Positions 1 through 32,620 of a DNA stretch of 32,620 nucleotides are shown here, piece by piece. The notes beneath the pieces were generated by a model. The model saw nothing but the letters and a program-made list of their open reading frames with translations. It had not been told where the DNA came from and made no database searches. Within the stretch, counting starts at the first letter, position 1, and the number at the start of each line of letters is the position of its first letter. This DNA comes from a virus. Taxonomy: Duplodnaviria; Heunggongvirae; Uroviricota; Caudoviricetes. The stretch lies in the IMG/VR virus record IMGVR_UViG_2861048470_000001; one strand, 5' to 3'. The position numbers and the translations under genes were made by a program.

Positions 1-1011
1 TTATAACGTCACTCCGCCTTTTAGAGGATTCAGCGCGACGGCATTTTGCAGGTAGTCAGGCGCAAGGTGCGCATAGGCCATCGTCTGCTGAATGCTCGCA
101 TGTCCCAGAATCTGTTGCAGTGCGATTATATTGCCCCCATTCATCATGAAATGGCTTGCGAATGTATGCCGCAGGATGTGGGTTGCCTGATTGGGTGGTA
201 TATCTGGCTTCACTCTGCGTAAAATCCCGCAAAACTTCTCATAATCAACTTTGAATAATTTAGCGCTGGCCTCCTCTTTAACTTTTTTCTCCAGTTCCTC
301 AGAAATCGGCACGGTTCGCTTTTTACCGTTTTTGGTTTTCAGGAAGGTAACCCTGCAATTTGTAATCTGTGCTGGTTTTAGCGTGGCAACTTCCGTCCAT
401 CTTCCTCCAGTGCTCAGACATAAAAGTGCGACAAGTAAGTCATCACCATCCAAAACATTTAACAGTTTTTCGATTTCTGCTTTTTCCAGGAACGTCATTT
501 CAGGGTTGGCCTCCGCCAGTGGCGGCAGTCCGTGAATTGGGTGTTGCCCGGAAAATTCATCCAATTGAATTAATTTTGTGAACATGCCGGATAATCGGTA
601 CATGTCACGGTTTATCGTTGCGGCACTGATACCATCACGTAGTCGCATGGAACGATAATCCATCAAAGCTCTTTTGCTCATCCGGCTCACTGGTATATCA
701 CCTATGCCGCTGATGGTTTTGAGCAGATGATTAAACTCTTTTGTTCCATGCTCGTGGTTTTGCCCGTGATATTTCCACCAGATGTCCAGCAACTCACTCA
801 AAGTTCTGCGATCTGCTCGCTGACCTGCCCATTCTTTCTGGCTGGCGTAGGCGATTGTGTATCGCTCAAATGCTACAGCCTCAGCTTTTCTTTCAAATTT
901 CCTGCGGATGCGTTTTCCGTCGCGACCGCGAGGTCTAATGTCCACTTCATAGCGTCCATCATCGAGCTTCTTAATTGACATAAGAAAGCCCTCTGACGCT
1001 GTATTCACCAT
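1..1011 (-). CDS. int: Tyrosine-type site-specific integrase (P2 Int-like)
   Basis: 336-aa ORF; C-terminal region has the tyrosine-recombinase pattern (...ILRHTFASHF..., ...LGHASIQQTMAYAHL...); sits at the prophage end next to the C repressor, as in P2. Confidence 0.9.
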   Translation of the reverse strand: MVNTASEGFLMSIKKLDDGRYEVDIRPRGRDGKRIRRKFERKAEAVAFERYTIAYASQKEWAGQRADRRTLSELLDIWWKYHGQNHEHGTKEFNHLLKTISGIGDIPVSRMSKRALMDYRSMRLRDGISAATINRDMYRLSGMFTKLIQLDEFSGQHPIHGLPPLAEANPEMTFLEKAEIEKLLNVLDGDDLLVALLCLSTGGRWTEVATLKPAQITNCRVTFLKTKNGKKRTVPISEELEKKVKEEASAKLFKVDYEKFCGILRRVKPDIPPNQATHILRHTFASHFMMNGGNIIALQQILGHASIQQTMAYAHLAPDYLQNAVALNPLKGGVTL

Positions 1012-1050
1012 CTTGGTAACAAATGGTGAAAATATAATGTTTATAGAGTG

Positions 1051-1344
1051 TTAACCAGTCTGTTTTTCGGAGTGGTCTGATTCTGTTGGTTTTTGCCCAA
1101 TGTGTGCGAGAGCCGGCGCGATCTGACCAGCTTGTGGTGACGTATCACCAGTCATTAACCAGAGCGTATATTTTTTAAATAAAGGCGTATTTGTGACTCG
1201 CATAACGATGCTGAGACCAGGGTCTTTATGCCCACTTTCGTAATTTTTGACTGTTCCTAGAGCTATCCCGCTAATTTCGCTGAATTTCGCCTGTGTTAAG
1301 CCTTCTGCTTTCCTAATCGCTTTCAGTTTTTCGAATGTCTGCAT
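1051..1344 (-). CDS. C: Immunity repressor C (helix-turn-helix)
   Basis: 97-aa ORF with an N-terminal HTH (LTQAKFSEISGIALGTVKNYESG); transcribed divergently from cox immediately beside int. Confidence 0.85.
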   Translation of the reverse strand: MQTFEKLKAIRKAEGLTQAKFSEISGIALGTVKNYESGHKDPGLSIVMRVTNTPLFKKYTLWLMTGDTSPQAGQIAPALAHIGQKPTESDHSEKQTG

Positions 1345-1496
1345 TTGACAGTAACCTATTGGTGACTTATATTCCCGTCAAAAGGTTGTGTATTGGTGAC
1401 CTTTTGAGTGTGTTAGCCAGTCCCTAGAAAGGACAGGGGCGACCTAGAAGGGACTGGATCTAATAAGGGTAACACGAAAGCAAAAAGGGCTAATCA
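1345..1496. promoter_or_regulatory. C/cox lysis-lysogeny switch region (Pe/Pc promoters and operators)
   Basis: 152-bp intergenic between divergent C and cox. Contains a 10-bp direct repeat TATTGGTGAC at 1357-1366 and 1391-1400, and an inverted repeat CCAGTCCCT (1417-1425) / AGGGACTGG (1449-1457). Confidence 0.6.
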
Positions 1497-1769
1497 ATGG
1501 AAGTCAATGACTATGTGATTCAGTACCCGATTGATGCGGTACATACGGTTAAGTTTGCAGAGTTACTTGGTAAGCCAGAAACGGCTGTAGTCAAGATGGT
1601 AAAAGAGAATAAATTGCCAGTTATTGAGCTTCGTGATCCAAGTAAGCCGAACGCTCGTGTCGGTGAGAAGTGGGTTTTCATTCCAGAGTTTAATCGCGCT
1701 GTACGAGAGGCGTTTTATAACCGACCAGTTGAACAGCGTGATGCATGGCTTTTGTGGATGGGGTTGTGA
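1497..1769 (+). CDS. cox: Cox-like excisionase / transcriptional regulator
   Basis: 90-aa ORF as first gene of the rightward early operon; resembles P2 Cox in size and in motifs (KLPVI..., W.LWMGL at the C-terminus). Confidence 0.75.
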   Translation: MEVNDYVIQYPIDAVHTVKFAELLGKPETAVVKMVKENKLPVIELRDPSKPNARVGEKWVFIPEFNRAVREAFYNRPVEQRDAWLLWMGL

Positions 1770-1771
1770 TT

Positions 1772-1942
1772 ATGAGTGAACCGCGTTGTATTGCTCAGTT
1801 ACTGCGTAACGAAAGCCCAAGGGCGATTGACTTCACCATCACCCACGGTAAGGGGCGTAAGGGAATCATTATCCGCACCAAAAAACAGAGTCCGTTAAAA
1901 AAGGCTCTGACCTTTCTGAAAAGCCGGAGGGTATGGAAATGA
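1772..1942 (+). CDS. Small early-operon hypothetical protein (position of P2 orf78)
   Basis: ATG at 1772, 3 nt after the cox stop; its stop overlaps the start region of the next gene. Called by position only. Confidence 0.45.
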   Translation: MSEPRCIAQLLRNESPRAIDFTITHGKGRKGIIIRTKKQSPLKKALTFLKSRRVWK

Positions 1943-2439
1943 CAGTGATGACGCTCAATCTCGTTGAAAAACAGCCAGCAGCTATGCGCCGGATAATTGG
2001 TAAGCATCTTGCCGTTCCTCGCTGGCAGGATACATGTGATTATTATAATCAGATGATGGAGCGCGAACGGCTAACGGTTTGCTTTCATGCGCAGTTAAAA
2101 CAGCGTCACGCAACGATGCGTTTTGAAGAAATGAACGACGTCGAACGTGAACGGCTGGTTTGTGCAATTGATGAATTGCGTGGGGCATTCTCAAAACGCC
2201 GTCAGGTTGGCGCAAGTGAGTATGCATATATTAGTTTTTTAACAGTCAGTCAGCGTCGCACTTTATTTATGCATGCCGGATTGACTGAAAAAGAATTCAA
2301 CCAGCCATACTGGCGAATTAATGAAGAGTCATGTTACTGGCGTGATGCTTTATTCCGTGCATTACGTGAATTATTCAGCCTGTTTGAGTATGCACCGACA
2401 ATTCTGACGTCGGTAAAACCAGAGCAATATCTGCATTAA
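1939..2439 (+). CDS. Replication protein B-like (P2 gpB position and size)
   Basis: About 166 aa; GGAGG at 1926-1930 is better spaced for the ATG at 1939 than for the ATG at 1933. Third gene of the early operon, as B is in P2. Identity by position and size, not by recognised motifs. Confidence 0.55.
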   Translation: MTVMTLNLVEKQPAAMRRIIGKHLAVPRWQDTCDYYNQMMERERLTVCFHAQLKQRHATMRFEEMNDVERERLVCAIDELRGAFSKRRQVGASEYAYISFLTVSQRRTLFMHAGLTEKEFNQPYWRINEESCYWRDALFRALRELFSLFEYAPTILTSVKPEQYLH

Positions 2440-2502
2440 GTAATTAACCAGAGTTTTTAACGCACTTAATTGTGCGGGGCTTCTTTTTGCCTGGAGAAAG
2501 TC

Positions 2503-2727
2503 ATGCATACAGTTTCTGAAAATCAGTGCGGTAAATACGCATTACTGCTGCAACAGGCCAGAACCGAAGCACAGGCCGATGCAGCGACGCGCTTTTCTTC
2601 TCATCTTGACGCCATGATTCGCCACATCACAAAGGCGGAGTTATCCCGCGTGGAGATAGTCGAGCTGCTCAGTCAGGAGTCGGAAAAATTTCACAACATC
2701 GGATTGTCTCGCGGGGAGGTGCTTTGA
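2503..2727 (+). CDS. Small early-operon hypothetical protein (P2 orf80 position)
   Basis: ORF 2470-2727; ATG at 2503 is preceded by GGAGA at suitable spacing; stop overlaps the next start (ATGA). Confidence 0.5.
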
Positions 2728-3029
2728 TGTCCTGTTCTCGTTCAGTTGTTTTACTGAACAATGCCTTAAAAATCGCCGTTATGAAAAATGGCGATTTGTC
2801 TCTTATTCAACTTGGTCTTGATAAAGAAAAACGCGAAATAACTGAATCTGTTATCGCGATTTATCAGAGTGAATTAAACCTCCTGTCTGATGTGGTCAAT
2901 TTACTTGTTAAACGCGCTGTATTTCACAAGCAAATTTCCTCCGTGGATGAACTGACGAAATTAACGACAGAAATCGCCAGCTATTGCGCTGATGAATTTA
3001 AAAAACTGAACGACAAAAGGAACTGGTAA
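2724..3029 (+). CDS. Small early-operon hypothetical protein (P2 orf81 position)
   Basis: 101-aa ORF, translationally coupled to its neighbours through overlapping stop/start codons. Confidence 0.55.
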
Positions 3030-3253
3030 TGCCGGACAACGTAGATTTTATTCAGGAACAACAGGCTGAATTACTGGAGCGCCAGATTAACGCGGCAAGG
3101 GTAAAACATTGCGGTGCTTCTGCGCTGGTTTGCGAAGAGTGTGACGCGCCAATACCTGCTGCCCGTCGTGCGGCTTACCCGTCAGCCACGCGTTGTGTTT
3201 CCTGTCAGTCAGTCTTTGAAGCAAAAAACAAACATTACCGGAGAACGGCATGA
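3029..3253 (+). CDS. TraR/DksA-family C4 zinc-finger protein (P2 orf82 position)
   Basis: 74 aa with CxxC...CxxC (CEECDAPIP...RCVSCQ), typical of phage TraR/DksA-like zinc-finger proteins. Confidence 0.7.
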   Translation: MPDNVDFIQEQQAELLERQINAARVKHCGASALVCEECDAPIPAARRAAYPSATRCVSCQSVFEAKNKHYRRTA

Positions 3254-3525
3254 GTATTCGTATTGAAATTGGCGAACGTTATGTCGTTACCAGTGACAGC
3301 TTTCAGTTTATTCTCCACGAGAAAAAGAGAGCTGAAAGCGGTAAAAACGCCGGTCAGGAATGGCTGGCGGTGGTTGGTTATTACCCGAAATTAAGCCAGC
3401 TCGTTTCAGGCCTGATGCATCACGATATTCTGACCGGAAGCGCAAAGTCTTTTGCTGATTTAAACGTGCAGGTTGAGCAACTCAGCAAGCGTTGTTCAGA
3501 GGCTTTTGGCTCATATGGCCGTTAA
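3250..3525 (+). CDS. Small early-operon hypothetical protein (P2 orf83 position)
   Basis: 91-aa ORF coupled to the upstream ORF; overlaps the start of A by 11 nt. Confidence 0.5.
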   Translation: MSIRIEIGERYVVTSDSFQFILHEKKRAESGKNAGQEWLAVVGYYPKLSQLVSGLMHHDILTGSAKSFADLNVQVEQLSKRCSEAFGSYGR

Positions 3526-5782
3526 AGCCTCCGGGCGTTTTGTCCCTCCGTCAGCATTTGCCGCAGGCACCGGTAAGGCGCTTACCGGTGCTTATGCATG
3601 GAACGCGCCACGCGAGGCTGTCGGGCGCGAAAGACCCCTTACACGTGACGAGATGCGTCAGGTGCAAGGTGTTTTATCCACGATTAACCGCCTGCCTTAC
3701 TTTTTGCGCTCGCTGTTTACTTCACGCTATGACTACATCCGGCGCAATAAAAGCCCGGTGCACGGGTTTTATTTTCTCACATCCACTTTTCAGCGTCGTT
3801 TATGGCCGCGCATTGAGCGTGTGAATCAGCGCCATGAAATGAACACCGACGCGTCGTTGCTGTTTCTGGCAGAGCGTGACCATTATGCGCGTCTGCCGGG
3901 GATGAATGACAAGGAGCTGAAAAAGTTTGCCGCCCGTATCTCATCGCAGCTTTTCATGATGTATGAGGAACTCTGCGATGCCTGGGTGGATGCGCATGGC
4001 GAAAAAGAATCGCTGTTTACGGATGAGGCGCAGGCTCACCTCTATGGTCATGTTGCTGGCGCTGCACGTGCTTTCAATATTTCCCCTCTCTACTGGAAAA
4101 AATACCGTAAAGGGCAGATGACCACGAGGCAGGCATATTCTGCCATTGCCCGTCTGTTTAACGATGAGTGGTGGACTCATCAGCTTAAAGGCCAGCGTAT
4201 GCGCTGGCATGAAGCGTTACTGATAGCTGTCGGGGAGGTCAATAAAGACCGTTCTCCTTATGCCAGTAAACACGCCATTCGTGATGTGCGTGCGCGCCGC
4301 CAGGCAAATCTGGAATTTCTTAAATCGTGTGACCTTGAAAACAGGGAAACCGGCGAGCGCATCGACCTTATCAGTAAGGTGATGGGCAGTATTTCTAATC
4401 CTGAAATTCGCCGGATGGAGCTGATGAACACCATTGCCGGTATTGAGCGTTACGCCGCCGCAGAGGGTGATGTGGGGATGTTTATCACGCTGACTGCGCC
4501 GTCAAAGTATCACCCGACTCGTCAGGTCAGAAAAGGCGAAAGTAAAACCGTTCAGCTTAATCACGGCTGGAACGATGAGGCATTTAATCCAAAGGATGCG
4601 CAGCGTTATCTCTGCCGCATCTGGAGCCTGATGCGCACGGCATTCAAGGATAATGATTTACAGGTCTACGGTTTGCGTGTCGTCGAGCCACACCACGACG
4701 GAACGCCGCACTGGCATATGATGCTTTTTTGTAATTCGCGCCAGCGTAACCAGATTATCGAAATCATGCGTCGCTATGCGCTCAAAGAGGATGGCGACGA
4801 AAGAGGAGCAGCGCGAAACCGTTTTCAGGCAAAACACCTTAATCGGGGCGGTGCTGCGGGGTATATCGCGAAATACATCTCAAAAAACATCGACGGCTAT
4901 GCACTGGATGGTCAGCTCGATAACGATACCGGCAGACCTCTGAAAGATACTGCCGCGGCTGTTACTGCATGGGCGTCAACGTGGCGCATCCCGCAATTTA
5001 AAACGGTTGGTCTGCCGACAATGGGGGCTTACCGTGAACTACGCAAATTGCCTCGCGGCGTCAGCATTGCTGATGAGTTTGACGAACGCGTCGAGGCTGC
5101 ACGCGCTGCCGCAGACAGTGGCGATTTTGCGTTGTATATCAGTGCGCAGGGTGGGGCAAATGTTCCGCGCGATTGCCAGACTGTCAGAGTCGCCCGTAGC
5201 CCGTCGGATGAAGTTAACGAGTACGAGGAAGAAGTCGAGAGAGTGGTCGGCATTTACGCGCCGCATCTCGGCGCGCGTCATATTCATATCACCAGAACGA
5301 CGGACTGGCGCATTGTGCCGAAAGTTCCGGTCGTTGAGCCTTTGACTTTAAAAAGCGGCATCGCCGCGCCTCGGAGTCCTGTCAATAACTGTGGAAAGCT
5401 CAACGGTGGTGATACTTCGTTACCGGCTCCCACACCTTCTGAGCACGCCGCAGCAGTGCTTAATCTGGTTGATGACGGTGTTATCGAATGGAATGACCCG
5501 GAGGTTGTGAGGGCGCTCAGAAGCGCATTAAAACACGGCCTGAGAAGACCAAACCGTCAGCAAAGAAACGGAAGCCCGTTAAAACCACATGAAATTGCAC
5601 CATCGGCCAGACTGACCCGGTCGGAAAGAATGCAAATCACCCGTATCCGCGTTGACCTTGCTCAGAACGGTATCAGGCCGCAGCGATGGGAGCTTGAGGC
5701 GCTGGCGCGTGGGGCAACAGTAAATTATGACGGGAAAAAATTCACGTATCCGGTCGCTGATGAGTGGCCGGGATTCATATAA
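3515..5782 (+). CDS. A: Replication initiation endonuclease A (rolling-circle HUH Rep)
   Basis: Large ORF with an HUH-type motif (TPHWHMMLF) and downstream tyrosine-rich region (AAGYIAKYISKN). The ATG at 3515 (MAVKAS...) gives about 755 aa, close to P2 gpA; the ORF-track start at 3473 would overlap the previous gene more deeply. Confidence 0.9.
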   Translation: MAVKASGRFVPPSAFAAGTGKALTGAYAWNAPREAVGRERPLTRDEMRQVQGVLSTINRLPYFLRSLFTSRYDYIRRNKSPVHGFYFLTSTFQRRLWPRIERVNQRHEMNTDASLLFLAERDHYARLPGMNDKELKKFAARISSQLFMMYEELCDAWVDAHGEKESLFTDEAQAHLYGHVAGAARAFNISPLYWKKYRKGQMTTRQAYSAIARLFNDEWWTHQLKGQRMRWHEALLIAVGEVNKDRSPYASKHAIRDVRARRQANLEFLKSCDLENRETGERIDLISKVMGSISNPEIRRMELMNTIAGIERYAAAEGDVGMFITLTAPSKYHPTRQVRKGESKTVQLNHGWNDEAFNPKDAQRYLCRIWSLMRTAFKDNDLQVYGLRVVEPHHDGTPHWHMMLFCNSRQRNQIIEIMRRYALKEDGDERGAARNRFQAKHLNRGGAAGYIAKYISKNIDGYALDGQLDNDTGRPLKDTAAAVTAWASTWRIPQFKTVGLPTMGAYRELRKLPRGVSIADEFDERVEAARAAADSGDFALYISAQGGANVPRDCQTVRVARSPSDEVNEYEEEVERVVGIYAPHLGARHIHITRTTDWRIVPKVPVVEPLTLKSGIAAPRSPVNNCGKLNGGDTSLPAPTPSEHAAAVLNLVDDGVIEWNDPEVVRALRSALKHGLRRPNRQQRNGSPLKPHEIAPSARLTRSERMQITRIRVDLAQNGIRPQRWELEALARGATVNYDGKKFTYPVADEWPGFI

Positions 5783-5900
5783 ACTGAAATGAACAGCGTT
5801 GCAAGTGTGATAAAAATCATTATACTGTTTTTATATACAGTACTTTAATCTGGAAAGATGCTATAAATGTATATTTCTATAAAAATATATGGTTTATTGA

Positions 5901-5929
5901 TTGTGTATGCTCACTATCAAATTTATACT
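5901..5929 (+). promoter_or_regulatory. Candidate sigma70 promoter for the accessory module (TTGTGT-17 bp-TATACT)
   Basis: Read by eye in the AT-rich spacer upstream of the 6060 gene. Weak -35, good -10. Not validated. Confidence 0.3.
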
Positions 5930-6059
5930 CCGCGCGCAATGTTGAGTATGCTTAAGATATAGCGTTTACAATTCCAGGCTTGAAGGCTCGGGTATAGGTA
6001 AAAATTGAGTGTTCTCGGTTGCTTTTCGTGACATAAGAGGACAGCAAAGGAGGTTGAGT

Positions 6060-6530
6060 ATGTACAGCCCATTGAACATCGCGAATAAGTTTATAGAACT
6101 TGCTTGCGCGGCTGGTATGCCAATCACCCAGATGCAGGCACAAAAGCTGACCTATATAGCACATGGTATAAATCTGGGTTACAAAGGGACGCCTTTGTTA
6201 ACGACACCAGTTTGTGCATGGCGTTATGGTCCAGTGGTTCCAGTTCTGTATAACTATCTTAAAGTTTATGGCCGTAGTCCCATAACACAACCAATACAAG
6301 TTCCATCGGCAATTTCTCAGGAGTTTGACCCTATGACTGAGCAGTTGCTGCAGAACGTTTATAACGTTTACGGTAAATATACCGCTGAGGATTTATCTGC
6401 TTTCACACATCGTGAAGGTACTCCTTGGAAGCAAGCAATGGATAGTCGTATGGATATCATTCCTGATTCCGTTATTCAGGATTACTATCAAAAGCTGCTA
6501 CACGGCGATAGCAATTGCATCGGACTATGA
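6060..6530 (+). CDS. Panacea-domain (DUF4065, SocA/GepA-like) protein; candidate antitoxin
   Basis: About 156 aa from the ATG at 6060, preceded by AAGGAGG. Sequence KLTYIAHGINLGYKGTPLLTTPVCAWRYGPVVPVLYNYL fits the Panacea pattern as I recall it (K.L.Y.A....G.PL....AW..GPV...Y). AT-rich. Confidence 0.65.
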   Translation: MYSPLNIANKFIELACAAGMPITQMQAQKLTYIAHGINLGYKGTPLLTTPVCAWRYGPVVPVLYNYLKVYGRSPITQPIQVPSAISQEFDPMTEQLLQNVYNVYGKYTAEDLSAFTHREGTPWKQAMDSRMDIIPDSVIQDYYQKLLHGDSNCIGL

Positions 6531-6545
6531 GTCCGAATTAAGATA

Positions 6546-6570
6546 ACCCCGTCTATGTACGGGGTTTTTT
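6546..6570 (+). terminator. Rho-independent terminator-like hairpin plus T6
   Basis: ACCCCGT-ctatgt-ACGGGGT followed by TTTTTT; the next ORF's ATG follows immediately at 6571. Confidence 0.6.
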
Positions 6571-7143
6571 ATGCCTGACGATAATAAGAAAGTGACAGCT
6601 GAATTTGATAAAGACCTTCTCAGACGATTGCAGCAAGCTGAGCAGAATCTGATAACTGCCTCTGCGGCTTTGGGAGATGAGGGCTGTTGGGATGAAGAAT
6701 CTCATGAGCCTGAGTCTGTTGAGGACGCTGTTGATGAAATGCAAAAGGAAGAAGAGGATGCTGCGACCATGCAGCGTTTGGATTTATCCAGTCTTAATTT
6801 TCAAATTGCTGAATTGAGTCGCTGTGTTGAAACTATAAGCACTAACCTTGAAAGCGTACAGGCAGAAACCAAAAGAAAAAATGCGGAAACCGACGGCCTG
6901 CTTACGGACAATGAGCTCCGTAGAACTATGGCTGATAAAACATATCAATTCATGATTGTTTGGTGTTGTTTTGTCGGCTGGGTCATATTTATGTATGTAT
7001 TGAAAAAAGATTTTGATCCACCAGAAACAATTATCATTGCGCTTATGGGAACCACAACTGTGAGTATTGTGGGATTGGTTGGGTTTGTTGTTAGTGGTTT
7101 GTTCAAAAGCAACAATAAACCTTCTGGCGACAATAAAAATTAA
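6571..7143 (+). CDS. Acidic coiled-coil protein with two C-terminal transmembrane helices; candidate membrane toxin/effector partner of the Panacea protein
   Basis: 190-aa ORF; N-terminal half charged and helical (LLRRLQQAEQNL..., EEDAATMQRL...); C-terminal hydrophobic stretches YQFMIVWCCFVGWVIFMYVL and IIIALMGTTTVSIVGLVGFVVSGLF. Start uncertain: an internal in-frame ATG (MQRLDL...) has a GAGGA upstream. Confidence 0.6.
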   Translation: MPDDNKKVTAEFDKDLLRRLQQAEQNLITASAALGDEGCWDEESHEPESVEDAVDEMQKEEEDAATMQRLDLSSLNFQIAELSRCVETISTNLESVQAETKRKNAETDGLLTDNELRRTMADKTYQFMIVWCCFVGWVIFMYVLKKDFDPPETIIIALMGTTTVSIVGLVGFVVSGLFKSNNKPSGDNKN

Positions 7144-7152
7144 TCATCAAAG

Positions 7153-7178
7153 TGGCACCTTTGGGTGCTATTTTTTTG
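7153..7178 (+). terminator. Rho-independent terminator closing the accessory module
   Basis: GCACC-tttg-GGTGC hairpin followed by a T7 run, just after the 7143 stop. Confidence 0.55.
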
Positions 7179-7330
7179 CTTTTTCCGCGATTTCTCTGTT
7201 TTTTCCGTGCATCATTTGGTGCATGAGTTTGAATGTGCTTTAGTCTAGCTCACTTGCTTTCTGCTGCCAATGCTAGCTAGGTTTGACGGTGTTCATGCAA
7301 CTGCATTAAAACCGACCCATGAAGCGGGCG

Positions 7331-7349
7331 GGCGAGGCGGGGAAAGCAC
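7331..7349. other. cos: cos site (19-nt cohesive-end sequence GGCGAGGCGGGGAAAGCAC)
   Basis: Exact 19-mer that I recall as the P2 cohesive end, located between the accessory locus and Q as in P2. Confidence 0.6.
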
Positions 7350-7490
7350 TGCGCGCTGGCGGTGGTGCTGATTTTATTTTTTCAGCGTCTGAGCGCGTCG
7401 TGATGGCGTTTAGATTGTGCGCCGGGGCGTTGGTGTGTCTGCGGGCTGTTTTGTGCGGTGGTGAGCGTGTGAGGGCGTGATGACGGGGGG

Positions 7491-7513
7491 TAAAAAAGCC
7501 GCCCGCAGGCGGC
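7491..7513 (-). terminator. Rho-independent terminator downstream of Q (minus strand)
   Basis: GCCGCC-cgca-GGCGGC hairpin; on the minus strand it is followed by a T-run (plus-strand AAAAAA at 7492-7497). Confidence 0.55.
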
Positions 7514-7518
7514 GATGT

Positions 7519-8553
7519 TCAGCCGTTGTCAGTGTCCAGTGAGTAGTTTTTAAAGCGGATGACCTCCTGACCGAGCCAGCCGTTTATCTCGCGGATCCTG
7601 TCCTGTAACGGGATAAGCTCATTGCGGACAAAGACCTTTGCCACTTTCTCAATATCACCCAGCGACCCGACGTTCTCCGGCTTGCCGCCCATCAACTGAA
7701 AAGGGATGCGGTGCGCGTCCAGCAGGTCTGCGGCGCTGGCTTTTTTGATATTAAAAAAATCGTCCTTCGTTGCCACTTCACTGAGCGGGATAATTTTAAT
7801 GCCGTCGGCTTTCCCTTGCGGGGCATAGAGAAACAGATTTTTAAAGTTGTTGCGGCCTTTCGACTTCACCATGTTTTCGCGGAGCATTTCGATATCGTTG
7901 CGATCCTGCACGGCATCAGTGACGTACATGATGTATCCGGCATGTGCGCCGTTTTCGTAATACTTGCGGCGGAACAGCGTGGCTGACTCATTCAGCCAGG
8001 CAGAGTTAAGGGCGCTGAGATATTCCGGCAGGCCGTACAGCTCCTGATTAATATCCGGCTCCAGCAGATGAAACACGGAGCCGGGCGTGAAAGGTGTCGG
8101 CTCGTTGAAGGACGGCACCCACCAGTAAACATCCTCCTCCACGCCACGGCGGGTATATTTTGCCGGTGAGGTTTCCAGTCTGATGACCTTACCGGTGGTA
8201 CTGTAACGCTTTTCCAGAAACGCATTACCGAACACCAGAAAATCCAGCACAAAGCGGCTGAAATCCTGCTGGGAAAGCCACGGATGCGGGATAAATGTCG
8301 AGGCCAGAATATTACGTTTGACGTAAATCGGTGAGCTGTGATGCACGGCAGCACGCAGGCTTTTTGCCAGACCGGTAAAGCTGATCGGTGGCTCATACCA
8401 TCTGCCGTTACTGATGCACTCGACGTAATCCAGAATGTCACGGCGGTCGAGTACCGGCACCGGCTCACCAAAGGTGAATGCTTCCATTTTCGGGGCGCTG
8501 GCGGTCATTGTTTTTGCCGCAGGTTGCGGTGTTTTCCCTTTTTTCTTGCTCAT
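7519..8553 (-). CDS. Q: Portal protein Q
   Basis: 344-aa ORF, same length and position as P2 gpQ; start overlaps the P stop. Confidence 0.9.
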   Translation of the reverse strand: MSKKKGKTPQPAAKTMTASAPKMEAFTFGEPVPVLDRRDILDYVECISNGRWYEPPISFTGLAKSLRAAVHHSSPIYVKRNILASTFIPHPWLSQQDFSRFVLDFLVFGNAFLEKRYSTTGKVIRLETSPAKYTRRGVEEDVYWWVPSFNEPTPFTPGSVFHLLEPDINQELYGLPEYLSALNSAWLNESATLFRRKYYENGAHAGYIMYVTDAVQDRNDIEMLRENMVKSKGRNNFKNLFLYAPQGKADGIKIIPLSEVATKDDFFNIKKASAADLLDAHRIPFQLMGGKPENVGSLGDIEKVAKVFVRNELIPLQDRIREINGWLGQEVIRFKNYSLDTDNG

Positions 8554-10325
8554 CAGTAAAACTCCAGAATGGTGGATGTCAGCGGGGTGCTGATACCGGC
8601 GGTGAGTGGCTCATTTAACAGGGCGTGCATGGTCGCCCAGGCGAGGTCGGCGTGGCTGGCTTCCTCGCTGCGGTTGGCCTCATAGGTGGCGCTGCGTCCG
8701 CTGCTGGTCATGGTCTTGCGGATAGCCATAAACGAGCTGGTGATGTCGGTGGCGCTGACGTCGTATTCCAGACAGCCACGGCGGATAACGTCTTTTGCCT
8801 TGAGCACCATTGCGGTTTTCATTTCCGGCGTGTAGCGGATATCACGCGCGGCGGGATAGAACGAGCGCACGAGCTGGAACACGCCGACACCGAGGCCGGT
8901 GGCATCAATTCCGATGTATTCGACGTTGTATTTTTCGGTGAGTTTGCGGATGGATTCAGCCTGGGTGGCAAAGTCCATGCCTTTCCACTGGTGACGCTCA
9001 AGTATTCTGAATTTGCCACCGGCCACCACCGGCGGTGCCAGCACCACGCATCCGGCACTGTCGCCACGGTGTGACGGGTCGTAACCAATCCATACCGGGC
9101 GGGAGCCGAACGGATTGGCGGCAAACGGCGCATAGTCTTCCCATTCTTCCAGCGTGTCGACCATGCAGCGTTGCAGCTCCTCGAACGGGAACACCGACGC
9201 CTTGTCGTCAACAAATTCACACATGAACAGGTTTTTAAAATCGTCGGCGCTGTTTTCACGTTTGAGCTGCTCAATGTCGAACAGCGTGCAGCCACCTTTC
9301 AGGGCGTCCTCAATGGTGACAATCTGCCGCCACTGGCCGTCCGCACAGAGAAGCCCCCCGGCAAGGGCGTTATGACTGACGTCGATTTCCACACGTTCGG
9401 CGGCGCTGGCACGTCCCCGGTTGAACAGTTCACCTGACCAGAACGGGTAGGCGTCGTGCGCCAGCGTGGACGGGGTGGAGAAATAGGTCGAGCGCAGGTG
9501 ACTCTGTGAGGCCATACCTGATGCCACCTTACGCAGTACCTGAAAATTCGGGATCCAGAAAATCTCATCGACGTACAGGTCGCCGTTATGGCTCTGCGCG
9601 GTGTTGGAGTTGGTGCCGAGAAAAATCAGTTTTGCGCCGTTATTGCCCAGGACAATCGGGTCACCGGTAAGGTCAACGTCCACCAGACGGGCAAAGGCGA
9701 TGATGTATTCGCGGAACACATACGCCTGCGTTTTACTGGCCGACAGAAAAATCTGGTTATGACCGGTTTTCAGGGCGCGCAGCAGTGCCTCGCGGGAAAA
9801 ATAAAACGTCGCGCCAATCTGGCGGGATTTCAGGATATCGCGGATGCGGTGCTCAAGCCCGGCGCGATACCAGTGCAACTGATAGTCGAAAGACTGCTCA
9901 AAGAAAATCTGCTCCAGCTTTTCGATGGCTTCGTCACTGAAAAAATTCTTTTTCGGTTTGCGACGCCCGCCTTTGTTGCGGTTAGCGACGTTCGGATTAA
10001 GGTCTGCCTCGTTGCCGGTCTGGCTGTAGCGATTTACCCGTGCCAGTCGTTCAATCTGGCGTCCCAGCAGGTCAATTTCCTTGAAGTCACCGCCGGTTTT
10101 CTGCGGTTTGATGATGAGCTGGGTCAGCCGCGCTTCCAGGCTCATTTCGACACGGCTGATGGGGGCAACGCTGTCCCAGCCGTCGCGCTGTTTCCAGCTC
10201 TGCACCGTCGGGCGTTTCATCTGCAACATGGCGGCAATCTGCGGCACGGAAAACCCCTGCCAGTACAGCAGCGCCGCCTGACGACGCGGGTCGTGTAAAA
10301 GAGTGGTGTCTGTGGTGATGGTCAT
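8553..10325 (-). CDS. P: Terminase large (ATPase) subunit P
   Basis: About 590 aa from the internal Met (MTITTD...); transcribed divergently from O, as in P2. Confidence 0.9.
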   Translation of the reverse strand: MTITTDTTLLHDPRRQAALLYWQGFSVPQIAAMLQMKRPTVQSWKQRDGWDSVAPISRVEMSLEARLTQLIIKPQKTGGDFKEIDLLGRQIERLARVNRYSQTGNEADLNPNVANRNKGGRRKPKKNFFSDEAIEKLEQIFFEQSFDYQLHWYRAGLEHRIRDILKSRQIGATFYFSREALLRALKTGHNQIFLSASKTQAYVFREYIIAFARLVDVDLTGDPIVLGNNGAKLIFLGTNSNTAQSHNGDLYVDEIFWIPNFQVLRKVASGMASQSHLRSTYFSTPSTLAHDAYPFWSGELFNRGRASAAERVEIDVSHNALAGGLLCADGQWRQIVTIEDALKGGCTLFDIEQLKRENSADDFKNLFMCEFVDDKASVFPFEELQRCMVDTLEEWEDYAPFAANPFGSRPVWIGYDPSHRGDSAGCVVLAPPVVAGGKFRILERHQWKGMDFATQAESIRKLTEKYNVEYIGIDATGLGVGVFQLVRSFYPAARDIRYTPEMKTAMVLKAKDVIRRGCLEYDVSATDITSSFMAIRKTMTSSGRSATYEANRSEEASHADLAWATMHALLNEPLTAGISTPLTSTILEFY

Positions 10326-10498
10326 GAATACCTCGCCGTGATGAATACACGGCAAGGCTACTGAGTCGCGCCCCGCGATTCGCTAAGGTGCTGTTGTGTC
10401 AGTGATAAGCCATCCGGGACTGATGGCGGAGGATGCGCATCGTCGGGAAACTGATGCCGACATGTGACTCCTCTACTCACTATTCAGGACTCCTGACA

Positions 10499-11353
10499 AT
10501 GGCTAAAAAAGTCTCAAAATTCTTTCGTATCGGCGTTGAGGGTGACACCTGTGACGGGCGTGTCATCAGTGCGCAGGATATTCAGGAAATGGCCGAAACC
10601 TTTGACCCGCGAGTCTATGGTTGCCGTATTAACCTGGAACATCTGCGCGGCATCCTGCCTGACGGCATTTTTAAACGTTATGGCGATGTGGCCGAACTGA
10701 AGGCCGAAAAGATTGACGATGATTCGGCGCTGAAAGGCAAATGGGCGCTGTTTGCGAAAATCACCCCGACCGATGACCTTATCGCGATGAACAAGGCCGC
10801 GCAGAAGGTCTATACCTCAATGGAAATTCAGCCGAACTTTGCCAACACCGGCAAATGTTATCTGGTGGGGCTGGCCGTCACCGATGACCCGGCAAGCCTC
10901 GGCACGGAATACCTGGAATTCTGCCGCACGGCAAAACACAACCCCCTGAACCGCTTCAAATTAAGCCCTGAAAACCTGATTTCAGTGGCAACGCCTGTTG
11001 AGCTGGAATTTGAAGACCTGCCTGAAACCGTGTTCACCGCCCTGACCGAAAAGGTGAAATCCATTTTTGGCCGCAAACAGGCCAGCGATGACGCCCGTCT
11101 GAATGACGTGCATGAAGCGGTGACCGCTGTTGCTGAACATGTGCAGGAAAAGCTGAGCGCCACTGAGCAGCGACTCGCTGAGATGGAAACCGCCTTTTCC
11201 GCACTTAAGCAGGATGTGACTGACAGGGCGGATGAAACCAGTCAGGCATTCACCCGCCTGAAAAACAGTCTCGACCACACCGAAAGTCTGACCCAGCAGC
11301 GCCGCAGCAAGGCCACCGGTGGTGGCGGTGACGCCCTGATGACGAACTGCTGA
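10499..11353 (+). CDS. O: Capsid scaffolding protein O
   Basis: Starts MAKKVSKFFRIGVEGDTCDGRV... as I recall for P2 gpO; about 284 aa. Confidence 0.9.
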   Translation: MAKKVSKFFRIGVEGDTCDGRVISAQDIQEMAETFDPRVYGCRINLEHLRGILPDGIFKRYGDVAELKAEKIDDDSALKGKWALFAKITPTDDLIAMNKAAQKVYTSMEIQPNFANTGKCYLVGLAVTDDPASLGTEYLEFCRTAKHNPLNRFKLSPENLISVATPVELEFEDLPETVFTALTEKVKSIFGRKQASDDARLNDVHEAVTAVAEHVQEKLSATEQRLAEMETAFSALKQDVTDRADETSQAFTRLKNSLDHTESLTQQRRSKATGGGGDALMTNC

Positions 11354-11411
11354 CCGGCGTCAGTCAGTCCGGGAAAACCTTCACGATTAACCCTTAATTT
11401 CAGGAAAAACT

Positions 11412-12485
11412 ATGCGCCAGGAAACCCGCTTTAAATTTAATGCCTACCTGTCCCGTGTTGCCGAGCTGAACGGCATCGACGCCGGTGATGTGTCGAAAAA
11501 ATTCACCGTTGAACCGTCGGTCACCCAGACCCTGATGAACACCATGCAGGAGTCCTCTGACTTTCTGACCCGCATCAATATTGTGCCGGTCAGCGAAATG
11601 AAAGGGGAAAAAATTGGCATCGGTGTCACCGGCTCCATCGCCAGCACCACCGACACCGCCGGTGGCACCGAGCGTCAGCCGAAGGACTTCTCGAAGCTGG
11701 CGTCAAACAAGTACGAATGCGACCAGATTAACTTCGATTTTTATATCCGCTACAAAACGCTGGACCTGTGGGCGCGTTATCAGGATTTCCAGCTCCGTAT
11801 CCGTAACGCCATTATCAAACGCCAGTCCCTTGATTTCATCATGGCCGGTTTTAACGGCGTGAAGCGTGCCGAAACCTCTGACCGCAGCAGCAATCCGATG
11901 CTGCAGGATGTGGCGGTCGGCTGGCTGCAGAAATACCGCAATGAAGCCCCGGCGCGCGTGATGAGCAAGGTCACTGACGAGGAAGGCCGCACCACCTCTG
12001 AGGTCATCCGCGTGGGTAAGGGCGGTGATTATGTAAGCCTCGATGCACTGGTGATGGATGCGACCAACAACCTGATTGAACCTTGGTATCAGGAAGATCC
12101 TGACCTTGTGGTGATTGTGGGGCGTCAGCTACTGGCGGACAAGTATTTCCCCATCGTCAACAAAGAGCAGGACAACAGCGAAATGCTGGCCGCTGACGTC
12201 ATCATCAGTCAGAAACGCATCGGTAACCTGCCGGCGGTACGCGTCCCGTACTTCCCGGCGGATGCGATGCTCATCACGAAGCTGGAAAACCTGTCCATCT
12301 ACTACATGGATGACAGCCATCGCCGCGTGATTGTGGAAAACCCGAAACTCGACCGCGTGGAGAACTACGAGTCAATGAACATTGATTACGTGGTGGAAGA
12401 CTACGCCGCCGGTTGTCTGGTGGAAAAAATTAAGGTCGGTGATTTCTCCACACCGGCTAAAGCGACCGCAGAGCCGGGAGCGTAA
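11412..12485 (+). CDS. N: Major capsid protein N
   Basis: 357-aa ORF following O; P2 gpN size and position. Confidence 0.9.
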   Translation: MRQETRFKFNAYLSRVAELNGIDAGDVSKKFTVEPSVTQTLMNTMQESSDFLTRINIVPVSEMKGEKIGIGVTGSIASTTDTAGGTERQPKDFSKLASNKYECDQINFDFYIRYKTLDLWARYQDFQLRIRNAIIKRQSLDFIMAGFNGVKRAETSDRSSNPMLQDVAVGWLQKYRNEAPARVMSKVTDEEGRTTSEVIRVGKGGDYVSLDALVMDATNNLIEPWYQEDPDLVVIVGRQLLADKYFPIVNKEQDNSEMLAADVIISQKRIGNLPAVRVPYFPADAMLITKLENLSIYYMDDSHRRVIVENPKLDRVENYESMNIDYVVEDYAAGCLVEKIKVGDFSTPAKATAEPGA

Positions 12486-12488
12486 CCG

Positions 12489-13232
12489 ATGACGAGTCCC
12501 GCACAGCGCCACATGATGCGGGTCTCGGCAGCGATGACCGCGCAGCGGGAAGCCGCCCCGCTGCGACATGCAACTGTCTATGAGCAGATGCTGGTCAAGC
12601 TGGCCGCAGACCAGCGCACACTGAAAGCGATTTATTCAAAAGAGCTGAAGGCCGCAAAAAAACGCGAACTGCTGCCGTTCTGGTTGCCGTGGGTGAACGG
12701 CGTGCTGGAGCAGGGCAAAGGTGCACAGGATGACATTCTGATGACGGTCATGCTGTGGCGTCTGGATACCGGCGATATTGCCGGTGCGCTGGAGATTGCC
12801 CGTTATGCCCTGAAGTACGGGCTGACCATGCCGGGTAAACACCGCCGCACCCCGCCGTACATGTTCACCGAGGAGGTGGCGCTTGCGGCCATGCGCGCTC
12901 ACGCTGCCGGTGAATCCGTGGATATCCGACTGCTGATGGACACCCTTGAACTGACCGCTGCTGCTGACATGCCTGATGAAGTGCGCGCAAAGCTGCACAA
13001 AATCACCGGTCTGTTTCTGCGTGACGGTGGTGATGCCGCCGGTGCGCTGGCGCACCTGCAACGTGCGACACAGCTCGACTGTCAGGCAGGCGTCAAAAAA
13101 GAGATTGAACGACTGGAGCGGGAACTGAAACCGAAGCCGGAGCCGCAGCCAAAAGCGGCCACCCGCGCCCCGCGTAAGAGCCGGAGTGCGACACCGGCAA
13201 AACGTGGACGCCCGAAAAAGAAAGCCAGTTAA
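12489..13232 (+). CDS. M: Terminase small/endonuclease subunit M
   Basis: 247-aa ORF with a basic Lys/Arg/Pro-rich C-terminal tail; P2 gpM position. Confidence 0.85.
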   Translation: MTSPAQRHMMRVSAAMTAQREAAPLRHATVYEQMLVKLAADQRTLKAIYSKELKAAKKRELLPFWLPWVNGVLEQGKGAQDDILMTVMLWRLDTGDIAGALEIARYALKYGLTMPGKHRRTPPYMFTEEVALAAMRAHAAGESVDIRLLMDTLELTAAADMPDEVRAKLHKITGLFLRDGGDAAGALAHLQRATQLDCQAGVKKEIERLERELKPKPEPQPKAATRAPRKSRSATPAKRGRPKKKAS

Positions 13233-13331
13233 CAACCGAATGCGCCCCGCGCCAGGGCGGCACGCCGGTCAGTGAGGGTGAATCACCTGACACTGCACCG
13301 GCGTCCACCGCCCGACTTTTCAGAGGTAGTC

Positions 13332-13841
13332 ATGATGACGCTGATTATTCCGCGAAAGGAGGCTCCCGTGTCCGGTGAGGGTACGGTGGTCATCCCGCAA
13401 CCGGCAGGCGACGAGCCGGTGATTAAAAACACGTTCTTTTTTCCCGATATCGACCCGAAGCGCGTCCGGGAACGTATGCGCCTTGAGCAGACCGTCGCCC
13501 CCGCCCGTCTGCGTGAGGCCATCAAGTCAGGCATGGCGGAGACAAATGCGGAGCTGTACGAGTACCGCGAACAGAAAATTGCCGCCGGTTTTACGCGTCT
13601 GGCGGACGTCCCGGCGGACGACATCGACGGTGAAAGCATCAAAGTTTTTTACTACGAGCGCGCCGTGTGTGCGATGGCGACCGCGTCGCTTTATGAGCGT
13701 TACCGCGGCGTGGATGCCAGTGCGAAAGGTGACAAGAAGGCTGACAGCATTGACAGCACCATTGATGAACTGTGGCGGGATATGCGCTGGGCGGTGGCGC
13801 GTATCCAGGACAAGCCGCGCTGCATCGTGAGTCAAATCTGA
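13332..13841 (+). CDS. L: Capsid completion protein L
   Basis: About 169 aa from the ATG at 13332 (MMTLIIP...); P2 gpL position. Confidence 0.85.
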   Translation: MMTLIIPRKEAPVSGEGTVVIPQPAGDEPVIKNTFFFPDIDPKRVRERMRLEQTVAPARLREAIKSGMAETNAELYEYREQKIAAGFTRLADVPADDIDGESIKVFYYERAVCAMATASLYERYRGVDASAKGDKKADSIDSTIDELWRDMRWAVARIQDKPRCIVSQI

Positions 13842-14044
13842 TGAAGACCTTTGCGCTACAGGGCGACACGCTCGACGCCATTTGTGTCCGGTATTACGGG
13901 CGCACTGAGGGCGTGGTTGAGACCGTGCTCGCCGCAAATCCGGGACTGGCTGAACTGGGTGTGGTGCTGCCACACGGCACCGCCGTCGAACTGCCCGACG
14001 TTCAGACCGCGCCCGTGGCTGAAACTGTCAATCTGTGGGAGTAA
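13841..14044 (+). CDS. X: Tail protein X (LysM-like)
   Basis: 67 aa (MKTFALQGDTLDAICVRYYG...); ATG overlaps the L stop. Confidence 0.85.
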   Translation: MKTFALQGDTLDAICVRYYGRTEGVVETVLAANPGLAELGVVLPHGTAVELPDVQTAPVAETVNLWE

Positions 14045-14047
14045 CGC

Positions 14048-14329
14048 ATGACAGCAGAAGAAAAAAGCGTCCTGTCGCTTTTCATGATTGGGGTGCTGAT
14101 TGTTGTCGGCAAGGTGCTTGCCGGTGGTGAACCCATCACCCCGCGTCTGTTTATCGGGCGCATGTTGCTCGGTGGTTTTGTCTCGATGGTTGCCGGTGTT
14201 GTTCTGGTGCAGTTTCCTGACATGTCACTGCCTGCGGTGTGCGGCATTGGCTCCATGCTGGGTATCGCCGGTTATCAGGTGATTGAGATTGCCATTCAGC
14301 GCCGCTTTAAGGGCAGGGGGAAACCGTAA
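14048..14329 (+). CDS. Y: Holin Y
   Basis: 93 aa with hydrophobic transmembrane segments; first gene of the lysis cassette. Confidence 0.85.
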   Translation: MTAEEKSVLSLFMIGVLIVVGKVLAGGEPITPRLFIGRMLLGGFVSMVAGVVLVQFPDMSLPAVCGIGSMLGIAGYQVIEIAIQRRFKGRGKP

Positions 14330-14826
14330 TGCCGGTAATTAACACACATCAGAATATCGCCGCCTTTCTCGACATGCTGGCCGTGTCCGAAGGGACGGCG
14401 AATCATCCGCTGACGAAAAACCGGGGCTATGACGTGATAGTCACCGGACTGGACGGGAAGCCGGAAATTTTCACCGACTACAGTGACCACCCGTTCGCGC
14501 ATGGCCGACCGGCGAAGGTGTTTAACCGTCGCGGTGAAAAGTCCACGGCATCCGGTCGCTATCAGCAGCTTTACCTGTTCTGGCCGCACTACCGCAAACA
14601 GCTTGCCCTGCCGGATTTCAGTCCGTTGTCACAGGACAGGCTCGCCATTCAGTTGATCCGCGAACGCGGTGCACTGGATGACATCCGGGCGGGACGCATT
14701 GAGCGCGCTATTTCACGCTGTCGCAATATCTGGGCGTCCCTGCCGGGAGCCGGTTACGGTCAGCGTGAGCATTCACTGGAAAAACTGGTCACCGTCTGGC
14801 GTACCGCTGGCGGCGTACCGGCTTAA
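14329..14826 (+). CDS. K: Endolysin K (lysozyme)
   Basis: 165 aa; P2 gpK size and position directly after the holin. Confidence 0.85.
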   Translation: MPVINTHQNIAAFLDMLAVSEGTANHPLTKNRGYDVIVTGLDGKPEIFTDYSDHPFAHGRPAKVFNRRGEKSTASGRYQQLYLFWPHYRKQLALPDFSPLSQDRLAIQLIRERGALDDIRAGRIERAISRCRNIWASLPGAGYGQREHSLEKLVTVWRTAGGVPA

Positions 14827-14840
14827 ACGGAGTAAACACC

Positions 14841-15266
14841 ATGAAGAAATTATCCCTTTCACTGATGCTGAACGTGTCGCTGGCGCTGATGCTGGCACTG
14901 TCCCTGATTTACCCGCAGAGCGTGGCCGTCAGTTTTGTCGCCGCCTGGGCGATTCTGGCGACGGTTATCTGTGTGGTTGCCGGCGGTGTCGGCGTGTATG
15001 CCACAGAGTATGTACTGGAACGCTACGGGCGGGAGCTGCCGCCGGAATCGCTGGCCGTGAAGATTGTCACGTCGCTGTTTTTGCAGCCGGTGCCGTGGTG
15101 CAGACGGTCGGCGGCTCTGGTAGTGATGGTGGCGACGTTTATCTCGCTGGTTGCCGCCGGGTGGATTTTTACCGCGCTGATTTACCTCGTGGTGTCGGTG
15201 TTCTTCCGGCTGATACGTACGGCCTGCCGTCAGTGTTTTGAGGGGCGGGAACCATGTCAAGGCTGA
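14841..15266 (+). CDS. lysA: Lysis timing protein LysA (membrane)
   Basis: 141-aa hydrophobic protein after K. Confidence 0.8.
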   Translation: MKKLSLSLMLNVSLALMLALSLIYPQSVAVSFVAAWAILATVICVVAGGVGVYATEYVLERYGRELPPESLAVKIVTSLFLQPVPWCRRSAALVVMVATFISLVAAGWIFTALIYLVVSVFFRLIRTACRQCFEGREPCQG

Positions 15267-15697
15267 TGATTGTGCTGGTTGTGTTGTTATCACTGGCGGT
15301 GGCTGGTCTGTTTCTGGTGAAACACAAAAATGCCAGCCTGCGCGCCTCGCTGGACAGGGCGAACAACGTCGCCAGCGGGCAGCAGACGACCATCACCATG
15401 CTGAAAAATCAGCTTCATGTTGCCATCACCAGAGCAGACAAAAACGAGCTGGCGCAGGTGGTACTGCGTCAGGAACTGGAGAACGCCGCGAAGCGTGAAG
15501 CACAGCGCGAGAAAACCATCACGAGGTTACTTAATGAAAACGAAGATTTTCGCCGCTGGTACGGCGCTGACCTGCCTGATGCTGTGCGCCGGTTGCACCA
15601 GCGCCCCGCCTGCACCGACGCCAGTGATTGTCCACAACGCCTGCCCGAAAGTGAGTCTTTGCCCGATGCCGGGCAGCGACCCGGAGACGAACGGTGA
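15254..15697 (+). CDS. lysB: LysB (Rz-like inner-membrane spanin)
   Basis: N-terminal transmembrane anchor (LMIVLVVLLSLAVAGLFLV) followed by a coiled-coil region. Confidence 0.8.
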   Translation: MSRLMIVLVVLLSLAVAGLFLVKHKNASLRASLDRANNVASGQQTTITMLKNQLHVAITRADKNELAQVVLRQELENAAKREAQREKTITRLLNENEDFRRWYGADLPDAVRRLHQRPACTDASDCPQRLPESESLPDAGQRPGDER

Positions 15698-15824
15698 TTT
15701 AAGTGCCGATATCCGGCAGCTTGAGAACGCGCTGGCGCGCTGTGCCAGCCAGGTAAAAATGATTAAACACTGTCAGGACGAAAACGATGCTCAAACCCGA
15801 CAGCCTGCGCAGGGCGCTGACTGA
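15534..15824 (+). CDS. lysC: LysC (Rz1-like outer-membrane lipoprotein spanin), embedded in the +1 frame of lysB
   Basis: MKTKIFAAGTALTCLMLCAGC lipoprotein signal with lipobox; proline-rich mature part; overlaps the lysB 3' end out of frame. Confidence 0.75.
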   Translation: MKTKIFAAGTALTCLMLCAGCTSAPPAPTPVIVHNACPKVSLCPMPGSDPETNGDLSADIRQLENALARCASQVKMIKHCQDENDAQTRQPAQGAD

Positions 15825-16254
15825 TGCCGTCACGGTGCTGAAAACTAACCCCGATATGCTGCGGATATTCGTGGATCACGGGAGTATTGCCTCCACGCTG
15901 GCGGCGTCGTTGTCATTCGAAAAGCGTTACACGCTCAATGTCATTGTGACCGACTTTACCGGTGATTTTGACCTGCTCATCGTGCCGGTGCTGGCGTGGC
16001 TGCGGGTAAATCAGCCCGACATCATGACCACCGACGCAGGTCAGAAAAAGGGCTTCACGTTTTATGCAGACATCAATAATGACAGCAGCTTTGATATCAG
16101 CATCAGCCTGATGCTGACCGAGCGCACGCTGGTCAGTGAGGTGGACGGCGCACTGCATGTGAAGAATATCCCGGAACCCACGCCGCCGGAGCCGGTCACC
16201 CGCCCGGTGGAGCTTTATATCAATGGCGAACTGGTGAGCAAGTGGGATGAATGA
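15787..16254 (+). CDS. R: Tail completion protein R
   Basis: 155 aa; P2 gpR size and position. Confidence 0.85.
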   Translation: MLKPDSLRRALTDAVTVLKTNPDMLRIFVDHGSIASTLAASLSFEKRYTLNVIVTDFTGDFDLLIVPVLAWLRVNQPDIMTTDAGQKKGFTFYADINNDSSFDISISLMLTERTLVSEVDGALHVKNIPEPTPPEPVTRPVELYINGELVSKWDE

Positions 16255-16699
16255 GTTTAAGCGTTTTGAAGACCGGCTGACCGGACTGATTGAATCGTTG
16301 TCACCGTCAGGGCGTCGGCGACTGAGCGCCGAACTGGCGAAACGTCTGCGGCAGAGTCAGCAGCGCCGGGTGATGGCACAGAAAGCCCCGGACGGCACAC
16401 CCTACGCACCACGCCAGCAGCAGAGCGCCAGAAAAAAGACCGGTCGCGTTAAGCGAAAAATGTTTGCGAAACTTATCACCAGTCGTTTTTTGCATATCCG
16501 CGCCAGCCCTGAACAGGCATCAATGGAGTTTTACGGCGGGAAGTCACCGAAAATAGCCAGTGTGCATCAGTTCGGTCTGTCGGAAGAAACCCGGAAAGAC
16601 GGTAAGAAAATTGATTATCCGGCGCGTCCTCTGCTCGGCTTTACCTGTGAGGATGTGCAGATGATTGAAGAGATTATCCTGGCTCACCTTGAGCGTTAG
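16247..16699 (+). CDS. S: Tail completion protein S
   Basis: 150 aa; P2 gpS size and position. Confidence 0.85.
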   Translation: MNEFKRFEDRLTGLIESLSPSGRRRLSAELAKRLRQSQQRRVMAQKAPDGTPYAPRQQQSARKKTGRVKRKMFAKLITSRFLHIRASPEQASMEFYGGKSPKIASVHQFGLSEETRKDGKKIDYPARPLLGFTCEDVQMIEEIILAHLER

Positions 16700-16729
16700 T
16701 TTTATCCAGGCAGAGGCTGATGCGCAATT

Positions 16730-16764
16730 AAACATTGAGCGGCCATGCTGGGCGCTCAATGTTT
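16730..16764. terminator. Bidirectional terminator hairpin between convergent S and the 16771-17556 gene
   Basis: Perfect 12-bp inverted repeat AAACATTGAGCG (16730-16741) / CGCTCAATGTTT (16753-16764) with an 11-nt loop. Confidence 0.6.
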
Positions 16765-16770
16765 AGAGGT

Positions 16771-17556
16771 TTATGAGTGATTTTTATTTGATGCTTTGTA
16801 TTCTAAAACCTTCTTATTGGCGTAAAAGAATTTTGTATATGACAGGAATATAACCAGACCTGAAGTGAAATAGACGAGGGATAGTATTAATAATGCTTTT
16901 TTGTGACTGTTATTATCTTTAATCTCCTGGCTTAACCATTCGGAGTCCTCCTCGTTTAGCTGTAAGAGCTTATTGCAGGCGATTTCAGGAAGTGTGTCTT
17001 TTATAAATACGTTTTGCAGTCTCTTGCAATCGGCAAGGCTATAAGTTTTATTAAATTCAACTGCTTTATTTTTGAAGGATAAAAGAACTTTGTCACTATA
17101 AACATAGTACATCATATTTTTATATGGTATGCCTATGGCATCTCTTACTATAGCGGATTGTTTGTTGTGTATATAACATGCGAAGAGAATATAAATAATA
17201 CTGGCCAGAATTACAATTGTTGTTTTAATTATGTGTGGTGGTTTTGTTATGTCACCCCAGATGCGAGTAAGGAAAAAATACGATGTTTTTAGTTTTCCAT
17301 CAATCAGTCCCTGCTGTATCATTCTCACATTTTCAATGCCTGATACATTGATTCCGTTAATTATTTTAAATAGTTGAATGTCGCGCCACTCGCGGTCAAG
17401 TCTTTTTAATTTTTTGTCTGAATATCCAAAATTGAAATAATGTGCAATAAGCCTCATAAGGTTACTTTTACCAAAGCTAAAAAATGCTAATACTGCAAAG
17501 CTACAAAGGAAAAAAACGATTAGCCCCCACACATTAGTCACATTATAGCTGACCAT
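16771..17556 (-). CDS. Accessory membrane protein with three predicted transmembrane helices, unknown function (P2 orf30 position)
   Basis: 261-aa ORF on the strand opposite to the flanking tail genes; strongly AT-rich; hydrophobic segments near residues 9-28, 120-140 and 225-245; no motif I recognise. Confidence 0.65.
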   Translation of the reverse strand: MVSYNVTNVWGLIVFFLCSFAVLAFFSFGKSNLMRLIAHYFNFGYSDKKLKRLDREWRDIQLFKIINGINVSGIENVRMIQQGLIDGKLKTSYFFLTRIWGDITKPPHIIKTTIVILASIIYILFACYIHNKQSAIVRDAIGIPYKNMMYYVYSDKVLLSFKNKAVEFNKTYSLADCKRLQNVFIKDTLPEIACNKLLQLNEEDSEWLSQEIKDNNSHKKALLILSLVYFTSGLVIFLSYTKFFYANKKVLEYKASNKNHS

Positions 17557-17639
17557 TACGCTCTCCTTGAATGTTGTCTGGTAGTTCTACAAATGAATCC
17601 AGATAGCATAACTTTTATATATTGTGCAATCTCACACGC

Positions 17640-18275
17640 ATGAACACTCTCGCAAATATTCAGGAACTCGCGCGCGCACTGCGCAACATGATTCGCACCG
17701 GCATTATCGTCGAAACCGACCTTAACGCCGGTCGCTGCCGCGTGCAGACCGGCGGCATGTGCACCGACTGGCTTCAGTGGCTGACCCATCGCGCAGGACG
17801 TTCGCGCACATGGTGGGCACCTTCCGTGGGGGAACAGGTGCTGATTCTGGCCGTGGGTGGTGAACTCGACACGGCGTTCGTTCTGCCGGGGATTTATTCC
17901 GGCGATAACCCCTCGCCGTCTGTGTCGGCGGATGCCCTGCATATCCGTTTCCCTGACGGGGCGGTGATTGAATATGAACCCGAAACCAGTGCACTCACGG
18001 TAAGCGGAATTAAAACGGCCAGCGTGACGGCTTCTGATTCTGTTACTGCCACGGTGCCGGTGGTCATGGTGAAAGCATCAACCCGCGTCACCCTGGACAC
18101 CCCGGAGGTGGTCTGCACCAACAGGCTGATTACCGGCACGCTGGAAGTGCAGAAGGGCGGGACGATGCGCGGCAACATTGAACACACCGGCGGTGAACTC
18201 TCATCAAACGGTAAGGTACTGCATACCCATAAACACCCCGGCGACAGCGGCGGCACAACCGGGAGTCCTCTATGA
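17640..18275 (+). CDS. V: Baseplate spike/assembly protein V
   Basis: Starts MNTLANIQELARAL... as I recall for P2 gpV. Confidence 0.9.
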   Translation: MNTLANIQELARALRNMIRTGIIVETDLNAGRCRVQTGGMCTDWLQWLTHRAGRSRTWWAPSVGEQVLILAVGGELDTAFVLPGIYSGDNPSPSVSADALHIRFPDGAVIEYEPETSALTVSGIKTASVTASDSVTATVPVVMVKASTRVTLDTPEVVCTNRLITGTLEVQKGGTMRGNIEHTGGELSSNGKVLHTHKHPGDSGGTTGSPL

Positions 18276-18619
18276 CAGCGCGTTATCTCGGAATGAATCG
18301 CAGTGATGGCCTGACGGTCACTGACCTCGAGCATATCAGCCAGAGTATCGGCGATATCCTGCGCACACCAGTCGGCTCACGGGTGATGCGTCGTGATTAC
18401 GGCTCGTTGCTGGCGTCAATGATTGACCAGCCGCAGACCCCGGCGCTTGAGTTGCAGATTAAGGTCGCCTGTTACATGGCGGTGCTGAAATGGGAACCCC
18501 GCGTCACCCTGTCATCCGTCACCACTGAGCGCAGTTTTGACGGGCGAATGACGGTCACGTTAACCGGCCAGCACAACGACACCGGCCAGCCACTTTCGTT
18601 AACCATCCCTGTGAGTTGA
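18272..18619 (+). CDS. W: Baseplate protein W
   Basis: 115 aa; overlaps the V stop; P2 gpW position. Confidence 0.85.
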   Translation: MTARYLGMNRSDGLTVTDLEHISQSIGDILRTPVGSRVMRRDYGSLLASMIDQPQTPALELQIKVACYMAVLKWEPRVTLSSVTTERSFDGRMTVTLTGQHNDTGQPLSLTIPVS

Positions 18620-18623
18620 AACC

Positions 18624-19532
18624 ATGCCGATTATCGACCTGAACCAGCTACCCGCACCGGATGTGGTCGAGGAGCTGGACTTTGAAAGCATTCTCGCTGA
18701 ACGCAAGGCGACACTGATTTCCCTTTACCCGGAAGATCAGCAGGAGGCGGTCGCCCGTACCCTGACGCTGGAATCCGAGCCTCTCGTCAAACTGCTGGAG
18801 GAAAATGCGTATCGCGAGCTTATCTGGCGTCAGCGTGTGAATGAGGCTGCACGGGCGGTGATGCTGGCCTGGGCAGCCGGTAATGACCTTGATGTGATTG
18901 GTGCCAATTACAACACCACGCGCCTGACTATCACCCCGGCAGATGATTCGACTATCCCGCCGACACCGGCAGTGATGGAGTCTGACACCGATTATCGTCT
19001 GCGTATTCAGCAGGCGTTTGAAGGCTTAAGCGTCGCCGGGTCGGTGGGAGCCTATCAGTATCATGGTCGCAGTGCCGACGGGCGTGTCGCGGATATCTCT
19101 GTCACCAGTCCGTCTCCGGCCTGTGTCACCATCTCTGTGCTGTCACGTGAAAATAACGGTGTGGCATCTGAAGACCTGCTGGCTGTGGTGCGCAACGCCC
19201 TGAATGGCGAGGACGTCAGACCGGTGGCCGACCGTGTGACCGTGCAGTCTGCCGCCATCGTTGAATACCAGATAAATGCCACGCTTTACCTTTACCCTGG
19301 CCCCGAAAGCGAACCCATTCGCGCTGCCGCCGTGAAAAAACTGGAAGCGTACATCACGGCACAGCACCGGCTGGGGCGCGACATCCGTCTGTCTGCCATT
19401 TATGCCGCCTTGCATGTGGAAGGCGTGCAGCGTGTCGAACTGGCTGCACCACTGGCCGACATCGTGCTCAACAGTACGCAGGCGTCTTTCTGCACCGAAT
19501 ACCGCGTCGTGACCGGAGGCTCGGATGAGTGA
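18624..19532 (+). CDS. J: Baseplate protein J
   Basis: 302 aa; P2 gpJ position. Confidence 0.9.
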   Translation: MPIIDLNQLPAPDVVEELDFESILAERKATLISLYPEDQQEAVARTLTLESEPLVKLLEENAYRELIWRQRVNEAARAVMLAWAAGNDLDVIGANYNTTRLTITPADDSTIPPTPAVMESDTDYRLRIQQAFEGLSVAGSVGAYQYHGRSADGRVADISVTSPSPACVTISVLSRENNGVASEDLLAVVRNALNGEDVRPVADRVTVQSAAIVEYQINATLYLYPGPESEPIRAAAVKKLEAYITAQHRLGRDIRLSAIYAALHVEGVQRVELAAPLADIVLNSTQASFCTEYRVVTGGSDE

Positions 19533-20055
19533 TTCGCGCCTGCTGCCGACCGGCTCATCACCGCTTGAAGTCGCTGCCGCGAAAGCCTGTGCGGAAATTG
19601 AAAAAACGCCGGTCAGTATTCGTGAGCTGTGGAACCCGGACACCTGCCCGCCAAATCTGCTGCCGTGGCTGGCGTGGGCGTTTTCGGTCGACAGGTGGGA
19701 TGAAAAGTGGCCGGAAGCGACAAAACGCGCCGTTATCCGCGATGCCTATTTCATCCACTGTCATAAGGGCACGATAGGTGCAATCCGACGTGTGGTGGAG
19801 CCGCTCGGCTATCTCATCAACGTGACGGAGTGGTGGGAAAACAGTGACCCGCCCGGCACCTTCCGGCTCGATATTGGTGTACTGGAAAGCGGTATCACAG
19901 AGGCAATGTATCAGGAAATGGAACGGCTGATTGCTGATGCCAAACCTGCAAGCCGTCACCTTATTGGTCTGAACATTACCCGGGACATTCCCGGCTATCT
20001 GTTCGCCGGTGGTGTGGCTTACGACGGCGATGTAATTACGGTTTACCCCGGATAA
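19525..20055 (+). CDS. I: Tail/baseplate protein I
   Basis: 176 aa; P2 gpI position. Confidence 0.85.
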   Translation: MSDSRLLPTGSSPLEVAAAKACAEIEKTPVSIRELWNPDTCPPNLLPWLAWAFSVDRWDEKWPEATKRAVIRDAYFIHCHKGTIGAIRRVVEPLGYLINVTEWWENSDPPGTFRLDIGVLESGITEAMYQEMERLIADAKPASRHLIGLNITRDIPGYLFAGGVAYDGDVITVYPG

Positions 20056-20065
20056 GTGAGGAATA

Positions 20066-22315
20066 ATGAGCACAAAATTCAAAACCGTTATCACTACTGC
20101 CGGTGCAGCAAAGCTGGCAGCGGCAACCGCGCCGGGAGGGCGGAAGGTCAACATTACCACGATGGCCGTCGGGGATGGCGGTGGTAAATTGCCTGTCCCG
20201 GATGCCGGACAGACCGGGCTTATCCACGAAGTCTGGCGACATGCGCTGAACAAAATCAGTCAGGACAAACGAAACAGTAATTATATTATCGCAGAGCTGG
20301 TTATTCCGCCGGAGGTGGGCGGTTTCTGGATGCGTGAGCTTGGCCTGTACGATGATGCTGGAACGTTAATTGCCGTGGCGAACATGGCCGAAAGTTATAA
20401 GCCAGCCCTTGCCGAAGGCTCAGGGCGTTCGCAGACCTGCCGCATGGTCATCATCGTCAGCAGTGTGGCCTCAGTGGAGCTGACCATTGACACCACAACG
20501 GTGATGGCAACGCAGGATTACGTTGATGACAAAATTGCAGAACATGAACAGTCACGACGTCACCCTGACGCCTCGCTGACCGCAAAAGGTTTTACTCAGT
20601 TAAGCAGTGCGACCAACAGCACGTCTGAAACACTGGCTGCAACGCCAAAGGCGGTTAAGGCCGCATATGACCTTGCTAACGGGAAATATACCGCACAGGA
20701 CGCTACCACCGCGCGAAAAGGCCTTGTTCAGCTCAGTAGTGCGACTAACAGCACGTCTGAAACGCTCGCCGCAACGCCGAAAGCGGTAAAGGCAGCATAT
20801 GACCTTGCTAACGGGAAATACACTGCACAGGATGCCACAACAGCGCGAAAAGGCCTTGTTCAGCTCAGTAGCGCCACCAACAGCGATTCTGAAACGCTTG
20901 CGGCAACGCCAAAGGCGGTTAAGACAGCATATGACCTTGCTAACGGGAAATACACTGCACAGGATGCCACCACGGCGCGAAAAGGTCTTGTCCAGCTCAG
21001 TAGCGCCACCAACAGTGATTCTGAAACGCAGGCTGCAACGCCAAAGGCGGTGAAGTCTGCCTATGACAATGCTGAAAAACGTCTTCAGAAAGATCAGAAC
21101 GGTGCGGATATCCCTGATAAAGAACGCTTCCTGAGTAACATTAATGTTTACAGCAAAGGTGAAGTGGATAAGAAAAAGGGAATGCGAAAGTATTCGTTTG
21201 CAGCCCCTGCAAATGTCGTTGCCGGGAAGTGGTACCCCGTTATCTTTCGCCGTGCTGCCAGCCTTTCAGGAGAAATGGCATCCCGCGTTGTTATTTCCAC
21301 TGGTTGTTATAACGGCGATTATGTAATGAATAACTGCGAGTTTAATGGCATGGTTATGCCCGGAGGCTGGACTGATCGTGGTTCATATGCGGCAGGTTAT
21401 TTCTGGACGTATCAGACTAATGAGCGTTCAATCCATTCCATTGTTACAAGCCTGAAAGATGATGATGTATGTAGTGTTTTTTATGTTGAAGCCAGAGCTT
21501 TCCCTGTACAAATTCTTGCAGAGGAAGGGCTAACGGTTATTGTTCCGACAGAGGATTATGTCGTCGGTCAAACGACATATAAGTGGGGGGCAACTAATCC
21601 CGCTACAGAAAGCACGAACGCACAGGCTATTCTGGATTTTAAAAATGGACGTGGTTATTACTGTTCACATCCATTTATTTCCAGCCTTTCAGGAAATGCT
21701 GCAACAGCAACGAAGTTAGCGAACGCAAGAAATATTAATGGTGTCAGATTTGATGGCTCTGCCGATATAAATATTAATACACTGGTATCCAGAAACCGTG
21801 TTAATGCATTAGGTGGGAGCGTAAAGGGGACACCAGGTATTCAGATGTATGAGGCATACAACAATGGCTACCCAACAGCCTATGGTAATGTGCTTCATCT
21901 CACTGGCGTAACCGCAGTAGGAGAGGGTGAGTTACTTATTGGCTGGAGTGGAACCAGCGGTGCTCATGCTCCGGCATATATTCGTTCCCGACGAGATACC
22001 ACAGATGCTAACTGGTCTGGATGGGCGCAACTATATACAACTGCTCATAAACCCTCAGCGGGAGATGTTGGTGCATACACCAAAACTGAGTCAGATTCAC
22101 GTTATGTGAGAGACATGCGGCTGGGCGGTGCATCTACATATAAACCAGCAAATAATGGTACTACATGGACGCATCAGGCTCCGTCAGGTTGCGTATATAC
22201 CGGCATTATTGTTCAGGATACCGGCTCAAACTCTGCCGATAACATTGGTGGCGTATATTACAGACCGGTGCAGAAATACATTAACGGGACATGGTATAAC
22301 GTGGCGCAGGTATAA
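20066..22315 (+). CDS. H: Tail fibre protein H
   Basis: 749 aa; conserved N-terminus; internal tandem phage-fibre repeats; divergent, AT-richer C-terminal region. Confidence 0.9.
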   Translation: MSTKFKTVITTAGAAKLAAATAPGGRKVNITTMAVGDGGGKLPVPDAGQTGLIHEVWRHALNKISQDKRNSNYIIAELVIPPEVGGFWMRELGLYDDAGTLIAVANMAESYKPALAEGSGRSQTCRMVIIVSSVASVELTIDTTTVMATQDYVDDKIAEHEQSRRHPDASLTAKGFTQLSSATNSTSETLAATPKAVKAAYDLANGKYTAQDATTARKGLVQLSSATNSTSETLAATPKAVKAAYDLANGKYTAQDATTARKGLVQLSSATNSDSETLAATPKAVKTAYDLANGKYTAQDATTARKGLVQLSSATNSDSETQAATPKAVKSAYDNAEKRLQKDQNGADIPDKERFLSNINVYSKGEVDKKKGMRKYSFAAPANVVAGKWYPVIFRRAASLSGEMASRVVISTGCYNGDYVMNNCEFNGMVMPGGWTDRGSYAAGYFWTYQTNERSIHSIVTSLKDDDVCSVFYVEARAFPVQILAEEGLTVIVPTEDYVVGQTTYKWGATNPATESTNAQAILDFKNGRGYYCSHPFISSLSGNAATATKLANARNINGVRFDGSADININTLVSRNRVNALGGSVKGTPGIQMYEAYNNGYPTAYGNVLHLTGVTAVGEGELLIGWSGTSGAHAPAYIRSRRDTTDANWSGWAQLYTTAHKPSAGDVGAYTKTESDSRYVRDMRLGGASTYKPANNGTTWTHQAPSGCVYTGIIVQDTGSNSADNIGGVYYRPVQKYINGTWYNVAQV
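20585..21076 (+). repeat. Four tandem copies of a 132-bp (44-aa) repeat inside H
   Basis: Units start at 20585, 20717, 20849 and 20981, each encoding KG(L/F)(V/T)QLSSATNS(T/D)SETLAATPKAVKAAYDLANGKYTAQDATTAR; the fourth is truncated and divergent. Copies differ at synonymous sites. Confidence 0.85.
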
Positions 22316-22318
22316 TTT

Positions 22319-22846
22319 ATGCAGCATTTAAAAAATATTACGGCGGGTAATCCAAAAACGGTTGAACAATATCAATTGACAAAGGACTTTGATGTTGTCT
22401 GGTTTTTTTCAGAAGATGGTAAGAACTGGTACGAAGAACAAAAGTATTTTGCTGATGACACGATAAAAATAGCGTACGACAAAGATAATATCATCCACTA
22501 TGTGGAAAAGGATGTGACAGCTATCAGACCGGATGGATTAAGTGTTGTTGAAGTGGCGGATATTACTGCTAACCGACGGGCGGACATTTCAGGGAACTGG
22601 ATGTTTAAGGACGGCAAAGTGATTAAACGCATTTATACGGCAGAGGAATTACAGCAGCAGGCAGAAATTCGGAAAGCCAGACTTCTTGCAGATGCTGAAT
22701 CCGTGATTTTGCCGCTGGAGCGCGCGGTCAGACTGAACATGGCAACAGATGAGGAGCGTAGCCGACTGGAATCATGGGAACGCTACAGCGTTCTGATCAG
22801 TCGTGTGGATCCTGCAAATCCTGAATGGCCGGAAATGCCGCAATAA
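22319..22846 (+). CDS. G: Tail fibre assembly chaperone G
   Basis: 175 aa (MQHLKNI...[11 protein letters not shown]); conserved Tfa C-terminus. Confidence 0.85.
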
Positions 22847-22907
22847 GTTGTATGAACTCTTGTGTGAGCTTACATACCTATAGAACAGAGTAAAGCCTAA
22901 TCTGACA

Positions 22908-22931
22908 GTCCGCTCTGTGCCAGGAGCGGAC
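22908..22931. repeat. Hairpin at the left edge of the Z/fun-locus cargo
   Basis: GTCCGCTC (22908-22915) / GAGCGGAC (22924-22931) with an 8-nt loop and no T-run; overlaps the motifs AATCTGACAGTC and AGTCCGCTCT that recur on the far side of the cargo gene. Confidence 0.5.
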
Positions 22932-23185
22932 ATAACGACACGTTAGTTAGAAATCTCAAGACCAATTAGGTTGGATACTTACATGTATACTATTGCCTAA
23001 CGATACTACCCTATCAACCTCATGGTTTATAGGCGGGGGTGAGAGCCAATCGAACGCTATCGTACGTTTTTATGCTGTCTACCCTAGACCCCAAGTAGAC
23101 ATGAATCTTACCTGATTTCCATACGAGGGCGACGTTGATCATCCAGCTTTAGTGCGAGCACTGAACTTAACATTTACCAGCAATA

Positions 23186-24232
23186 GTGATATTTTCTACA
23201 AAGAAAAATATATGGAATAACGTCATCGCGGGTACAAAAATGACTATAAAAAAAACATATGTAACACCAACAGAAATAGTGAAATATTTTTATGACAAAC
23301 CGGAAAACGATAACGTAAAAGAGAGAAAAACAATTGAGAGCCTGACCCGTCTCAAACCTGAGTGGGAAAATACTCTCGATATGATGAAGTTAATACGCAA
23401 TTGTGAAAAGCTAGCAACTGAAGGTATTTTAATGGAATTATCTTCAGGACATACTCTTTTGGACCGTTGCTATTTCGCACCGAATTTCAATGAATCAGAT
23501 GCGAAATATGGAAAGTATGATTTTATAGCTGATGGATTTGAGTCAATCATAGACCGCCTTAGTCCTTCCGTTTTACCTGTTGTTGTTGAAAAAAGTGATG
23601 GTTCACATGATCTTGGTACTAGTTTTATTGTTGGGAATAACCACACGATATTTACAGCCAGACATGTTATTGAAGACATGAAGAGTATCAGGATACTTAG
23701 AGCTGGTGGTGAGGCTTTACCAATACATAAAATCTTTGTATCTAACGATGAACGTATTGATATCGCTTTAGTTTTCACAACCATTCCGAATGAAGATAAT
23801 ATTCAACCACTTAAGGTCTCAACCAAAGCCTCGGTACTGGATGAAATTTTATCAATAGGATTTCCACCCATTCCAGGATTTGATGCATTAAAGTTATATG
23901 ACGTTTCGCATATAAATTCGTTTGTCCGACTGTCAAAGGGGCGAATTGTTGGTTCTGGTCACTCTTACTTAGATTCACAAGACTTTTTATTATTCAATGC
24001 TAGGGTTAAGGGGGGGAATAGCGGTGGCCCTATAATTAACAAATACGGCTTTGTTGTTGGTATGCTTGTACAAATACCAATATCATCTGAGGACAGTTCA
24101 AAGATTGATAACCTTGGATATGGTATAGCTGTAACAGGAAAAAGCCTGCTGGATGCCATTACATTTACAGAAAATGGCCGCGAATTAACACTCACCGACC
24201 GAGGAAATGGAGAATATTCAACTCTAGCATAA
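23186..24232 (+). CDS. Trypsin-fold (S1-like) serine protease with an N-terminal domain of unknown function; accessory gene at the Z/fun locus
   Basis: ORF with a His-Asp-Ser triad in chymotrypsin order and spacing: TARHV (His), DIALV (Asp), GGNSGGP (Ser). AT-rich. Start is either GTG at 23186 or ATG at 23240. Confidence 0.7.
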   Translation: MIFSTKKNIWNNVIAGTKMTIKKTYVTPTEIVKYFYDKPENDNVKERKTIESLTRLKPEWENTLDMMKLIRNCEKLATEGILMELSSGHTLLDRCYFAPNFNESDAKYGKYDFIADGFESIIDRLSPSVLPVVVEKSDGSHDLGTSFIVGNNHTIFTARHVIEDMKSIRILRAGGEALPIHKIFVSNDERIDIALVFTTIPNEDNIQPLKVSTKASVLDEILSIGFPPIPGFDALKLYDVSHINSFVRLSKGRIVGSGHSYLDSQDFLLFNARVKGGNSGGPIINKYGFVVGMLVQIPISSEDSSKIDNLGYGIAVTGKSLLDAITFTENGRELTLTDRGNGEYSTLA

Positions 24233-24829
24233 ATGATATTATTAATTAAGTTGTACTAACTCAGTTTAAATGAATCAAGCATCCCCGTAACTTTGCCTGA
24301 AAAGGCTCATCGAGGGATGCACATTGTACGGATGTGTGAAAACTAAATCGGCTTTGTCACTTGGATTCGAGGGGAAAACTGAACTGAAAGCGATAAAAAC
24401 GTCTAAAAAATCGTTTCGCAGACAGATGCACCCGATTCAAGCCATTTTGAGGAAGGCTTTCTGCCTTTTATATTTATATTAATCATAAGCTTATTCCATT
24501 GGTGTACGATATCGTGCTTTGCCCCTCATCTCCCAGATAACTAATTAGCCTTAAAATTACTCATGTGTTTCTGCCGGTTAAAATTATATGGTTTTCATTT
24601 ACAATAGTCTCAAGTCCGCTCTTCGCTCAAAGCAGACTGTCAGATTTGATAGCATTTGGGCTATGTAAATTGTCAGGCGGAAAATGAGTGAGTACAAATC
24701 AGGACAGGCGGGCGAATTGCCCGCATTTTCTTTATCTGTTGTTTCATCCCCTGACCAGCCAGGTCAAATAGCGTCTCATGCACTGCCCAACAGAAAATAG
24801 TTGCACCCATTAACCACGGAGTTAAACGG

Positions 24830-26020
24830 ATGAGTGACTATCATCACGGCGTGCAGGTGCTGGAGATTAACGACGGCACCCGCGTCATTTCCACTGTATC
24901 CACTGCCATTGTCGGCATGGTCTGCACGGCCAGCGATGCGGATGCGGAAACCTTCCCCCTCAATAAACCTGTGCTGATTACCAATGTGCAGAGCGCAATT
25001 GCAAAGGCCGGTAAAAAAGGCACGCTGGCGGCATCGTTGCAGGCCATCGCTGACCAGTCAAAACCGGTCACCGTTGTCGTGCGCGTGGAAGACGGCACCG
25101 GCGACGACGAAGAAACGAAACTTGCGCAGACCGTTTCCAATATCATCGGCACCACCGACGAAAACGGTCAGTACACCGGACTGAAAGCCCTGCTGGCGGC
25201 GGAGTCAGTAACCGGTGTTAAACCGCGTATTCTCGGCGTGCCGGGACTGGACACCAAAGAGGTGGCTGTTGCACTGGCATCAGTCTGTCAGAAGCTGCGC
25301 GCTTTCGGGTATATCAGCGCATGGGGCTGTAAAACCATTTCCGAGGTGAAAGCCTACCGCCAGAATTTCAGCCAGCGTGAGCTGATGGTCATCTGGCCGG
25401 ATTTCCTCGCATGGGATACGGTCAGCAGCACCACCGCCACCGCGTATGCCACCGCCCGTGCGCTGGGGCTGCGTGCTAAAATCGACCAGGAGCAGGGCTG
25501 GCATAAAACGTTGTCCAACGTCGGGGTAAATGGTGTTACCGGCATCAGCGCATCTGTATTCTGGGATTTGCAGGAGTTCGGCACCGATGCTGACCTGCTT
25601 AACGAGTCAGGCGTCACTACGCTGATTCGCCGCGACGGTTTCCGCTTCTGGGGTAACCGTACCTGCTCTGATGACCCGCTGTTCCTCTTTGAAAACTATA
25701 CCCGCACCGCGCAGGTGCTGGCCGACACGATGGCTGAGGCGCACATGTGGGCGGTGGACAAGCCCATCACCGCAACGCTGATTCGCGACATCGTTGACGG
25801 CATCAATGCCAAATTTCGTGAGCTGAAAACAAACGGCTATATCGTGGATGCGACCTGCTGGTTCAGCGAAGAATCCAACGATGCGGAAACCCTCAAGGCC
25901 GGAAAACTGTATATCGACTATGACTATACCCCGGTGCCTCCTCTTGAAAACCTGACCCTGCGCCAGCGTATTACCGATAAATACCTGGCAAATCTGGTCA
26001 CTTCGGTTAACAGCAATTAA
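24830..26020 (+). CDS. FI: Contractile tail sheath protein FI
   Basis: 396 aa; P2 gpFI size and position. Confidence 0.9.
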   Translation: MSDYHHGVQVLEINDGTRVISTVSTAIVGMVCTASDADAETFPLNKPVLITNVQSAIAKAGKKGTLAASLQAIADQSKPVTVVVRVEDGTGDDEETKLAQTVSNIIGTTDENGQYTGLKALLAAESVTGVKPRILGVPGLDTKEVAVALASVCQKLRAFGYISAWGCKTISEVKAYRQNFSQRELMVIWPDFLAWDTVSSTTATAYATARALGLRAKIDQEQGWHKTLSNVGVNGVTGISASVFWDLQEFGTDADLLNESGVTTLIRRDGFRFWGNRTCSDDPLFLFENYTRTAQVLADTMAEAHMWAVDKPITATLIRDIVDGINAKFRELKTNGYIVDATCWFSEESNDAETLKAGKLYIDYDYTPVPPLENLTLRQRITDKYLANLVTSVNSN

Positions 26021-26032
26021 GGAGCCTGACCG

Positions 26033-26551
26033 ATGGCAATGCCGCGCAAACTCAAGTTAATGAACGTCTTTCTGAACGGCTACAGCTATCAGGGCGTTGC
26101 AAAGTCCGTCACGCTGCCAAAACTGACCCGTAAGCTCGAAAACTATCGCGGTGCGGGGATGAACGGCAGCGCACCGGTAGACCTCGGCCTTGATGACGAT
26201 GCGCTGTCAATGGAGTGGTCGCTCGGTGGCTTCCCGGATTCGGTTATCTGGGAGCTTTACGCCGCAACCGGCGTGGATGCCGTCCCGATTCGTTTTGCAG
26301 GCTCTTACCAGCGTGACGATACCGGCGAAACGGTGGCCGTCGAGGTGGTCATGCGTGGACGTCAGAAAGAAATCGACACCGGCGAGGGTAAACAGGGAGA
26401 AGACACCGAGTCGAAAATCTCCGTGGTCTGCACCTATTTCCGGCTGACGATGGACGGTAAGGAGCTGGTCGAAATCGACACCATCAACATGATTGAGAAG
26501 GTGAACGGCGTCGACCGGCTGGAGCAACACCGCCGCAATATCGGCCTGTGA
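26033..26551 (+). CDS. FII: Tail tube protein FII
   Basis: 172 aa; P2 gpFII size and position. Confidence 0.9.
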   Translation: MAMPRKLKLMNVFLNGYSYQGVAKSVTLPKLTRKLENYRGAGMNGSAPVDLGLDDDALSMEWSLGGFPDSVIWELYAATGVDAVPIRFAGSYQRDDTGETVAVEVVMRGRQKEIDTGEGKQGEDTESKISVVCTYFRLTMDGKELVEIDTINMIEKVNGVDRLEQHRRNIGL

Positions 26552-26607
26552 TTTTCATCCGGTCAGCCTGGCTGACCGGTTAACCCCGATTCATAAGTGA
26601 GAAAACC

Positions 26608-26883
26608 ATGAACAAAGAAAATGTGATTACCCTGGACAATCCGGTCAAACGTGGTGAGCAGGTTATCGAACAGGTCACGCTGATGAAACCCAGTGCCGGG
26701 ACGCTGCGCGGTGTCAGTCTGGCAGCGGTCGCAAACTCCGAAGTCGATGCACTGATTAAGGTGTTGCCGCGCATGACGGCACCGATGCTGACCGAGCAGG
26801 AGGTCGCCGCGCTGGAACTGCCTGACCTTGTGGCGCTGGCCGGTAAGGTGGTCGGTTTTTTGTCGCCGAACTCGGTGCAGTGA
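26608..26883 (+). CDS. E: Tail assembly chaperone E
   Basis: 91-aa ORF ending ...VVGFLSPNSVQ; contains the slippery heptamer near its 3' end. Confidence 0.85.
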   Translation: MNKENVITLDNPVKRGEQVIEQVTLMKPSAGTLRGVSLAAVANSEVDALIKVLPRMTAPMLTEQEVAALELPDLVALAGKVVGFLSPNSVQ

Positions 26884-27035
26884 CGTTCCCGAAAAATCTA
26901 TCGGTCGATGACCTGATGGCGGATGTGGCAGTGATATTTCACTGGCCGCCATCAGAACTGTATCCCATGAGTCTGACCGAACTCATCACATGGCGCGAAA
27001 AGGCGCTCCGGCGAAGCGGAAACACGAATGAGTAA
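26608..27035 (+). CDS. E': E+E' fusion produced by programmed -1 ribosomal frameshift
   Basis: Slippery heptamer T-TTT-TTG at 26856-26862. The -1 frame is open from 26859 to the TAA at 27033-27035 and encodes ...FVAELGAVTFPKNLSVDDLMADVAVIFHWPPSELYPMSLTELITWREKALRRSGNTNE (translated by hand), overlapping the T start. Confidence 0.7.
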
Positions 27036-29475
27036 CAATGTAAAATTACAGGTATTGCTCAGGGCTGTTGACCAGGCATCCCGCCCGTTTAAATCCATCC
27101 GCACAGCGAGCAAGTCGCTGTCGGGGGATATCCGGGAAACACAAAAATCACTGCGCGAGCTGAACGGTCACGCATCCCGTATTGAGGGATTTCGCAAGAC
27201 CAGCGCACAGCTCGCCGTGACTGGTCATGCACTTGAAAAGGCACGGCAGGAGGCCGAAGCACTTGCCACACAGTTTAAAAACACTGAACGTCCGACCCGT
27301 GCTCAGGCGAAAGTGCTGGAATCCGCAAAGCGTGCGGCGGAGGACTTACAGGCGAAATATAACCGCCTGACGGATTCCGTTAAACGCCAGCAGCGGGAAC
27401 TGGCCGCTGTGGGAATTAATACCCGCAATCTTGCACATGATGAGCAGGGGCTGAAAAACCGTATCAGTGAAACCACCGCACAGCTTAACCGGCAGCGTGA
27501 CGCGCTGGCGCGTGTCAGTGCACAACAGGCAAAACTTAACGCAGTCAAACAGCGTTATCAGGCAGGAAAAGAACTTGCCGGAAATATGGCCTCAGTGGGC
27601 GCTGCCGGTGTGGGGATTGCGGCGGCGGGAACGATGGCCGGAGTTAAGCTGCTGATGCCCGGTTATGAGTTTGCGCAGAAAAACTCAGAATTGCAGGCCG
27701 TGCTCGGTGTGGCAAAAGATTCCGCCGAAATGGCCGCGCTCCGCAAACAGGCGCGCCAGCTCGGCGACAATACCGCCGCCTCAGCGGATGATGCGGCCGG
27801 TGCGCAGATTATCATTGCGAAAGCGGGTGGAGATGCTGCGGCTATTCAGGCGGCAACGCCGGTCACGCTGAATATGGCACTGGCGAATCAGCGGTCGATG
27901 GAAGAAAACGCGCAACTGTTGCTGGGGACTAAGGCATCCTTTCAACTGTCAAATGATGATGTCAGCCATGTGGGCGACGTGTTGTCGGCAACGATGAATA
28001 AGTCGGCGGCTGATTTTCAGGGACTCAGTGATGCACTGACTTACCTCGGTCCGGTTGCGAGGACGGCAGGTGTAAGTCTTGAACAGGCAGCGGCCATGAC
28101 AGGTGTGCTGCATGACAATAACATCAGGGGGTCAATGGCGGGTACGGGTGGCAGTGCCGTTGTCACCCGATTACAGGCACCGACTGGAAAAGCATGGGAT
28201 GCACTCAAAGAGCTTGGCGTTAAAACCTCGGACAAAAAGGGAAATATGCGTCCGTTGTTCACCATTCTGAAAGAGATTCAGGCCAGCTTTGATAAACACA
28301 AGCTGGGAACGTCTCAGAAGGGGGAATACCTTAAAACCATTTTTGGTGAGGAAGCCCTGAAATCAGCGAACGTTTTACTGGCAGCGGCTGCAAGCGGAAA
28401 ACTGGATAAGCTGACCGCCACACTGAAAGCCTCAGACGGTAAAACGGAAGAGCTGGTTAAAATCATGCAGGACAACCTCGGCGGTGACTTTAAGGAGTTT
28501 CAGTCCGCTTATGAAGCGGTGGGGACTGACCTGTTTGACCAGCAGGAAGGCGCACTGCGTAAGCTCACGCAGACGGCCACAAAGTATGTGTTAAAACTCG
28601 ACGGCTGGATCCAGAAAAACAAATCACTGGCGTCAACCATTGGCCTAATTGCCGGTGGCGCGCTGGCGCTTACTGGCATCATCGGTGCCATTGGTCTTGT
28701 AGCCTGGCCGGTTATCACCGGCATCAATGCCATCATCGCGGCAGCAGGCGCAATGGGGGCAATCTTCACGACGGTTGGCAGTGCTGTTATGACCGCCATC
28801 GGGGCGATTAGCTGGCCGGTTGTGGCCGTGGTGGCCGCCATTGTCGCCGGGGCGTTGCTTATCCGTAAATACTGGGAGCCTGTCAGCGCATTCTTTGGCG
28901 GTGTGATGGAAGGGCTGAAAGCGGCATTTGCGCCGGTGGGGGAACTGTTCACGCCACTTAAGCCGGTGTTTGACTGGCTGGGCGAAAAGTTACAGGCCGC
29001 GTGGCAGTGGTTTAAAAACCTGATTGCCCCGGTCAAAGCCACCCAGGACACCCTGAACCGTTGCCGTGATACTGGCGTCATGTTCGGGCAGGCACTGGCT
29101 GACGCGCTGATGCTGCCGCTTAATGCGTTCAACAAACTGCGCAGCGGAATTGACTGGGTACTGGAAAAACTCGGTGTTATCAACAAAGAGTCAGACACAC
29201 TTGACCAGACCGCCGCCAGAACTCAAGCCGCCACGTATGGCAGCGGTGGTTATATTCCGGCGACCAGCTCTTATGCAGGCTATCAGGCTTATCAGCCGGT
29301 TACGGCACCGGCTGGCCGCTCTTATGTGGACCAGAGTAAAAACGAATATCACATCAGCCTGACGGGTGGTACTGCGCCGGGGACACAGCTTGACCGCCAG
29401 TTACAGGATGCGCTCGAAAAATACGAGCGGGATAAACGTGCGCGCGCCCGTGCCAGCATGATGCATGACGGTTAA
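27028..29475 (+). CDS. T: Tail tape-measure protein T
   Basis: 815 aa; coiled-coil N-terminus and Gly/Ala-rich hydrophobic central region. Confidence 0.9.
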   Translation: MSNNVKLQVLLRAVDQASRPFKSIRTASKSLSGDIRETQKSLRELNGHASRIEGFRKTSAQLAVTGHALEKARQEAEALATQFKNTERPTRAQAKVLESAKRAAEDLQAKYNRLTDSVKRQQRELAAVGINTRNLAHDEQGLKNRISETTAQLNRQRDALARVSAQQAKLNAVKQRYQAGKELAGNMASVGAAGVGIAAAGTMAGVKLLMPGYEFAQKNSELQAVLGVAKDSAEMAALRKQARQLGDNTAASADDAAGAQIIIAKAGGDAAAIQAATPVTLNMALANQRSMEENAQLLLGTKASFQLSNDDVSHVGDVLSATMNKSAADFQGLSDALTYLGPVARTAGVSLEQAAAMTGVLHDNNIRGSMAGTGGSAVVTRLQAPTGKAWDALKELGVKTSDKKGNMRPLFTILKEIQASFDKHKLGTSQKGEYLKTIFGEEALKSANVLLAAAASGKLDKLTATLKASDGKTEELVKIMQDNLGGDFKEFQSAYEAVGTDLFDQQEGALRKLTQTATKYVLKLDGWIQKNKSLASTIGLIAGGALALTGIIGAIGLVAWPVITGINAIIAAAGAMGAIFTTVGSAVMTAIGAISWPVVAVVAAIVAGALLIRKYWEPVSAFFGGVMEGLKAAFAPVGELFTPLKPVFDWLGEKLQAAWQWFKNLIAPVKATQDTLNRCRDTGVMFGQALADALMLPLNAFNKLRSGIDWVLEKLGVINKESDTLDQTAARTQAATYGSGGYIPATSSYAGYQAYQPVTAPAGRSYVDQSKNEYHISLTGGTAPGTQLDRQLQDALEKYERDKRARARASMMHDG

Positions 29476-29489
29476 GGAGGTGACGAAAA

Positions 29490-29969
29490 ATGATGCTCGC
29501 GTTAGGTATGTTTGTTTTTATGCGCCAGACGCTGCCACACCAGACCATGCAGCGTGAATCAGATTATCGCTGGCCGTCAAATTCCCGTATCGGTAAACGG
29601 GATGCCTTTCAGTTTCTCGGTGTGGGTGAGGAAAACATCACGCTTGCCGGCGTGCTTTATCCCGAACTGACCGGCGGGAAGCTGACGATGACCACGCTCA
29701 GGCTGATGGCAGAGGAAGGCCGGGCGTGGCCGTTGCTGGATGGCACCGGCATGATTTACGGCATGTATGTCATCAGCAAGGTGAGTGAAACAGGGAGTAT
29801 TTTCTTTGCAGATGGCACACCCCGAAAAATTGATTTTACGCTGTCGCTCACCCGCGTTGATGAATCACTGGCCGCGCTTTATGGCGATATCGGTAAACAG
29901 GCGGAATCGCTCATCGGTAAGGCTGGCAGTATGGCGACTAAATTCACGGGTATGACGGGGGCGGGATAA
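29490..29969 (+). CDS. U: Tail protein U
   Basis: 159 aa; P2 gpU position. Confidence 0.85.
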   Translation: MMLALGMFVFMRQTLPHQTMQRESDYRWPSNSRIGKRDAFQFLGVGEENITLAGVLYPELTGGKLTMTTLRLMAEEGRAWPLLDGTGMIYGMYVISKVSETGSIFFADGTPRKIDFTLSLTRVDESLAALYGDIGKQAESLIGKAGSMATKFTGMTGAG

Positions 29970-31132
29970 TGCTGGATGCGCTGACATTTGATGCAGGCAG
30001 TACGCTGACGCCGGATTACATGCTGATGCTCGACAGCAGGGATATTACCGGCAATATCAGCGACCGTCTGATGAGCATGACCCTGACGGATAACCGGGGC
30101 TTTGAGGCTGACCAGCTTGATATTGAACTGAACGATGCCGACGGGCAGGTCGGGCTGCCGGTTCGTGGCGCTGTCCTGACGGTGTATATCGGCTGGAAAG
30201 GTTTTGCCCTGGTATGCAAAGGGAAATTTACCGTTGATGAGGTTGAACACCGGGGCGCACCGGATGTGGTCACCATCCGCGCCCGGAGTGCAGATTTTCG
30301 CGGGACGCTCAATTCCCGCCGTGAAGGCTCCTGGCATGACACCACGCTCGGTGCGATTGTTGAGGCGATAGCCTCCCGTAACAGGCTGGAAGCCAGTGTC
30401 GTTCCATCACTGGCCGGAATTAAAATCCCGCACATCGACCAGTCGCAGGAGTCTGATGCAAAATTCCTGACCCGCCTTGCTGAACGCAACGGCGGTGAGG
30501 TGTCGGTAAAAATGGGAAAACTGTTGTTTCTCAAAGCGGGGCAGGGGGTGACGGCCAGCGGTAAAAAAGTCCCGCAGGTCACCATAACCCGCAGCGACGG
30601 CGACCGCCATCATTTTGCGATTGCTGACCGTGGAGCCTATACCGGCGTAACGGCAAAGTGGCTTCACACCAAAGACCCGAAGCCGCAAAAGCAGAAGGTA
30701 AAACTGAAACGCAAAAAGAAAGAGAAACACCTGCGCGCACTGGAGCACCCGAAAGCGAAACCAGTCACGCAGAAGAAAGCGCCAAAAGTACCGGAAGCGC
30801 GCGAAGGTGAATACATGGCCGGTGAGGCTGACAACGTTTTTGCACTGACCACGGTATATGCCACGAAAGCACAGGCCATGCGCGCCGCTCAGGCGAAGTG
30901 GGATAAACTGCAACGGGGTGTGGCGGAGTTCTCCATCAGCCTGGCTACCGGTCGGGCAGATATTTACACGGAAACACCGGTTAAAGTGTCAGGCTTTAAG
31001 CGCGTCATAGACGAGCAGGACTGGACAATCACTAAGGTGACACATTTTCTGAATAATAGCGGCTTCACGACGTCCTTAGAGCTTGAGGTCAGGCTTTCTG
31101 ATGTGGAGTACGAAACCGAAGATGATGAGTGA
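29969..31132 (+). CDS. D: Tail protein D
   Basis: 387 aa; P2 gpD size and position. Confidence 0.9.
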   Translation: MLDALTFDAGSTLTPDYMLMLDSRDITGNISDRLMSMTLTDNRGFEADQLDIELNDADGQVGLPVRGAVLTVYIGWKGFALVCKGKFTVDEVEHRGAPDVVTIRARSADFRGTLNSRREGSWHDTTLGAIVEAIASRNRLEASVVPSLAGIKIPHIDQSQESDAKFLTRLAERNGGEVSVKMGKLLFLKAGQGVTASGKKVPQVTITRSDGDRHHFAIADRGAYTGVTAKWLHTKDPKPQKQKVKLKRKKKEKHLRALEHPKAKPVTQKKAPKVPEAREGEYMAGEADNVFALTTVYATKAQAMRAAQAKWDKLQRGVAEFSISLATGRADIYTETPVKVSGFKRVIDEQDWTITKVTHFLNNSGFTTSLELEVRLSDVEYETEDDE

Positions 31133-31213
31133 TGTTTTTATTTTATCTATTTGTTTTATAAGGATAAATTAACTAAAATGGCACCATCAACAAAACCGGA
31201 AGAGGTGCTCGCG

Positions 31214-31432
31214 ATGTTTCATTGTCCTTTATGCCAGCATGCCGCACATGCGCGTACAAGCCGCTATATCACTGACACGACAAAAGAGCGTTATCACCAG
31301 TGTCAGAACGTGAATTGCAGCGCCACGTTCATCACTTATGAGTCGGTACAGCGATACATCGTGAAGCCGGGAGAAGTCCACGCCGTAAGGCCGCACCCGT
31401 TACCATCAGGACAGCAAATTATGTGGATGTGA
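31214..31432 (+). CDS. ogr: Late-gene transcriptional activator Ogr (zinc finger)
   Basis: 72 aa from MFHCPLCQH...; CxxC...CxxxxC zinc-binding pattern; last phage gene before the chromosome. Confidence 0.9.
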   Translation: MFHCPLCQHAAHARTSRYITDTTKERYHQCQNVNCSATFITYESVQRYIVKPGEVHAVRPHPLPSGQQIMWM

Positions 31433-31442
31433 TCACAAAAAT

Positions 31443-31466
31443 AGCCCCTCAGTTGAGGGGCTTATT
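31443..31466 (+). terminator. Hairpin downstream of ogr; possible terminator within the attR region
   Basis: AGCCCCTC-agtt-GAGGGGCT stem followed by a short T-containing tract. Confidence 0.5.
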
Positions 31467-31559
31467 TATGGTCGATGTGGACGCTATGTGGACAGTGCTT
31501 GATATAAATCCATTTATATCATCAGGTTAGGTGCTTTTTTGTGACACCATCCCTGTCTT

Positions 31560-31586
31560 CCCCCACATGATGTGGGGTTTTTTTTT
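31560..31586 (+). terminator. Rho-independent terminator (likely chromosomal) upstream of fieF
   Basis: CCCCACA-tga-TGTGGGG stem followed by T9. Confidence 0.5.
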
Positions 31587-31667
31587 ATCCTCAATTTGCC
31601 TGCTGCTTAATGCATTGCAGATGATTTGCTTCCGTTATACTAGCGTCAGTTGATAGCGGGAGTATTT

Positions 31668-32570
31668 ATGAATCAATCTTATGGACGGCTGGTCAGTTGG
31701 GCGGCGATTGCTGCGACGGCGATGGCTTCGTTGCTATTGCTGATTAAAATTTTTGCATGGTGGTATACCGGGTCGGTGAGTATTCTCGCCGCGCTGGTGG
31801 ATTCGCTGGTGGATATCGGCGCGTCGTTGACGAATTTATTGGTGGTGCGATATTCCCTGCAACCTGCCGACGATAATCACTCGTTTGGTCACGGTAAAGC
31901 TGAGTCCCTCGCGGCGCTGGCGCAAAGTATGTTTATCTCCGGTTCGGCACTATTCCTGTTTTTGACGGGTATTCAACATCTGATATCTCCAACACCGATG
32001 ACAGATCCAGGCGTCGGGGTTATCGTGACAATTGTGGCGCTAATTTGTACGATTATCCTTGTCTCGTTTCAGCGTTGGGTGGTGAGGCGGACGCAAAGCC
32101 AGGCGGTGCGGGCTGATATGCTACATTACCAGTCTGATGTTATGATGAACGGCGCAATTCTGCTGGCGCTGGGGTTGTCCTGGTACGGCTGGCATCGCGC
32201 CGATGCTCTGTTTGCATTGGGAATCGGCATCTATATTTTATATAGCGCGTTACGCATGGGATATGAGGCGGTACAGTCATTACTGGATCGCGCATTGCCT
32301 GATGAGGAACGGCAAGAAATTATTGATATCGTGACTTCCTGGCCGGGTGTTAGCGGCGCTCACGATCTTCGCACGCGGCAGTCAGGGCCGACCCGCTTTA
32401 TTCAGATTCATTTGGAAATGGAAGACTCTCTGCCTTTGGTTCAGGCACATATGGTGGCGGATCAGGTAGAGCAGGCTATTTTACGGCGTTTTCCGGGATC
32501 GGATGTAATTATCCATCAGGACCCCTGTTCCGTCGTACCCAGGGAGGGTAAACGGTCTATGCTTTCATAA
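31668..32570 (+). CDS. fieF: Cation-diffusion-facilitator ferrous-iron/zinc efflux transporter FieF (YiiP)
   Basis: About 300 aa from [10 protein letters not shown]...; multiple transmembrane helices and [11 protein letters not shown] motif; matches enterobacterial FieF as I recall it. Confidence 0.9.
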
Positions 32571-32620
32571 TCAGTATAAAAGAGAGCCAGACCCGCATTT
32601 TGTGTATAAAATACCGCCAT

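Follow-up and report, generated by a model that had tools for sequence, protein, structure and literature searches.

A class III WPhi immunity switch in a P2-like prophage, with two conserved dyads between its convergent promoters

INTRODUCTION

WPhi is a P2-like coliphage of immunity class III. Its Pe-Pc switch was reportedly the subject of work by Liu and Haggard-Ljungquist in 1999. According to published data, Pe and Pc are convergent, their transcripts overlap by 82 nt, and the second operator half-site (O2) lies 60 nt from the start of Pc. The WPhi operator has been mapped by mutagenesis, EMSA, and SPR (PMC1904263, PMC1904268), and it comprises two 10-bp half-sites placed 34 bp apart, center to center, on either side of the Pe -10 element (PMC1904268). 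The first half-site, O1, has been named as TATTGGTGAC, and a mutant, pEE942, has been described (PMC1904263). In published WPhi work, dimers of the C repressor bind each half-site, repression in vivo requires both, and C bends the DNA by approximately 60 degrees; secondary C sites were already dismissed by the WPhi authors. Furthermore, the weak promoter Pc is repressed by Cox, which is encoded by the first gene of the Pe operon. In the Pe-Pc region, Cox recognizes a direct repeat 12 nt long (PMC5009727). Elsewhere, the spacers of P2-like switches have been reported as impossible to align.

Here, we analyzed the region between the C and cox genes (positions 1345 to 1496) of a viral stretch of 32.6 kb, which is referred to in its full length as the window. 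The repeats of this region are the already published repressor-binding sites of WPhi, so that the operator was already known and is re-identified in this work. In addition, we describe two inverted repeats, H1 and H2, whose comparison across heteroimmune relatives provides the new element of the study.

RESULTS

Identity of the stretch and gene layout

Positions 1300 to 1540 showed 100% identity to the original sequence of the WPhi switch (AJ245959). An 801-bp query covering 1000 to 1800 matched the WPhi records at 99.8% identity and two other phages at 100%, and the remainder of the window is a P2-like genome with approximately 97% identity to other Peduovirus records. The open reading frames comprise int (1 to 1011, minus strand), the gene of the C immunity repressor (97 aa; 1051 to 1344, minus strand), and cox (90 aa; 1497 to 1769, plus strand), which encodes the repressor of Pc and excision directionality factor and is directly followed by an orf78-like and then a B-like reading frame. 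The C protein is identical to WPhi C (CAB54523) across all 97 aa, contains the Pfam domain HTH_3, and is homologous to the P2 C structures 2xcj/2l49 (E = 4.5e-25). Likewise, Cox is 100% identical to WPhi Cox, matches Pfam Phage_Cox (PF10743, E = 9e-24), and is homologous to the P2 Cox structure 4lhf. The C-cox spacer of 152 bp is base-for-base that of WPhi, and the spacer was present in 259 of 5,426 complete Escherichia coli genomes (approximately 5%), as a single copy in each. A switch of the 186 type, based on CI and Apl, was rejected given the 97-aa P2-type C, the direct-repeat operator, and the order of cox, orf78-like, and B-like reading frames.

Early promoter and C operator

The early promoter Pe was located at 1343 to 1379 on the plus strand by a consensus scan and by the promoter annotation of AJ245959 (locus coordinate = window coordinate + 414). 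It is composed of a -35 element TTGACA (1345 to 1350) that abuts the C start codon, a 17-nt spacer, and a -10 element TATATT (1368 to 1373), with 11 of 12 consensus matches. The published 82-nt overlap, combined with the 60-nt distance from O2 to the Pc start, points to a Pe start near 1380.

Two exact plus-strand copies of TATTGGTGAC were found, as the original prediction had claimed: O1 at 1357 to 1366, within the Pe spacer and matching the published half-site (PMC1904263), and O2 at 1391 to 1400, at approximately +12 to +21 of Pe. They are 34 bp apart from start to start, with 24 bp between them, and represent the sole perfect copies in the window, where a second pair of half-site copies was searched for and not found. 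Among 5,000 dinucleotide-preserving shuffles of 1345 to 1496, 31 contained a direct repeat of 10 bp or longer. Additionally, the published mutagenic primer GCATTTGACAGTAACC[10 nt]TTATATTCCCGTCAAAAGG (PMC1904263) fits window positions 1341 to 1386.

The assignment of this direct repeat to the operator of a P2-type C repressor that defines the immunity type was borne out by the identity with WPhi and its published O1/O2, since half-site sequence, length, spacing, and position all match. The repeats had also been expected to lie near the C start, where Pe and Pc face each other; this held for Pe, which overlaps them, but not for Pc, which lies approximately 100 bp away and abuts cox. The proposal that the spacing between the copies decides immunity is not supported, as published WPhi deletions that cut the distance to 2.5 or 2 turns of the helix did not impair repression in vivo.

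Conservation within the immunity type, another expectation, was evident in the 36 IMG/VR loci with a C identity of at least 99%: both half-sites were perfect in 33, and in each of the remaining 3 a single base was substituted, at position 1 or 2 of one of the half-sites, in line with the tolerance of single half-site mutations known from published work. Natural half-site variants among WPhi-type loci (L028, L040, L058, and L052) read TGTTGGTGAC, CATTGGTGAC, and AATTGGTGAC and differ only at positions 1 and 2. This natural variation suggests that the half-site core may be the 8-bp TTGGTGAC.

A further copy of the half-site with one mismatch, TATTTGTGAC, occurs inside C at 1188 to 1197 on the plus strand, in the same orientation and 169 bp upstream of O1. 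It was rejected as a third operator because the half-sites of seven heteroimmune relatives are not accompanied by a comparable extra copy, and it is probably a chance match.

Lysogenic promoter and candidate Cox operator

Pc, which transcribes C, was placed at 1461 to 1497 on the minus strand, with a start near 1461, by transferring the promoter feature of AJ245959 through the 100% identity. The sigma-70 consensus scan that found Pe gave no match at this site. Between the two promoters, an imperfect direct repeat, CCTAGAAAGGACAGG at 1423 to 1437 and CCTAGAAGGGACTGG at 1443 to 1457, agrees at 13 of 15 bases with a 20-bp offset. Its shared part, CCTAGAA(A/G)GGAC, was the only direct repeat found in the Pe-Pc region besides O1/O2. 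As the sole candidate, the plus-strand repeat at 1423 to 1457, consisting of CCTAGAAAGGAC(AGG) at 1423 and CCTAGAAGGGAC(TGG) at 1443, probably represents the Cox operator, and we infer that both it and its coordinates correspond to the published 12-nt WPhi Cox repeat.

Immediately behind the right arm of H1 lies a GATC (Dam) site (1456 to 1460), at approximately +2 to +5 of the Pc transcript, which is conserved in nearly all of the approximately 30 distinct relative sequences, including Photorhabdus L005. Downstream of it, the minus strand has the pattern TGnTAnnnT in the Pc -10 region, which resembles an extended -10 element. A Dam-dependent control of Pc is conceivable.

Two dyads in the Pe-Pc region

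The inverted repeat that the original prediction placed at 1417 to 1457, but left uninterpreted, is real, with nine of nine complementary bases. This dyad, H1, consists of CCAGTCCCT (1417 to 1425), 23 nt, and AGGGACTGG (1449 to 1457), can be read on both strands, and lies wholly inside the overlap of the two transcripts, its coordinates being approximately +5 to +45 in the C mRNA and +38 to +78 in the Pe mRNA. Its arms bracket the probable Cox repeat, the right arm being within copy 2. Two features were absent from that prediction, namely, the direct repeat at 1423/1443, which shares bases with the H1 right arm, as well as another dyad, H2, composed of TCAAAAGGT (1378 to 1386), 12 nt, and ACCTTTTGA (1399 to 1407). 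H2 is likewise a nine-of-nine inverted repeat readable on both strands (1378 to 1407); it begins at the Pe start site and encloses most of O2. An inverted repeat of at least 9 bp was present in 177 of 5,000 dinucleotide-preserving shuffles of 1345 to 1496, and two together in 4 of 5,000.

Predicted folding energies were -18.7 (plus) and -20.5 (minus) kcal/mol for H1 (z = -3.2 and -4.2) and -10.7 (plus) and -8.5 (minus) kcal/mol for H2 (z = -3.6 and -4.1). The minus-strand leader is predicted to fold as exactly H1 plus H2, with the minimum-energy structure equal to the centroid structure (z = -2.9).

Several explanations of the dyads were tried and rejected. No terminator-like site was found in 1000 to 1800 and no U-run follows H1 or H2 (the sequence after H1 reads AUCUAAUAAG on the plus strand and CUAACACAC on the minus strand), and the missing U-run behind each hairpin excludes an intrinsic terminator. 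A known RNA family was discarded because Rfam 15 gave no gathering-score match in the whole window and only chance-level matches (E = 0.56 to 7.3) in 1200 to 1650. At the start of H2, cgTCAAaaggTTG partially matches the IHF consensus but is not conserved in relatives. Pairing of the H2 right arm with the ribosome site of cox (SD/anti-SD) or with the C start region is WPhi specific and absent from relatives, and both were rejected as general explanations. Additionally, a published WPhi deletion that takes out the left arm of H2 leaves C repression unaffected, so H2 is dispensable for that repression. The dyads are undescribed in the literature covered. In four loci of the L052 type, an A-to-G change in the H1 right arm generates a T.G pair on the plus strand, and copy 2 of the Cox repeat is altered as well.

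Comparison across heteroimmune relatives

The comparative set comprised 104 loci encoding C homologues. In relatives with 60 to 87% C identity, the half-sites and interior repeats differ, but one scaffold is common. The C start codon abuts the Pe -35 element in the motif CATTTGACA, followed by the Pe -10 element; then comes H2, whose 12-nt loop holds the second operator copy, and an 11-nt spacer; finally, H1, of 40 to 43 nt, surrounds the probable Cox boxes and is followed by GGATC and the Pc -10 region. The H2-H1 module measures 88 to 90 nt in most types, and H2 lies approximately 35 to 70 nt from the C start. A scan of viral contigs with the Pe-motif pattern returned mostly chance matches and added only three new switch types.

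Within this scaffold, at least 10 different versions of the H1 stem occupy the same position through compensatory substitutions. Pairing is kept in CCAGTCCCT, CCAGCC, CCAACC, CCAGAC, CCAGTTGC, GCCAAC, and AACCCCTT, as well as in the Photorhabdus version AAACACCTT, and further variant stems at this position are AACCCCTT/AAGGGGTT in L177 and AAACACCTT/AAGGTGTTT in Photorhabdus L005. In H2, the outer pairs covary as C-G, G-C, or T-A around a nearly invariant core, AAGGT-12 nt-ACCTT (loci L002 to L105).

The alignment of H1 was anchored on CCA and GGATC at its arms, and H1 emerges only in this manner. Across 17 types, 83.7% of the cells in this anchored alignment were paired, versus 19 to 47% when the arms were slid, and four pairs had changed on both sides. 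The corresponding values for H2 (20 types, anchored alignment) were 85% versus 33 to 61%, again with four pairs changed on both sides. The covariation score was reached by none of 500 shuffles for either dyad, statistics that are inflated by kinship among the sequences. With RNAalifold on unanchored MAFFT alignments, H2 was recovered and H1 was not, its left arm being one column off in many rows. Neither dyad had a strand asymmetry of G.U versus A.C pairs (5 versus 6 for H1 and 8 versus 12 for H2); consequently, neither an RNA role nor the choice of RNA was assigned. This comparison, which is new here, shows that compensatory changes keep H1 and H2 in place among heteroimmune relatives.

Side observations on related switches

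Phages of the L072 type (L072/L075/L077; C 70% identical) combine a WPhi-like module of H1, Cox repeat, Pc, and cox with a different module of C, O1, and O2. Those of the L064 type (L064/L065/L078; C 81% identical) match WPhi without a difference over the stretch that runs from the C start to the Pe -10 element and includes O1; beyond it they diverge, with a different O2. These mosaics therefore place recombination junctions inside the operator region.

The second presumed operator copy was inverted, instead of direct, in L074, L002/L085, L081, L084, L093, and L094. In L074, for example, the Pe spacer contains TTAATGAC and the loop of H2 contains GTCATTAA, and the same motif forms a direct repeat in L003. 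If these copies are operators, they would qualify the rule that P2-like C repressors recognize direct repeats.

Between the H1 arms, most relatives (L074, L062, L087, L097, and L076) carry two to three direct repeats of (A/G)AACG(G/T)TT spaced by approximately 10 to 11 bp, a spacing typical of the boxes of recombination directionality factors (RDF) and Cox, and WPhi-type phages have GAA(A/G)GGAC with a 20-bp spacing instead. An inner palindrome, TCAGGA-4 nt-TCCTGA, was also observed in several relatives.

DISCUSSION

As a whole, we are highly confident that this locus is best explained as the WPhi switch, with C acting on O1/O2, the 1423/1443 repeat as its inferred Cox site, and stem-loops as the preferred reading of H1 and H2. 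In this switch, as published for this exact sequence, C dimers on O1, in the Pe spacer, and on O2, just downstream of the Pe start, bend the DNA and silence the strong promoter Pe. Repression of Pc by Cox, in turn, would come about through cooperative binding to the 1423/1443 repeat, just downstream of the Pc start. Since the switch is of the WPhi type (class III immunity), the prophage should exclude WPhi-type phages and not P2 or P2 Hy dis.

The added value of this work is comparative, as heteroimmune P2-like switches that were deemed unalignable have a common fixed scaffold. The conserved dyads are a modest lead, and they leave the classification as the known WPhi O1/O2 operator unchanged. 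If functional, they would offer an experimental entry point to the way in which switches with convergent promoters balance Pe and Pc.

In the reading we prefer, H1 and H2 would both fold into stem-loops within the C mRNA leader, and the Pe leader would carry both dyads too. H1, 4 nt from the 5' end of the C mRNA, could stabilize the transcript of the weak promoter Pc as a terminal stem-loop. Alternatively, the hairpins might pause RNA polymerase over the opposing promoter and tune transcriptional interference; each hairpin end lies approximately 5 to 12 nt from the -10 element of the facing promoter. H1 and H2 might thus constitute an undescribed and conserved stem-loop layer of P2/WPhi-type switches with a fixed 88- to 90-nt geometry, a tentative proposal that we consider possible rather than probable. 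Such a layer could account for a published result that lacks an explanation, in which expression from Pe-cat rose approximately 100-fold after vector DNA replaced the phage DNA, including H1 and Pc, that flanks the WPhi promoter/operator.

A different view is that H1 and H2 act as DNA, either as a symmetric site bound by a conserved protein of the host or the phage or as conserved linkers at the boundaries of recombining modules. The lack of a G.U excess over A.C pairs on either strand is compatible with this view, and so are the cores AAGGT/ACCTT and CCA/TGGATC, which keep both their sequence and their pairing, the mosaic junctions, which fall between the two dyads and immediately beyond the Pe -10 element, and the fixed length of the module in most types. 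However, stems without sequence similarity occupy the same position in L177 and L005, which fits a pairing requirement better than a sequence-specific protein site. Moreover, the distance between the arm centers, 21 bp in H2 and 32 bp in H1, is long for one HTH dimer. We regard a role as DNA as rather unlikely.

H1 could also be a by-product of the Cox-box sequences, with no hairpin involved, its left arm CCAGTCCC being an inverted third copy of the GGGACTGG core. Consistent with this idea, the right arm AGGGACTGG falls inside repeat copy 2 (CCTAGAAGGGACTGG), where copy 1 has AAGGACAGG, and RGGACWGG cores are kept in relatives with WPhi-like Cox regions (L072 and L081). Against it, the relatives with wholly different boxes of the AAACGGTT type (L074, L087, and L097) have arms that do not resemble those boxes, and these arms (CCAGCC/GGCTGG, CCAACC/GGTTGG, and CCAGAC/GTCTGG) are still complementary and in the same position. 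An origin of H1 in the Cox boxes thus seems unlikely. Finally, that the inverted repeat at 1417 to 1457 is a chance feature without function is very improbable: a single repeat of this size arises in 3.5% of spacer shuffles and no function for it is described in the literature covered, but two such repeats were as rare as stated above and the dyad is kept by compensatory substitutions in its many stem versions.

Returning to the stem-loop reading, 5'-terminal stem-loops of the ompA type are said to stabilize E. coli mRNAs, as reportedly found by Emory and colleagues in 1992. The resemblance is an analogy only: with the start sites placed by the published geometry, H1 would begin 4 nt in from the 5' end of the Pc transcript, and the Pe transcript would open with H2 at its first nucleotide.

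Among known switches, 186 is similar in its convergent pR and pL promoters with a dual RDF/repressor (Apl) on direct repeats between them, but it differs in its extra cII gene and in its CI repressor, which acts over long distances through additional sites. P2 Hy dis shares a direct-repeat operator for a P2-type C repressor. The likeness to P2 is greater and includes the Int-C-Pe/Pc-cox layout, convergent promoters, repression of Pc by Cox, and an HTH C dimer on two direct half-sites flanking the Pe -10 element. Nevertheless, the P2 half-sites are 8 bp long and 22 bp apart, against 10 bp and 34 bp in WPhi, and P2 C cannot bind a single half-site. The P2 transcripts overlap by approximately 35 nt versus 82 nt in WPhi, the C proteins are 43% identical, and P2 Cox recognizes TTAAA(G/C)NC(A/C) boxes, to which WPhi Cox does not bind. 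P2 (L106, NC_001895) also has an eight-of-eight inverted repeat, TTTAGTGC/GCACTAAA, at 1433 to 1458, between the Pe and Pc starts and in a position analogous to that of H1; it abuts a stretch read as the P2 cox boxes. With the WPhi switch, in contrast, the spacer, C, Cox, and the sequence, length, spacing, and position of the half-sites are all the same, and no difference was found within 1300 to 1540.

Follow-up and report, generated by a model that had tools for sequence, protein, structure and literature searches.

Our analysis indicates that a P2-like prophage carries, as cargo of the accessory slot between its replication gene gpA and cos, a PanAT type II toxin-antitoxin cassette, and we put the probability of this reading as a whole at roughly 0.8. 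Both genes are homologous to the validated PanA/PanT pair of E. coli STEC O31, and this homology, together with the Panacea domain in the first gene, makes the toxin-antitoxin reading that an earlier note on this DNA had put forward well supported as judged from sequence. The cassette is a diverged copy of a known PanAT kind, and the gene pair as such is not a new class. What is new is that the antitoxin gene directly precedes the toxin gene in all 62 related loci where the sequence allows the order to be read, that a hairpin with covariation lies between the two genes, and that a LexA box lies at the promoter-like site P1. Table 1 lists the features; the window is the whole stretch of DNA that was analysed, 32,620 nucleotides long.

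Table 1. Features of the cassette and its surroundings, in window coordinates.
Feature	Position	Strand	Remarks
panA-panT unit	5783-7178	+	after gpA stop at 5782, before portal gene Q
Promoter-like site P1	5799-5826	+	TTGCAA-16-TATACT; directly 3' of gpA stop
LexA (SOS) box, predicted	5823-5842		TACTGTTTTTATATACAGTA; overlaps P1 -10
Promoter-like element P2, weaker, tentative	5901-5929	+	TTGTGT-17-TATACT, then GC-rich CCGCGCGC
Shine-Dalgarno of panA	6047-6053	+	AAGGAGG; sequence reading; invariant in four-locus alignment
panA	6060-6530	+	stand-alone Panacea-domain antitoxin, 156 aa, RefSeq WP_000287234.1
Intergenic hairpin	6545-6570	+	8 bp, AACCCCGT/ACGGGGTT; T-run abuts panT ATG
panT	6571-7143	+	predicted membrane toxin, 190 aa, RefSeq WP_001112381.1
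Terminator-like hairpin and T-run ending cassette	7149-7185	+	11-bp stem; terminator scan
cos cohesive-end sequence	7331-7349		19 nt, equal to cosR of P2 (AF063097); right edge of cargo slot
Portal gene Q	7519-8553	-	right-hand neighbour of cassette

A low-GC cargo slot between gpA and cos

The earlier note had described a two-gene, low-GC unit with its own terminator between A and cos, and this description was accurate: the coordinates are exact, the GC content is 40.5% in 5783-7178 compared with 53% for gpA and Q, and the unit ends in a terminator-like hairpin with a T-run at 7149-7174 (dG -15.1, z -4.8). The P2 cos sequence, GGCGAGGCGGGGAAAGCAC, is matched exactly over its 19 nt, and the block surrounding cos is kept in all related loci. 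In P2 itself, the genes that separate A from cosR are orf91, tin and old (AF063097). The same cassette is present in only 11 of 5426 complete E. coli genomes and is thus rare, and it is swapped among backbones rather than fixed. A megablast search of the cassette against the phage collection gave no match, and tblastn with PanT against that collection found lambdoid STEC-type copies only. Rfam in E-value mode over 5700-7520 yielded a single sub-threshold PhrS match (18 bits against 37), which we read as chance.

The earlier note did not recognise the pairing at this locus as a described system, a view that did not hold. The pair belongs, by its sequence relationships, to the 'T3' membrane-toxin group of PanATs defined by Kurata, and the exact proteins appear in Table S5 of Rousset 2022, where WP_000287234 and WP_001112381 form a 'DUF4065 + hypothetical' entry of the P2 gpA-gpQ hotspot, listed for NZ_CP025862, NZ_CP025910 and others (PMC9122126); these genomes are among the 11 that carry the cassette. 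That entry is the window cassette itself, but it is a catalogue item without the PanAT link and without the regulatory features described below. An uncharacterised hotspot entry is now tied to a known pore-forming effector, which makes it a cheap candidate for phage challenge.

Two proteins related to a tested PanAT pair

The Panacea/DUF4065 fold that the earlier note had ascribed to the first gene was borne out by the Pfam search, in which PF13274 (SocA_Panacea) scores 65.1 bits against PanA (E 1.4e-17), well above its gathering score of 25.7, and covers profile positions 2-113 of 113. PanA is also matched by phrog_1281 (E 1e-47), and nothing was found with it in a PDB sequence search.

PanT has a variable acidic N-terminal part (residues 1-108), predicted to be cytoplasmic, and a conserved effector module (109-180) in which a pre-TM helix is followed by a two-TM hairpin. 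The net charge of the protein is -16, its first 125 residues hold 31 D+E and 14 K+R, and hydrophobic segments at about 126-146 and 152-178 reach Kyte-Doolittle means, over 19 residues, of up to 2.1. In the AlphaFold2 model, with a mean pLDDT of 60.8 (72-86 over residues 111-170), helices span residues 5-34, 60-145 and 152-180, and residues 35-59 are disordered. The second product had been described in the earlier note as an acidic coiled-coil protein with two transmembrane helices; it is indeed acidic and helical with two such helices, while a coiled coil as such was not demonstrated. The predicted topology fits an N-terminus that lies in the cytoplasm and is accessible to PanA. Comparison of 43 homologues, 29-86% identical, leaves 33 invariant residues, among them G109, D113, N114, L116, R117 and the run SIVGLVGFVVSGLF. 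The profile phrog_26171 matches PanT over its full length. We rejected DUF2975 (PF11188), after which RefSeq names the protein, as its class, with 22.1 bits against a gathering score of 27 and an alignment confined to the TM region (127-179).

How close is the pair to a tested system? Over its full length, PanA shares 45% identity (E 1e-45) with its validated counterpart WP_000287252.1, and PanT residues 86-180, 95 residues in all, are 44% identical to the validated PanT WP_000019185.1 (E 1e-27); PanT overall reaches just 32% identity, its N-terminal 85-100 or so residues not being alignable, and the argument from homology is limited by these values. The genes for the two validated proteins are adjacent in E. 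coli STEC1588. Among the related loci there are 33 distinct PanA/PanT pairs, found in P2/186-like hotspots of Escherichia, Salmonella, Cronobacter and Enterobacter and in lambdoid prophages of STEC and Providencia, and the PanA and PanT identities drop in step, through 79/66, 49/40 and 45/32%. The cassette thus shows a Panacea domain in the antitoxin, a conserved two-gene architecture and homology to a validated pair. For that pair Kurata 2022 found that PanT shuts down all macromolecular synthesis, depolarises the membrane and lets in SYTOX Green, and that PanA neutralises its toxicity (PMC8832971). The same study classed PanATs as type II and recovered stable PanA:PanT complexes from all five pairs pulled down, the membrane-toxin pairs not being among these five (PMC8832971). 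For a PanAT of Bartonella, contact of the Panacea domain with the stretch immediately ahead of the TM helices has been described (PMC10440598).

Promoter-like sites, a LexA box and an intergenic hairpin

Two elements described here, the upstream LexA box and the intergenic hairpin, were absent from the earlier note. P1 is the sole promoter-like site on the + strand to come out of a scan of 5600-7600, and its -35/-10 arrangement is found at the equal position in Salmonella and IMG/VR relatives (loci L004, L015 and L016). The LexA box matches the consensus taCTGtatatatataCAGta, as given in PMC7556043, at 18 of 20 positions and overlaps the -10 hexamer TATACT at 5821-5826; it matches the operator form taCTG-N10-CAGta, lies on a sigma-70-like promoter site, and is the only LexA-like site in the 32.6-kb window. 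One box lies 15-160 nt past the gpA stop in every examined P2/186-like panAT locus that includes the gpA end. The box of the validated lambdoid copy adjoins a promoter matching the consensus at 12/12 positions, and the Providencia copy is without a LexA box. In the related loci, leaving aside the 600 nt upstream of panA, there are nine LexA-like boxes in 287 kb, one per locus in nine P2/186-like loci, and in the seven loci that were re-examined this box is the gpA-proximal one.

Could the box be a mere part of the P2 backbone? We rejected this, since six P2-type phages that carry other cargo, with gpA ends 95-97% identical, lack it. The segment 5783-6059 is common to no other E. coli cargo. 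The box lies 237 nt upstream of panA, with the conserved promoter-like element P2 in between. Element P2 scores 8/12, below the scan threshold, but its position is kept in the window and in L004, L015, L016 and L017, and its counterpart in L008 is TTGATT-17-TATAAT; judged by sequence, it could drive expression independent of LexA. Between the box and panAT, several lineages have an ORF of 62 aa and a DinI-like gene, so that panAT may merely ride behind the SOS promoter of another gene. A leader peptide from the 31-codon ORF at 5867-5962 was rejected as well: the Salmonella locus L004 has a stop codon just before the block coding for YQIYTP, and therefore the conservation of the leader is at the DNA level and probably reflects a promoter rather than a gene. 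With these reservations, the cassette is possibly SOS-inducible, and it seems that a LexA operator in front of a PanAT pair has not been reported by others.

The intergenic hairpin was found by the terminator scan and folds as RNA at -16.8 kcal/mol (z -3.0). Across 18 distinct P2-hotspot copies its pairing is kept in 100% of 144 cells, and six of the eight pairs show compensatory changes on both sides; none of 500 shuffles reached the observed values, and controls slid along the alignment paired at no more than 57%. Its 3' arm would cover the only SD-like GGGG before panT. Lambdoid copies lack the hairpin and have a spacer of 22-25 nt with an SD. We infer that the hairpin acts as a terminator-like attenuator.

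Proposed mechanism, its alternatives and known systems

Putting these elements together, we propose the following. PanT would, by homology, be a small inner-membrane protein. Its C-terminal module, in which the pre-TM helix is followed by a glycine-rich hairpin of two helices, would depolarise the membrane and make it permeable, by analogy with the tested E. coli relative. PanA, whose gene comes first and has a strong ribosome-binding site, would bind the cytoplasmic part of PanT and neutralise it directly. The terminator-like hairpin between the genes would set expression such that the antitoxin is in excess, with a T-run that reaches the start codon of panT and a 3' arm that hides the only SD-like bases. 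Transcription would come at least partly from the promoter whose -10 lies under the LexA box, so the cassette may be repressed in the resting lysogen and turned on by DNA damage. The benefit to the prophage might, speculatively, be that under certain conditions the lysogen stops growing or is killed, either in abortive infection or to exclude phages that compete or are SOS-induced, or else in a damage-triggered dormancy like that of TisB/DinQ.

More generally, and with somewhat short of even confidence, we suggest that the enterobacterial PanAT lineage is an SOS suicide or dormancy cassette under LexA control that moves between prophages together with a promoter like p95 of phage 186 and a ratio-setting attenuator. 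In this case a P2-type prophage that is itself not inducible would depolarise its host upon DNA damage. If true, rival prophages induced by SOS, or phages that themselves set off SOS, would for example have their bursts aborted, or damage-tolerant dormancy would be driven. It would also be the first physiological trigger for PanAT systems; Ernits 2023 call the activating cue of Panacea toxin-antitoxins 'as yet unknown' (PMC10440598). Since a LexA operator is found consistently in the lineage, including in the copy tested in the laboratory, an SOS trigger is directly testable.

An anti-phage role, which is a guess from location, can also be stated in a stronger form: the cassette is a dedicated abortive-infection system in which PanA senses a phage and frees PanT, so that the cell is killed before the phage cycle ends. 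This form overlaps with our preferred reading and differs from it in that defence is the selected function and the trigger is a phage product, not SOS. We hold it to be rather unlikely. The gpA-gpQ hotspot does house old, tin and other validated defence systems (PMC9122126), related loci have reverse transcriptases and a pair resembling type I RM as neighbours of the cassette, and many uncharacterised genes in P2/P4 hotspots prove defensive; moreover, Ernits 2023 propose the Panacea domain as a sensor and report defence by RosmerTA, a different membrane-toxin TA (PMC10440598). On the other hand, the same hotspot also holds cargo unrelated to defence, such as partition systems and cdt. No model of PADLOC-DB v2.0.0 matches the cassette (PanA gave no match, PanT at best E 0.052 with the CARF_TM model), we found no phage defence by any PanAT pair in the literature searched, and the cassette is not among the systems evaluated by Rousset under 'DUF4065' or its accessions, so that it apparently went untested there (PMC9122126). 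A functional LexA box would, in addition, keep the system silent until SOS, which fits a constitutively poised sensor poorly.

The LexA box also bears on the role classically assigned to type II TAs of mobile elements (PMC8832971), in which the module would penalise loss of the prophage or guard the cargo slot without any part in phage-phage conflict. The two genes are strictly inherited together, with control elements of their own, and copies lie at the margins of several prophage types that are not related to each other, which would agree with such addiction; but post-segregational killing requires steady expression in the lysogen, whereas the main promoter seems to be under LexA repression, an integrated P2-type prophage that cannot be induced is seldom lost, and the rarity and swapping of the cassette also tell against this role, which we regard as improbable. 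Far less probable is a SocAB-like type VI system, in which PanA would be a ClpXP adaptor and hand PanT over for proteolysis. SocA gave the Panacea domain its name, and the NCBIfam SocA_antitoxin model aligns with PanA residues 2-144 (E 4.9e-28), but at 98 bits against an equivalog cut-off of 190, on which ground we rejected SocA equivalog identity for PanA; the partner is a two-TM membrane protein without a SocB match rather than a SocB-like clamp binder, and the five non-membrane complexes of Kurata 2022 were all stable and of type II. Similarly hard to credit is accessory control of lysis timing upon induction of the prophage or of a neighbour, PanT being a holin or pinholin and PanA its inhibitor. 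The two TM helices, the pores formed by the tested relative, the hint of SOS control in the LexA box and the position of the Providencia lambdoid copy between antiterminator Q and the holin point in this direction. Against it, the prophage owns a complete P2 lysis cassette (holin, endolysin, lysB and lysC), the PanAT cassette lies in the early/accessory region outside the late operon, and the long acidic N-terminal domain differs from known holins. To our knowledge P2-type prophages are, moreover, not SOS-inducible.

Returning to the PanAT reading, among the closest known systems is the STEC O31 pair itself, which shares with the window pair the antitoxin-first order, similar sizes (157/182 aa there and 156/190 aa here), a stand-alone Panacea antitoxin, a prophage location and a LexA box near the promoter. 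The two PanT proteins share a charged N-terminal part, two C-terminal TM helices and an identical TM2 motif, SIVGLVGFVVSGLFKS. However, the prophage that carries the STEC O31 pair is lambdoid (Stx-type) and has it at the end with the attachment site, not in a gpA-cos slot as in P2. The spacer of that pair is 22 nt with an SD where the window has 40 nt with the terminator-like hairpin, and its LexA box follows closely after a consensus promoter whereas the box of the window lies on the -10.

TisB and DinQ of E. coli are small inner-membrane toxins under LexA control that depolarise the cell; both are chromosomal and have RNA antitoxins (type I TA). The cassette would, as predicted, likewise place a small depolarising inner-membrane toxin under LexA, but it differs in having a protein antitoxin, a much larger toxin with a cytoplasmic domain, and the status of phage cargo.

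In its layout the cassette resembles the SOS operon of phage 186, whose record (U32222) gives the SOS promoter p95 with a LexA site on its -10, tum, the partial terminator t95a, orf97 and t95b. Both lie directly after replication gene A and before cos, both have a -10 overlapped by a LexA site, with P1 laid out like p95, and both consist of two cistrons split by a partial terminator and closed by a final one. We count as a further likeness that the product of the second 186 gene interferes with phage infection, orf97 blocking 186 infection when expressed according to the annotation of U32222. The genes, in contrast, are unrelated, tum encoding an antirepressor and orf97 lacking similarity to PanT; and while the 186 operon triggers prophage induction, the immunity of the window prophage is of the P2 type (C, Cox), and tum is absent from it. 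The comparison thus raises the question whether SOS-controlled cargo between gpA and cos, with 186 orf97, DinI-like genes and PanAT as its examples, is a functional theme.

Prophage and locus

A complete P2-like prophage makes up the window, and an identical copy, running from integrase to ogr, lies between cpxP and fieF in E. coli strain 120899. The interval between replication gene A (gpA) and portal gene Q is an island of 40.5% GC within flanks of 53%, in agreement with the earlier note, a model's reading of the sequence alone, which had called the two-gene unit AT-rich. The two open reading frames, panA (gene 1) and panT (gene 2), lie exactly where that reading placed them, and the terminator claimed for the unit is matched by a terminator-like hairpin with a T-run. 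The unit had also been assigned to the tin/old slot of P2; since it lies between the end of gpA and the P2 cohesive-end sequence, the panAT cassette indeed occupies the slot of orf91, tin and old.

Features of the gpA-Q interval (window numbering)
Feature	Position	Strand	Remarks
gpA	end 5782		replication gene A
Promoter-like site	5799-5826	+	TTGCAA-16-TATACT; only plus-strand site reported by scan
LexA-like box	5823-5842		TACTGTTTTTATATACAGTA; overlaps -10 of the preceding promoter; 18/20 consensus positions
Second, weaker promoter-like element	5901-5929		TTGTGT-17-TATACT; position conserved
panA (gene 1)	6060-6530	+	156 aa; AAGGAGG just 5'
Intergenic hairpin	6545-6570		between panA stop and panT ATG; 8-bp GC-rich stem, then six T's into ATG
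panT (gene 2)	6571-7143	+	190 aa
Terminator-like hairpin and T-run	7149-7174		3' of panT
P2 cohesive-end sequence	7331-7349		19 nt
Portal gene Q	7519-8553	-	

Ahead of cos, and running up to it, lie conserved repeats containing TGCATG (GTGCAT...GGTGCATGA...CATGCA..TGCATTAAAACCG), at 7195-7330 in the window and directly 3' of panT in the related loci L004 and L007-L009; TGCATG repeats before cos are common to P2 and all related loci. In two relatives (L006, L008) a reverse-transcriptase gene separates the cos-like block from the portal gene; cargo is therefore possible on both sides of cos.

Elsewhere in the prophage, the genes for tail-fibre assembly and tail sheath flank a 330-aa trypsin-like S1 peptidase (23240-24232, plus strand; PF13365, 65 bits), in the Z/fun cargo slot of P2. 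Its PADLOC matches are to the protease domains of the RT-Protease, LmuA and HamA models only, and the prophage may have in it another accessory or defence gene, its second. A third cargo piece is the 261-aa ORF at 16771-17556 (minus strand; WP_000255498.1), on the opposite strand between a virion morphogenesis gene and baseplate gene V, with no match in Pfam or PADLOC. The tail-fibre gene is a single intact ORF of 749 codons (20066-22315, plus strand), where the RefSeq annotation of strain 120899 has two incomplete pseudogene pieces.

PanA, PanT and their validated relatives

The Panacea/DUF4065 fold proposed for gene 1 is borne out by Pfam SocA_Panacea (65.1 bits against a cut-off of 25.7), and RefSeq names the protein (WP_000287234.1) 'Panacea domain-containing protein'. 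Gene 2 (WP_001112381.1) encodes a protein of net charge -16, with a strongly acidic N-terminal stretch of 125 residues and a pair of hydrophobic helices (about 126-146 and 152-178). It had been described as an acidic coiled-coil protein with two transmembrane helices; the acidity and the hydrophobic pair stand, and the AlphaFold2 model (43 homologues), of moderate confidence over the C-terminal module only, shows helices (5-34, 60-145 and 152-180) and a disordered acidic linker, which makes the protein helical without demonstrating a coiled coil. The RefSeq name DUF2975 was rejected: its Pfam score is under threshold and the alignment is limited to the transmembrane region.

Across the 43 homologues the N-terminal part of PanT is highly variable, and all 33 invariant positions fall within residues 109-178. 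Among them are G109, D113, N114, L116, R117, M120 and A121 (helix preceding TM1), W131 and C132 (TM1), and SIVGLVGFVVSGLF, a run within TM2. A profile search with the PanT alignment (1.84 billion representatives) returned 439 clusters at E ≤ 1e-3, most of them proteins of 110-160 residues with only this C-terminal module in common, and the conserved module is therefore the probable effector of PanT. Among these clusters are several hundred of much shorter proteins that have the pre-TM helix and two TM helices but lack the acidic N-terminal domain. In a Bartonella PanAT, mutagenesis places the contact of the Panacea domain on the stretch immediately preceding the TM helices (PMC10440598).

Relatives of gene 2 number 72 in a large protein database and span Escherichia, Salmonella, Buttiauxella, Scandinavium, Cronobacter, Enterobacter, Klebsiella, Pantoea, Serratia, Pectobacterium and Providencia. 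Wherever upstream sequence is present (62/62 loci), a Panacea protein of 153-171 residues immediately precedes the PanT relative. The majority sit in gpA-Q hotspots of P2/186-like prophages; the remaining settings are an end of lambdoid (Stx-type) prophages and, in a Providencia prophage, the interval between the antiterminator Q and the holin. The PanA/PanT identities drop in parallel (79/66, 49/40 and 45/32%), as would be expected of co-inherited cognate partners. One locus (L064, 4001-4102) retains only a remnant encoding the last 34 PanT residues (82% identity), neither a PanA nor a PanT ORF being detected, and looks like a decayed copy.

Kurata et al. 2022 validated nine PanA-PanT pairs, one of them from E. 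coli STEC O31 (WP_000287252.1 and WP_000019185.1, toxin cluster T3); its toxin combines a charged N-terminal region with transmembrane helices at the C-terminus. When expressed, it shuts down transcription, translation and replication together, depolarises the membrane and admits SYTOX Green, which the authors read as large-pore formation (PMC8832971). E. coli STEC1588 has exactly this pair as adjacent genes. The window PanA is 45% identical to its STEC O31 counterpart over the full length (E 1e-45) and PanT 44% over residues 86-180 (E 1e-27), whereas the N-terminal 85 residues of PanT do not align. The toxin-antitoxin reading is thus supported for both genes, and homology shows the pair to be a type II PanAT module with a predicted pore former of the inner membrane as its toxin.

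A LexA-like operator and an intergenic hairpin

The earlier note does not mention the control elements of the cassette. Judged by the LexA consensus quoted in PMC7556043, the box at the main promoter is the sole site of its kind in the window. All P2/186-like panAT loci examined in which the gpA end is present carry one such box, 15-160 nt past the gpA stop. Outside the 600 nt upstream of panA, a threshold of at least 14/20 matches yields 9 boxes in the 287 kb of the related loci. Nine P2/186-like loci have one apiece, which in the seven that were re-examined proved to be the box proximal to gpA. Six P2-type phages with other cargo (P2, P2_AC1, L-413C, pro147, fiAA91-ss and P2_2H4), whose gpA 3' ends are 95-97% identical to the window's, have no LexA-like box between A and cos (0/6), and segment 5783-6059 was found with no other E. 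coli cargo. The weaker downstream promoter element may allow LexA-independent expression.

Some P2/186-like loci carry a 62-codon ORF and/or a DinI-like gene between box and panAT (a 62-63-codon ORF and/or DinI-like gene in L006-L010, L026, L027 and L029; the DinI-like gene only, without the small ORF, in L032), which suggests a composite SOS operon of small ORF, dinI-like, panA and panT in these phages. In the validated lambdoid copy, a sigma-70 promoter scoring 12/12 precedes the LexA-like box CCTGTGTATATGTACAGT by about 15 nt. Its leader carries two further, weaker LexA-like sites (14/20) 3' of the main box, one of them 37 nt before the panA ATG (3943-3962 and 4024-4043 in L002, and likewise in L003, L037 and L074); these extra sites may serve cooperative repression.

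The hairpin between panA and panT keeps standard pairs in 144/144 pair cells across 18 distinct P2-hotspot copies, with changes on both sides in 6 of its 8 pairs. None of 500 shuffles reached the observed values, and sliding one arm lowered pairing to ≤57%. The only SD-like bases for panT, GGGG, lie within its 3' arm; lambdoid copies have instead a 22-25-nt spacer with an ordinary SD. We infer a putative attenuator that would keep the synthesis of toxin below that of antitoxin, and which could act by partial termination, by occlusion of the ribosome-binding site, or both.

Possible role and known systems

How would such a cassette most probably work? PanA would bind the cytoplasmic part of PanT, the hairpin would hold PanT below the level of PanA, and LexA would repress the main promoter, so that both proteins rise after DNA damage. 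Speculatively, the cassette might serve to abort infections, to exclude rivals induced by SOS, or to bring about dormancy. Less probably, the cassette could be a pure addiction module, PanA and PanT could work by a SocAB-like adaptor mechanism, or PanT could have a holin-like role.

The pairing had been thought undescribed at this locus, but this cannot be maintained: the survey of the gpA-gpQ region in E. coli P2-like prophages by Rousset et al. 2022 lists 'DUF4065 + hypothetical: WP_000287234 + WP_001112381' for several genomes in its Table S5 (PMC9122126). The cassette is present at ≥99.5% identity in 11 of 5426 complete E. coli genomes, the listed ones included. The string 'DUF4065' and both accessions are absent from that paper's table of evaluated systems, and its text names other systems as tested (PMC9122126). 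PADLOC has no model for PanA or PanT, and our literature search found no report of phage defence by a PanAT pair, nor a paper linking LexA to Panacea or PanAT; the system for which Ernits 2023 demonstrated defence was a RosmerTA rather than a PanAT. The gene pair is already catalogued, and the one testable feature of the cassette that has gone unreported is its conserved putative SOS operator, combined with the putative attenuator.

Phage 186, in its GenBank record, has the same layout in the same place: the SOS promoter p95, with a LexA site on its -10, is followed by tum, the partial terminator t95a, orf97 and t95b, and orf97 is annotated 'expression from plasmid blocks 186 infection'.

Follow-up and report, generated by a model that had tools for sequence, protein, structure and literature searches.

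AT-rich islands at the probable TO, orf30 and Z/fun positions of a P2-like prophage of Escherichia coli

The window analyzed here, a 32,620-nucleotide stretch of DNA held as IMG/VR record IMGVR_UViG_2861048470_000001, is a P2-like (Peduovirus) prophage of E. coli, and its three AT-rich islands are very probably the classical accessory ("moron") positions of P2: the TO, orf30 and Z/fun regions. Both hallmarks of a P2-like backbone, P2 gene order and high identity to P2, are found. Nucleotide comparison with P2 gives 94-97.5% identity in three blocks that span the backbone, and the genes follow the P2 annotation (int-C-cox-B-A / cos / Q-P-O-N-M-L-X-Y-K-lys-R-S-V-W-J-I-H-G-FI-FII-E-T-U-D-ogr). 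The islands lie between gpA and cos-gpQ, between gpS and gpV, and between gpG and gpFI. The first slot is anchored on the left by the replication endonuclease gpA (3473-5782, plus strand; GC 0.533; 97.5% nucleotide identity to P2 over 1771-5776), and on the right it is framed by the 19-nt cohesive-end sequence cos (7331-7349, plus strand), an exact match to P2 bases 1-19, and anchored by the portal gene gpQ (7519-8553, minus strand). The second is anchored by gpS (16247-16699) and gpV (17622-18275), both on the plus strand. To the left of the third is a low-GC mosaic host-range module comprising the C-terminal part of H and all of G (20900-22846, plus strand; GC 0.46), P2 homology drops at 20791, and G is 75-77% identical; to the right is the tail sheath gene gpFI (24830-26020, plus strand). 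No RNA families were found anywhere in the window by Rfam at gathering thresholds.

The initial annotation had described three stretches as more AT-rich than the surrounding structural genes, and measurement bears this out, with GC contents of 0.404 (5783-7150), 0.350 (16700-17600) and 0.391 (22850-24830) against 0.552 for the backbone. These dips are genuine and far outside what chance would give: set against every backbone-gene window of equal length, they have z scores of -8.9, -10.2 and -11.2, respectively, and the lowest backbone window still has a GC content of at least 0.508. Codon composition shifts at the islands as well, with third-position GC of 0.29-0.40 in the cargo genes versus 0.58-0.76 in the late genes. 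The further claim that AT-rich blocks coincide exactly with the three loci does not hold, as a two-state HMM places five low-GC blocks in the window. Two match the first and second islands: the segment at 5773-7311 has edges 4-10 nt from the P2-homology breakpoints (5777/7301), and the segment at 16758-17660 has edges 21-56 nt from the indel breakpoints (16702/17639) defined against a prophage with an empty slot. The third block (21062-24699) begins within the tail-fibre gene H and takes in G, both core functions, so that composition does not change at the left edge of the third island (22850). The remaining two blocks are outside the islands, in the early/immunity region (about 1-3073; GC 0.445) and at ogr-attR (31027-31682; GC 0.436). 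Because the early/immunity genes and the H C-terminal part with G are also low in GC, low GC alone is not a marker of cargo; a plain GC scan locates the slots to within tens of bases, yet flags non-cargo regions too.

The islands had also been said to lack P2-core counterparts, and P2 homology is indeed absent from the cargo segments of the first and third. The first (5777-7301; HMM segment GC 0.404) occupies the TO-region slot, which holds orf91-tin-old in P2; no P2 homology is present between 5776 and 7302. It contains a two-gene operon, panA (6060-6530) followed by panT (6571-7143) on the plus strand with a 40-nt gap. PanA (RefSeq WP_000287234.1), whose true start is M18 of the mechanical open reading frame at 6009-6530, carries the Panacea/DUF4065 domain of an antitoxin (Pfam SocA_Panacea, PF13274; E 1.9e-17; 64.6 bits versus a cut-off of 25.7) and aligns over its full length with the validated PanA WP_000287252.1 at 45% identity. 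PanT (phrog_26171), the predicted toxin, combines a charged N-terminal half with two transmembrane segments in its C-terminal part (residues 126-144 and 154-172); only its C-terminal half aligns with the validated pore-forming PanT WP_000019185.1, to which the C-terminal 95 residues are 44% identical (E 1e-27). Between the genes is a GC-rich hairpin with a T-run (6545-6566, plus strand), terminator-like with 8 pairs, that may act as an attenuator, and a second terminator-like hairpin is located 3' of panT (7149-7174, plus strand). Judged by its sequence, panA-panT is a predicted type II toxin-antitoxin system, homologous (about 45%) to a PanAT with a membrane toxin that has been validated by experiment; its likely role is in abortive infection or prophage stabilisation. 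No PADLOC 2.0 model matches either protein. The pair is listed in Table S5A of Rousset et al. 2022 as 'DUF4065 + hypothetical', WP_000287234 + WP_001112381 (PMC9122126).

For the second island (16702-17639; HMM low-GC segment GC 0.337), the claim of no P2 counterpart fails, since its gene is not new but P2's own orf30. This gene (16771-17556, minus strand) encodes a membrane protein with 98% amino-acid identity to P2 Orf30 (255 of 261 residues), and place and strand are conserved. A palindrome with 17-nt arms (16729-16765), situated between the convergent S and orf30 genes, is a bidirectional terminator, and P2 has a terminator annotated at the equivalent site. Strain CUVM3 lacks exactly the segment 16702-17639, leaving a gap of 66 nt between S and V. 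Orf30 has three hydrophobic segments (9-27, 109-127 and 221-239) and matches no PADLOC 2.0 model; a role at the surface, or one in superinfection exclusion, is a guess. In the P2 annotation, old, tin, fun(Z) and orf30 are all non-essential.

The cargo cassette of the third island (22932-24613) occupies the Z/fun slot, with no P2 homology between 22931 and 24615. Its gene (23240-24232, plus strand) encodes a stand-alone HtrA/DegS-like S1 serine peptidase of 330 aa (Pfam Trypsin_2, E 1.8e-17). The trypsin fold and His-Asp-Ser triad of the HtrA/DegP/DegS proteases are both present: H142, D174 and S261 are invariant across 53 homologues, and the AlphaFold model (pLDDT 85.5) has DegS, DegQ and DegP as its best PDB folds in Foldseek (probability 1.0). 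The PDZ domain and the signs of envelope export are absent, as there is no PDZ match, the protein ends about 30 residues past the protease domain, and it contains no hydrophobic segment. NCBIfam scores (20-46 bits against cut-offs of 250-800) are far under all thresholds, PADLOC 2.0 matches cover only the protease part of the RT-Protease, LmuA and HamA models, and the N-terminal domain of about 100 aa has no sequence match in whole-protein searches. That domain is conserved in a family of proteins of about 330 aa, scattered in Enterobacteria, Pseudomonas, Nitrospina and Bacteroidota without a conserved neighbor. No partner gene was found, and three distant homologues stand alone amid housekeeping or unrelated genes. 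A non-coding function of the cassette is unsupported, as a distant homologous locus keeps only the gene, about 83 nt before it and about 37 nt after it. The cargo is best described, on the basis of its predicted features, as a putative cytoplasmic serine peptidase of HtrA-like type that has an N-terminal domain of its own, and it is likely to be a single-gene defence effector.

The proposal of independent horizontal acquisition into a conserved backbone is supported by four independent tests: by slot contents, by genome frequencies and assortment, by the identity gap between cargo and flanks, and by a protease cassette outside P2. Slot contents were tabulated over about 60-100 related IMG/VR loci per slot, with frequencies skewed to E. 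coli P2-like phages because the loci are the 80 closest relatives of each query. Content varies among otherwise near-identical phages in all three slots. The gpA-gpQ (A-Q) slot holds 47 cargo types in 63 loci and is never empty; matches there include PD-Lambda-5, type II methyltransferases, a restriction enzyme, LmuB, SIR2, cytolethal distending toxin and DprA. In the G-FI slot, 38 sequence types occur in 57 loci (7 empty), with family matches that include PARIS AriA/DUF4435, retron RT and ATPase-Toprim, PD-T7-1, PD-T7-5, TIR and Mrr. The S-V slot, with 16 sequence types in 104 loci, is empty in 66% and holds orf30 in 19%. With 85% of its loci empty or carrying orf30, it turns over much less than the other two. 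Together with the 463 genomes in which orf30 is found and its graded divergence, these proportions are what would be seen if only two true cargo slots existed and orf30 were a lineage-specific backbone gene, present or absent through deletion. That is very unlikely, as 15 of the 104 S-V loci hold 9 other, unrelated cargo types, among them the defence-like domains AAA+TIR, RelA_SpoT and GmrSD_N, and the orf30 region is treated as a third variable region in the literature (PMC3091744, PMC6823313).

The three cargoes occur at frequencies that differ by orders of magnitude: of 5,426 complete E. coli genomes, 10 have the Panacea pair, 463 orf30 and 40 the protease cassette. They assort independently. 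Strain CUVM3 combines the same Panacea pair with an S-V slot that is empty and a G-FI slot that holds an invertase cassette, and in strain ETEC1706 the protease and orf30 are accompanied by a different A-Q nuclease. Prophages with only 78-98% identity in the flanking genes share cargo that is 99.5-99.7% identical. The 1.7-kb protease cassette is found in the P2 G-FI slot in 12 of its 40 genomes and outside P2-like prophages in the other 28; for the non-P2 context, the matching empty site was found as well.

These observations bear on whether AT-richness arose in place, by drift toward AT under relaxed selection on non-essential DNA, with the islands as old residents. The orf30 alleles, which span 80-100% identity in E. 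coli, and a 34%-identical homologue that a more distant P2-like phage carries in the corresponding slot fit such a history and indicate that orf30 itself may be a long-term resident. As an account of the islands, however, in-place drift is highly improbable: all cargo open reading frames are intact and the protease triad is invariant, no copy of the PanAT or protease cassette falls below 99% identity while their flanks differ by 2-22%, the protease gene sits in an equally AT-rich island in a distant, unrelated genome, and the unrelated cargoes of the three slots are AT-rich whatever they encode. It is also unlikely that composition reflects function rather than origin, with AT-rich DNA kept for H-NS silencing or for the promoters and membrane-protein codons that the modules need. 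Promoter-like sites are indeed somewhat enriched in the second island (8 versus 3.7 expected) and the third (11 versus 6.1 expected), and two of the four cargo genes encode membrane proteins, but the lowest third-position GC (0.29) belongs to the soluble protease. A functional cause would also leave unexplained both the independent assortment and the near-identity of cargo on diverged backbones, and it is compatible with horizontal acquisition rather than an alternative to it.

The G-FI cargo is framed by a 33-nt inverted repeat, with a left arm at 22899-22931 and a right arm at 24614-24646 (both plus strand). It may be asked whether this cargo is a discrete element, moved at the arms by a site-specific or transposition-like reaction and not by homologous recombination in the flanks. 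The arms coincide exactly with the P2-homology breakpoints, are conserved around 30 cargo types with constant spacing to both G and FI, and are missing from empty G-FI slots, in which a GC-rich hairpin with a T-run (24708-24724, plus strand) directly follows the G stop codon. Nilsson et al. 2004 (Mol Biol Evol 21:1) is said to propose, in its title, site-specific recombination for these regions, which would count in favor of such movement. It is nevertheless rather unlikely, since the cassette encodes no recombinase or transposase, within loci the left and right arms show no co-variation (24.97 matches observed versus 24.86 in shuffles), each arm behaves like conserved backbone over its outer 24 nt, and the non-P2 protease cassette keeps only part of the arms, with 4-nt microhomology at its junction and not a clean site. 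No convincing bracket repeats of this kind were found at the other two slots. The arms were rejected as invertase crossover sites, as we take them to bear no resemblance to gix, cix or hix sequences. Two further proposals, that the stand-alone HtrA-like peptidase of the cytoplasm constitutes a new anti-phage system (abortive infection) encoded by one gene and that the arms are sites of cassette exchange, are doubtful and are offered tentatively.

Under the preferred reading, that of three classical accessory positions, each slot is located between late or early operons, where a self-contained module spares essential transcription units. When related prophages meet, recombination in their conserved flanking DNA may be the chief means by which cassettes are exchanged, and new cargo may enter through occasional illegitimate joins, as the TATG microhomology at the non-P2 copy suggests. 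The AT-richness would mirror an AT-rich mobile pool of defence and accessory genes.

The three-slot reading is correct but was published long ago. The TO, orf30 and Z/fun regions are named in PMC3091744, PMC6823313, PMC9122126, PMC9519451, bioRxiv 10.64898/2026.02.27.708500 and bioRxiv 10.1101/2024.10.15.618418 as the three variable regions of P2-like phages, thought to carry horizontally acquired genes, and TO and Z/fun have recently been described as anti-phage defence hotspots (PMC9122126, PMC9519451). Only the protease and the conserved G-FI inverted repeat are mildly new. The leads are the putative PanAT pair, a peptidase family in a defence hotspot, and the inverted repeat that frames Z/fun cargo.

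The first island resembles the P2 TO region, or 'P2 defence hotspot 1' between gpA and gpQ (PMC9122126; PMC9519451), in its place beside cos, its hypervariability and its AT-richness, and differs in carrying the PanAT pair and not old/tin, in lacking orf91, and in its length (1.5 kb versus 3.25 kb in P2). The closest characterized system is PanAT of E. coli STEC O31, a validated type II toxin-antitoxin system with a pore-forming, membrane-depolarising toxin (Kurata et al. 2022, PMC8832971). The two pairs have in common the antitoxin-then-toxin order, a Panacea antitoxin (45% identical), a toxin with a charged N-terminal half, and its C-terminal two-helix membrane part (44%); the N-terminal half of the toxin found here is not alignable, and the STEC O31 pair sits in a different prophage context, near zur. 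The second island differs in nothing material from the P2 orf30 region, which has the same 261-aa gene, strand and terminator hairpin. The peptidase shares its protease fold and His-Asp-Ser triad with HtrA/DegS proteases, unlike which it has neither a PDZ domain nor a hydrophobic N-terminal segment and instead has the N-terminal domain of about 100 aa. Its island is located between G and FI, as is the P2 Z/fun region ('second P2 defence hotspot'; Vassallo et al. 2022, PMC9519451), where P2 fun(Z) encodes 528 aa on the minus strand in place of the 330-aa S1 peptidase on the plus strand. In P2, fun(Z) lies between these same conserved arms: the right arm is present, and a sequence resembling the left arm can be made out.

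The prophage keeps a conserved P2 backbone. In a megablast search against phage records, P2, Wphi and numerous Peduovirus genomes aligned with 75-83% of the window at 96-97% identity. Its ORF map preserves the gene order of the P2 prophage, starting with int (1-1011, minus strand) and running to ogr (31151-31432), beyond which a host cation-efflux gene (31650-32570) lies at the window's end. Blastn alignment to P2 (NC_001895, rotated at attP) yields three backbone blocks, at 1771-5776 (97.5%), 7302-20791 (97.3%) and 24615-31521 (94.1%); G aligns at 77% only, and the 19-nt cos (7331-7349) is identical to that of P2. The integrase, repressor and attachment region (1-1344 and 31433-32620) diverges from P2, with only short pieces of 70-79% identity. 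The C-terminal part of the tail-fibre gene H, together with G, forms a fourth exchangeable module (20791-22931) of low GC (0.46), in which homology to P2 is lost or falls to 75-84%. H itself encodes 749 aa, compared with 669 aa in P2, and contains 3.5 copies of a 132-nt (44-aa) tandem repeat of the Phage_fiber_2 type at 20612-21067. In E. coli strain 120899, the prophage is 100% identical to the window in the three island segments queried, and strain 204446 carries a 99.8%-identical copy adjoining cpxP.

The three AT-rich stretches singled out in the initial annotation are real: 5783-7150, 16700-17600 and 22850-24830 have GC contents of 0.404, 0.350 and 0.391, compared with 0.552 for the remaining phage from A to D. 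They correspond to island 1 (5777-7301), between gpA and cos/gpQ; island 2 (16702-17639), between gpS and gpV; and island 3 (22932-24613), between gpG and gpFI. Measured against every equal-length window from backbone genes, the islands have z scores of -8.9, -10.2 and -11.2, the lowest-GC backbone windows of matching length being 0.515, 0.508 and 0.526. Third-position GC is 0.40 in panA, 0.37 in panT, 0.34 in orf30 and 0.29 in the peptidase gene, compared with 0.58-0.76 in late genes. When low-GC segments were delimited by a two-state HMM, the first (5773-7311) ended 4-10 nt from the breaks in P2 homology and the second (16758-17660) 21-56 nt from the indel seen relative to a prophage with an empty S-V slot. 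The third (21062-24699) starts within H and takes in G, and two further segments lie outside the annotated stretches, in the early/immunity region (about 1-3073, GC 0.445) and at ogr-attR (31027-31682, GC 0.436). Because of these extra segments, the claim of exact coincidence with exactly three loci was overstated, and low GC is a sensitive but non-specific marker of cargo.

Slot contents were tabulated in 80 IMG/VR loci near gpQ relatives and 80 near gpFI relatives; slots were anchored by tblastn with the flanking proteins, and the intervening DNA was clustered at 80% reciprocal coverage. The counts, which leave out eight doubly fetched contigs, the window and P2, come from a sample in which close relatives of the window prophage are over-represented. 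The A-Q slot holds 47 sequence types in 63 loci and is never empty (cargo 1.1-5.9 kb, GC 0.34-0.455). The S-V slot, which is little studied, holds 16 types in 104 loci (cargo 0.8-2.5 kb, GC 0.335-0.42); it is empty in 69 (66%), leaving 23-77 nt at GC 0.51-0.70, and carries orf30 in 20 (19%) and nine other cargo types in 15. The G-FI slot holds 38 types in 57 loci, seven of them (12%) empty (cargo 0.36-4.4 kb, GC 0.32-0.50). This variety supports the proposal that all three loci act as cargo slots.

Defence-like alternatives to orf30 include AAA+TIR, RelA/SpoT-like, GmrSD-N with a second gene, and an AAA_22 ATPase (L032, L053, L159 and L009). Family matches among the G-FI cargo include PARIS AriA, DUF4435, a retron reverse transcriptase with ATPase-Toprim, PD-T7-1, PD-T7-5, TIR, Mrr and a resolvase-type invertase. 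Those in A-Q include PD-Lambda-5, type II methyltransferases, a restriction enzyme, LmuB, SIR2, kinases, cytolethal distending toxin, DprA and ABC-3C components. Nearly all A-Q cargoes in the 47 loci compared carry a semi-conserved CATGAnTTTGCATG-like motif at their right edge, located in the window at about 7215-7300, approximately 100 nt upstream of conserved cos-proximal sequence; it may be part of the packaging region.

The three cargoes differ in frequency and assort separately. Of 5,426 complete E. coli genomes, 10 have the island 1 cassette (every copy at least 99.5% identical), 463 the orf30 cassette (80-100% identity) and 40 the island 3 cassette (every copy at least 99% identical); 2,272 match P2-type G/FI flanks. 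CUVM3 has the same Panacea pair as the window, at the same attachment site on the cpxP side, together with an empty S-V slot and, in G-FI, an invertase with alternative tail-fibre genes. The ETEC1706 prophage, which differs from the window in both integrase and attachment site, has orf30 and the peptidase, with an ATP-dependent nuclease in A-Q. Cargo is also more similar than its flanks: island 1 is 99.5% identical between CUVM3 and the window, compared with 96.7% for A and 97.7% for Q, and island 3 is 99.7% identical between ETEC1706 and the window, compared with 78% for G and 97.2% for FI. ETEC1706 and the window also share 98% identity in the C-terminal part of H, but only 78% in G. Independent horizontal acquisition into a conserved backbone, as initially suggested, is supported by every test run: slot tables, frequencies, assortment, the excess of cargo over flank identity and the occurrence of the protease cassette outside P2-like prophages.

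PanA (6060-6530) contains a Panacea domain and aligns along its entire length, at 45% identity, with the PanA of E. coli STEC O31. PanT (6571-7143) is 44% identical to its STEC O31 counterpart over the C-terminal 95 residues; this part has two predicted transmembrane segments, and the N-terminal half is charged. Experiments have established the STEC O31 pair as a toxin-antitoxin system, with a toxin that depolarises the membrane and makes it permeable (PMC8832971). A GC-rich hairpin with a T-run (6545-6566) falls within the 40 nt that separate panA from panT; it may attenuate transcription of the predicted toxin gene and keep it below that of the antitoxin gene. The exact pair is among the entries in the Rousset table of A-Q loci (PMC9122126).

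Orf30 has three hydrophobic segments; searches of Pfam, PADLOC and NCBIfam gave no match to it. A homologue with 34% identity is found in the corresponding slot of a more distant P2-like phage. A role at the surface or in superinfection exclusion would be a guess. The island 3 peptidase (23240-24232) belongs to a family of approximately 330 aa whose sequence is conserved from end to end across Enterobacteria, Pseudomonas, Nitrospina and Bacteroidota. His142, Asp174 and Ser261 are invariant across 53 homologues, and the confident structural model (pLDDT 85.5) resembles the protease domains of DegS, DegQ and DegP. Neither a PDZ domain nor a hydrophobic segment was found, the N-terminal domain of approximately 100 aa had no sequence match, and three distant homologues share no conserved neighbouring gene. 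Because the gene sits in a defence hotspot, its position suggests a single-gene defence effector.

The protease cassette is not confined to P2-like prophages. It lies between G and FI in only 12 of its 40 genomes; in the other 28, the match is restricted to window positions 22912-24637/24643, without P2 flanks. In E. coli A22 (L164, 19973-21698), it follows a BRO-N gene where an unrelated prophage ends, with ssrA and thrW attachment-site fragments on either side and the vat island adjoining. The same site is empty in MINF_1D (L166), and comparison of the two reveals an insertion of approximately 1.74 kb joined at TATG microhomology. This is direct evidence for movement of the whole cassette as one unit, through an illegitimate join in at least one case. 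Three cassette copies carry IS3 or IS4 insertions.

Within P2-like loci, the G-FI cargo is bracketed by an imperfect 33-nt inverted repeat (left arm 22899-22931, right arm 24614-24646) whose arms fall exactly on the P2-homology breakpoints. This pair of arms brackets 30 different types of cargo, with the start of the left arm 44-59 nt past the G stop codon and the end of the right arm nearly always 182-187 nt ahead of the FI start codon. Empty slots are missing both arms, and there the terminator hairpin (window 24708-24724) is immediately 3' of the G stop codon. The arms could be recombination sites, hairpins with an insulating role or what remains of a single ancestral insertion. The left and right arms show no co-variation within loci, and the non-P2 cassette copy retains only the inner arm parts.

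P2 itself carries orf91-tin-old, orf30 and fun(Z) at the three positions, all annotated as non-essential. The 1.5-kb island 1 stands in place of the 3.25-kb P2 TO region, and island 3 substitutes for the fun(Z) segment. Nothing is replaced in island 2: its gene does have a P2 counterpart, being orf30 (255 of 261 residues identical), and matches it in strand and terminator palindrome. The accessory-slot phenomenon is already known, having been published since at least 2010 and mapped on a large scale since 2022. The TO region, Z region and orf30 were described in 2010 as the three common sites of non-P2 genes in P2-like phages, with horizontal acquisition predicted for the genes found there (PMC3091744, citing Nilsson et al. 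2004). A-Q is a known anti-phage hotspot, with 18,150 occurrences and 1,650 gene arrangements (PMC9122126), and G-FI is a second defence-enriched locus (PMC9519451; bioRxiv 10.1101/2024.10.15.618418). P2 elements with identical core genes swap their defence loci rapidly, according to a 2026 preprint (bioRxiv 10.64898/2026.02.27.708500).

Follow-up and report, generated by a model that had tools for sequence, protein, structure and literature searches.

A PanAT cassette in a P2-like prophage

The window analysed here, a stretch of 32,620 nt, is a P2-like prophage. From about position 7288 onwards it is 95–97% identical to P2-like phages, and the 1.5 kb between gpA and this point is the gpA/gpQ hotspot (also called the gpA/portal hotspot), which Rousset et al (2022; PMC9122126) described as a site of accessory and defence genes. 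The genes of interest are as follows.

3473-5782: gpA replication endonuclease
6060-6530, plus strand: panA, Panacea-domain (DUF4065) antitoxin, 156 amino acids (Pfam PF13274, E=1.4e-17)
6571-7143, plus strand: panT, membrane toxin homologue, 190 amino acids, acidic towards the N-terminus and with two hydrophobic segments near the C-terminus
7519-8553, minus strand: portal
8553-10355, minus strand: terminase

The panA product matches PF13274 with 65.1 bits (cut-off 25.7) and shares 45% identity with the PanA of phage PhiR47_1 (E=1e-45). In E. coli genomes the PhiR47_1-type protein is WP_000287252.1, the E. coli antitoxin PanA that was validated together with the pore-forming membrane toxin PanT (Kurata et al, 2022). 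The product of the downstream gene, for which 72 homologues were found, gave only sub-threshold matches to Pfam, and is 44% identical over 95 amino acids of its C-terminal half (E=1e-26) to the annotated PanT of PhiR47_1. Its residues 1-120 include 30 D+E versus 13 K+R, and the Kyte-Doolittle profile places hydrophobic segments at about 125-146 and 152-178. It thereby matches the description of that toxin cluster, namely a charged N-terminus and C-terminal transmembrane segments (PMC8832971). Wherever both genes were detected, that is, in nearly all of the loci fetched, panA lies directly 5' of panT. The ETEC strains 120899 and TW10722 contain an identical cassette. Neither PanA nor PanT was matched by any defence-system model in PADLOC. 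Judged by homology, the cassette is a PanAT type II toxin–antitoxin (TA) pair with a T3-type membrane toxin, since a Panacea domain is combined with similarity to validated PanA and PanT proteins. The 'Panacea gene' and 'putative toxin gene' of the original prediction had thus been labelled correctly. As the homologue of a validated pore-forming toxin, PanT would be expected to be tightly controlled.

The start codon of panT

PGAP annotates the start of panT at the ATG at 6571. It had been suggested that the true start might instead be an internal ATG (MQRLDL; 6769), but the comparative evidence argues against this. The 14 PanT homologues with 62–100% identity are 190–192 amino acids long and align from residue 1, with the conserved N-terminus MP[DE][DE]NK...DLLxRLQxAExNLxTASAAL. 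Every close homologue conserves the first 66 codons in frame, and the dN/dS of these codons, 0.31–0.40 compared with 0.07 for codons 67-190, indicates that they are translated yet less constrained. Over the first six codons, identity is 0.92, 1.00 and 0.56 at codon positions 1, 2 and 3, respectively. Several homologues have I, L or T in place of Met67, which corresponds to the internal ATG. Some database entries for PanT are shorter gene calls of 124–137 amino acids, which we regard as miscalls. On this pattern of conservation, the ATG at 6571 is the true panT start.

A terminator-like hairpin abuts the panT start codon

The panA stop codon and the panT start codon are separated by the following elements.

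6528-6530, plus strand: panA stop codon, TGA
6531-6544, plus strand: spacer from the panA stop to the base of the hairpin, 14 nt
6545-6566, plus strand: hairpin, with a G-C core at 6547-6552 / 6559-6564
6545-6552, plus strand: 5' arm of the hairpin, AACCCCGT
6553-6558, plus strand: loop of the hairpin, CTATGT
6559-6566, plus strand: 3' arm of the hairpin, ACGGGGTT
6565-6570, plus strand: T-run of six T, the putative terminator U-tract and candidate spacer between Shine-Dalgarno sequence (SD) and AUG, overlapping the final two stem bases
6571-6573, plus strand: panT start ATG, directly abutting the T-run (UUUUUUAU)

A consensus pattern scan returned a stem of eight pairs, five of them G-C, with a 6-nt loop, and ranked it second among the terminator-like sites within the first 20 kb, the scan being weakly specific overall (39 sites versus 23.2 ± 5.6 in shuffles). 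When 6520-6600 was folded with ViennaRNA, the hairpin was both the minimum free energy (MFE) and the centroid structure (z = -3.2; equalled by 0 of 200 shuffles), with a free energy of -9.1 kcal/mol for the core and -13.1 kcal/mol when extended. In the MFE structure, the helix runs on through the U-tract up to the A of the AUG. The sequence, the scan and the fold therefore agree with the earlier description of a G-C stem and T6 lying at 6546-6573, between the panA stop and the ATG at 6571, to within one base, and the ATG does directly follow the T-run.

The element has the hallmarks of an intrinsic terminator: a G-C-rich stem-loop with a U-rich tract immediately 3' of it, on the sense strand and 14 nt past the panA stop. 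A d'Aubenton-Carafa-type score, calculated with the G-C core as the stem, was positive (+15 in L039, a locus with an identical hairpin, and as much as +40 in L040), but was not relied on because stem trimming was inconsistent and the formula was calibrated with older energy parameters. A search of 5700-7550 against Rfam in E-value mode placed no family over the hairpin; the sole match (PhrS, 7043-7178) was sub-threshold (E=0.086) and was taken as chance. A terminator acting on the minus strand was considered and rejected, as the tail there is ATCTTAATTC and the G-U pairs described below would turn into mismatches.

We also defined a strict site as a perfectly paired stem of 6 bp or more, five or more of them G-C, with a loop of 3–8 nt and then T6. 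Three such sites occur on the two strands of the 32.6-kb window: the PanAT hairpin (plus strand), one at 31561 (plus strand) and one at 7513-7498 (minus strand), just past the portal gene. Since 300 first-order Markov simulations gave a mean of 0.017 sites, the hairpin is not a product of chance.

The hairpin is conserved and covaries among PanAT loci

Loci for comparison came from exact-protein look-ups, from metagenome and viral scans with a PanT alignment and from a viral scan with a PanA alignment; a scan of genome contigs gave two loci only. The hairpin lies at the same position in 21 distinct PanA-PanT loci (24 if L203, L208 and L210 are added), with PanA down to 43% identity. All close relatives have a panA-panT gap of 40–41 nt and the same stem, T6-7 and ATG. 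Relatives in which PanA is 43–61% identical keep this architecture with different stem sequences, the alternative arms being CCCCAT/ATGGGG, TCCCGT/ACGGGA, CCCCGC/GCGGGG, GCCCCGT/GCGGGGC and GCCTCGCAA/TTGCGAGGC.

In a MAFFT alignment of the 21 distinct sequences (A2), the helix comprises nine pairs. Pairing was found in 95.2% of its cells (shuffled mean 85.0), compensatory changes affecting both sides at 7 of the 9 pairs (shuffled mean 3.8), and the covariation score was 0.408 (0.225 shuffled); none of 500 shuffles attained the values for pairing, two-sided changes or covariation score, a control that overstates significance because the sequences are kin by descent. The stronger arguments are the slid controls, in which displacing the 3' partner by 1–3 columns lowers pairing to 31–56%, and the compensatory changes, which fall on several different branches of a neighbour-joining (NJ) tree of PanA. 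RNAalifold predicted the same helix independently. The outer pair 19-41 of A2 is G-U in seven sequences, and pair 26-34 is U-G in one. On the other strand these would be A-C or C-A mismatches, which indicates that the selected structure is the plus-strand RNA. The NJ tree of PanA splits into two clades, one of hairpin-bearing loci and the other of lambdoid loci that have no hairpin.

Mean pairwise identity within the close clade differs between the parts of the region as follows.

panA third codon positions: 0.54
Spacer (16 nt before the CCCC core): 0.69
Loop: 0.69
Stem arms: 0.95, with a single change, which is compensatory
T-run: 1.00, the T6-7 run being invariant

The bare pattern CCCCGT-N6-ACGGGG-T6 was found in 113 viral contigs, most of them unrelated to PanAT, as might be expected if the PanAT hairpin were a palindrome arisen by chance or a generic mobile repeat that has no function at this site. 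However, those contigs carry other, ordinary terminators with different loops and flanks, whereas the PanAT hairpin covaries and keeps a fixed position across PanAT loci, and 0.017 strict sites are expected by chance in the window. A mobile or repeated element was rejected on the same grounds: the bare stem occurs with other loops and in other contexts, and PanAT loci account for 4 of the 80 inspected. Furthermore, an ATG directly abuts the T-run in 17 of the 21 PanAT loci but follows only 3 of 76 unrelated viral-contig hairpins with an identical stem and T6, so that abutment of the ATG is specific to the PanAT hairpins. Covariation and conservation together refute an origin by chance or by mobile repeat, to which we attach practically no weight. 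A portable module of PanA plus terminator, serving to swap toxin partners, was also dismissed, as every hairpin-bearing locus has the same T3-type PanT. Where more distant PanA genes are paired with other membrane toxins, the two genes overlap or lie close together, with no hairpin between them.

Could the hairpin be a complete terminator that closes the panA unit, with panT either having its own promoter or starting at the internal ATG at 6769? The database calls of 124–137 amino acids and the GAGGA upstream of that ATG would fit such an arrangement. Nevertheless, scanning revealed no promoter-like site between 6400 and 6571, the loop, which is the sole AT-rich part, is not conserved, and the two genes are always adjacent and in the same order. 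In addition, the N-terminal 66 codons are under purifying selection and Met67 is not conserved. This arrangement therefore strikes us as extremely improbable. A promoter or a leaderless panT start within the hairpin was discarded in the same way, there being no -10/-35 match and no conservation of the loop.

A second terminator-like element was detected by the consensus scan beyond panT.

7149-7181, plus strand: operon-end terminator-like hairpin and T-run, -13.7 kcal/mol

It is present in only four of the loci examined (the window, L006, L007 and L040) and is thus not as well conserved as the internal one.

Loss of the U-tract in two sister lineages

A T-rich tail follows the stem in 19 of the 21 loci. 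In L042 and L048, which are sister lineages, the free U-tract has been lost, but the hairpin is still found just before the ATG. It follows that the hairpin can be maintained without a canonical terminator, which favours a translational or an RNA-stability role at least in these two lineages, and implies that the hairpin has value beyond termination.

One form of such a role would be an element that acts only on RNA stability or processing, as a 3' exonuclease barrier or an RNase site, with cleavage yielding a stable panA mRNA by analogy with the limited degradation of kis-kid. Terminator hairpins are known to stabilise upstream mRNA, and in parD of R1 it is differential decay that sets the ratio (PMC3920265), which we count in its favour. 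On the other hand, both the conserved U-tract and the abutting ATG would be left unexplained, and no cleavage motif was identified. We consider it very unlikely that stability or processing is all that the element provides.

A putative panT ribosome-binding site lies within the hairpin

The candidate ribosome-binding sites of the two genes are as follows.

6047-6054, plus strand: panA SD, consensus AAGGAGGT, with a 5-nt spacer; anti-SD duplex -12.3 kcal/mol
6561-6565 (-10 to -6), plus strand: putative SD-like GGGGU of panT, within the 3' arm of the hairpin; anti-SD duplex -5.7 kcal/mol

The two sites differ markedly in accessibility. Opening the region from -15 to +5 would cost 4.3 kcal/mol for panA, whose strong SD is conserved among homologues, compared with 13.5 kcal/mol for panT (13–29 kcal/mol across the hairpin loci). 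In the hairpin-less relatives, the panT SD has an anti-SD energy of -3.4 to -5.6 kcal/mol and an opening cost of only 4–9 kcal/mol; the pairing of GGGGU is thus as strong as that of the toxin SDs in these relatives. The original prediction had seen no obvious SD for panT. This holds in so far as a free SD is absent, but it overlooked the capacity of GGGGU to pair with the anti-SD. A G-run stands 6–8 nt from the AUG in 18 of the 21 loci. The GGGG of the 3' arm may act as the panT SD, although a C-rich 5' arm with a G-rich 3' arm is also frequent in ordinary terminators. Because the SD-like sequence sits inside the 3' arm, the hairpin probably represses panT translation as well. The conserved abutment of the ATG would also make sense if the G-run were the SD and the U-tract the spacer between SD and AUG.

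These features raise the question of whether the element might be a purely translational operator, in which the hairpin sequesters the panT ribosome-binding site, the U-run is an SD-AUG spacer or an S1-binding leader, and termination is negligible. The high cost of opening the panT site in all hairpin loci and the position of the G-run are what such an operator would predict, and L042 and L048 have precisely a hairpin before the ATG with no free U-tract. However, a spacer between SD and AUG has no need to consist entirely of U, yet within the close clade the T6-7 run immediately 3' of the stem never varies, and 19 of the 21 loci possess it. Moreover, the distance of 14–15 nt from stop to stem keeps the hairpin clear of the terminating ribosome. 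We therefore regard an operator without termination as possible but unlikely, and favour a terminator combined with the panT initiation region.

The distance from the panA stop to the stem is constant

The stop-to-stem distance is 14–15 nt in 21 of 21 loci; loop length (3–7 nt), tail length and spacer sequence vary. Constancy of length amid such variation might reflect a translation-gated attenuator, in which a ribosome trailing RNA polymerase hinders the hairpin, so that read-through into panT would occur mainly on transcripts freshly translated for panA. A ribosome positioned on a stop codon should reach about 10 nt past it, as judged by toeprint positions, and may therefore not touch the stem. 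Indels are in any case rare in short spacers, and the argument is purely inferential. The tR2 terminator was found to be repressed almost completely when the stop codon lay close to it and to reach its maximal efficiency beyond 30 bp, and at 17–18 bp its efficiency was sequence-dependent (0.12 versus 0.8) (Li et al, 2016; PMC4824070). Translation-dependent read-through is possible, in that a spacing of 14–15 nt falls within this ribosome-sensitive range, but we judge gating by translation to be decidedly unlikely.

A LexA-like box overlaps the predicted promoter

Only one good promoter-like site was found upstream of panA, and a palindrome overlaps it.

5799-5826, plus strand: predicted sigma-70 promoter of the cassette, TTGCAA-16-TATACT (consensus scan, 9/12 matches; a pattern match only)
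5823-5842, plus strand: near-consensus LexA (SOS) box-like palindrome TACTGTTTTTATATACAGTA, overlapping the -10 hexamer

The 20-mer is the sole CTGT-N8-ACAG in the window. In 8 of 8 near-clade loci, whose flanks have diverged, a CTG-N10-CAG box lies 229–251 nt 5' of panA, and a LexA-like box is also present upstream of lambdoid PanAT loci. This conservation suggests SOS control of the PanAT cassette and strengthens the analogy with colicin operons.

Discussion

The results presented above make it probable that this conserved element is an intrinsic (Rho-independent) terminator within the operon, that it is joined to the translation-initiation region of panT and that it would hold the antitoxin in excess. 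That the hairpin attenuates toxin expression in this way had been proposed in the original prediction, and the comparison of loci supports it: hairpin, T-run and ATG are conserved, the stem has undergone compensatory changes, the arms and the T-run are far more conserved than synonymous sites, and the consensus SD of panA contrasts with the weak, structured SD of panT.

In this model, a promoter 5' of panA, probably the one with the LexA-like box near 5799-5842, would initiate transcription. Some RNA polymerases would terminate in the U-tract, at about 6568-6573, to give a panA-only mRNA with a protective 3' hairpin cap, and the remaining polymerases would read through into panT. Intrinsic terminators produce 3' ends 7–9 nt past the stem, which here is approximately at the AUG. 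On the read-through mRNA, the hairpin would sequester the sole SD-like sequence, GGGGU, together with the sequence as far as the A of the AUG, so that panT would be poorly translated, with panA being translated from its consensus, unstructured SD. The combined effect of these steps would be a large excess of antitoxin over pore-forming toxin. Since the core stem is short (six G-C-rich pairs, a 6-nt loop, -9 to -13 kcal/mol), termination may be weak. As a counterpoint to the model, the validated E. coli PanAT functions without a hairpin.

A more elaborate version would unite these activities in a three-in-one switch, in which read-through is licensed by translation of panA, the invariant 14–15-nt spacing allowing a ribosome at the end of panA to influence hairpin formation, the 3' arm is the SD, the U-tract is the spacer and the promoter is under SOS control. 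This version is speculative and we think it unlikely to hold in full. If true, the toxin mRNA would be extended only on transcripts that had just produced antitoxin, and the cassette would be a suicide module triggered by damage or infection, bringing the logic of colicin lysis into a type II TA system.

Several known systems resemble the PanAT arrangement. In the type III TA systems (ToxIN, CptIN and TenpIN), the antitoxin likewise precedes the toxin, there is one promoter, and a terminator stands immediately in front of the toxin gene; these systems too are phage-defence modules on mobile elements. Their inter-gene terminator is thought to set a high antitoxin:toxin ratio, and in a 2016 review was described as 'unique to Type III' TA (PMC5086642). 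In contrast to the Panacea-domain protein here, however, the antitoxin in those systems is a tandem-repeat RNA, and tandem repeats are absent from 5783-7290. By analogy, the PanAT element would work like a type III terminator, but the cassette is not a member of that class.

In the cei-T1-cel arrangement of ColE7, an SOS (LexA) promoter, to which the predicted promoter with the LexA-like box would correspond, is likewise followed by a protective gene, an intercistronic terminator and a lethal membrane-active gene whose product stays at a sublethal level, and the stem-loop of T1 is drawn as one unit with the next gene's SD and start codon (PMC2896534). The proteins are not homologous, and T1 has GGA motifs for CsrA, of which none is evident here. 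Cel, a small lipoprotein, carries a signal peptide. In PanT, by contrast, the two hydrophobic segments lie towards the C-terminus, and the cytoplasmic N-terminus (MPDDNKKVTAEF) is hydrophilic and acidic and has no signal peptide, so PanT is not of the colicin lysis-lipoprotein type. ColE7 cei-T1-cel is thus a close functional analogue, by analogy only.

Among type II systems, a plasmid HicAB operon also contains a G/C-rich hairpin and a U-tract, and this internal terminator was shown experimentally to set the product ratio, with toxin being raised (Lin et al, NAR 2025; PMC11878559). HicAB is toxin-first and its terminator raises toxin, whereas the PanAT cassette is antitoxin-first and the opposite effect is predicted, and the proteins of the two operons belong to unrelated families.

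The validated E. coli pair (WP_000287252.1 / WP_000019185.1; PhiR47_1; Kurata et al, 2022) resembles the present cassette in its homologous proteins, A-then-T order, prophage location and a LexA-box-like sequence upstream, but differs in its junction, a gap of 22 nt that contains a free SD (AGGGA) and lacks the hairpin. Its PanA belongs to the sister clade of the hairpin-bearing PanA proteins. Among the T3-type pairs in one part of the Kurata supplement, most overlap or lie no more than 14 nt apart, the exceptions being gaps of 22 nt (the validated E. coli pair), 31 nt and 55 nt. The word 'terminator' is used neither in Kurata et al (2022) nor in the 2023 PNAS network paper on PanAT, and the latter is also without 'intergenic'. 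In the literature searched, a conserved, covarying terminator in a PanAT clade appears to be undescribed. Given the precedents in type III systems, HicAB and ColE7, the principle of an inter-gene terminator is itself already known.

In type II TA and abortive-infection modules, restraint of the toxin is usually explained by autoregulation, translational coupling and antitoxin turnover. The inter-gene terminator has been described as peculiar to type III systems, and not until 2025 was one demonstrated in a HicAB operon, a single toxin-first example. The present comparison suggests that a phage-borne PanAT clade inserted a terminator at the start of its toxin gene and has long maintained it, while the sister clade that has been studied experimentally is without one. 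The finding is relevant to annotation, in particular to the correct start of panT, and to the cloning and expression of PanAT cassettes. Finally, the hairpin-bearing and hairpin-less clades would provide a natural pair of architectures with which to test how the antitoxin:toxin ratio is set.

Extent and composition of the cassette

Homology to P2-like phages, at 95-97%, starts again at ~7288, and we take this position as the boundary of the variable cassette on its right side. A short distance beyond lies GGCGAGGCGGGGAAAGCAC (7331-7349), which we take to resemble the 19-nt cohesive-end sequence of P2. Just inside this boundary is a predicted promoter that faces the 3' end of panT:

7270-7242, minus strand, promoter-like site TTGGCA-17-TAGACT

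An antisense transcript from this site is possible.

The locus encoding the protein P0008 has an additional ORF of 214 aa, without a Pfam match, 20 nt 3' of panT (3096-3740 in L009 and 1788-2432 in L010), and some PanAT cassettes may thus comprise three genes. In one relative, L007, gpA and the PanAT cassette are separated by a DinI-family gene and an ORF of 64 aa (1152-1589).

Public gene calls for these proteins are inconsistent. Several in the cluster of the panT product (window 6571-7143) are of 124-137 aa and begin at internal codons, and for the 156-aa PanA entries of 137 aa and 65 aa also exist. The absence of a free Shine-Dalgarno sequence is probably the cause.

Hairpins within and around the cassette

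Besides the hairpin between panA and panT, only two sites in the window combine a perfect stem of at least 6 bp (at least 5 G-C pairs) and a loop of 3-8 nt with a following T6:

7513-7498, minus strand, hairpin and T6 directly 3' of the portal gene
31561-31585, plus strand, hairpin CCCCACATGATGTGGGG followed by T8

Phage PhiR47_1 (L002), a lambdoid PanAT locus, has a hairpin without a T-run, ACCCGTACATATACGGGT, directly 3' of panT (1353-1372). It is similar to the intergenic hairpin of the window, ACCCCGTCTATGTACGGGGT, a likeness that may be coincidence or the relic of a rearrangement.

A second, small hairpin is found at the end of panA:

6520-6536, UCGGACU-AUG-AGUCCGA, with the panA stop codon in and adjoining its loop

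Among the related loci, L006 and L039 retain this structure, which there contains a U-G pair, and L041 retains it by a compensatory change (GGTC/GACC); in L012, L010 and L040 it is disrupted. The loci compared from more distant clades have no counterpart of it.

A LexA-like box at the predicted promoter

Upstream of panA lies the predicted promoter of the cassette, whose -10 hexamer is overlapped by a palindrome resembling the LexA (SOS) box:

5799-5826, promoter-like site, predicted cassette promoter
5823-5842, LexA box-like palindrome TACTGTTTTTATATACAGTA

Similar boxes were present in all eight near-clade loci, 229-251 nt upstream of panA, and also upstream in the lambdoid loci; the loci compared from intermediate clades are without them. 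In L007 the box lies 3' of dinI, immediately upstream of panA. Together, the box in the window and those in near-clade and lambdoid loci suggest that the PanAT cassette is SOS-induced. If the promoter at the LexA-like box is the real one, panA would have an AT-rich leader of ~230 nt (region 5783-6059).

Follow-up and report, generated by a model that had tools for sequence, protein, structure and literature searches.

The locus considered here raises the question of what is done by an AT-rich gene read from the minus strand between the rightward late tail genes S and V of a P2-like prophage. The window, by which is meant the whole stretch of 32,620 nucleotides that was analysed (IMG/VR record IMGVR_UViG_2861048470_000001), carries this gene, orf30, at 16771-17556 on the minus strand, where it opens with an ATG, encodes 261 aa and is predicted to specify a three-TM inner-membrane protein. 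An AAGGAG ribosome-binding site can be read from the sequence at 17563-17568 on the same strand, 6 nt upstream of the ATG, and AAGGAG-like sites also precede the orf30 homologues. The left anchor of the slot is the tail completion gene gpS (16247-16699, plus strand; 150 aa, 98% identical to P2 gpS), the last gene of the P2 O late operon, and the right anchor is the baseplate spike gene gpV (17640-18275, plus strand; 211 aa, 99.5% identical to P2 gpV), the first gene of the V late operon. The first-pass annotation had described a 261-aa minus-strand frame much richer in AT than its neighbours, and the composition agrees, with 33.3% GC in orf30 (GC3 34.4%) against 53.9% in S, 59.7% in V and 51.7% in the whole window; the sliding GC profile falls to 0.33 over 16800-17400 only, the trough being limited to the S-V interval. 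The accompanying claim that the gene interrupts the rightward late operon has to be given up, as by the P2 annotation S ends the O operon and V starts the V operon, so that orf30 lies between two operons.

The gene itself is a familiar one. Positions 16200-18300 of the window align without gaps over 2.1 kb with phage P2 (AF063097 8868-10968) at 98.2% nucleotide identity, the window protein is 97.7% identical to P2 Orf30 (AAD03281.1) across residues 1-261, and its match to PHROG 2407 covers 1-261 of 261 residues (E = 3e-148). The cassette is orf30 of P2, carried here in a P2-like E. coli prophage, with the same position, orientation and Ogr site as in P2 and a hairpin that is the same but for one base; six substitutions set the two proteins apart, every one of them within residues 113-141. 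The prophage as a whole is distinct from P2, since its TO slot holds a Panacea-domain pair and not old/tin, and its Z slot holds a trypsin-like peptidase where P2 has fun. P2 is a model phage, yet its GenBank record (AF063097) labels orf30 only as 'nonessential'. The first-pass annotation had missed the identity with P2 orf30, an annotated gene already discussed in the literature.

On the S side, a strong hairpin common to the convergent S and orf30 transcripts (16729-16765, both strands) begins 5 nt past the orf30 stop codon and coincides exactly with the 'putative rho-independent terminator for O operon' of the P2 record, the single base difference from P2 falling at 16752. It comprises a 13-bp perfect stem, one G.G mismatch, 3 further pairs and a 3-nt loop, with free energies of -25.4 kcal/mol on the plus strand (z -3.9) and -22.7 kcal/mol on the minus strand (z -3.1), well beyond shuffled controls. 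This structure had earlier been called a perfect 12-bp-stem bidirectional terminator; the strong hairpin stands, with a perfect stem of 13 bp, but the T-run after it amounts to AAUGUUUA only in each direction, partly within the stem, and for want of a clean T-run the hairpin escaped the consensus terminator scan. A function as a putative bidirectional terminator is nevertheless plausible. An RNA element on either strand was considered separately and rejected, as an Rfam search of both strands gave only sub-threshold chance matches at the hairpin.

On the V side, the 17557-17639 spacer is taken up by the late promoter P_V plus its Ogr site. The Ogr activator binding site of P_V, a TTGT-N11-ACAA dyad at 17571-17598 on the plus strand, is annotated in AF063097 and was mapped to the window through the gap-free alignment; it is identical to that of P2 and lies 15-42 nt from the orf30 start codon. 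The P_V core region follows at 17599-17639 (plus strand), the V-operon transcription start being annotated at the first base of V. Given a start codon so close to the Ogr site, any promoter of full-length orf30 must either overlap P_V or sit inside V, read from the other strand. The first-pass annotation had pointed to this spacer as the place in which to map an orf30 promoter; a minus-strand sigma-70 search upstream of orf30 gave nothing convincing there, the best match being 8/12 with a 19-nt spacer. Activation of full-length orf30 by Ogr itself was also considered and rejected, as a dyad centred only ~28 nt from the ATG cannot lie at -55 for a full-length orf30 transcript. Among the homologues, the spacer measures 82-148 nt in all loci but one, the CACAACA Ogr half-site is kept and the gene always stands back-to-back with P_V over one shared control region; in the Serratia clade, an extended -10 (TGCTACAAT) occurs 28 nt before the ATG of the orf30 homologue. 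The literature search found no transcript, expression or functional study of orf30.

The interval from the S stop codon to the V start codon (16700-17639, 940 nt) behaves as an exchangeable cassette, replaced in relatives by an unrelated 66-nt spacer or by other cargo. In a survey of 78 IMG/VR contigs with a gpV at least 95% identical to that of the window, 53 (68%) had an empty slot of 66 nt, 16 (21%) had orf30 in a slot of 940 nt, and the other 9 carried different AT-rich cargo in slots of 838-2036 nt. In the empty-slot phages pro483 and fiAA91-ss, exactly 66 nt separate the S stop from the V start, and as this spacer has no sequence in common with the 940-nt interval, the exchangeable unit must be the whole interval, comprising the hairpin, orf30 and this phage's version of P_V with the Ogr site. 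The other cargo includes a Pycsar cyclase (PycC, E = 1e-128), an AAA+TIR protein and an AAA protein that both match the PADLOC candidate PDC-S59, a RelA/SpoT protein that matches PDC-S33, and three unknowns. Recognised defence genes are therefore found in the same slot of related elements, as in a defence hotspot. The idea that all non-empty slots hold hidden Orf30 relatives was rejected, as the nine others encode unrelated proteins (E > 0.1 against the family profile). The position of orf30 has been described as one of three regions of P2-like phages with horizontally acquired genes of no known function (PMC3091744; PMC6823313).

How widely the gene occurs was addressed at two levels. In complete E. 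coli genomes, orf30 DNA is present in 463 of 5426 (8.5%), chromosomal every time; a P2-type V is found in 1582 of these genomes, and counted by places, orf30 accompanies it at 481 of 1809 (27%). Presence in 16/78 close relatives and at ~27% of E. coli P2-type V loci, together with its annotation as nonessential, speaks against a universal core gene of P2-like phages, in keeping with the first-pass view. Beyond E. coli, a word-indexed search returned five clusters only, and an exhaustive profile search returned 44 matching cluster representatives, the full-length ones of ~240-270 aa. Of 29 genomic contexts examined, 26, from several genera, place the family gene beside V, between V and S and in opposite orientation; Serratia and Sodalis genomes are among these 26, as are contigs that sub-clade profiles brought in. 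In these loci, gpV, gpJ and gpR are 55-85% and gpS 43-56% identical to their counterparts in the window, and the Orf30 homologues are 21-31% identical where BLAST aligns. Nor is the gene a one-off acquisition, since Serratia, Sodalis and many of the uncultivated P2-like phages have divergent homologues at this position. Strict confinement to the S-V slot was likewise rejected: in Pantoea, the last gene of the cI-yebY-int operon of a 186-like prophage is a family member whose frame overlaps the stop codon of int, one metagenomic copy stands in a non-phage context, and an Enterobacter copy lies at a contig end. No partner gene is consistently adjacent to the family gene in the contexts examined.

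Each family member measured has 30-38% GC within flanks of 40-64%, and low GC is a maintained trait of the family and not a sign of recent arrival. Alleles appear to be exchanged on conserved backbones: between the loci L005 and L006 the flanks are 94-95% identical and the homologues 46% identical in protein, and L017 and L021 show the same pattern, with flanks of 94-96% identity across both pairs and a homologue that is 46% identical or barely alignable. The 16 E. coli-type alleles give an overall dN/dS of 0.43, with the two loops lower (0.27 in loop 1, 0.15 in loop 2) and the N-terminus and TM1 higher (~1.1); the ratio is 0.06 for gpS and 0.18 for gpV. Positive selection at TM3 and the tail (dN/dS 3.6) was rejected, since dS there is near zero (0.009); the value points to mosaic alleles. 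These ratios, with the absence of the gene from 53/78 close relatives, support orf30 as a real, selected, non-core accessory gene. It is also retained where the phage has decayed. In S. odorifera, and likewise in IMG/VR contig L025, V, S and R are fragmented and the homologue is intact; in S. rubidaea, a prophage remnant preserves a fragment of S only and again an intact homologue; both Serratia remnants retain ogr too, and the defective prophage of E. coli B retains orf30.

Taken over the family, the protein may be described as follows. The hydrophobic segments of Orf30 peak at residues 9-27, 109-127 and 221-239 (Kyte-Doolittle 19-residue means of 2.25-2.41), and an alignment of 28 sequences, with 16-40% identity to Orf30 outside the E. 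coli group, conserves all three TM segments, which every full-length member aligned keeps. G68, G87, C194 and I212 are invariant in this alignment; the most conserved stretch is a loop-1 motif, D-x-Q-L-F/Y-R-x-x-N-G-I/V-N-V ... D-A. A second cysteine lies near position 177, and the two cysteines of the loop-2 pair are present in 25/28 and 28/28 members. Net charge across the family is +5.1 in loop 1, -0.3 in loop 2 and +2.2 in the C-terminal tail, and this pattern, together with the cysteine pair, argues for a topology with the N-terminus out, loop 1 in, loop 2 out and the C-terminus in, so that a periplasmic disulfide in loop 2 is probable. An AlphaFold2 model built from the family alignment (pLDDT 83.6, pTM 0.72) has a helical cytoplasmic domain, a loop 2 made of a four-strand meander and two short helices, and one long helix through TM3. 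The predicted product is thus an inner-membrane protein composed of TM1, an 80-residue helical cytoplasmic domain, TM2, an 85-residue periplasmic part (a beta-meander and two short helices, held by the cysteine pair), TM3 and a basic cytoplasmic tail.

Three hydrophobic helices with no recognisable catalytic domain are what the first-pass annotation had expected, and the searches for relatives of known function agree. The window protein has no match in Pfam (E <= 1), PADLOC or NCBIfam; PDB sequences, searched with a profile, yielded a single chance match (E = 0.085); and comparison with solved or predicted viral structures gave no fold neighbour with known function. No curated superinfection-exclusion or Abi model in Pfam or PADLOC, and no viral fold of known function, thus matches Orf30. 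Searched against Pfam and PADLOC, the 28 family members yielded chance-level singletons only, aside from weak matches to DUF6216 (PF19723), a Pfam family of membrane proteins with no assigned function. These matches are collinear and come from 10 of the 28 members; the one above the cut-off is from Sodalis P0028, which also occupies the S-V slot (28.9 bits against a cut-off of 27.3; a full-length match, residues 10-255 against 10-265 of 270). By transitive homology only, then, the Orf30 family appears to be distantly tied to DUF6216, the window protein itself being without a match.

Taken together, the present data allow the proposal of a tentative model in which the orf30 cassette, lodged between the O late operon, with S and the hairpin at its end, and the Ogr-activated V late operon, would supply the lysogen with a membrane protein that protects it against other phages. 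Orf30 would be made in the lysogen and act at the inner membrane, most likely by interfering with genome entry in the manner of superinfection exclusion and not by killing the cell, and its fast-changing parts would track variable phage components. We infer expression in the lysogen from the retention of intact homologues in decayed prophages and from the placement of the Pantoea gene at the end of a cI-int lysogenic operon, both of which lend indirect support to use of the gene in that state. An arms-race signature may be counted for an anti-phage reading, namely near-identical flanks around divergent homologues and a dN/dS of ~1.1 in the N-terminus and TM1, as may the logic of a hotspot in which the same slot holds a Pycsar cyclase and matches to PDC-S59 and PDC-S33. 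The most conserved part of the protein is predicted to be cytoplasmic, which would suit a sensor or the binding of a host partner as well as it would an entry block. Against exclusion stand the lack of any Pfam or PADLOC match to the window protein and of a convincing sigma-70 promoter. Against an anti-phage role more generally, phage P2_AC1 carries orf30, yet the protection of its lysogen has an explanation in the TO hotspot, as the cloned TO-hotspot system alone reproduced it (PMC9122126), and in fosmid selections on 71 E. coli strains, with T4, lambda vir and T7 as the challenge, the P2-prophage systems that came out all belonged to two other slots (PMC9519451); our literature search found no anti-phage phenotype for orf30. 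The family data as a whole speak for a function at the envelope that probably benefits the lysogen, with action against phages as its likeliest form. An anti-phage role of some kind is, on balance, about evenly poised between true and false, and one may reasonably guess at superinfection exclusion or abortive infection as the way it works; exclusion by an entry block, taken by itself, is a possibility to be entertained with less than even confidence.

Among the alternatives, the one that fares best, while still unlikely, proposes that orf30 is an accessory of the phage cycle, transcribed late from the shared P_V/Ogr region, whose product would, for instance, tune lysis or the envelope state, or stop released progeny from injecting into cells already lysing. 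It would account for a start codon within 15-42 nt of the Ogr site, a control region always back-to-back with P_V, the absence of an independent consensus promoter for orf30 in P2, the maintenance of the position beside V in 26/29 contexts and the retention of ogr in both Serratia remnants. However, with its centre ~28 nt from the ATG, the Ogr dyad is misplaced for activation of a full-length orf30 transcript, and this reading further has to contend with a gene annotated as nonessential and absent from 68% of close relatives, which persists in prophages no longer able to develop and which, in Pantoea, belongs to a lysogenic operon.

Abortive infection is somewhat less probable than late accessory function. 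Here the cytoplasmic domain would sense a phage product and the three TM helices would oligomerise and depolarise the membrane, so that the infected lysogen dies ahead of progeny release. One polytopic membrane protein whose cytoplasmic domain is conserved would suit such a mechanism, the slot is shared with abortive-type systems (the Pycsar cyclase and the TIR protein), and the persistently low GC would suit tight, low expression of a potentially toxic protein. However, no partner gene is consistently adjacent, PADLOC gave no similarity to known Abi effectors, and it is hard to see what the conserved periplasmic disulfide domain would do in a sensor-pore model that is purely cytoplasmic.

Improbable to much the same degree is a lysogenic-conversion factor unrelated to phages, that is, an envelope protein that aids the host, for instance through tolerance of colicins, tailocins, bile or membrane stress, or in colonising a niche. 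Retention in decayed prophages, a wide spread in E. coli from many hosts and a membrane protein with a predicted periplasmic domain would all be in keeping with such a benefit, but the extreme divergence of alleles on near-identical backbones is what one would sooner expect from antagonistic coevolution than from a housekeeping-like advantage, and the family is nearly confined to P2-like phage genomes. Finally, that orf30 is a functionless AT-rich remnant, a reading frame surviving by chance in a recombination hotspot, is scarcely credible, for while the gene has no known function, its product in the window has no domain match and P2 can dispense with it, both soluble domains are under purifying selection, the 28 aligned members share their length, motifs, three TM segments and cysteine pair at identities of 16-30%, the AlphaFold2 model is confident, and the frames stay intact inside decayed prophages.

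Returning to protection of the lysogen by an entry block, the closest known parallels would be P22 SieA, T4 Imm and HK97 gp15, which are small, nonessential, phage-encoded inner-membrane proteins that lack catalytic motifs and block genome entry. The action proposed for Orf30 is alike, whereas no sequence or fold similarity to these proteins was found in the libraries searched. As a genetic element, the cassette may be compared with a moron, defined by Hendrix and colleagues as an independent transcription unit inserted between phage genes. It resembles one in its deviant base composition (33% GC) and in its presence/absence polymorphism, the slot being empty in 53/78 close relatives, and the hairpin at its 3' end may serve as its terminator; the search of the upstream region brought out no evident promoter of its own. 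Nor is it a simple add-on, since P_V, an essential late promoter, lies within it.

The S-V gap has been published as a moron site, gene and variable slot were known beforehand, and as a finding in this window orf30 amounts to the rediscovery of a gene already annotated. No description of how broad the family is, of its link to DUF6216 or its fidelity to the S-V slot, of the swapping of alleles or of the predicted topology was found in the literature searched. These family-level facts (the position in the slot, allele swapping, retention in dead prophages, the Pantoea operon and the predicted disulfide topology) turn an orphan reading frame into a directly testable hypothesis. Its fullest form, put forward with reserve as a conjecture more apt to fail than to hold, is that Orf30 and DUF6216 may constitute an unrecognised family of envelope immunity proteins carried by prophages, one that would have founded a third P2 defence hotspot at S-V and would recur there, with divergent alleles swapped under antagonistic coevolution; the Ogr site over the 5' end of the cassette would then allow its shut-off or switching when the phage turns lytic.

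A further comparison is with the remaining cargo of P2 itself. P2-like phages have three recognised variable regions (PMC3091744; PMC6823313), and P2 old, tin and fun(Z), at the other two, are AT-rich, nonessential cargo like orf30. Exclusion phenotypes are on record for these genes, and in their slots unrelated genes replace one another (PMC9122126; PMC9519451); for P2 orf30, no exclusion phenotype was found reported in the literature. The S-V slot differs from these two in that divergent homologues of one family recur there across genera. If the family is anti-phage, a membrane-acting system and a third hotspot would be added to the P2 defence map, and the tie of a single gene family to the S-V junction across genera would be explained.

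Comparison of 16 alleles of orf30, the minus-strand gene between tail genes S and V (16771-17556), revealed an uneven distribution of synonymous divergence, which was 0.009 across the third transmembrane helix and tail (16771-16900, the 3' third) versus 0.158 across the N-terminus and first transmembrane helix (17470-17556, the 5' end). This disparity suggests that the alleles are mosaic and that a recombination breakpoint lies within the gene. Exchange at the S-V slot can also co-transfer a different S allele, as in four IMG/VR contigs that carry cargo other than orf30 (L040, L072, L091 and L102) identity to the window's counterparts is just 54-57% for gpS against 96-98% for gpV.

In some slots additional cargo adjoins the Orf30 homologue, namely at the four loci L020 (4965-5899), L024 (6760-8400), L026 (4507-6258) and L023 (7085-7879). 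One of these encodes an HExxH metallopeptidase-like protein together with a lipoprotein, another a 264-aa membrane protein, and two encode a pair of 104 and 113 aa, which by eye looks like a toxin-antitoxin pair, alongside a protein of 210-261 aa. Retention of orf30 extends to decayed prophages. E. coli B carries a defective P2-like prophage (L115; NZ_CP115178.1, 2092745-2111530) that has kept orf30 and the V operon despite a deletion running from inside the portal gene to inside S, and an ABC-three-component system occupies its TO slot. Likewise, the decayed P2-like remnants of Serratia odorifera and S. rubidaea (L007/L008 and L009) both keep an intact ogr and an Orf30 homologue, and the same Asp-Al_Ex transporter gene adjoins each.

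Where the slot is “empty,” S and V are separated by exactly 66 nt in 53 IMG/VR contigs; in L002/L003 this spacer spans 801-866. It contains a TGTGCC...GGCACA dyad, a likely site for the late-gene activator Ogr, and, immediately 5' of the V start, a GC-rich hairpin (GCCGCCGG-N6-CCGGCGGC). A similar GC hairpin lies 5' of V in the Serratia-type loci but not in P2. According to the P2 record, transcription of the V operon begins with the first coding base of V (window 17640), such that the V mRNA would be leaderless, and in the mechanical ORF list for the window V reaches back to a TTG at 17622.

The other two variable slots of the window are also occupied. Downstream of the tail-fibre assembly gene, the Z/fun slot (23186-24232, plus strand, ~36% GC) contains a candidate defence gene whose 348-aa product is a trypsin-like peptidase (Trypsin_2, E = 2e-17) with weak PADLOC matches to RT-Protease_XI, LmuA and HamA regions. 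The TO hotspot, flanked by gene A and the portal gene (6009-7143, plus strand, 40-44% GC), holds two ORFs, the first encoding 173 aa with a SocA/Panacea domain (Pfam E = 2e-17) and the second 190 aa with a weak DUF2975 match; these look like a Panacea-type toxin-antitoxin pair. At this same place P2 instead carries old/tin.

Follow-up and report, generated by a model that had tools for sequence, protein, structure and literature searches.

Phage tail-fibre proteins that carry the PF03406 repeat (Phage_fiber_2, phage tail fibre repeat) are already labelled "phage tail fiber repeat" in databases, and PF03406 has also been reported in collagen-like fibre proteins of prophages (PMC3368898). The described proteins closest to the one analysed here are the tail-fibre protein gpH of phage P2 (AF063097, 669 aa), the 748-aa H proteins of Peduovirus P2_2H4 (LR595869) and Escherichia phage 9W (OM475431), the tail fibre protein S of phage Mu (gp49; PDB sequences 5yvq, 9ki1 and 8ju3) and the Stf proteins encoded by lambdoid prophages of Escherichia coli. 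These proteins differ in the number of repeat units that they contain. P2 gpH has two, one full and one half, and leaves the repeats through the sequence ...AVKTVMDETNKKAPLNSPALTGT into its distal module; P2_2H4 and 9W have four; and Mu S has exactly one, followed by the exit ...DNAxxRLxKDxNGADIP. Mu fibres have been reported to be docked along the sheath (PMC11915804).

The window analysed here, a stretch of 32,620 nucleotides, is an E. coli P2-like (Peduovirus) prophage. An ORF of 2250 nt on its plus strand (20066..22315) encodes a protein of 749 aa with a PF12571 match and four PF03406 matches and is followed by a PF02413 gene, and it is therefore the tail-fibre gene H. Full-length copies of this gene with 100% identity are present on seven complete E. 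coli chromosomes, among them those of several named ETEC strains. In the RefSeq annotation of the identical prophage in NZ_CP025916, H lies in the order V-W-J-I-H-G, as in P2. That prophage also encodes an integrase, Cox, a replication endonuclease, portal, terminase, capsid and lysis proteins; 3′ of the baseplate genes V-W-J-I it carries H, the tail-fibre assembly gene, sheath, tube, tape measure, D and Ogr, and the host genes fieF and pfkA come after it. The N-terminal tail-collar (baseplate-attachment) domain of H, residues 1-151 (20066..20518, plus strand), matches PF12571 over the full profile (E 1.3e-58), and it is 99-100% identical in 80 IMG/VR contigs. Gene G (22319..22846, plus strand) encodes a 175-aa protein that matches PF02413 (Caudo_TAP, E 1.8e-33) and is annotated in RefSeq as a tail fiber assembly protein. 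The protein is thus a gpH of the P2 type by its PF12571 domain, by its position in V-W-J-I-H-G and by direct homology to P2 gpH, with 95.0% nucleotide identity over nt 1-726. Near H lies an S1 peptidase gene. In a PADLOC scan its only matches were to the protease domains of defence proteins with several domains, so that it could not be assigned to a defence system.

Tandem Repeats Finder, run over the whole window, returned a single strong array at 20612-21067 with a period of 132, 3.5 copies, 88% matches, no indels and a score of 674. Read in the frame of H, the array spans 20588-21115 and consists of three full units of 44 aa (132 nt) and a partial fourth. The boundaries of the full units, all on the plus strand, were placed from Tandem Repeats Finder, Pfam and the in-frame reading: unit 1 comprises residues 175-218 (20588..20719), unit 2 residues 219-262 (20720..20851) and unit 3 residues 263-306 (20852..20983), with the consensus GxxQLSSATNSxSETLAATPKAVKxAYDLANGKYTAQDATTARK. 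Unit 4 (20984..21115, plus strand), delimited by the in-frame reading, shares its first ~28 residues with the other units (GLVQLSSATNSDSETQAATPKAVKSAYD) and then continues with NAEKRLQKDQNGADIP; after this conserved half, which extends to ~21067, the unit runs into ...DNAEKRLQKDQNGADIP, being fused to a Mu-S-like exit, ...AVKSAYDNAEKRLQKDQNGADIP. The distal module of H, residues 351-749 (21116..22312, plus strand), has a lower GC content and is presumably receptor-binding; its C-terminal 110 aa resemble both the Mu S/S′ tip and the "short tail fiber" tip 9cuy.

A Pfam search located PF03406 in four stretches of H with a total of 266.5 bits (E 5.1e-81), far above the curated gathering cutoff of 22 bits, and the best stretch covers positions 1-41 of the 42-position profile. 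All four units match the family end to end and show no difference from it at the family level. With a score above the gathering cutoff and tandem copies of ~40 residues inside a phage tail-fibre protein, the array is very probably an ordinary array of the catalogued PF03406 repeat, which occupies a proximal stretch of gpH flanked by the anchor domain and the distal module. The repeat is already known as a catalogued family, and four units are the modal state among P2-like H genes of E. coli. What this work adds is description only, namely the 44-residue register, the positional unit types, the spectrum of unit numbers and the pattern of breakpoints. An earlier, sequence-only reading of this DNA had proposed four tandem 44-aa repeats at 20585-21076 in a P2-type tail-fibre gene H of about 749 aa. 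The interval lies within a few bases of the array, and the gene identification was correct (four PF03406 matches, PF12571, the order J-I-H-G and 95% identity to P2), as was the statement that P2 H is shorter; it has 669 aa and two units. The description of the repeats was confirmed, with one nuance: four conserved motifs are present, of which three belong to full units, and the fourth unit matches over ~28 residues. Two checks proposed with that reading, for periodicity and for a tail-fibre repeat family by HMM, returned the 132-nt period and PF03406.

P2 gpH is similar to the present H in gene position, in the N-terminal collar domain and in unit 1, and the homology ends inside unit 2, where its conserved half ends. 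It differs in having two units rather than four and in leading through its exit into an unrelated distal module, whereas the exit of the present H is Mu-S-like and its distal 500 residues are not P2-like. The 1-2-3-4 array of four units is also present in the H genes of P2_2H4 and 9W, which are 96.8% identical to the present H over nt 1-1643; their tips, encoded by the last ~600 nt, differ from that of the present H, and their receptor specificity is therefore presumably different. Mu S shares with H the one unit and its exit: in a search with the unit profile, unit 4 of H and its exit aligned to Mu S residues 118-161 (E 8e-21), and H residues 288-362 and 638-748 matched Mu S with E values of 4e-35 to 3e-25, the latter segment being related to the C-terminal tip of Mu S. 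Between these two Mu S-like segments, ~275 residues of H had no Pfam or PDB match. Mu S differs from H in its single unit, its N-terminal baseplate adaptor and its central region. Finally, lambdoid Stf genes in many complete E. coli genomes match the DNA of H units 2-4 at 80-90%; these genes, annotated as "prophage tail fiber N-terminal domain-containing protein" or stfR, encode siphovirus side fibres that differ from H in their N-terminal domains and unit numbers.

The full units of H are 83.3-89.4% identical in DNA, with 14-22 of their 132 nt differing in each comparison. Codon position 3 accounts for 43 of the 57 pairwise differences. Units 1 and 2, for example, differ synonymously in 17 codons and non-synonymously in 2. 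Pairwise comparison of units 1-3 by the Nei-Gojobori method gave dS values of 0.41-0.85 and dN values of 0.04-0.08, corresponding to a dN/dS of ~0.05-0.1, while the N-terminal domain of H has a dS of 0.11 against P2 H. Each unit most resembles the units that occupy its position in other phages. Unit 1 is 90-95% identical in nucleotides to unit 1 of other P2-like H genes and 83-84% identical to the two full units that follow it, units 2 and 3; unit 2 is 91-94% identical to unit 2 of relatives, unit 3 is 92-97% identical to their penultimate unit, and unit 4 is 92-94% identical to their unit at the same position. As units at the same position elsewhere are closer than neighbours in the same array, the duplication predates the divergence of these phages. 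These comparisons show an ancient duplication as the origin of the units, strong purifying selection that has kept their protein near-invariant, and positional types 1-2-3-4 that different phages have in common. Both the earlier statement that the copies differ mostly at synonymous positions and its conclusion that the array is old are borne out by these values. In register, the units share identical runs of 26-46 nt, roughly the shortest homology that RecA-dependent exchange requires in E. coli.

We next consider the number of units among relatives. The sample comprised 103 loci that encode the N-terminal domain; IMG/VR contributed 80 of them, and a set with one genome per species contributed 23. 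Together with three references (P2, P2_2H4 and the NZ_CP025916 prophage), these loci yielded 102 complete H ORFs. Units were counted in the DNA loci; counts from protein matches are biased because the listed matches were never longer than ~1.75 times the query. Four units were found in 44 ORFs, two in 31, one in 10, three in 9 and five in 8, and the 44-residue register was kept without exception over this range of one to five. The comparison of copy number that the earlier reading had asked for thus gives four as the commonest count (44/102), and together with the catalogued status of the repeat this removes the unusualness which that reading had implied for a four-unit H. All five numbers occur in finished genomes: one unit in PEC1020, two in P2, three in PapRG-06-3 (where the tip is that of the present H, at 99%), four in the present H and five in H15. 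In addition, a query made of the N-terminal domain and the array was colinear over at least 80% of its length, that is, at least through the third unit, in 391 of 5,426 complete E. coli genomes. Among the papers searched, none on unit number in P2-like H genes was found.

Units were typed against units 1-4 of the present H and unit 2 of P2 (P). Among 78 typed genes of the E. coli type, the architectures were 1234 (35), 1P (23), 1334 (7), 12334 (6), P (3), 12234 (2), 134 (1) and 124 (1), type 3 being the duplicated unit in 1-3-3-4 and 1-2-3-3-4. Unit number is thereby shown to change occasionally and by whole units only, and the pattern of architectures fits rare unequal homologous exchange between units. 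Variation in unit number was seen within just 3 of 33 tip clusters, indicating that the array is stable and not hypervariable. One such change is seen in the complete genome NZ_CP048604, in which the distal 400 residues of the present H are found at 99% identity behind three units, 1-3-4, in a 705-aa protein that is missing unit 2. A two-unit, 661-aa allele with the same tip as the present H is frequent in short-read assemblies and absent from all 5,426 complete genomes; as a possible assembly collapse, it was not counted.

To locate where fibre genes cease to resemble H, the colinear DNA similarity was measured from the start codon in 79 relatives. It ended at nt 594 in 3 relatives, at 726 in 23, at 854-882 in 3, at 990-1002 in 8, at 1046 in 28 and at 1643 in 5, and it reached full length in 9. 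The conserved first halves (...TPKAVK) of units 1-4 extend to nt 594, 726, 858 and 990, respectively; the end of the Mu-like exit of H is at ~nt 1050. Identical end points recurred in the phage and in the complete-genome searches. Where the array ends, the GC content falls from ~0.54 to 0.41-0.49. The sequences that follow the last half-unit are of two types: genes with one or two units have a P2-like exit (...TVMDETNKK...), and those with three to five have a Mu-S-like one (...SAYDNAEKRLQKDQNGADIP...). The alignments show the conserved unit half, GLVQLSSATNSxSETLAATPKAVK, to be the point at which similarity between different fibre genes stops. Taken together, the end points at half-units, the GC drop, the exits and the matches to Mu S and Stf indicate that the array separates the P2 backbone part of H from a distal module that appears exchangeable, with the conserved half-unit as the recurrent junction. 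We infer that this half-unit may serve as the crossover point for swaps of distal modules among P2-like, Mu-like and lambdoid fibres. The junction pattern locates the end of similarity, not recombination events as such, and it may be a side effect of conservation rather than a selected function. This interpretation of the junctions agrees with the mosaic view of tail-fibre evolution that was reportedly put forward by Haggard-Ljungquist et al. in 1992 and by Sandmeier in 1994.

In the fibre, the N-terminal domain of H anchors the protein to the baseplate, and the array sits between this anchor and the distal, presumably receptor-binding module, whose folding gpG assists. Each unit would add one fixed segment to the shaft of a trimeric fibre, and the number of units would set the distance of the tip from the baseplate. 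Proteins with more units do tend to be longer (Spearman 0.45, p 0.006), and a compensation of unit number by distal length was rejected (rho -0.13, p 0.45). That copy number tunes fibre length, as the sequence-only reading had suggested, is plausible from these comparisons, the number varying naturally from one to five and also behind the same tip. An AF2 monomer model of residues 1-420, built from a 20-sequence alignment, had pLDDT values of ~70-90 over residues 1-140 only and below 50 across the whole repeat array. A Foldseek search of this model against the PDB matched the N-terminal domain only, the hit being a Haloferax tailed virus 1 tail protein (E 1.8e-5), and returned nothing for the repeats. 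Searches of PDB sequences with the whole protein, with the array alone and with a 17-sequence unit profile gave Mu S as the only solved relative, and neither the sequence nor the fold searches found a solved structure with more than one unit. T4 gp34 contains three ~44-residue repeats of a mixed alpha-beta fibrous domain. The search with the unit profile did not retrieve gp34, and a link between its repeats and the H unit is thus unsupported.

Beyond an effect on length, three more specific roles of the units were weighed. Selection may act on the number of units as on a dial that adjusts the reach of the fibre to the depth of the host's surface layer, O-antigen or capsule, with the high synonymous divergence between units itself selected to suppress unequal recombination; if so, that divergence would keep a chosen fibre length stable. 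Three observations are compatible with such a dial, which we regard as a tentative and rather unlikely proposal: unit number varies behind the same tip, total length rises without compensation, and silent-site divergence is much higher between the paralogous units than in the orthologous N-terminal domain. Somewhat less probable is that the units are primarily binding sites, one each, for the docking of a folded-back fibre to the sheath, for an accessory protein or for weak binding of host glycans. The dN/dS of ~0.05-0.1 reflects a stronger conservation than a passive spacer might need, and the Mu fibre, which has one common unit, is the one reported to be sheath-docked (PMC11915804). A tightly packed trimeric fibrous fold, however, would make such conservation just as expected, and the existence of functional fibres with one to five units speaks against a stoichiometric partner. 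A contingency locus, in which slippage or recombination would switch unit number at high frequency and produce mixed fibre lengths in a phage population, is very unlikely. Unit number is polymorphic (one to five), even behind the same tip, and the identical in-register runs would offer sites for exchange, but frequent exchange would homogenise the units, and their synonymous divergence and positional identity across many genomes thus argue against it. Moreover, 53 complete genomes have a colinear H, the matches listed among them being of the same length and 97.3-100% identical, and the tip clusters with more than one unit number are few.

Two further explanations were considered. Sequence such as tandem 132-nt units is mishandled by short-read assemblers, many database homologues are "partial" proteins that end at contig ends, and the two-unit same-tip allele occurs in short-read assemblies and in 0 of 5,426 complete genomes; an expansion, collapse or recent duplication in this one sequence is nevertheless extremely improbable. 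The units are too different from one another (14-22 of 132 nt; dS 0.41-0.85), the identical 2250-nt gene is present in the seven complete genomes, and the 53 have colinear matches to at least 80% of H, with single 2250-nt pieces at 97.3-100% identity among the matches listed (30 of the 53). The 1-2-3-4 array also recurs in 35 independent contigs and in the cultured phages P2_2H4 and 9W. The sequence-only reading had likewise dismissed an artefact, and it had called spurious the alternative-frame ORFs at 20607-21053, on which the outcome was the same. These two ORFs, taken from the ORF list (20607-20789, 60 aa, and 20799-21053, 84 aa; plus strand), lie in the +1 frame relative to H, and their presence is what could suggest that the repeat DNA encodes extra proteins, an idea to which we give practically no credence. 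A stop separates them, and the frame has stops inside the array in 43 of 43 four-unit relatives. Comparison between units gives 58-74% identity for the peptides of these ORFs and 91-95% for the H frame, because third-position changes in H hit their second codon positions. They are by-products of the repeat, not genes.

As an ordinary PF03406 array at the boundary between backbone and distal module, the array of H is real, was correctly read and is of little importance beyond housekeeping. Annotation pipelines can take the intact mosaic H for pseudogene fragments. Short-read assemblies often break in H and may collapse the array, and unit counts from draft assemblies are therefore unreliable. 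For the engineering of P2 or pyocin fibres by exchange of distal modules, H and its relatives offer natural, repeatedly used junctions directly after each ...TPKAVK motif, and a natural range of one to five units that could be used.

The C-terminal tip of the tail-fibre protein H comprises residues 638-749, encoded at 21980-22312. It is similar to the Mu S/S' tips (8ju3, 5yvq); within it, residues 676-746 (E 7e-19) are also similar to the tip of 9cuy and 9mjn, described as a 'short tail fiber'. The ∼275 residues that precede the tip (∼363-637) gave no match in Pfam or PDB. In the identical prophage of NZ_CP025916 (locus L003), H is intact and 100% identical, but RefSeq splits it into two pseudogene fragments. 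There it is annotated at 20001-21992, the same DNA as 20066-22057 of the window, with the wording 'incomplete; partial in the middle of a contig; missing C-terminus'. In other genomes a single 'tail fiber protein' is annotated from the same H DNA. The pseudogene call looks like an annotation artefact arising from the mosaic fibre.

A 661-aa H allele with two of the 44-aa units and the window's tip at 99% identity is common among short-read assemblies (proteins P0122-P0136; loci L107-L109). None of the 5,426 complete E. coli genomes carries this two-unit allele with the window tip. Many H homologues lie at the ends of contigs and are labelled 'partial', and the unit DNA is multi-copy, occurring at a median of 2 and a maximum of 11 places per genome. 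The array itself and this multiplicity of unit DNA probably cause short-read assemblies to break or collapse.

We also observed a 621-aa E. coli protein, P0127, encoded on a 68,907-nt contig. Its N-terminus is that of the baseplate spike protein V (PF04717, PF18715), joined in frame to ...NGKYTAQDATTARK, after which come one unit and the distal module of the window's H at 99% identity. Most likely, P0127 originated by a deletion in a decaying prophage, with V joined to H at a point within the array; a functional spike–fibre chimera is less likely.

At the position of fun(Z) in P2, flanked by the tail-fibre assembly gene G and by the gene for the sheath, the window instead encodes a 348-aa S1/trypsin-like peptidase (23186-24232, + strand; PF13365, E 1.8e-17). 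GC content at this locus is 0.35-0.40, compared to ∼0.58 for the backbone, with low-GC flanks spanning ∼22900-24700. The cargo at this site differs among relatives, being a Shedu nuclease in PEC1020, a HEPN protein in H15 and unknown proteins of 447 aa and 373 aa in others. PADLOC matched the peptidase to RT-Protease_XI, LmuA and HamA in their protease domains only. The gene is probably defence or lysogenic-conversion cargo. The interval between the replication endonuclease and portal genes is another variable cargo site in P2-like phages. In the window it holds two + strand ORFs, which RefSeq annotation of the identical prophage identifies as a Panacea domain-containing protein (6009-6530) and a DUF2975 protein (6571-7143), possibly a toxin-antitoxin or defence pair.

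At its far end, as placed by offset from the NZ_CP025916 annotation, the window contains ogrK (31214-31432) followed by the host gene fieF (31668-32570). Therefore, the right prophage boundary lies at ∼31450-31650, where attR is presumably located.

Follow-up and report, generated by a model that had tools for sequence, protein, structure and literature searches.

What are the short repeats that edge the cargo between genes G and FI of P2-like phages, and by what route is that cargo replaced? Few carriers of anti-phage defence genes are as well studied as P2-like prophages, and the latest large survey, which states that transposable elements are nearly absent from such hotspots, adds that the processes of recombination "still need to be elucidated" (PMC13586616). 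We analyzed a 32,620-nt stretch of viral DNA (the window), in which the tail-fibre assembly gene G (22319-22846) and the tail sheath gene FI (24830-26020) enclose a protease gene. A first-pass annotation of the sequence had pointed to paired repeats at 22899-22931 and 24613-24646, and had proposed that they were either recombination scars that mediate cargo exchange or shared regulatory sites.

The repeats themselves were confirmed. The 12-nt sequence AATCTGACAGTC at 22899-22910 is matched by its reverse complement at 24635-24646, the 10-nt sequence AGTCCGCTCT occurs in direct orientation at 22907-22916 and 24613-24622, and the left copy can form a hairpin with 8-bp arms at 22908-22931 (GTCCGCTC-N8-GAGCGGAC). 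The 12-nt and 10-nt repeats are not independent; they are two views of a single imperfect 33-nt inverted repeat (22899-22931 and 24614-24646) that is complementary at 28/33 positions (85%). Each arm contains a palindrome of 8-8-8 geometry, and the 10-nt repeat is "direct" only because each arm is itself palindromic. The pairing of short motifs stands; the direct repeat follows from the palindrome and is not a separate feature.

We then carried out the alignment of G-FI regions that had been proposed as a check, using 46 P2-like loci that together carry 33 distinct cargos. To within a few bases, conserved sequence gives way to variable sequence at the motifs. Similarity of the left flank ends at 22922-22936 (mode 22931) and that of the right flank resumes at 24608-24623 (mode 24614), the two modes being the inner edges of the arms. 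Per-column conservation falls at the inner end of the palindrome loop, and the outer half-palindrome is invariant in P2-like loci while the inner half is variable. The idea that paired motifs edge an exchangeable cargo was thus borne out in P2-like loci, and the motifs also bound cargo outside P2. The palindrome geometry extends to 13-8-13 in two loci (L073 and L004). In phage P2 itself, the same sites bracket fun(Z) (NC_001895, ~15325-15358 and 17432-17464).

The 33-nt arms correspond to the innermost part, positions 51-83, of 83-nt ends whose gapless alignment spans Klebsiella, Pantoea, Kosakonia, Acinetobacter, Yersinia and E. coli. These ends begin 5'-TGTATTAGCTCAGA, contain CTGACAG twice, and give the elements 5'-TG...CA-3' termini. 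They are asymmetric, with left (L) and right (R) classes that are conserved across genera. The left end in the window aligns gaplessly with ends from Klebsiella, Pantoea, Kosakonia and Acinetobacter and is identical to the L consensus at 68/83 positions versus 52/83 for the R consensus; the right end matches the R consensus at 60/83 positions versus 50/83 for the L consensus. We consider it likely that a non-autonomous cargo transposon occupies 22849-24696 and that the arms form positions 51-83 of its terminal inverted repeats (TIRs; Table 1).

Table 1. Coordinates of the proposed element, its cargo and its immediate context in the window.
Feature	Position	Strand	Details
Whole element, transposon-like	22849-24696		1,848 bp; between G stop codon and G-operon terminator
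Left target-duplication copy, 7 bp	22842-22848	.	AATAAGT; holds TAA stop of G (22844-22846)
Left (L-class) 83-nt terminal inverted repeat	22849-22931	+	nhmmer E = 9.9e-20
Left TIR, decayed outer terminus	starts 22849	+	TGTATGAACTC...
Left TIR segment	22899-22907	+	AATCTGACA
Left TIR palindrome	22908-22931	+	GTCCGCTC-TGTGCCAG-GAGCGGAC
Cargo	22932-24613	+	1,682 bp; between the two TIRs
Promoter-like site	23167-23195		within cargo; promoter scan
S1/trypsin-like peptidase gene	23240-24232		within cargo; Pfam Trypsin_2 1.7e-17; RefSeq "S1 family peptidase"
Terminator-like hairpin	24451-24469		within cargo; terminator scan
Right (R-class) 83-nt terminal inverted repeat	24614-24696	-	nhmmer E = 1.4e-18; covariance model 54.4 bits; runs outer to inner on minus strand
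Right TIR palindrome	24614-24637		plus-strand loop TTCGCTCA
Right TIR segment	24638-24646		TGTCAGATT
Right TIR, decayed terminus	ends 24696		...GAGTACA
Right target-duplication copy, 7 bp, degenerate	24697-24703	.	AATCAGG
Intrinsic terminator of V-W-J-I-H-G late operon	24704-24735	+	GCGGGCGAATTGCCCGC then ATTTTCTTTA; terminator scan

The proposed shuffling check gave a marginal answer within the window alone. Among 300 dinucleotide-preserving shuffles of 22847-24829, scored by the best ungapped inverted repeat, 14 reached the observed score of 18 (shuffle mean 12.5, sd 1.9), so by this measure the repeat is only marginally non-random (p ~0.05). The comparative evidence is decisive on this point. 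Applied to the 32.6-kb window, a covariance model of the site gave exactly two strong matches (55 and 54 bits), and a profile of the full 83-nt end also gave exactly two (E = 1e-19 and 1e-18). A weak model match at 5156-5190 was a short CTCTGACAGTCTGG coincidence within a gene. We also rejected as a nested end the terminus-like TAAGT followed by TGTACTAACTC at 24247-24262, a direct repeat in which 14 of the first 20 nt match and identity is 30/83 over the full length; 14/16 direct repeats of this kind occur at the chance rate (observed 1, shuffles 0.93).

At least 10 genera contain relatives of the element. Some of these lie on plasmids, and others adjoin core genes, integrases of islands or a lambdoid replication gene. 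The repeats also turn up outside P2 in the aspV CP4-type island (that of E. coli Nissle 1917 among them), at the DX6-type locus and in other genera. They are not a general CP4 feature, since the CP4 islands of E. coli K-12 hold one weak site, after yfjW. Sites occupy 1-3 places per E. coli genome. Perfect 7-bp target duplications flank 7/9 complete non-P2 elements (GCTAACT, AATAATT, CTTAATA, CACTATT, GCTAATA, TATTAGC and GCTAAGG; chance probability ~6e-5 for each), and the other two have imperfect ones (5/7 and 2/7). The passengers include CLC channel, cupin, LysR, MFS, hydrolase, nucleotidyltransferase and similar genes. These copies form a family across Enterobacterales and Acinetobacter with the features of a non-autonomous TIR transposon: asymmetric terminal repeats in many unrelated contexts, a duplication of fixed length, and passenger genes only.

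No transposase was found in any copy of the element, no autonomous relative among the ~25 copies examined, and no TnsB-, MuA- or p480-like gene in or near any copy. Several candidates for an autonomous or mobilizing copy were set aside: a 6.3-kb element from Pantoea has genes for LysR, MFS and hydrolase proteins, the DX6-type locus has an "integrase core domain" gene that proved to be a truncated fragment of an IS, and plasmid copies from Yersinia, Klebsiella and Salmonella hold passengers only. Because neither a transposase nor a recombinase was identified, mobility is read from its footprints.

In four cargo-free P2-like loci (L016, L023, L049 and L074), the G stop codon joins the terminator directly, in the sequence CAATAA, AT or AC, then ACAGGCGGGC. 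The difference between an occupied and a cargo-free site is the element plus exactly 7 nt. Some P2-like loci retain AATAAAT, the empty-site sequence, as the left duplication copy, and the pair AATAAGT/AATCAGG is present in 22 of 39 P2-like elements. We infer that one copy inserted into the 7-bp target AATAAAT, overlapping the G stop codon, in an ancestor of many P2-like phages. This insertion after G would have created the "Z/fun" locus and pushed the late-operon terminator, which is context outside the element, 1.86 kb downstream. Counting against the transposon reading are the window's own duplication, which is degenerate (the two copies agree at 5/7 positions), the imperfect duplications in 2/9 relatives, and the weak within-window statistics.

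The ends of P2-like copies are unevenly preserved. They match the consensus of the family with identities of 0.58-0.65 at positions 1-14, 0.56-0.61 at 15-50, 0.94 at 51-75 and 0.74-0.85 at 76-83; mobile copies have an identity of 0.95-0.96 at positions 1-14. This pattern suggests that the P2 copy is a fossil whose outer ends have drifted, co-varying with the phage backbone, while the inner module (AATCTGACA, the outer half-palindrome and the 8-nt loop) has apparently been kept at consensus. Among 37 sites that lie outside the P2 scaffold, conservation is highest in the loop, which is class-specific (TGTGCCAR in L, TGAGCGAR in R). Most likely a protein binds the inner module, putatively the family's transposase or a recombinase. 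The earlier suggestion of recombination scars holds insofar as the repeats lie at cargo edges; they are not isolated short scars, being the innermost 33 nt of 83-nt TIRs accompanied by 7-bp duplications.

Inverted repeats flanking fun(Z), the "Z-region" of P2-like coliphages, were described by Nilsson, Karlsson and Haggard-Ljungquist in 2004 (Mol Biol Evol 21:1-13) and, according to later papers that cite the work, were read as site-specific recombination sites that are also present in bacterial genomes (PMC8987985, PMC3091744). The G-FI locus and the repeat pair are the same ones; here too the repeats lie between G and FI around variable cargo and recur in bacterial chromosomes. Where the cited reading is site-specific recombination, the repeats here make up the inner third of ends that are 83 nt long, and they come with 7-bp duplications, an empty site and fossil decay. 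We did not find a transposon architecture for the Z/fun repeats in the accessible literature, and searching it with the end sequences returned unrelated primer matches only.

Transposase-less cargo elements bounded by transposon ends include the mobile insertion cassette MIC231 of Bacillus cereus. Tn3-derived inverted-repeat miniature elements (TIMEs) are also transposase-less and bounded by transposon ends (PMC4133298). Both kinds share with our element terminal inverted repeats, target duplications, passenger genes, the lack of a transposase and presumed mobilization in trans. Our element differs in its unrelated end sequences, its much longer and asymmetric ends (83 nt, L and R classes), its 7-bp duplication, its internal palindrome module and tandem cassette arrays, and in that a cognate transposase was not found. 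Tn7-, Mu- and Tn552-type transposons have 5'-TG...CA-3' termini, long non-identical ends and repeated internal motifs, and our element resembles them in its termini, its long unequal ends and its repeated CTGACAG. Tn552 has ends of ~116 bp and duplications of 6-7 bp; Tn7 and Mu make 5-bp duplications, unlike the 7 bp seen here.

Other resemblances were considered and rejected. The 38-bp inverted repeat of Tn3 (TCTGAC...GCTCAGTG...ACGTT) can be matched only with indels, and Tn3 makes 5-bp duplications. The arm is unrelated to the Rci shufflon spacer GTGCCAA, and the resolvase half-site TGTCYNNTA is not kept in the internal junctions described below. REP, BIME and REPIN sequences occur in tens to hundreds of copies per genome, with a GTAG/CGTC tag and an associated RAYT; besides being far rarer, our sites differ in sequence and belong to elements that carry genes and target duplications.

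The cargo has moved between contexts. The protease cassette is common, hairpin to hairpin, to 12 P2 and 28 non-P2 genomes, and is 99.2-99.4% identical in the 28 E. coli genomes outside the P2 context. Internal junctions of the form R-18 nt-L split tandem cassettes in P2 cargos, an Erwinia chromosome and the E. coli aspV island, and one R-bounded unit is internal in locus L041 and terminal in L060. At these junctions and at the DX6-type locus, the palindromes are present and the outer 50 nt of the TIR are missing. Such an arrangement is not accounted for by simple transposition and points to a second process acting at the palindromes.

We propose that cargo turnover in P2 occurs by double recombination confined to the inner module, with one crossover in each of the L and R palindromes and with other family members on islands, plasmids and co-resident phages as partners. 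With crossovers so placed, the outer half would stay with the phage and the inner half would come with the cargo. No linkage was found between the two inner half-sites of a cargo (permutation p = 0.65), which leaves a circular cassette with one matched site unsupported. An inversion switch of the Gin/Cin/Pin type was rejected, as no cargo was present in both orientations (0 minus-strand versus 31 plus-strand locus pairs) and the window's G-FI interval contains no invertase. On balance we lean slightly towards protein-mediated exchange within the conserved, class-specific 8-nt spacer, in preference to plain short-homology recombination, which we think has a smaller yet appreciable chance of being the mechanism.

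It is possible, if rather doubtful, that the palindromes are primarily the crossover sites of a dedicated site-specific recombinase. Two heterospecific inverted sites would then give cassette replacement without inversion or excision, and the R-18-L junctions would be attC-like. Core-type sites of tyrosine recombinases consist of two inverted binding arms around a 6-8-bp spacer, which has to be the same in both partners. The layout here may be of this type: palindrome arms (8-8-8, up to 13-8-13) enclose an 8-nt spacer that is best conserved and differs systematically between L and R, and the crossover positions are compatible with it. The transitions at the inner edge of the loop, the lack of cargo inversion, and the conservation across genera of composite junctions without outer TIR sequence agree with this, as does the P2 to DX6-type transfer, where only 7-16 nt are identical at the junctions, too short for RecA-dependent recombination. 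In one later paper, a secondary source, the repeats are said to "enable site-specific recombination" (PMC8987985). Against this reading, the sites have no recombinase gene linked to them, either in P2 or in most of the other contexts, the inner half-sites of a cargo are unlinked, and a recombinase alone leaves unexplained the 7-bp duplications and the conserved 50-nt outer end with its TG...CA terminus. We also take the sites to be unlike dif, attC, lox and hix, and judged the resemblances to dif, lox and hix coincidental. The recombinase reading is compatible with the transposon reading, in which it could be a second layer that swaps cargo.

Two kinds of system offer analogies for such a layer. 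Integron attC cassettes on Tn402-type transposons likewise combine outer transposon ends with an inner array of cassettes that are exchangeable and poor in promoters, the junction elements between them being imperfect palindromes of ~66 nt. Unlike integrons, the P2 locus has neither an IntI integrase nor an attI, the junctions are without R''/L''/L'/R' boxes, each cassette has two different ends, and cargo genes lie in either orientation (19 plus, 13 minus); the cargo starts are RTTR-like, outside the attC core GTTRRRY. Engineered cassette exchange with heterospecific lox/FRT sites and the natural pdif modules of Acinetobacter plasmids also use related, non-identical inverted sites, with unit replacement and no inversion or excision seen. 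Unlike the case for lox, FRT and dif, a recombinase was not found, and the sites are dissimilar, so this analogy is functional only.

A further alternative, to which we give a little less credence, is that the arms have no function in P2 and that cargo is swapped by ordinary or short-homology recombination (RecA, Red/RecET-type) at shared identity. Boundaries would then pile up at the inner edge because the 25-nt block at positions 51-75 is the only usable homology. The gradient from invariant outer to variable inner half, the 94% consensus at positions 51-75 in P2 and the failure to find a dedicated enzyme all fit, and recombineering works with arms of ~35-50 nt. However, 25 nt is the lower limit for RecA, and the DX6-type transfer shares far less than that. 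This alternative also leaves unexplained why positions 51-75 are conserved in P2 amid a decaying remainder of the TIR, and why the R-18-L architecture has been kept across genera.

The suggestion that the hairpins are shared transcriptional signals (terminators, insulators or RNA-stability elements regulating moron expression) now seems very improbable. The hairpins are stable (left, in 51-nt context on the plus strand, -18.5 kcal/mol, z = -3.0; right, on the minus strand, -16.1 kcal/mol), and a location after G would fit. However, neither arm has a T-tract or was called by the terminator scan, which placed terminator-like sites elsewhere (24451-24469 and 24708-24724), so that neither is an intrinsic terminator. 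An Rfam search matched no family, covariation was absent (85.4% paired versus 84.8% in shuffles), cargo genes lie on both strands, and in unrelated contexts these sequences are found 50 nt inward of transposon termini. Chance coincidence in an AT-rich intergenic region, for which only the marginal shuffle result speaks, is refuted by the two profile matches, by positions conserved in 46 loci, and by a 35-37-nt core that hundreds of E. coli genomes carry, with 100% identity, in other settings.

More speculatively, and with considerable reservation, all such hotspots (Z/fun, those beside island integrases, in lambdoid prophages and on plasmids) might represent a single, widespread family of cargo transposons that lack a transposase. 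In this view the inner palindromes would serve as two heterospecific sites of recombination (L and R) that allow natural cassette exchange, as in an integron-like array without a linked integrase, and defence and accessory genes would be moved by a transposase, a recombinase or both.

If the G-FI hotspot is indeed a fossil cargo transposon, and if elements on islands, plasmids and other prophages have the same inner end-modules, this would provide a concrete and testable route by which near-identical defence cassettes come to lie in P2 and in "cryptic chromosomal locations". The 83-nt end profile or the 39-nt site model would serve as a signature for automatic detection of cargo boundaries and of new accessory and defence genes, and a defined site pair would be available for exchange experiments. 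It also links a largely forgotten observation from 2004 to present work on defence hotspots. The known "Z/fun" hotspot of defence genes would then have its origin in the repeated swapping of payloads in an old transposon after G.

The G-FI interval of this P2-like prophage corresponds to the 'Z/fun' position in phage P2. We retrieved 80 P2-like loci via the FI protein, and both arms of the repeat were present in 46 of them, around 33 different cargos, each 843-4,103 bp long. Across those 46 loci, similarity of the left flank stopped at 22922-22936, with a mode at the left arm's last base (22931), and similarity of the right flank started at 24608-24623, with a mode at the right arm's first base (24614). 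The first-pass annotation had suggested that the repeats could mediate cargo exchange at the cargo edges; this was right in substance, since the motifs do mark the conserved/variable boundaries. More than 1,000 E. coli genomes showed the same pattern, and fun(Z) of phage P2 is bracketed by the same pair of sites. Among P2-like loci, the outer half-palindrome and 6-7 loop bases are nearly invariant and the inner half-palindrome changes with the cargo.

The cargo gene encodes an S1 peptidase of 330 aa, whose N-terminal ~110 aa have no Pfam match, and it lies between non-coding stretches of ~300 nt (22932-23239) and ~380 nt (24233-24613). In PADLOC its matches were confined to the protease domains of RT-Protease_XI, LmuA and HamA (E from 1e-13 to 1e-7), so the peptidase is not a recognised defence system. 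In translation, the H protein shows near-identical tandem repeats of ~42 aa (…LSSATNS[TD]SETLAATPKAVKAAYDLANGKYTAQDATTARKGLVQ…) at about 20560-21010.

Features of the window and of comparison loci (L plus three digits, fetched loci; coordinates within each sequence)
Feature	Sequence	Coordinates	Length	Remarks
Tail fibre gene H	window	20066-22315
Tail-fibre assembly gene G	window	22319-22846		Pfam Caudo_TAP
Interval 3' of G	window		1,983 bp	one gene inside
S1/trypsin-like peptidase gene	window	23240-24232		Pfam Trypsin_2, 1.7e-17
Tail sheath gene FI	window	24830-26020		FII follows
Left end	window	22849-22933		profile E = 1e-19
Right end	window	24696-24612		profile E = 1e-18
Element	L110, Klebsiella		2,199 bp	flanks GCTAATA
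Element	L108, metagenome-assembled genome		1,970 bp	flanks CACTATT
Element	L094, Pantoea		6,257 bp	flanks GCTAACT
Element	L106, Acinetobacter		731 bp	flanks CTTAATA
Element	L104, Kosakonia		1,420 bp	flanks AATAATT
First element	L117, Yersinia plasmid		3,388 bp	flanks TATTAGC
Second element	L117, Yersinia plasmid		1,201 bp	flanks match 5/7
Element	L121, Klebsiella plasmid		835 bp	flanks GCTAAGG
Complete element	L122, Salmonella plasmid pSA20083530.1	2230-3104	875 bp	flanks match 2/7
aspV island array	L112/L113, E. coli strain 104 and Nissle 1917	19953-30032		L 20003; R 23222-23247; abutting R/L junction 24232-24304; R 29994-30032
L-type site	L114, E. coli K-12, CP4-57	23406-23441 (NC_000913 about 2775405-2775440)		28.9 bits; downstream of yfjW
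End beside lambda P homologue	L109, Trabulsiella	1052-1140
Partial end	L092, Pectobacterium	2346
Partial end	L093, Raoultella	250
Partial end	L095, Enterobacteriaceae bacterium	1193
Sequences beside protease cassette	L002, E. coli DX6	3827-3930; 5842-5926	~100 nt; ~85 nt

All coordinates in the first-pass annotation were correct when re-checked on the sequence. Its two repeats at the cargo edges are both present, but they are not separate: the repeat finder merges the two as a single inverted repeat of 33 nt (22899-22931 / 24614-24646; 28/33 positions complementary). Each arm consists of AATCTGACA and then a 24-nt palindrome, and it is the palindromic nature of the arms that produces the 10-nt 'direct' repeat. 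The left-arm palindrome is GTCCGCTC-TGTGCCAG-GAGCGGAC; the right-arm palindrome is degenerate on the plus strand, and its minus strand folds with 8 pairs, two of them G-U. Checked against chance, the repeat is only marginally unusual within the window, with 14/300 dinucleotide shuffles reaching the observed score.

A core of 35-37 nt recurs in E. coli, with 100% identity, at loci unconnected with P2. When one genome per species was scanned for the exact pattern, it turned up in Yersinia, Xenorhabdus, Morganella, Klebsiella, Pantoea, Erwinia, Enterobacter, Kosakonia, Lelliottia and Acinetobacter, with no G or FI homologues near the strong matches. Outside the non-P2 sites, conservation extends ~50 nt further on both sides, up to a common terminus, 5'-TGTATTAGCTCAGAYTTGAYCTGACA. 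The arms make up no more than the inner third of ends that are much longer. Thirteen ends aligned without gaps over 83 nt and sorted into two classes. L-class ends have AACCT·AATCTGACA at positions 51-59, outer stem GTCCGCTC, loop TGTGCCAR and inner stem RAGCGGAC; R-class ends have CAATCA·AATCTGACA at those positions, outer stem GTCTGCTT, loop TGAGCGAR and the same inner stem. Searched with a profile of the 83-nt end, the window gives exactly two hits, the left of L class (68/83 vs 52/83 for R) and the right of R class (60/83 vs 50/83 for L). R ends of full length were found in 63 plasmids and 544/5,426 E. coli genomes.

The L-type site in CP4-57 is the only family site found among the three K-12 CP4 cryptic prophages. 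Family ends also lie beside the lambdoid replication genes P (Trabulsiella) and ren (E. coli H284-H286, 'protein ren'), where the element may underlie a further phage hotspot. The three partial ends align to the profile at positions 1-79 only, the inner half-palindrome being missing, and ~5 kb separate the Raoultella one from a distant FI/FII homologue (identity 49% and 44%).

For elements with both ends inside one fetched locus, we compared the 7 nt on each flank; they are direct repeats of one another, perfectly so in seven of the nine elements (see table). The mismatched flanks on the Salmonella plasmid may be the product of recombination between two copies rather than of primary insertion. 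Neighbouring genes are mutually unrelated (carB, argR, a lipid A acyltransferase, P4-type integrases, lambda gene P, plasmid TraM). No transposase was found in the element contents examined, only ordinary passenger genes. The wider architecture is of a known kind, the transposase-less cargo transposon.

Four P2-like loci lack both cargo and arms. In these empty loci the G stop codon is followed by 2 nt and then the operon terminator (CAATAA-AT-ACAGGCGGGC...TTTTCTTT), and what the window has in addition is the element (22849-24696) plus 7 nt, at the same point. The window's flanks, AATAAGT and AATCAGG, match at 5/7, and some P2-like phages keep the left flank AATAAAT, equal to the empty-site sequence. 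The P2 locus looks like a single old insertion of the element. The outer part of P2-like ends tracks the phage backbone, not the cargo, and CGTATTAGCT-type ends are found with one G type and three different cargos. Identity to the family consensus in P2-like ends vs mobile copies is 58-65% vs 95-96% at positions 1-14 (position 1 outermost), 56-61% vs 83-85% at 15-50, 94% vs 90-95% at 51-75 and 74-85% vs 78-89% at 76-83. We read this decay pattern as an element in P2 that no longer transposes, its inner module being maintained or continually renewed.

The palindromes appear to be the site of a second process besides transposition. Longer cargos contain internal junctions of an R palindrome, 18 nt (CTTCAGCTCAG + 7) and an L palindrome; such junctions are also present in the aspV island of E. 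coli and in one Erwinia chromosome. The outer 50 nt of the ends are missing from these junctions. The last unit of the aspV array, whose units are bounded by the same sites, carries a TonB-dependent receptor and an ABC transporter operon, so family cargo is not only defence genes. A 534-nt unit ends at an internal R palindrome in one locus (L041) and at the terminal R arm in another (L060). The protease cassette has been transferred between contexts: over the stretch running from one palindrome to the other (22908/22912 to 24637/24643 in the window) it is 99.2-99.4% identical in 12 P2 lysogens and 28 genomes with the cassette outside P2. The non-P2 locus has outer half-palindromes and flanks unlike those of P2. 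The two sequences beside the cassette in E. coli DX6 are dispersed repeats, with 1-4 matching places in many E. coli genomes. The stems showed no covariation beyond sequence conservation, which speaks for a putative protein-binding site in double-stranded DNA rather than for a hairpin folded in RNA or DNA.

The TG...CA termini, long asymmetric ends and fixed 7-bp stagger suggest that the original insertion would have been made by a DDE-type transposase acting in trans. Cargo turnover in P2 would take two exchanges, both within the conserved inner module, one pairing L with L and the other R with R. Having two inverted, heterospecific sites would account for cargo being replaced but neither inverted nor deleted, and no inverted cargo was seen among the compared loci. 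We lean slightly towards a protein-mediated exchange at the spacer, for which a recombinase and the transposase are both candidates; short-homology recombination alone we consider somewhat less likely. Shared regulatory sites, the other suggestion of the first-pass annotation, are not supported.

The first-pass observation of the repeats is genuine. Inverted repeats at the Z/fun locus were reported in 2004, according to a citing paper (PMC8987985). No description of this particular family was found in the accessible literature, where the 2004 report is represented by that citing paper. Recent hotspot papers (PMC9122126, PMC13586616 and a 2024 bioRxiv preprint) make no mention of repeats, hairpins or palindromes, and they call the exchange mechanism unresolved. 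The family bears directly on this question, left open by current work on defence hotspots.

Follow-up and report, generated by a model that had tools for sequence, protein, structure and literature searches.

A single gene between the tail-fibre assembly gene G and the sheath gene FI of a P2-like Escherichia coli prophage is predicted, from its sequence and a structural model, to encode an S1-fold protease (Trypsin_2) with an intact catalytic triad and, by prediction, proteolytic activity. The protease follows a winged-helix domain and a helical linker, and its gene is the only one of a 1.7-kb cassette with hairpins at both ends. We regard this cassette as a credible new one-gene phage-defence candidate, and we propose, with middling confidence, that its product is a self-contained, Lit-like protease of abortive infection or superinfection exclusion that is regulated by the winged-helix domain. 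A literature search with the accession, family and domain names returned no report on the family, experimental or otherwise. Bacterial immunity that relies on proteases is by now well established, and in the trypsin-like cases characterised so far that we found, the protease is one part of a multi-part machine, with a sensor fusion and a partner pro-nuclease. With a private regulatory domain and a protease that needs no further component, a protein of 330 aa would represent the simplest system of this kind and would ease the dissection of trigger, substrate and activation.

Gene and expression signals

The window analysed (the whole stretch of 32,620 nt) holds an open reading frame on the plus strand at 23186 to 24232, which gives 348 aa when read from GTG 23186. 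The frame and its stop at 24232 are as originally predicted, but the gene is 18 codons shorter and almost certainly starts at ATG 23240, to judge from the sequence comparisons, giving 330 aa (Table 1). This start is preferred because RefSeq, PHROG 18002 and the majority of aligned homologues use it and because a promoter-like element overlaps GTG 23186. Furthermore, no Shine-Dalgarno-like sequence was found upstream of GTG 23186, and from the position of the -10 element the transcription start would lie downstream of that codon. PHROG 18002 matches aa 1-330 of the 330-aa protein (E = 4e-235), and its RefSeq annotation is 'S1 family peptidase' (WP_000152899.1 / WP_000152898.1).

Table 1. Features of the cassette and of its gene (positions in the window; amino acids in 330-aa numbering)
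Feature	Position	Strand	Remark
Left boundary hairpin GTCCGCTCTGTGCCAGGAGCGGAC	22908..22931	.	Homology to other P2-like backbones ends here
Promoter-like element of the cargo gene, sigma-70-type (TTAACA, 17 nt, TG-TATTTT)	23167..23195	+	Consensus scan
18 extra codons of the longer ORF	23186..23239	+	Probably untranslated; promoter-like element overlaps the stretch
CDS, 330 aa + stop: winged helix, linker, S1 serine protease, short C-terminal tail	23240..24232	+	
Winged-helix domain, aa 1-82: three helices, then a beta-hairpin wing	23240..23485	+	
Helical linker, aa 83-112, helices at 85-90, 92-98 and 100-110	23486..23575	+	
HtrA/DegS-like chymotrypsin-fold protease domain, aa 113-300	23576..24139	+	Pfam, PDB profile, Foldseek
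Catalytic codon His142	23663-23665	+	
Catalytic codon Asp174	23759-23761	+	
Catalytic codon Ser261	24020-24022	+	
Non-coding 3' part of the cassette, 380 nt	24233..24613	+	Accompanies the gene in all E. coli contexts
Right boundary hairpin GTCCGCTCTTCGCTCAAAGCAGAC	24614..24637	.	P2 backbone homology resumes here

In the loci of two ~80% identical homologues (L134 and L135), the segment 23157-23199 is the sole conserved upstream stretch (81-88% identity). The gene is AT-rich, as had been noted, with a GC content of ~37% (37.1-37.6%) compared to 51.7% for the whole window and 44-56% for G, H and FI; such a composition is typical of acquired immunity loci. A terminator-like hairpin is weakly predicted at 24451-24469, within the 3' non-coding part.

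The ~680 nt of non-coding DNA that always accompany the gene leave room for an addiction module of the toxin-antitoxin kind, in which the protease acts as toxin and is neutralised by an unrecognised antitoxin, such as an RNA or a peptide encoded in the leader (300 nt) or in the trailer (380 nt). There is a precedent in ietAS, a serine-protease toxin with an ATPase antitoxin (PMC13069673). IS elements interrupt 3 of the 41 E. coli copies and hint at toxicity, although broken copies are compatible with a costly or toxic gene and equally with a dispensable one. However, an Rfam scan of the 2.1-kb region (E <= 1) gave zero matches, and comparison of leader and trailer with the loci of ~80% identical homologues revealed no conserved small ORF. 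What these loci have in common is the promoter-like stretch of ~40 nt, and a single one of them, L136, additionally keeps 99 nt that span the right boundary hairpin and neighbouring sequence resembling the backbone. Distant homologues, moreover, have tight and differing flanks, and we consider an addiction module quite unlikely. In any case, it would overlap with abortive-infection defence and is not exclusive of a defence function.

A protease of the S1 fold

The S1 triad that had been read from the sequence has the right order and is present at every position named (TARHV, His160; DIALV, Asp192; GGNSGGP, Ser279; 348-aa numbering). In an alignment of 41 homologues with identities down to 26%, H142, D174, S261, G259 and G262 (330-aa numbering) are invariant, as is the core K-G-G-x-S-G-x-P, whose consensus is KGGNSGGP with a nearly invariant N260. 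Pfam Trypsin_2 matches aa 144-293 of the 348-aa reading over the full profile (1-144) with E = 1.8e-17 and 64.8 bits against a cut-off of 27.6, and Pfam Trypsin matches as well (E = 6.6e-8). Structure prediction, which had been suggested as a check alongside the HMM search, recovered the same fold: the AlphaFold2 model of the 330-aa protein (pLDDT 86.7, pTM 0.85) matched DegS and DegP in a Foldseek search of the PDB with E ~1e-13 over ~220-250 alignment columns. For the protease domain, a PDB profile search likewise returned HtrA, DegS and DegP (E ~1e-14). With a match above the gathering threshold, the triad order and oxyanion motif, and a double beta-barrel fold, the protein is a member of Peptidase S1 / the PA clan. 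The BFVD library of viral structures contained generic trypsin folds alone and no full-length counterpart (query-normalised TM-score <=0.51).

The winged helix, the linker and the cellular location

The N-terminal 130 aa had been described as matching nothing recognised; the region turned out to be ~112 aa long and recognisable as a winged helix followed by a helical linker. Residues 1-82 have the winged-helix fold of MarR/PadR-type regulators, and the linker carries the most conserved non-protease motif of the family (Y-G-x-Y-D-F...G-F), in which Y90, Y93, G99 and F100 are invariant or nearly so. A profile of the N-terminal domain, run against 1.84 billion representative proteins, found it on no other effector and returned the same architecture alone; one odd match (P0176) was an FG-GAP repeat protein and spurious. 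For residues 5-46 of the 348-aa reading, Pfam gave a weak match to the ABC-3C domain CTD12 (E = 0.004), which was discarded: it is sub-threshold, lies mostly within the 18 probably untranslated residues and was gone in a scan of the 112-aa domain from 31 family members.

In LexA, a DNA-binding winged helix is followed by a serine protease. The same domain order in the cargo protein, and the basic residues that about half of the family has at positions 53 and 57 of the third helix, raise the idea of a self-cleaving transcription regulator of the LexA/CI kind, in which the attached protease, on a signal, would switch off the DNA-binding domain. This idea is very improbable: the enzyme has the His-Asp-Ser triad of S1 and not the Ser-Lys dyad of S24, the winged helix is acidic on average (-1.4) with no conserved basic residues in its wing, and no neighbour gene is conserved among the homologues that could be the regulatory target.

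Since it lacks a PDZ domain as well as a signal peptide and any membrane segment, the protein is predicted to be cytoplasmic. Indeed, a secretion signal had not been evident before, and none was apparent here either, nor was a membrane segment (highest 19-residue Kyte-Doolittle mean 1.2, hydrophilic N-terminus). PDZ domains gave no Pfam match, and a tail of 30 aa follows the protease domain.

A mobile cassette at a defence hotspot

The placement of one gene between G and FI, at the Z/fun position of P2, was borne out. The left hairpin pairs with 24614-24646 as an inverted repeat of 33 nt, and the breakpoints of homology are located within the loops of the boundary hairpins. P2, Wphi and P24C9 have other cargo between equivalent borders; the cassette hairpin itself also borders the different cargo of P24C9, and it borders the identical cassette in a lambdoid prophage. 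At >=99.6% identity, the 1.7-kb cassette occurs in four unrelated mobile-element contexts (P2-like prophage, lambdoid prophage, the end of an e14-like prophage and a thrW island), always with the short hairpins at both ends. No integrase was found near the hairpins, whose stems, we take it, lack the core-site consensus of integron attC sites. Variable P2 loci are reportedly the subject of Nilsson et al. 2004 and Odegrip et al. 2006, and the title of the former suggests that the boundary hairpins were already described there.

The gene is carried by 41 of 5,426 complete E. coli genomes, ~13 of them in P2-like G/FI loci. The original prediction had named beforehand, as an outcome that counts against it, a conserved structural or host-range component of P2-like phages; such a component is excluded because so few G/FI-type sites carry the gene (~13 of ~2,700 in E. 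coli, with flanks that match in 1,988 genomes). The cassette is a phage 'moron', a mobile cargo of one gene with its own promoter and flanking hairpins: its presence is variable, its GC content deviates, the promoter-like element is conserved and a terminator is weakly predicted. Vassallo et al. 2022 (PMC9519451) described the G/FI locus of P2 as a defence hotspot, with fun and three PD systems as occupants. When we surveyed 30 P2-like viral contigs, the equivalent site turned out to hold TIR-transmembrane, HNH-effector-like and PDC-S64/S33-like cargo.

Anti-defence genes, too, are found in variable regions of phages (PMC9122126), and the gene is oriented like the late tail operons. The protease might accordingly be made by the phage during infection or induction for counter-defence or host takeover, degrading immune or regulatory proteins of the host. 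Against this improbable role stand the promoter-like element, which is of the sigma-70 type and not an Ogr-dependent late promoter, the retention of the cassette in decayed prophages, in islands and at ordinary chromosomal sites that have no phage genes in the vicinity, and the defence genes that the family adjoins in non-phage islands.

Homologues and their neighbours

The family is rare, with ~150 clusters at 50% identity among the 1.84 billion representative proteins, and is spread over Proteobacteria, Nitrospinota and Bacteroidota. Both domains are under purifying selection (dN/dS 0.10-0.19), and in most pairs the winged helix evolves about twice as fast as the protease by this measure. 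Distant homologues stand alone, and no partner gene is conserved beside them. The genes that adjoin them encode Drt2 (E = 1e-143), SoFic (2e-46), an Old-like ATPase and an LmuB-like SMC ATPase, the last beside one locus alone and on the opposite strand; HEPN_AbiU2, DUF4238, TPR-CHAT and a GAPS4 nuclease are further neighbours. Two homologues are surrounded by housekeeping genes, and one in Pseudomonas is located directly upstream of an hrpL/hrp cluster for type III secretion and neighbours a Fic protein that scores as SoFic.

The latter locus is one reason to consider a factor of lysogenic conversion or host fitness that has nothing to do with phages, be it a quality-control or stress protease, a virulence protease of ETEC or APEC, or a secreted effector. 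ETEC, APEC and animal isolates are frequent among the carriers, and P2 hotspots also hold non-defence cargo such as the cytolethal distending toxin (PMC9122126). We nevertheless judge such a factor unlikely. The protein has no signal peptide and begins with a folded winged helix, not with a disordered secretion signal; the Fic neighbour scores as a defence protein, and the neighbours elsewhere are defence genes. Furthermore, homologues are present in Nitrospina and Bacteroidota, hosts that presumably lack type III secretion.

Proposed function

The candidate roles in defence or abortive infection and, for the N-terminal domain, as a 'sensor' both rest on genomic context. A defence function is suggested by the accessory and mobile status of the gene, its hotspot locus, the defence-rich neighbourhoods and the likeness of the protease domain to the protease effectors of retron type XI and of Lamassu and Hachiman variants. 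Counting against it are the homologues among housekeeping genes and beside the type III cluster, which make guilt by association weak, the absence of the winged helix from other effectors, which leaves no 'swappable sensor' signature, and the missing partner pro-nuclease, unlike the trypsin-like proteases characterised in defence (PMC12799240). Indeed, the cassette encodes no partner pro-nuclease, ATPase, helicase or reverse transcriptase.

In our model, the prophage would express the cargo protein as a one-gene anti-phage system. The module of winged helix and linker, as the regulatory or sensing part, would keep the protease latent, much as DegS is gated by its PDZ domain, and its ligand may be a protein more likely than DNA. 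On a cue from the infecting phage, the protease would be set free or assembled in its active form and could then cut an essential host or phage protein and halt the infection, as the e14 protease Lit does. Defence function, the logic of latency and activation, trigger and substrate are all what we infer. It is imaginable, if rather doubtful, that the winged helix senses a phage protein, that the protease, relying on neither a signalling molecule nor a nuclease or ATPase as partner, directly brings about death or arrest of the cell or breaks down a phage protein, and that, in addition, P2-like, lambdoid and e14-like prophages and islands exchange the cassette by recombination inside the conserved 24-nt hairpin in an integron-like manner. 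The cassette is a clean case of one cargo hopping among four kinds of mobile elements via hairpin-marked borders, which is relevant to how phage defence hotspots gain new cargo.

Comparison with known systems

The HtrA family (DegS, DegP, DegQ; MEROPS S1C) is closest in sequence and fold, has the triad and the GNSGGP motif in common with the cargo protein and likewise consists of proteases that an attached regulatory domain keeps latent. HtrA proteins, however, have one or two C-terminal PDZ domains and a signal or anchor and are periplasmic, whereas the cargo protein has none of these, is predicted to be cytoplasmic and carries its regulatory domain, a winged helix, at the N terminus. The best match to the HtrA-type models of NCBIfam reached 45.4 bits compared to a cut-off of 416 (TIGR02037), and all 13 matches are far below the cut-offs of 250-800 bits. 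By PDZ domain, export signal or anchor, and NCBIfam score alike, the protein falls outside HtrA/DegP/DegS (S1C).

The trypsin-MBL modules (HamMAB and variants of Avs2, Lamassu or DRT) also employ an S1 trypsin-like protease as immune effector. There the protease invariably comes as a fusion with a sensor (HamA, a STAND ATPase, pAgo, LmuA or others) and cuts open a separate MBL pro-nuclease (PMC12799240; bioRxiv 10.1101/2025.09.03.673762). A gene for an MBL (Lactamase_B-type) protein was found neither in the cassette nor beside any homologue examined. The comparison with a defence catalogue that had been called for gave partial matches to the protease domain alone, and no model of PADLOC v2.0.0 (2023) spans the whole protein: the protease-fusion models HamA (E = 2e-7) and LmuA (E = 5e-10, profile 16-174 of 425) match the protease domain, the rest of the protein being winged helix and linker, and the cargo protein is not a trypsin-MBL member. 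Nor does it belong to Lamassu, as the cassette has no ATPase and the C-terminal part of LmuA is unmatched. The best PADLOC match to the protease domain is retron type XI (RT-Protease_XI, E = 7e-13, profile 340-486 of 506), a single gene with a C-terminal trypsin-like protease (PMC7736814). The cargo protein differs in that its N-terminal partner is the 112-aa module of winged helix and linker; it has no RVT match in Pfam and no reverse transcriptase domain, and is not such a retron.

Fun(Z), the T5-exclusion gene of P2, occupies the equivalent slot between G and FI as a single gene in the same orientation and with borders of the hairpin type, which are degenerate in P2. Homology was rejected: the best segment that BLASTP aligned is 16 aa long (E = 0.009), and no Pfam domain was assigned to Fun.

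The best functional analogy is Lit of the e14 prophage, a zinc metalloprotease that has no fold or sequence in common with the cargo protein but is likewise a stand-alone, prophage-encoded, cytoplasmic one-gene protease of abortive infection. The capsid protein gp23 of T4 switches Lit on, and toxicity follows (summarised in bioRxiv 10.64898/2026.09.05.749240). If the winged helix does sense a phage protein and the protease does act alone, the cargo protein would be an S1-fold counterpart of Lit and a minimal form of protease-based bacterial immunity.

The cargo gene and its product

The P2-like prophage belongs to an enterotoxigenic E. coli lineage; the 2.1-kb stretch tested (22800-24900) matches strain 602354 with 100% identity, and the genes there run in the order gpA, portal ... 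H, G, [cargo], FI, FII ... D, ogr. The open reading frame predicted between tail-fiber assembly gene G and sheath gene FI (the G/FI slot) at 23186..24232 (+) is present and, as claimed, AT rich (37.1% GC, compared to 44-56% in the neighboring tail genes and 51.7% in the whole window). The reading frame stood, but the GTG start at 23186 did not: the gene almost certainly begins at ATG 23240 (330 aa), the start in RefSeq, PHROG 18002, and most homologues. A promoter-like element overlaps the GTG, and, to judge from its -10 element, transcription would start 3' of this codon. The element is the sole upstream stretch kept in the loci of ~80% identical homologues.

Features of the prophage and of compared loci
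Feature	Position	Strand	Remarks
SocA/Panacea-domain protein	6060-6530	+	Pfam E=1.4e-17
DUF2975-like protein, 190 aa	6571-7143	+	after SocA/Panacea-domain gene
261-aa gene, ~32% GC	16771-17556	-	between virion-morphogenesis gene S and baseplate gene V
Tail-fiber gene H	20066-22315	+	tandem segment at ~20570-21090
Left border hairpin, 24 nt	22908-22931		GTCCGCTCTGTGCCAGGAGCGGAC
Sigma-70-type promoter-like element	23167-23195	+	overlaps GTG 23186
TARHV His codon	23663-23665	+	
DIALV Asp codon	23759-23761	+	
Loop aa 212-226	23873-23917		
GGNSGGP Ser codon	24020-24022	+	
Right border hairpin, 24 nt	24614-24637		GTCCGCTCTTCGCTCAAAGCAGAC
Hairpin sites, other loci	L001 2328, 6001, 7707; L005 397, 1863; L012-L128		L012-L128 from IMG/VR
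Homologue beside ATPase gene	L133 5936-8978; L131 8001-11581		unrelated metagenomic/MAG loci

The assignment to S1 proteases was borne out by a Pfam Trypsin_2 match (E=1.8e-17, 64.8 bits, with a cut-off of 27.6), and the motifs named in the original prediction are real (TARHV His160, DIALV Asp192, and GGNSGGP Ser279 in its 348-aa numbering). H142, D174, and S261 (330-aa numbering) and the K-G-G-x-S-G-x-P core (consensus KGGNSGGP) are invariant among 41 aligned homologues, down to 26% identity. Structure prediction, proposed earlier as a check, gave a confident AlphaFold2 model from this alignment (pLDDT 86.7, pTM 0.85). Closest to the protease domain (aa 113-300) are HtrA-type enzymes, e.g., DegS, DegP, DegQ, and MucD, in a PDB profile search (E ~1e-14) and with Foldseek against the PDB (E ~1e-13, ~20% identity). 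Membership in the HtrA family is ruled out: the protein has no PDZ domain, neither a signal peptide nor a membrane segment (in line with the earlier failure to see a secretion signal), and scores ~45 bits with NCBIfam HtrA-type models, whose cut-offs are 250-800 bits. Therefore, a cytoplasmic S1 protease is predicted.

Sequence conservation extends to the loop at aa 212-226, which comes after a nearly invariant G-x-P-P-I-x-G-F (consensus GYPPIPGF), yet this loop is modeled at pLDDT <50, and it seems longer than its counterpart in 1l1j, the one HtrA aligned. It may serve in regulation, or in autocleavage or activation.

The N terminus, described before as 130 aa without a recognized match, turned out to comprise ~112 aa of non-protease sequence, a winged helix (aa 1-82) and a linker (aa 83-112), without a Pfam family in any of the 31 members scanned. 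The winged helix is slightly acidic on average (mean net charge -1.4), basic residues are partly conserved at only two positions of helix 3, and the wing lacks a basic character; binding of a protein, or a function in regulation alone, therefore seems likelier than classical DNA binding. The best-conserved motif outside the protease, Y-G-x-Y-D-F...G-F, is located in the linker leading into it. A profile built on the N-terminal 112 aa matched only 153 of 1.84 billion representative proteins, and all full-length matches checked (9 of 10) had the winged-helix plus Trypsin_2 architecture. Judged by these matches, the family is small and the module is private to it, not a sensor shuffled among effectors. 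A word-indexed search gave 74 relatives, nearly all of 310-360 aa, from Pseudomonas, Nitrospina, Bacteroidota, and many metagenomes; no reports on the family were found in the literature. Among four sequences 80-88% identical, pairwise dN/dS was 0.10-0.19 (winged helix, 0.09-0.29; protease, 0.08-0.11), which points to purifying selection on both domains, with the N-terminal domain changing about twice as fast in most pairs.

Distribution, borders, and neighbors of the cassette

Although the flanks match 1,988 of 5,426 complete E. coli genomes, the cargo is present in only 41. Across these, the cassettes share at least 99.6% identity and occupy at least four unrelated contexts: the G/FI slot of P2-like prophages (~13 of the 41); a lambdoid prophage, with a transporter cassette on one side and hokD/DUF968/rusA/Q on the other; the end of an e14-like element, where it follows pinE, a GIY-YIG gene, an ImmA/IrrE-HTH pair, and a BRO-N gene; and a degraded island at tRNA-Thr, where a reverse transcriptase adjoins. 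Rarity and varied contexts therefore remove the reading that had been named as fatal to the original prediction, a conserved structural or host-range component of P2-like phages. Homologues of 80-82% identity are found in another P2-like prophage (with a GAPS4 nuclease in its portal-side hotspot), in an island with an FRG-domain protein, and in an island next to smpB, as the first cargo after the integrase.

IS elements (ISVsa5 or IS3) interrupt three of the 41 cassettes (NZ_CP069677.1, NZ_CP100947.1, and NZ_CP100930.1), which would fit a costly or toxic gene, or simply a dispensable one. The cassette consists of one gene and its own promoter-like element, and no conserved partner gene was present in the homologue neighborhoods examined.

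The two border hairpins form a 33-nt inverted repeat, and homology to P2, Wphi, and P24C9 stops and restarts at them. P24C9, whose cargo is NUDIX and HAD genes, has the same hairpins, and P2 and Wphi have degenerate versions; the lambdoid prophage has three of them, which set off two cassettes in a row. In the four E. coli contexts, the loop and inner stem half go with the cassette and the outer stem half varies with the host element, a pattern that crossovers inside the hairpin would give; the crossover points seem to fall within the loop. These observations suggest that phage cargo genes are exchanged by a mechanism targeted to the hairpins. The pattern of the left hairpin is found in 117 IMG/VR contigs, 51 with recognizable P2 G or FI matches (some distant) and 66 with neither. 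Hairpins of the consensus GTCYGCT, 10 nt, AGCRGAC border cargo in P2-like, lambdoid, and other prophages; such hairpins were probably noted already by Nilsson et al. in 2004.

The G/FI slot, which holds fun and three PD systems, was called a second defense-enriched locus of P2 by Vassallo et al. (2022, PMC9519451), and its other cargo in 30 P2-like viral contigs includes TIR-transmembrane, HNH-effector-like, PDC-S64-like, PDC-S33-like, and split SIR2-like genes. Distant homologues neighbor HEPN_AbiU2 and DUF4238 within a P4-like island (DUF4238 alone makes up a validated system of the other P2 hotspot [PMC9122126]), SoFic (E=2e-46), DRT2 (E=1e-143) plus a large SNF2 helicase, an LmuB-like SMC ATPase with a TPR-CHAT protein and a Ser/Thr kinase, or an Old-like ATPase. 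The cassette moves among cargo sites of mobile elements rich in defense genes. Two homologues stand alone amid housekeeping genes.

In two loci, L133 and L131, the homologue directly adjoins an SMC/AAA_15-type ATPase gene, one Old-like, on the same strand and 89 nt upstream, the other LmuB-like and on the opposite strand. Some lineages may have an ATPase partner, although most have none.

Other features of the prophage

The SocA/Panacea-domain and DUF2975-like genes are cargo of the other P2 hotspot, from gpA (replication endonuclease) to the portal gene; the pair resembles a Panacea antitoxin/toxin pair, and neither protein has a PADLOC match. The 261-aa gene, without a Pfam or PADLOC match, is a third cargo slot, which we take to be the position of P2 orf30. 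The tail-fiber protein encoded by gene H contains four near-identical tandem copies of a ~41-aa segment (…KG-x-xQLSSATNS-x-SET-x-AATPKAVK-x-AYD…).

Proposed function and comparison with known systems

In sum, the cargo gene is a well-defined, rare, and mobile protease gene with a new domain combination, and its product is predicted to be a catalytically intact, HtrA-like, cytoplasmic protease with a winged-helix/linker module. We see a role in defense as a candidate with about even chances. Among the rival readings, a conversion or fitness factor unrelated to phages is unlikely, a counter-defense protease and an addiction module whose antitoxin went unrecognized are both improbable, and a self-cleaving regulator is very improbable. 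By analogy to the PDZ gate of DegS and to Lit, the module would hold the protease latent until it senses a phage-derived cue; the activated protease might then cleave an essential host or phage protein, so that infection fails. The gene is a reasonable candidate for a minimal, protease-only defense system.

PADLOC v2.0.0 has no whole-protein model for it; matches were restricted to the protease domain (retron type XI RT-protease, 7e-13; LmuA-protease, 5e-10; HamA-protease, 2e-7; and PDC-M35A). Characterized trypsin-like defense proteases are sensor fused and open an MBL pro-nuclease that is the product of a separate gene (Tuck et al., PMC12799240; Huang et al., bioRxiv 10.1101/2025.09.03.673762). 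The cassette contains no MBL, ATPase, helicase, reverse transcriptase, or gasdermin gene, and neither an MBL gene nor a gasdermin gene lies beside any homologue; therefore, the gene falls outside the trypsin-MBL, retron type XI, and Lamassu systems. Fun(Z) of P2 occupies the same slot, but the proteins are unrelated. In function, the protein is best likened to Lit of prophage e14, albeit of a different protease class. Lit is a lone cytoplasmic protease that is switched on by a phage capsid protein (summarized in bioRxiv 10.64898/2026.09.05.749240).

Follow-up and report, generated by a model that had tools for sequence, protein, structure and literature searches.

The Z/fun locus of phage P2 is a described hotspot for cargo and defence genes (PMC9122126; PMC13586616). 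Small intergenic leftovers of recombination are common in the defence loci of P2 and P4, and pseudogene remnants were found there in a large survey (PMC13586616). We analysed a window of 32,620 nucleotides that is a P2-like prophage, in which the late genes H (20066-22315) and G (22319-22846) precede a cargo gene (23240-24232), with FI beginning next, at 24830. Between the cargo gene and FI lies a gap, 24233-24829, which the first-pass annotation had described as free of called ORFs. This description holds: no ORF within the gap reaches 60 aa, and the two longest encode 52 aa (24324-24482, plus strand, TTG start) and 45 aa (24673-24810, minus strand).

Composition of the gap between the cargo gene and FI

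The gap is located at the Z/fun cargo hotspot, between the tail-fibre assembly gene G and the tail-sheath gene FI. E. coli loci of identical arrangement (99.8% identity over 22700-25000, as in strains 120899, ETEC-2265 and TW10722) are annotated in RefSeq as tail fibre assembly protein, S1 family peptidase and phage tail sheath protein. By comparison of phage records, P2 homology ends at ~22931 and starts again at ~24612; the records cover only the flanks (27% of 22700-25000) and have other genes in between, the variable content characteristic of Z/fun. At about 600 bp the gap is unexceptional for this position in P2-like phages: cargo gene and FI are 390 bp apart in P2, 319 bp apart in Wphi and HQ103, and ~260 and ~945 bp apart in P2-EC53 and P2-EC58.

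We conclude, with a probability of about 80%, that the gap is an ordinary and mostly explained junction of two non-coding blocks, one derived from the cargo (24233-24612) and one belonging to the P2 backbone (24613-24829; Table 1). Conserved P2 intergenic DNA of an ordinary kind makes up about one third of the gap, and the remainder is non-coding DNA linked to the cargo, in which one structural element is well supported. The first-pass annotation had named alignment as ordinary conserved P2 intergenic sequence among the outcomes that would refute it, and such alignment is found for 24613-24829 only. For annotation, the gap can be labelled confidently as cassette 3' tail, right inverted repeat, terminator and PF promoter, and no gene or known RNA need be called within it.

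Table 1. Features of the gap and its surroundings; positions refer to the window unless another locus is named.
Feature	Position	Strand	Basis
Left boundary repeat of Z/fun cassette, core hairpin GTCCGCTC-TGTGCCAG-GAGCGGAC	22899-22931	.	partner of right repeat
Predicted sigma-70 promoter of cargo, TTAACA-17-TATTTT, TG before second hexamer	23167-23195	+	consensus scan
Cargo gene, solo S1/Trypsin_2 peptidase, 330 aa	23240-24232	+	PGAP start codon
Non-coding 3' tail of peptidase gene, probably 3' UTR	24233-24425	+	shared with L021
Two-tier stem-loop, GAAA apical loop, starting 47 nt after stop codon	24279-24320	+	folding
Lineage-specific filler, 127 bp, probably a recombination scar	24426-24552	.	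comparison of relatives
Weak intrinsic-terminator-like hairpin, T-rich tail	24451-24475	+	terminator scan
Right-end segment of peptidase cassette, 60 bp	24553-24612	.	shared with other peptidase cassettes
Right inverted repeat of Z/fun, core 24614-24646, then dyad TGTCAGATTTGATAGC-N6-GCTATGTAAATTGTCAG	24613-24703	.	aligns with 'right inverted repeat' of AJ512682/AJ512683
Strong intrinsic terminator, stem 24708-24724, then ATTTTCTTT	24706-24731	+	terminator scan
Ogr/delta-type activator-binding site of PF, TGT(24740)-N12-CCA(24757)	24737-24762	+	alignment to P2 and 186
Predicted F operon transcription start	24804-24806	+	transferred from P2 (17626-17628) and 186 (14159)
Shine-Dalgarno GGAG and FI ATG (24830)	24818-24832	+	read from sequence; identical in P2, Wphi and 186
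Hairpin cores	22909-22930, 24615-24636; L001 7746-7764; L020 122-143, 1587-1608		
Hairpin cores, further	L022 10-31, 46-67; L036 825-846; L007 5062-5083; L033 2562-2583		

Three other regions of the window were recorded in passing. A gene pair at 6009-7143 occupies the other hotspot of P2, which lies between the genes for replication and portal; one has a SocA/Panacea antitoxin domain (E = 1.9e-17) and its neighbour a weak DUF2975 match, and the pair is probably a PanA-type toxin-antitoxin cargo. Two overlapping ORFs of 261 and 128 aa, on the minus strand of the rightward late-gene block (16771-17942) and with no Pfam match, may mark a third site of inserted cargo, here within the tail genes. 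The cation-efflux (FieF-like) gene at the right end (31650-32570) is probably host chromosome flanking the prophage.

The peptidase cassette and its non-coding 3' tail

The cargo protein matches Pfam Trypsin_2 (E = 1.7e-17), with Trypsin domains its only Pfam matches, and is annotated in RefSeq as an S1 family peptidase. Its PADLOC match (RT-Protease_XI) covers only the protease domain, residues 115-279, and the protein resembles the protease modules of known defence systems at domain level only; it belongs to phrog_18002, a family of unknown function. The gene is AT-rich and is the sole ORF between the boundary repeats. A retron is not indicated, as there is neither a reverse transcriptase domain (Pfam Trypsin only) nor a second ORF between the repeats. 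The peptidase cargo was absent from all complete phage records searched, and scanning species-representative genomes twice, first using a single sequence as query and then an alignment, brought up no relatives; peptidase relatives of 80-88% protein identity were taken from assemblies for comparison of the tail.

Because the peptidase gene reads rightwards and ends at 24232, its promoter is expected upstream and not in the gap, which lies on the gene's 3' side. A promoter is predicted at the expected place, and nucleotide homology with the distant cassettes L005 and L006 starts just upstream of it, at 23157-23160. The earlier suggestion that the gap might hold the control region for the cargo is not supported by this arrangement, and we consider a promoter or operator there, controlling the gene, to be very improbable. 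Two plus-strand pairs of promoter-like hexamers do occur in the gap (24447-24474 and 24578-24605), but they face away from the gene, toward the boundary repeat and terminator; promoter-like sites in 22700-24900 exceed shuffle expectation modestly (11 found versus 6.2 +/- 2.2), and in the L007 and L032 equivalents of 24578-24605 the second position of the -10 hexamer is without its conserved A. An RNA of ~120 nt running from the promoter-like site at 24578-24605 to the strong terminator (24612-24731) was also considered and rejected: its -10 is not conserved in L007 and L032, and the repeat region that it would include shows no covariation.

The sequence downstream of the stop codon is shared to different extents by different relatives, as far as 24425 in L021, 24319 in L005, 24282 in L020 and 24269 in L006, and from this graded sharing we divide the tail into three parts: 24233-24425, 24426-24552 and 24553-24612. 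All three are found together in E. coli. Of 5426 complete E. coli genomes, 40 have the stretch 24233-24613; its identity is never below 99%, no feature is annotated beneath it, and it is absent from phage and plasmid records; those matches that were examined all carry the peptidase too. The block 24233-24612 would thus have arrived with the cargo.

The first part, 24233-24425, differs from its counterpart in L021, whose protein is 88% identical, by 18 mismatches and 1 gap in 193 nt, and is ancestral to at least two lineages. This is a divergence of 9.8%, compared with 14.5% at third codon positions and a pS of 0.205 for the gene (binomial P = 0.036 and 6e-5, respectively). We read the slower divergence as a sign either of mild constraint or of a recombination tract of more recent date.

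Within this part lies a stable stem-loop (-20.5 kcal/mol, z = -3.75; none of 200 shuffled sequences was as stable). The first-pass annotation had noticed its GCATCCC/GGGATGC arms and placed them near 24288-24330; the hairpin is real, but the arms pair 24280-24286 with 24314-24320. Across the window, L021 and L005, 94.9% of cells are paired, against 23-49% in slid controls, and three pairs are altered on both sides. As only three sequences contribute and 36 of 500 shuffles reach the covariation score, we treat the covariation as suggestive. A scan of viral contigs with a degenerate pattern recovered the same E. coli cassette only. The first hairpin after the stop codon, 24245-24270, was dropped as a candidate; it is a perfect 13-bp stem in L006, though here it folds at -1.9 kcal/mol (z = +0.3).

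The most economical reading of 24233-24425 is that it would be the 3' UTR of the peptidase mRNA, in which the stem-loop would protect or define the mRNA 3' end. The intact cassettes of L007, L033, L032 and L022 do without the tail, and the gene as such can therefore dispense with it. The conserved stem-loop is a cheap target for testing effects on expression of an uncharacterised and possibly defensive solo protease.

The conserved tail, from 24233 to ~24475, could alternatively yield a functional small RNA, either processed from the 3' UTR or independent of it, that regulates or acts with the peptidase, for instance as the RNA antitoxin or sensor in a defence system of one gene. The stability of the stem-loop, pairing that is kept through two-sided changes, and the slower divergence of 24233-24425 relative to third codon positions all fit this possibility, and the terminator-like sequence at 24451-24475 could supply a defined 3' end. 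Family members in other genera also have 150-1000 nt of non-coding DNA downstream, and a Pseudomonas homologue keeps 235 nt in two contexts. But there is no plus-strand promoter-like site within 24233-24446, the full 248-nt stretch folds unremarkably (z = -1.5), and the tail is wholly missing from the intact cassettes named above, whose peptidases are 80-83% identical to that of the window. Downstream regions of the distant homologues L040-L043 have no detectable similarity to the gap. In a global alignment to the gap the downstream region of L006 scored no better than shuffles.

Searches for known RNA classes point the same way. A permissive covariance-model scan of 22700-25000 with Rfam 15 returned nothing in 24233-24829 at E <= 10, and nothing in the whole window reached the gathering score, so that a known structured RNA is not supported; ARAGORN found no tRNA or tmRNA in the window. 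Tandem repeats of the kind found in ToxI-like type III antitoxins are absent, Tandem Repeats Finder giving no result in 22800-24900, where there are only short two-copy direct repeats. We therefore consider a small RNA rather unlikely and keep to a 3' UTR as the reading of the conserved tail.

The Pseudomonas homologue (54% protein identity; L042 and L043, 3494-3730) was found in two neighbourhoods, one of them beside HEPN_AbiU2 and DUF4238 genes. After its stop codon it has the same 235 nt of non-coding DNA in both (95% identical), with repeated GACATTGGATCG and TGTCA..TGACA motifs.

The second part of the tail, the filler at 24426-24552, is absent from L021, where an R-type boundary core (see below) follows the conserved tail directly. 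Its only occurrences are in the 40 cassette-bearing E. coli genomes, with no match in phage or plasmid records and none among protein clusters. We take it to be probably a recombination scar, as a default explanation. It contains the second hairpin of the first-pass annotation, AAGGC-tttct-GCCTT, which is present at 24453-24467 as described and is weak (-8.4 kcal/mol, z = -1.6, with 11 of 200 shuffles as good). The sequence around it, 24451-24475, fits the pattern of an intrinsic terminator weakly, and terminator-like sites in 22700-24900 are at chance level (3 found, 1.7 +/- 1.3 expected). It is most likely the 3' end of the cargo transcript, as a prediction; lying in the filler, this weak terminator would end transcription of the cargo.

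Part of the gap, mainly 24320-24552, might instead be what is left of a decayed second cargo gene or of an earlier cassette. In favour of this, 24426-24552 has no counterpart in the closest relative, L021, and small intergenic pseudogene remnants are common in P2/P4 defence loci (PMC13586616); there is also a weak 22-nt similarity between 24458-24479 and 24568-24589. This internal repeat is not significant, however (E = 0.11), and no nucleotide match extends beyond this cassette in phage, plasmid or E. coli collections. Six-frame fragments of 24225-24625, with all stop-free fragments of at least 14 aa joined as one query, had no match at E <= 10 in 5.8 billion protein clusters, and the decayed gene proposed by the first-pass annotation is not supported. 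A remnant eroded beyond recognition would still be compatible with this search, and we judge a decayed gene unlikely; a scar remains our preferred explanation of the filler.

The third part is the right end of the cassette. Window 24552-24650 is ~77% identical to the sequence directly after the stop codon in L007, L008, L009 and L033; L032 has a similar segment after its stop codon by eye, with no blastn match. In L007, L033 and L032 the stop codon runs straight into the equivalent of 24553.

The P2 backbone, terminator and late promoter

The right 217 bp of the gap (24613-24829) are conserved P2 backbone, and the block is present in most P2-like coliphages irrespective of their cargo. In phage records, similarity to the gap begins no earlier than ~24612-24619 and runs at 90-96% identity. 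In the phage database the matches start in steps, at 24612, ~24703, 24739 and 24804, which coincide with the proposed modules; as these stepwise starts are found in more distant P2-like phages, we regard the backbone as modular.

The first of the downstream modules is a strong intrinsic terminator (-14.7 kcal/mol, z = -3.2; none of 200 shuffled sequences was as stable) that has the stem and tract expected of this class and aligns with the annotated t45 of phage 186. The predicted terminator would stop read-through from the G operon and the cargo, shielding the F operon, and would keep the tail operon silent in the lysogen.

The second is the late promoter PF, which the first-pass annotation had expected inside the gap and which is found there by alignment to annotated P2 and 186. 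The activator site aligns with NC_001895 17555-17583, annotated as 'activator binding site; activation of pF promoter'; in phage 186 its aligned counterpart is the pJ site of the B protein. Its half-sites, TGT at 24740-24742 and CCA at 24755-24757, form the activator dyad, centred ~56 nt upstream of the predicted start, which itself lies 24-26 nt before the FI ATG. The textbook form of the dyad is TGT-N12-ACA. A search for this perfect form upstream of 24830, as first proposed, comes up empty near FI, since the window, P2 and 186 all read TGT-N12-CCA, and it is this form that is present; perfect dyads number 5 in the window, against 8.9 expected by chance. Transcription from 24804-24806 would be Ogr-dependent, by analogy of sequence with P2 and 186, and Ogr-activated PF would drive FI-FII-E-T-U-D.

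A further suggestion was that the gap encodes a small unannotated protein. ORFs do exist in the sequence, the candidates being 52 aa (24324-24482), 40 aa (24565-24687) and 38 aa (24684-24800) on the plus strand and 45 aa (24673-24810) on the minus strand. Some phage records list the 45-aa minus ORF as a hypothetical protein, and it has a match to phrog_11095; the 38-aa ORF is open in P2 as 31 aa. But the 52-aa ORF is broken in L021 by a stop at codon 4 and a frameshift (1-nt deletion). The minus ORF is a single 76-aa frame in P2 that is split over two frames here, and it is absent from the curated annotations of P2, Wphi and 186. The strong terminator (24708-24731) lies inside the 38-aa ORF, which closes before the PF start is reached and is therefore left uncovered by the predicted transcripts. 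No plus-strand ORF has a match in PHROG or in the 5.8 billion clusters. We consider a small protein very improbable and read 24613-24829 as non-coding backbone.

Boundary repeats, cassette movement and comparison with known systems

Annotated inverted repeats flank the cargo, as at Z/fun. A repeat finder pairs 22899-22931 with 24614-24646 (33 nt, 85% complementary). The left repeat aligns with the 'left inverted repeat' of GenBank AJ512682/AJ512683, which ends at window 22931, and its core folds as a stable hairpin (-17.3 kcal/mol, z = -3.7); the right core is unstable here as a lone hairpin (z = -0.6). Most P2-like phages start matching at 24612-24619, and the right inverted repeat marks the right border of the exchangeable Z/fun cassette. 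Beyond its core, the ~65 bp of non-coding DNA at 24640-24705, with TGTCAGATTTGATAGC-N6-GCTATGTAAATTGTCAG, are near-invariant and show no compensatory change among six P2-like sequences (the comparison including P2, Wphi, HQ103, EC53 and EC58). Being invariant in sequence and without covariation, this segment is neutral on the question of an RNA and fits a DNA site; its conservation suggests a protein-binding DNA site.

The complete G-cargo-FI arrangement occurs in 12 E. coli genomes. In the other E. coli genomes listed, the block from window 22912 to ~24637-24643 is matched without P2 flanks. One of these, L001 (NZ_CP053723.1), has the cassette (22912-24643) in the thrW/proA island (tRNA-Thr), among DUF2971, DUF4236 and other genes. 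The decayed island there (3138-9261) also contains a tail-fibre-assembly gene fragment and hypothetical genes; farther on come a reverse transcriptase, integrase fragments and, ahead of them, an IS3 element. The whole has the look of one-time P2 Z-region cargo in an array.

The same two hairpin cores border the peptidase cassette in at least 6 unrelated genomic contexts. They are of two types, an L-type, TCYGCT..TGTGCCA..AGCGGA, and an R-type, TCYGYT..CGCTCAAAGC.GA. Homology breakpoints between contexts lie inside the cores, at 22902-22912 on the left and 24637-24650 on the right. L022 has an R-type core with an L-type core 14 nt beyond it, like the junction of two cassettes. Together, the position of the breakpoints and the L022 junction suggest, at the level of sequence comparison, that cassettes are exchanged at core sites.

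A bolder proposal would combine these observations with those on the tail: that the L-type and R-type cores are sites of dedicated cassette exchange, serving the P2 Z locus, islands linked to tRNA or tmRNA genes and other elements, and that the structured tail is an RNA controlling the solo protease. We hold this combination to be quite improbable. If it were true, the non-coding DNA around the peptidase would be functional mobile-element machinery and not spacer. The wider interest of the locus is modest, and lies in the same peptidase cassette and non-coding tail recurring in unrelated contexts with breakpoints inside short hairpin cores; it is a convenient case for asking how P2 Z/fun cargo is exchanged.

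Among known systems, cassettes bounded by imperfect palindromic, hairpin-forming sites, two of which abut core to core in L022, are reminiscent of integron attC sites, in what would be a resemblance only. The window cassette differs from an integron cassette in having its own promoter and a core at both ends, and no integron integrase was noticed by inspection. The core sequences seem unlike the R'/R'' boxes of attC. A closer likeness is to the remnants in P2/P4 hotspots (PMC13586616), where homology-free non-coding DNA lies beside swapped cargo, and the window cassette also occurs in the thrW/proA cryptic island. In contrast to such remnants, 24233-24425 is conserved with its gene across lineages and carries a structured element, and the non-coding DNA of the window is for this reason not all scar.

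The right side of the gap corresponds to P2 PF and to 186 pJ with t45: terminator, activator site, start and Shine-Dalgarno sequence have the same order and spacing. The differences are a few substitutions, and the stretch from activator site to -10 is nearer to Wphi than to P2. The cassette as a whole compares best with the 'proviral Z-region' records AJ512676-AJ512685, which are said to come from Nilsson, Karlsson and Haggard-Ljungquist 2004; these occupy the same position between G and FI, and their flanking repeats are 90-92% (left) and 87-92% (right) identical to those of the window. More generally, the locus shares with the Z/fun region of P2-like coliphages the same ~216 bp conserved block before FI and a single foreign AT-rich gene with its own promoter; it differs in that its cargo is an S1/Trypsin_2 peptidase, and in a non-coding 3' tail of 380 bp, as against ~45-105 bp in EC53 and Wphi.
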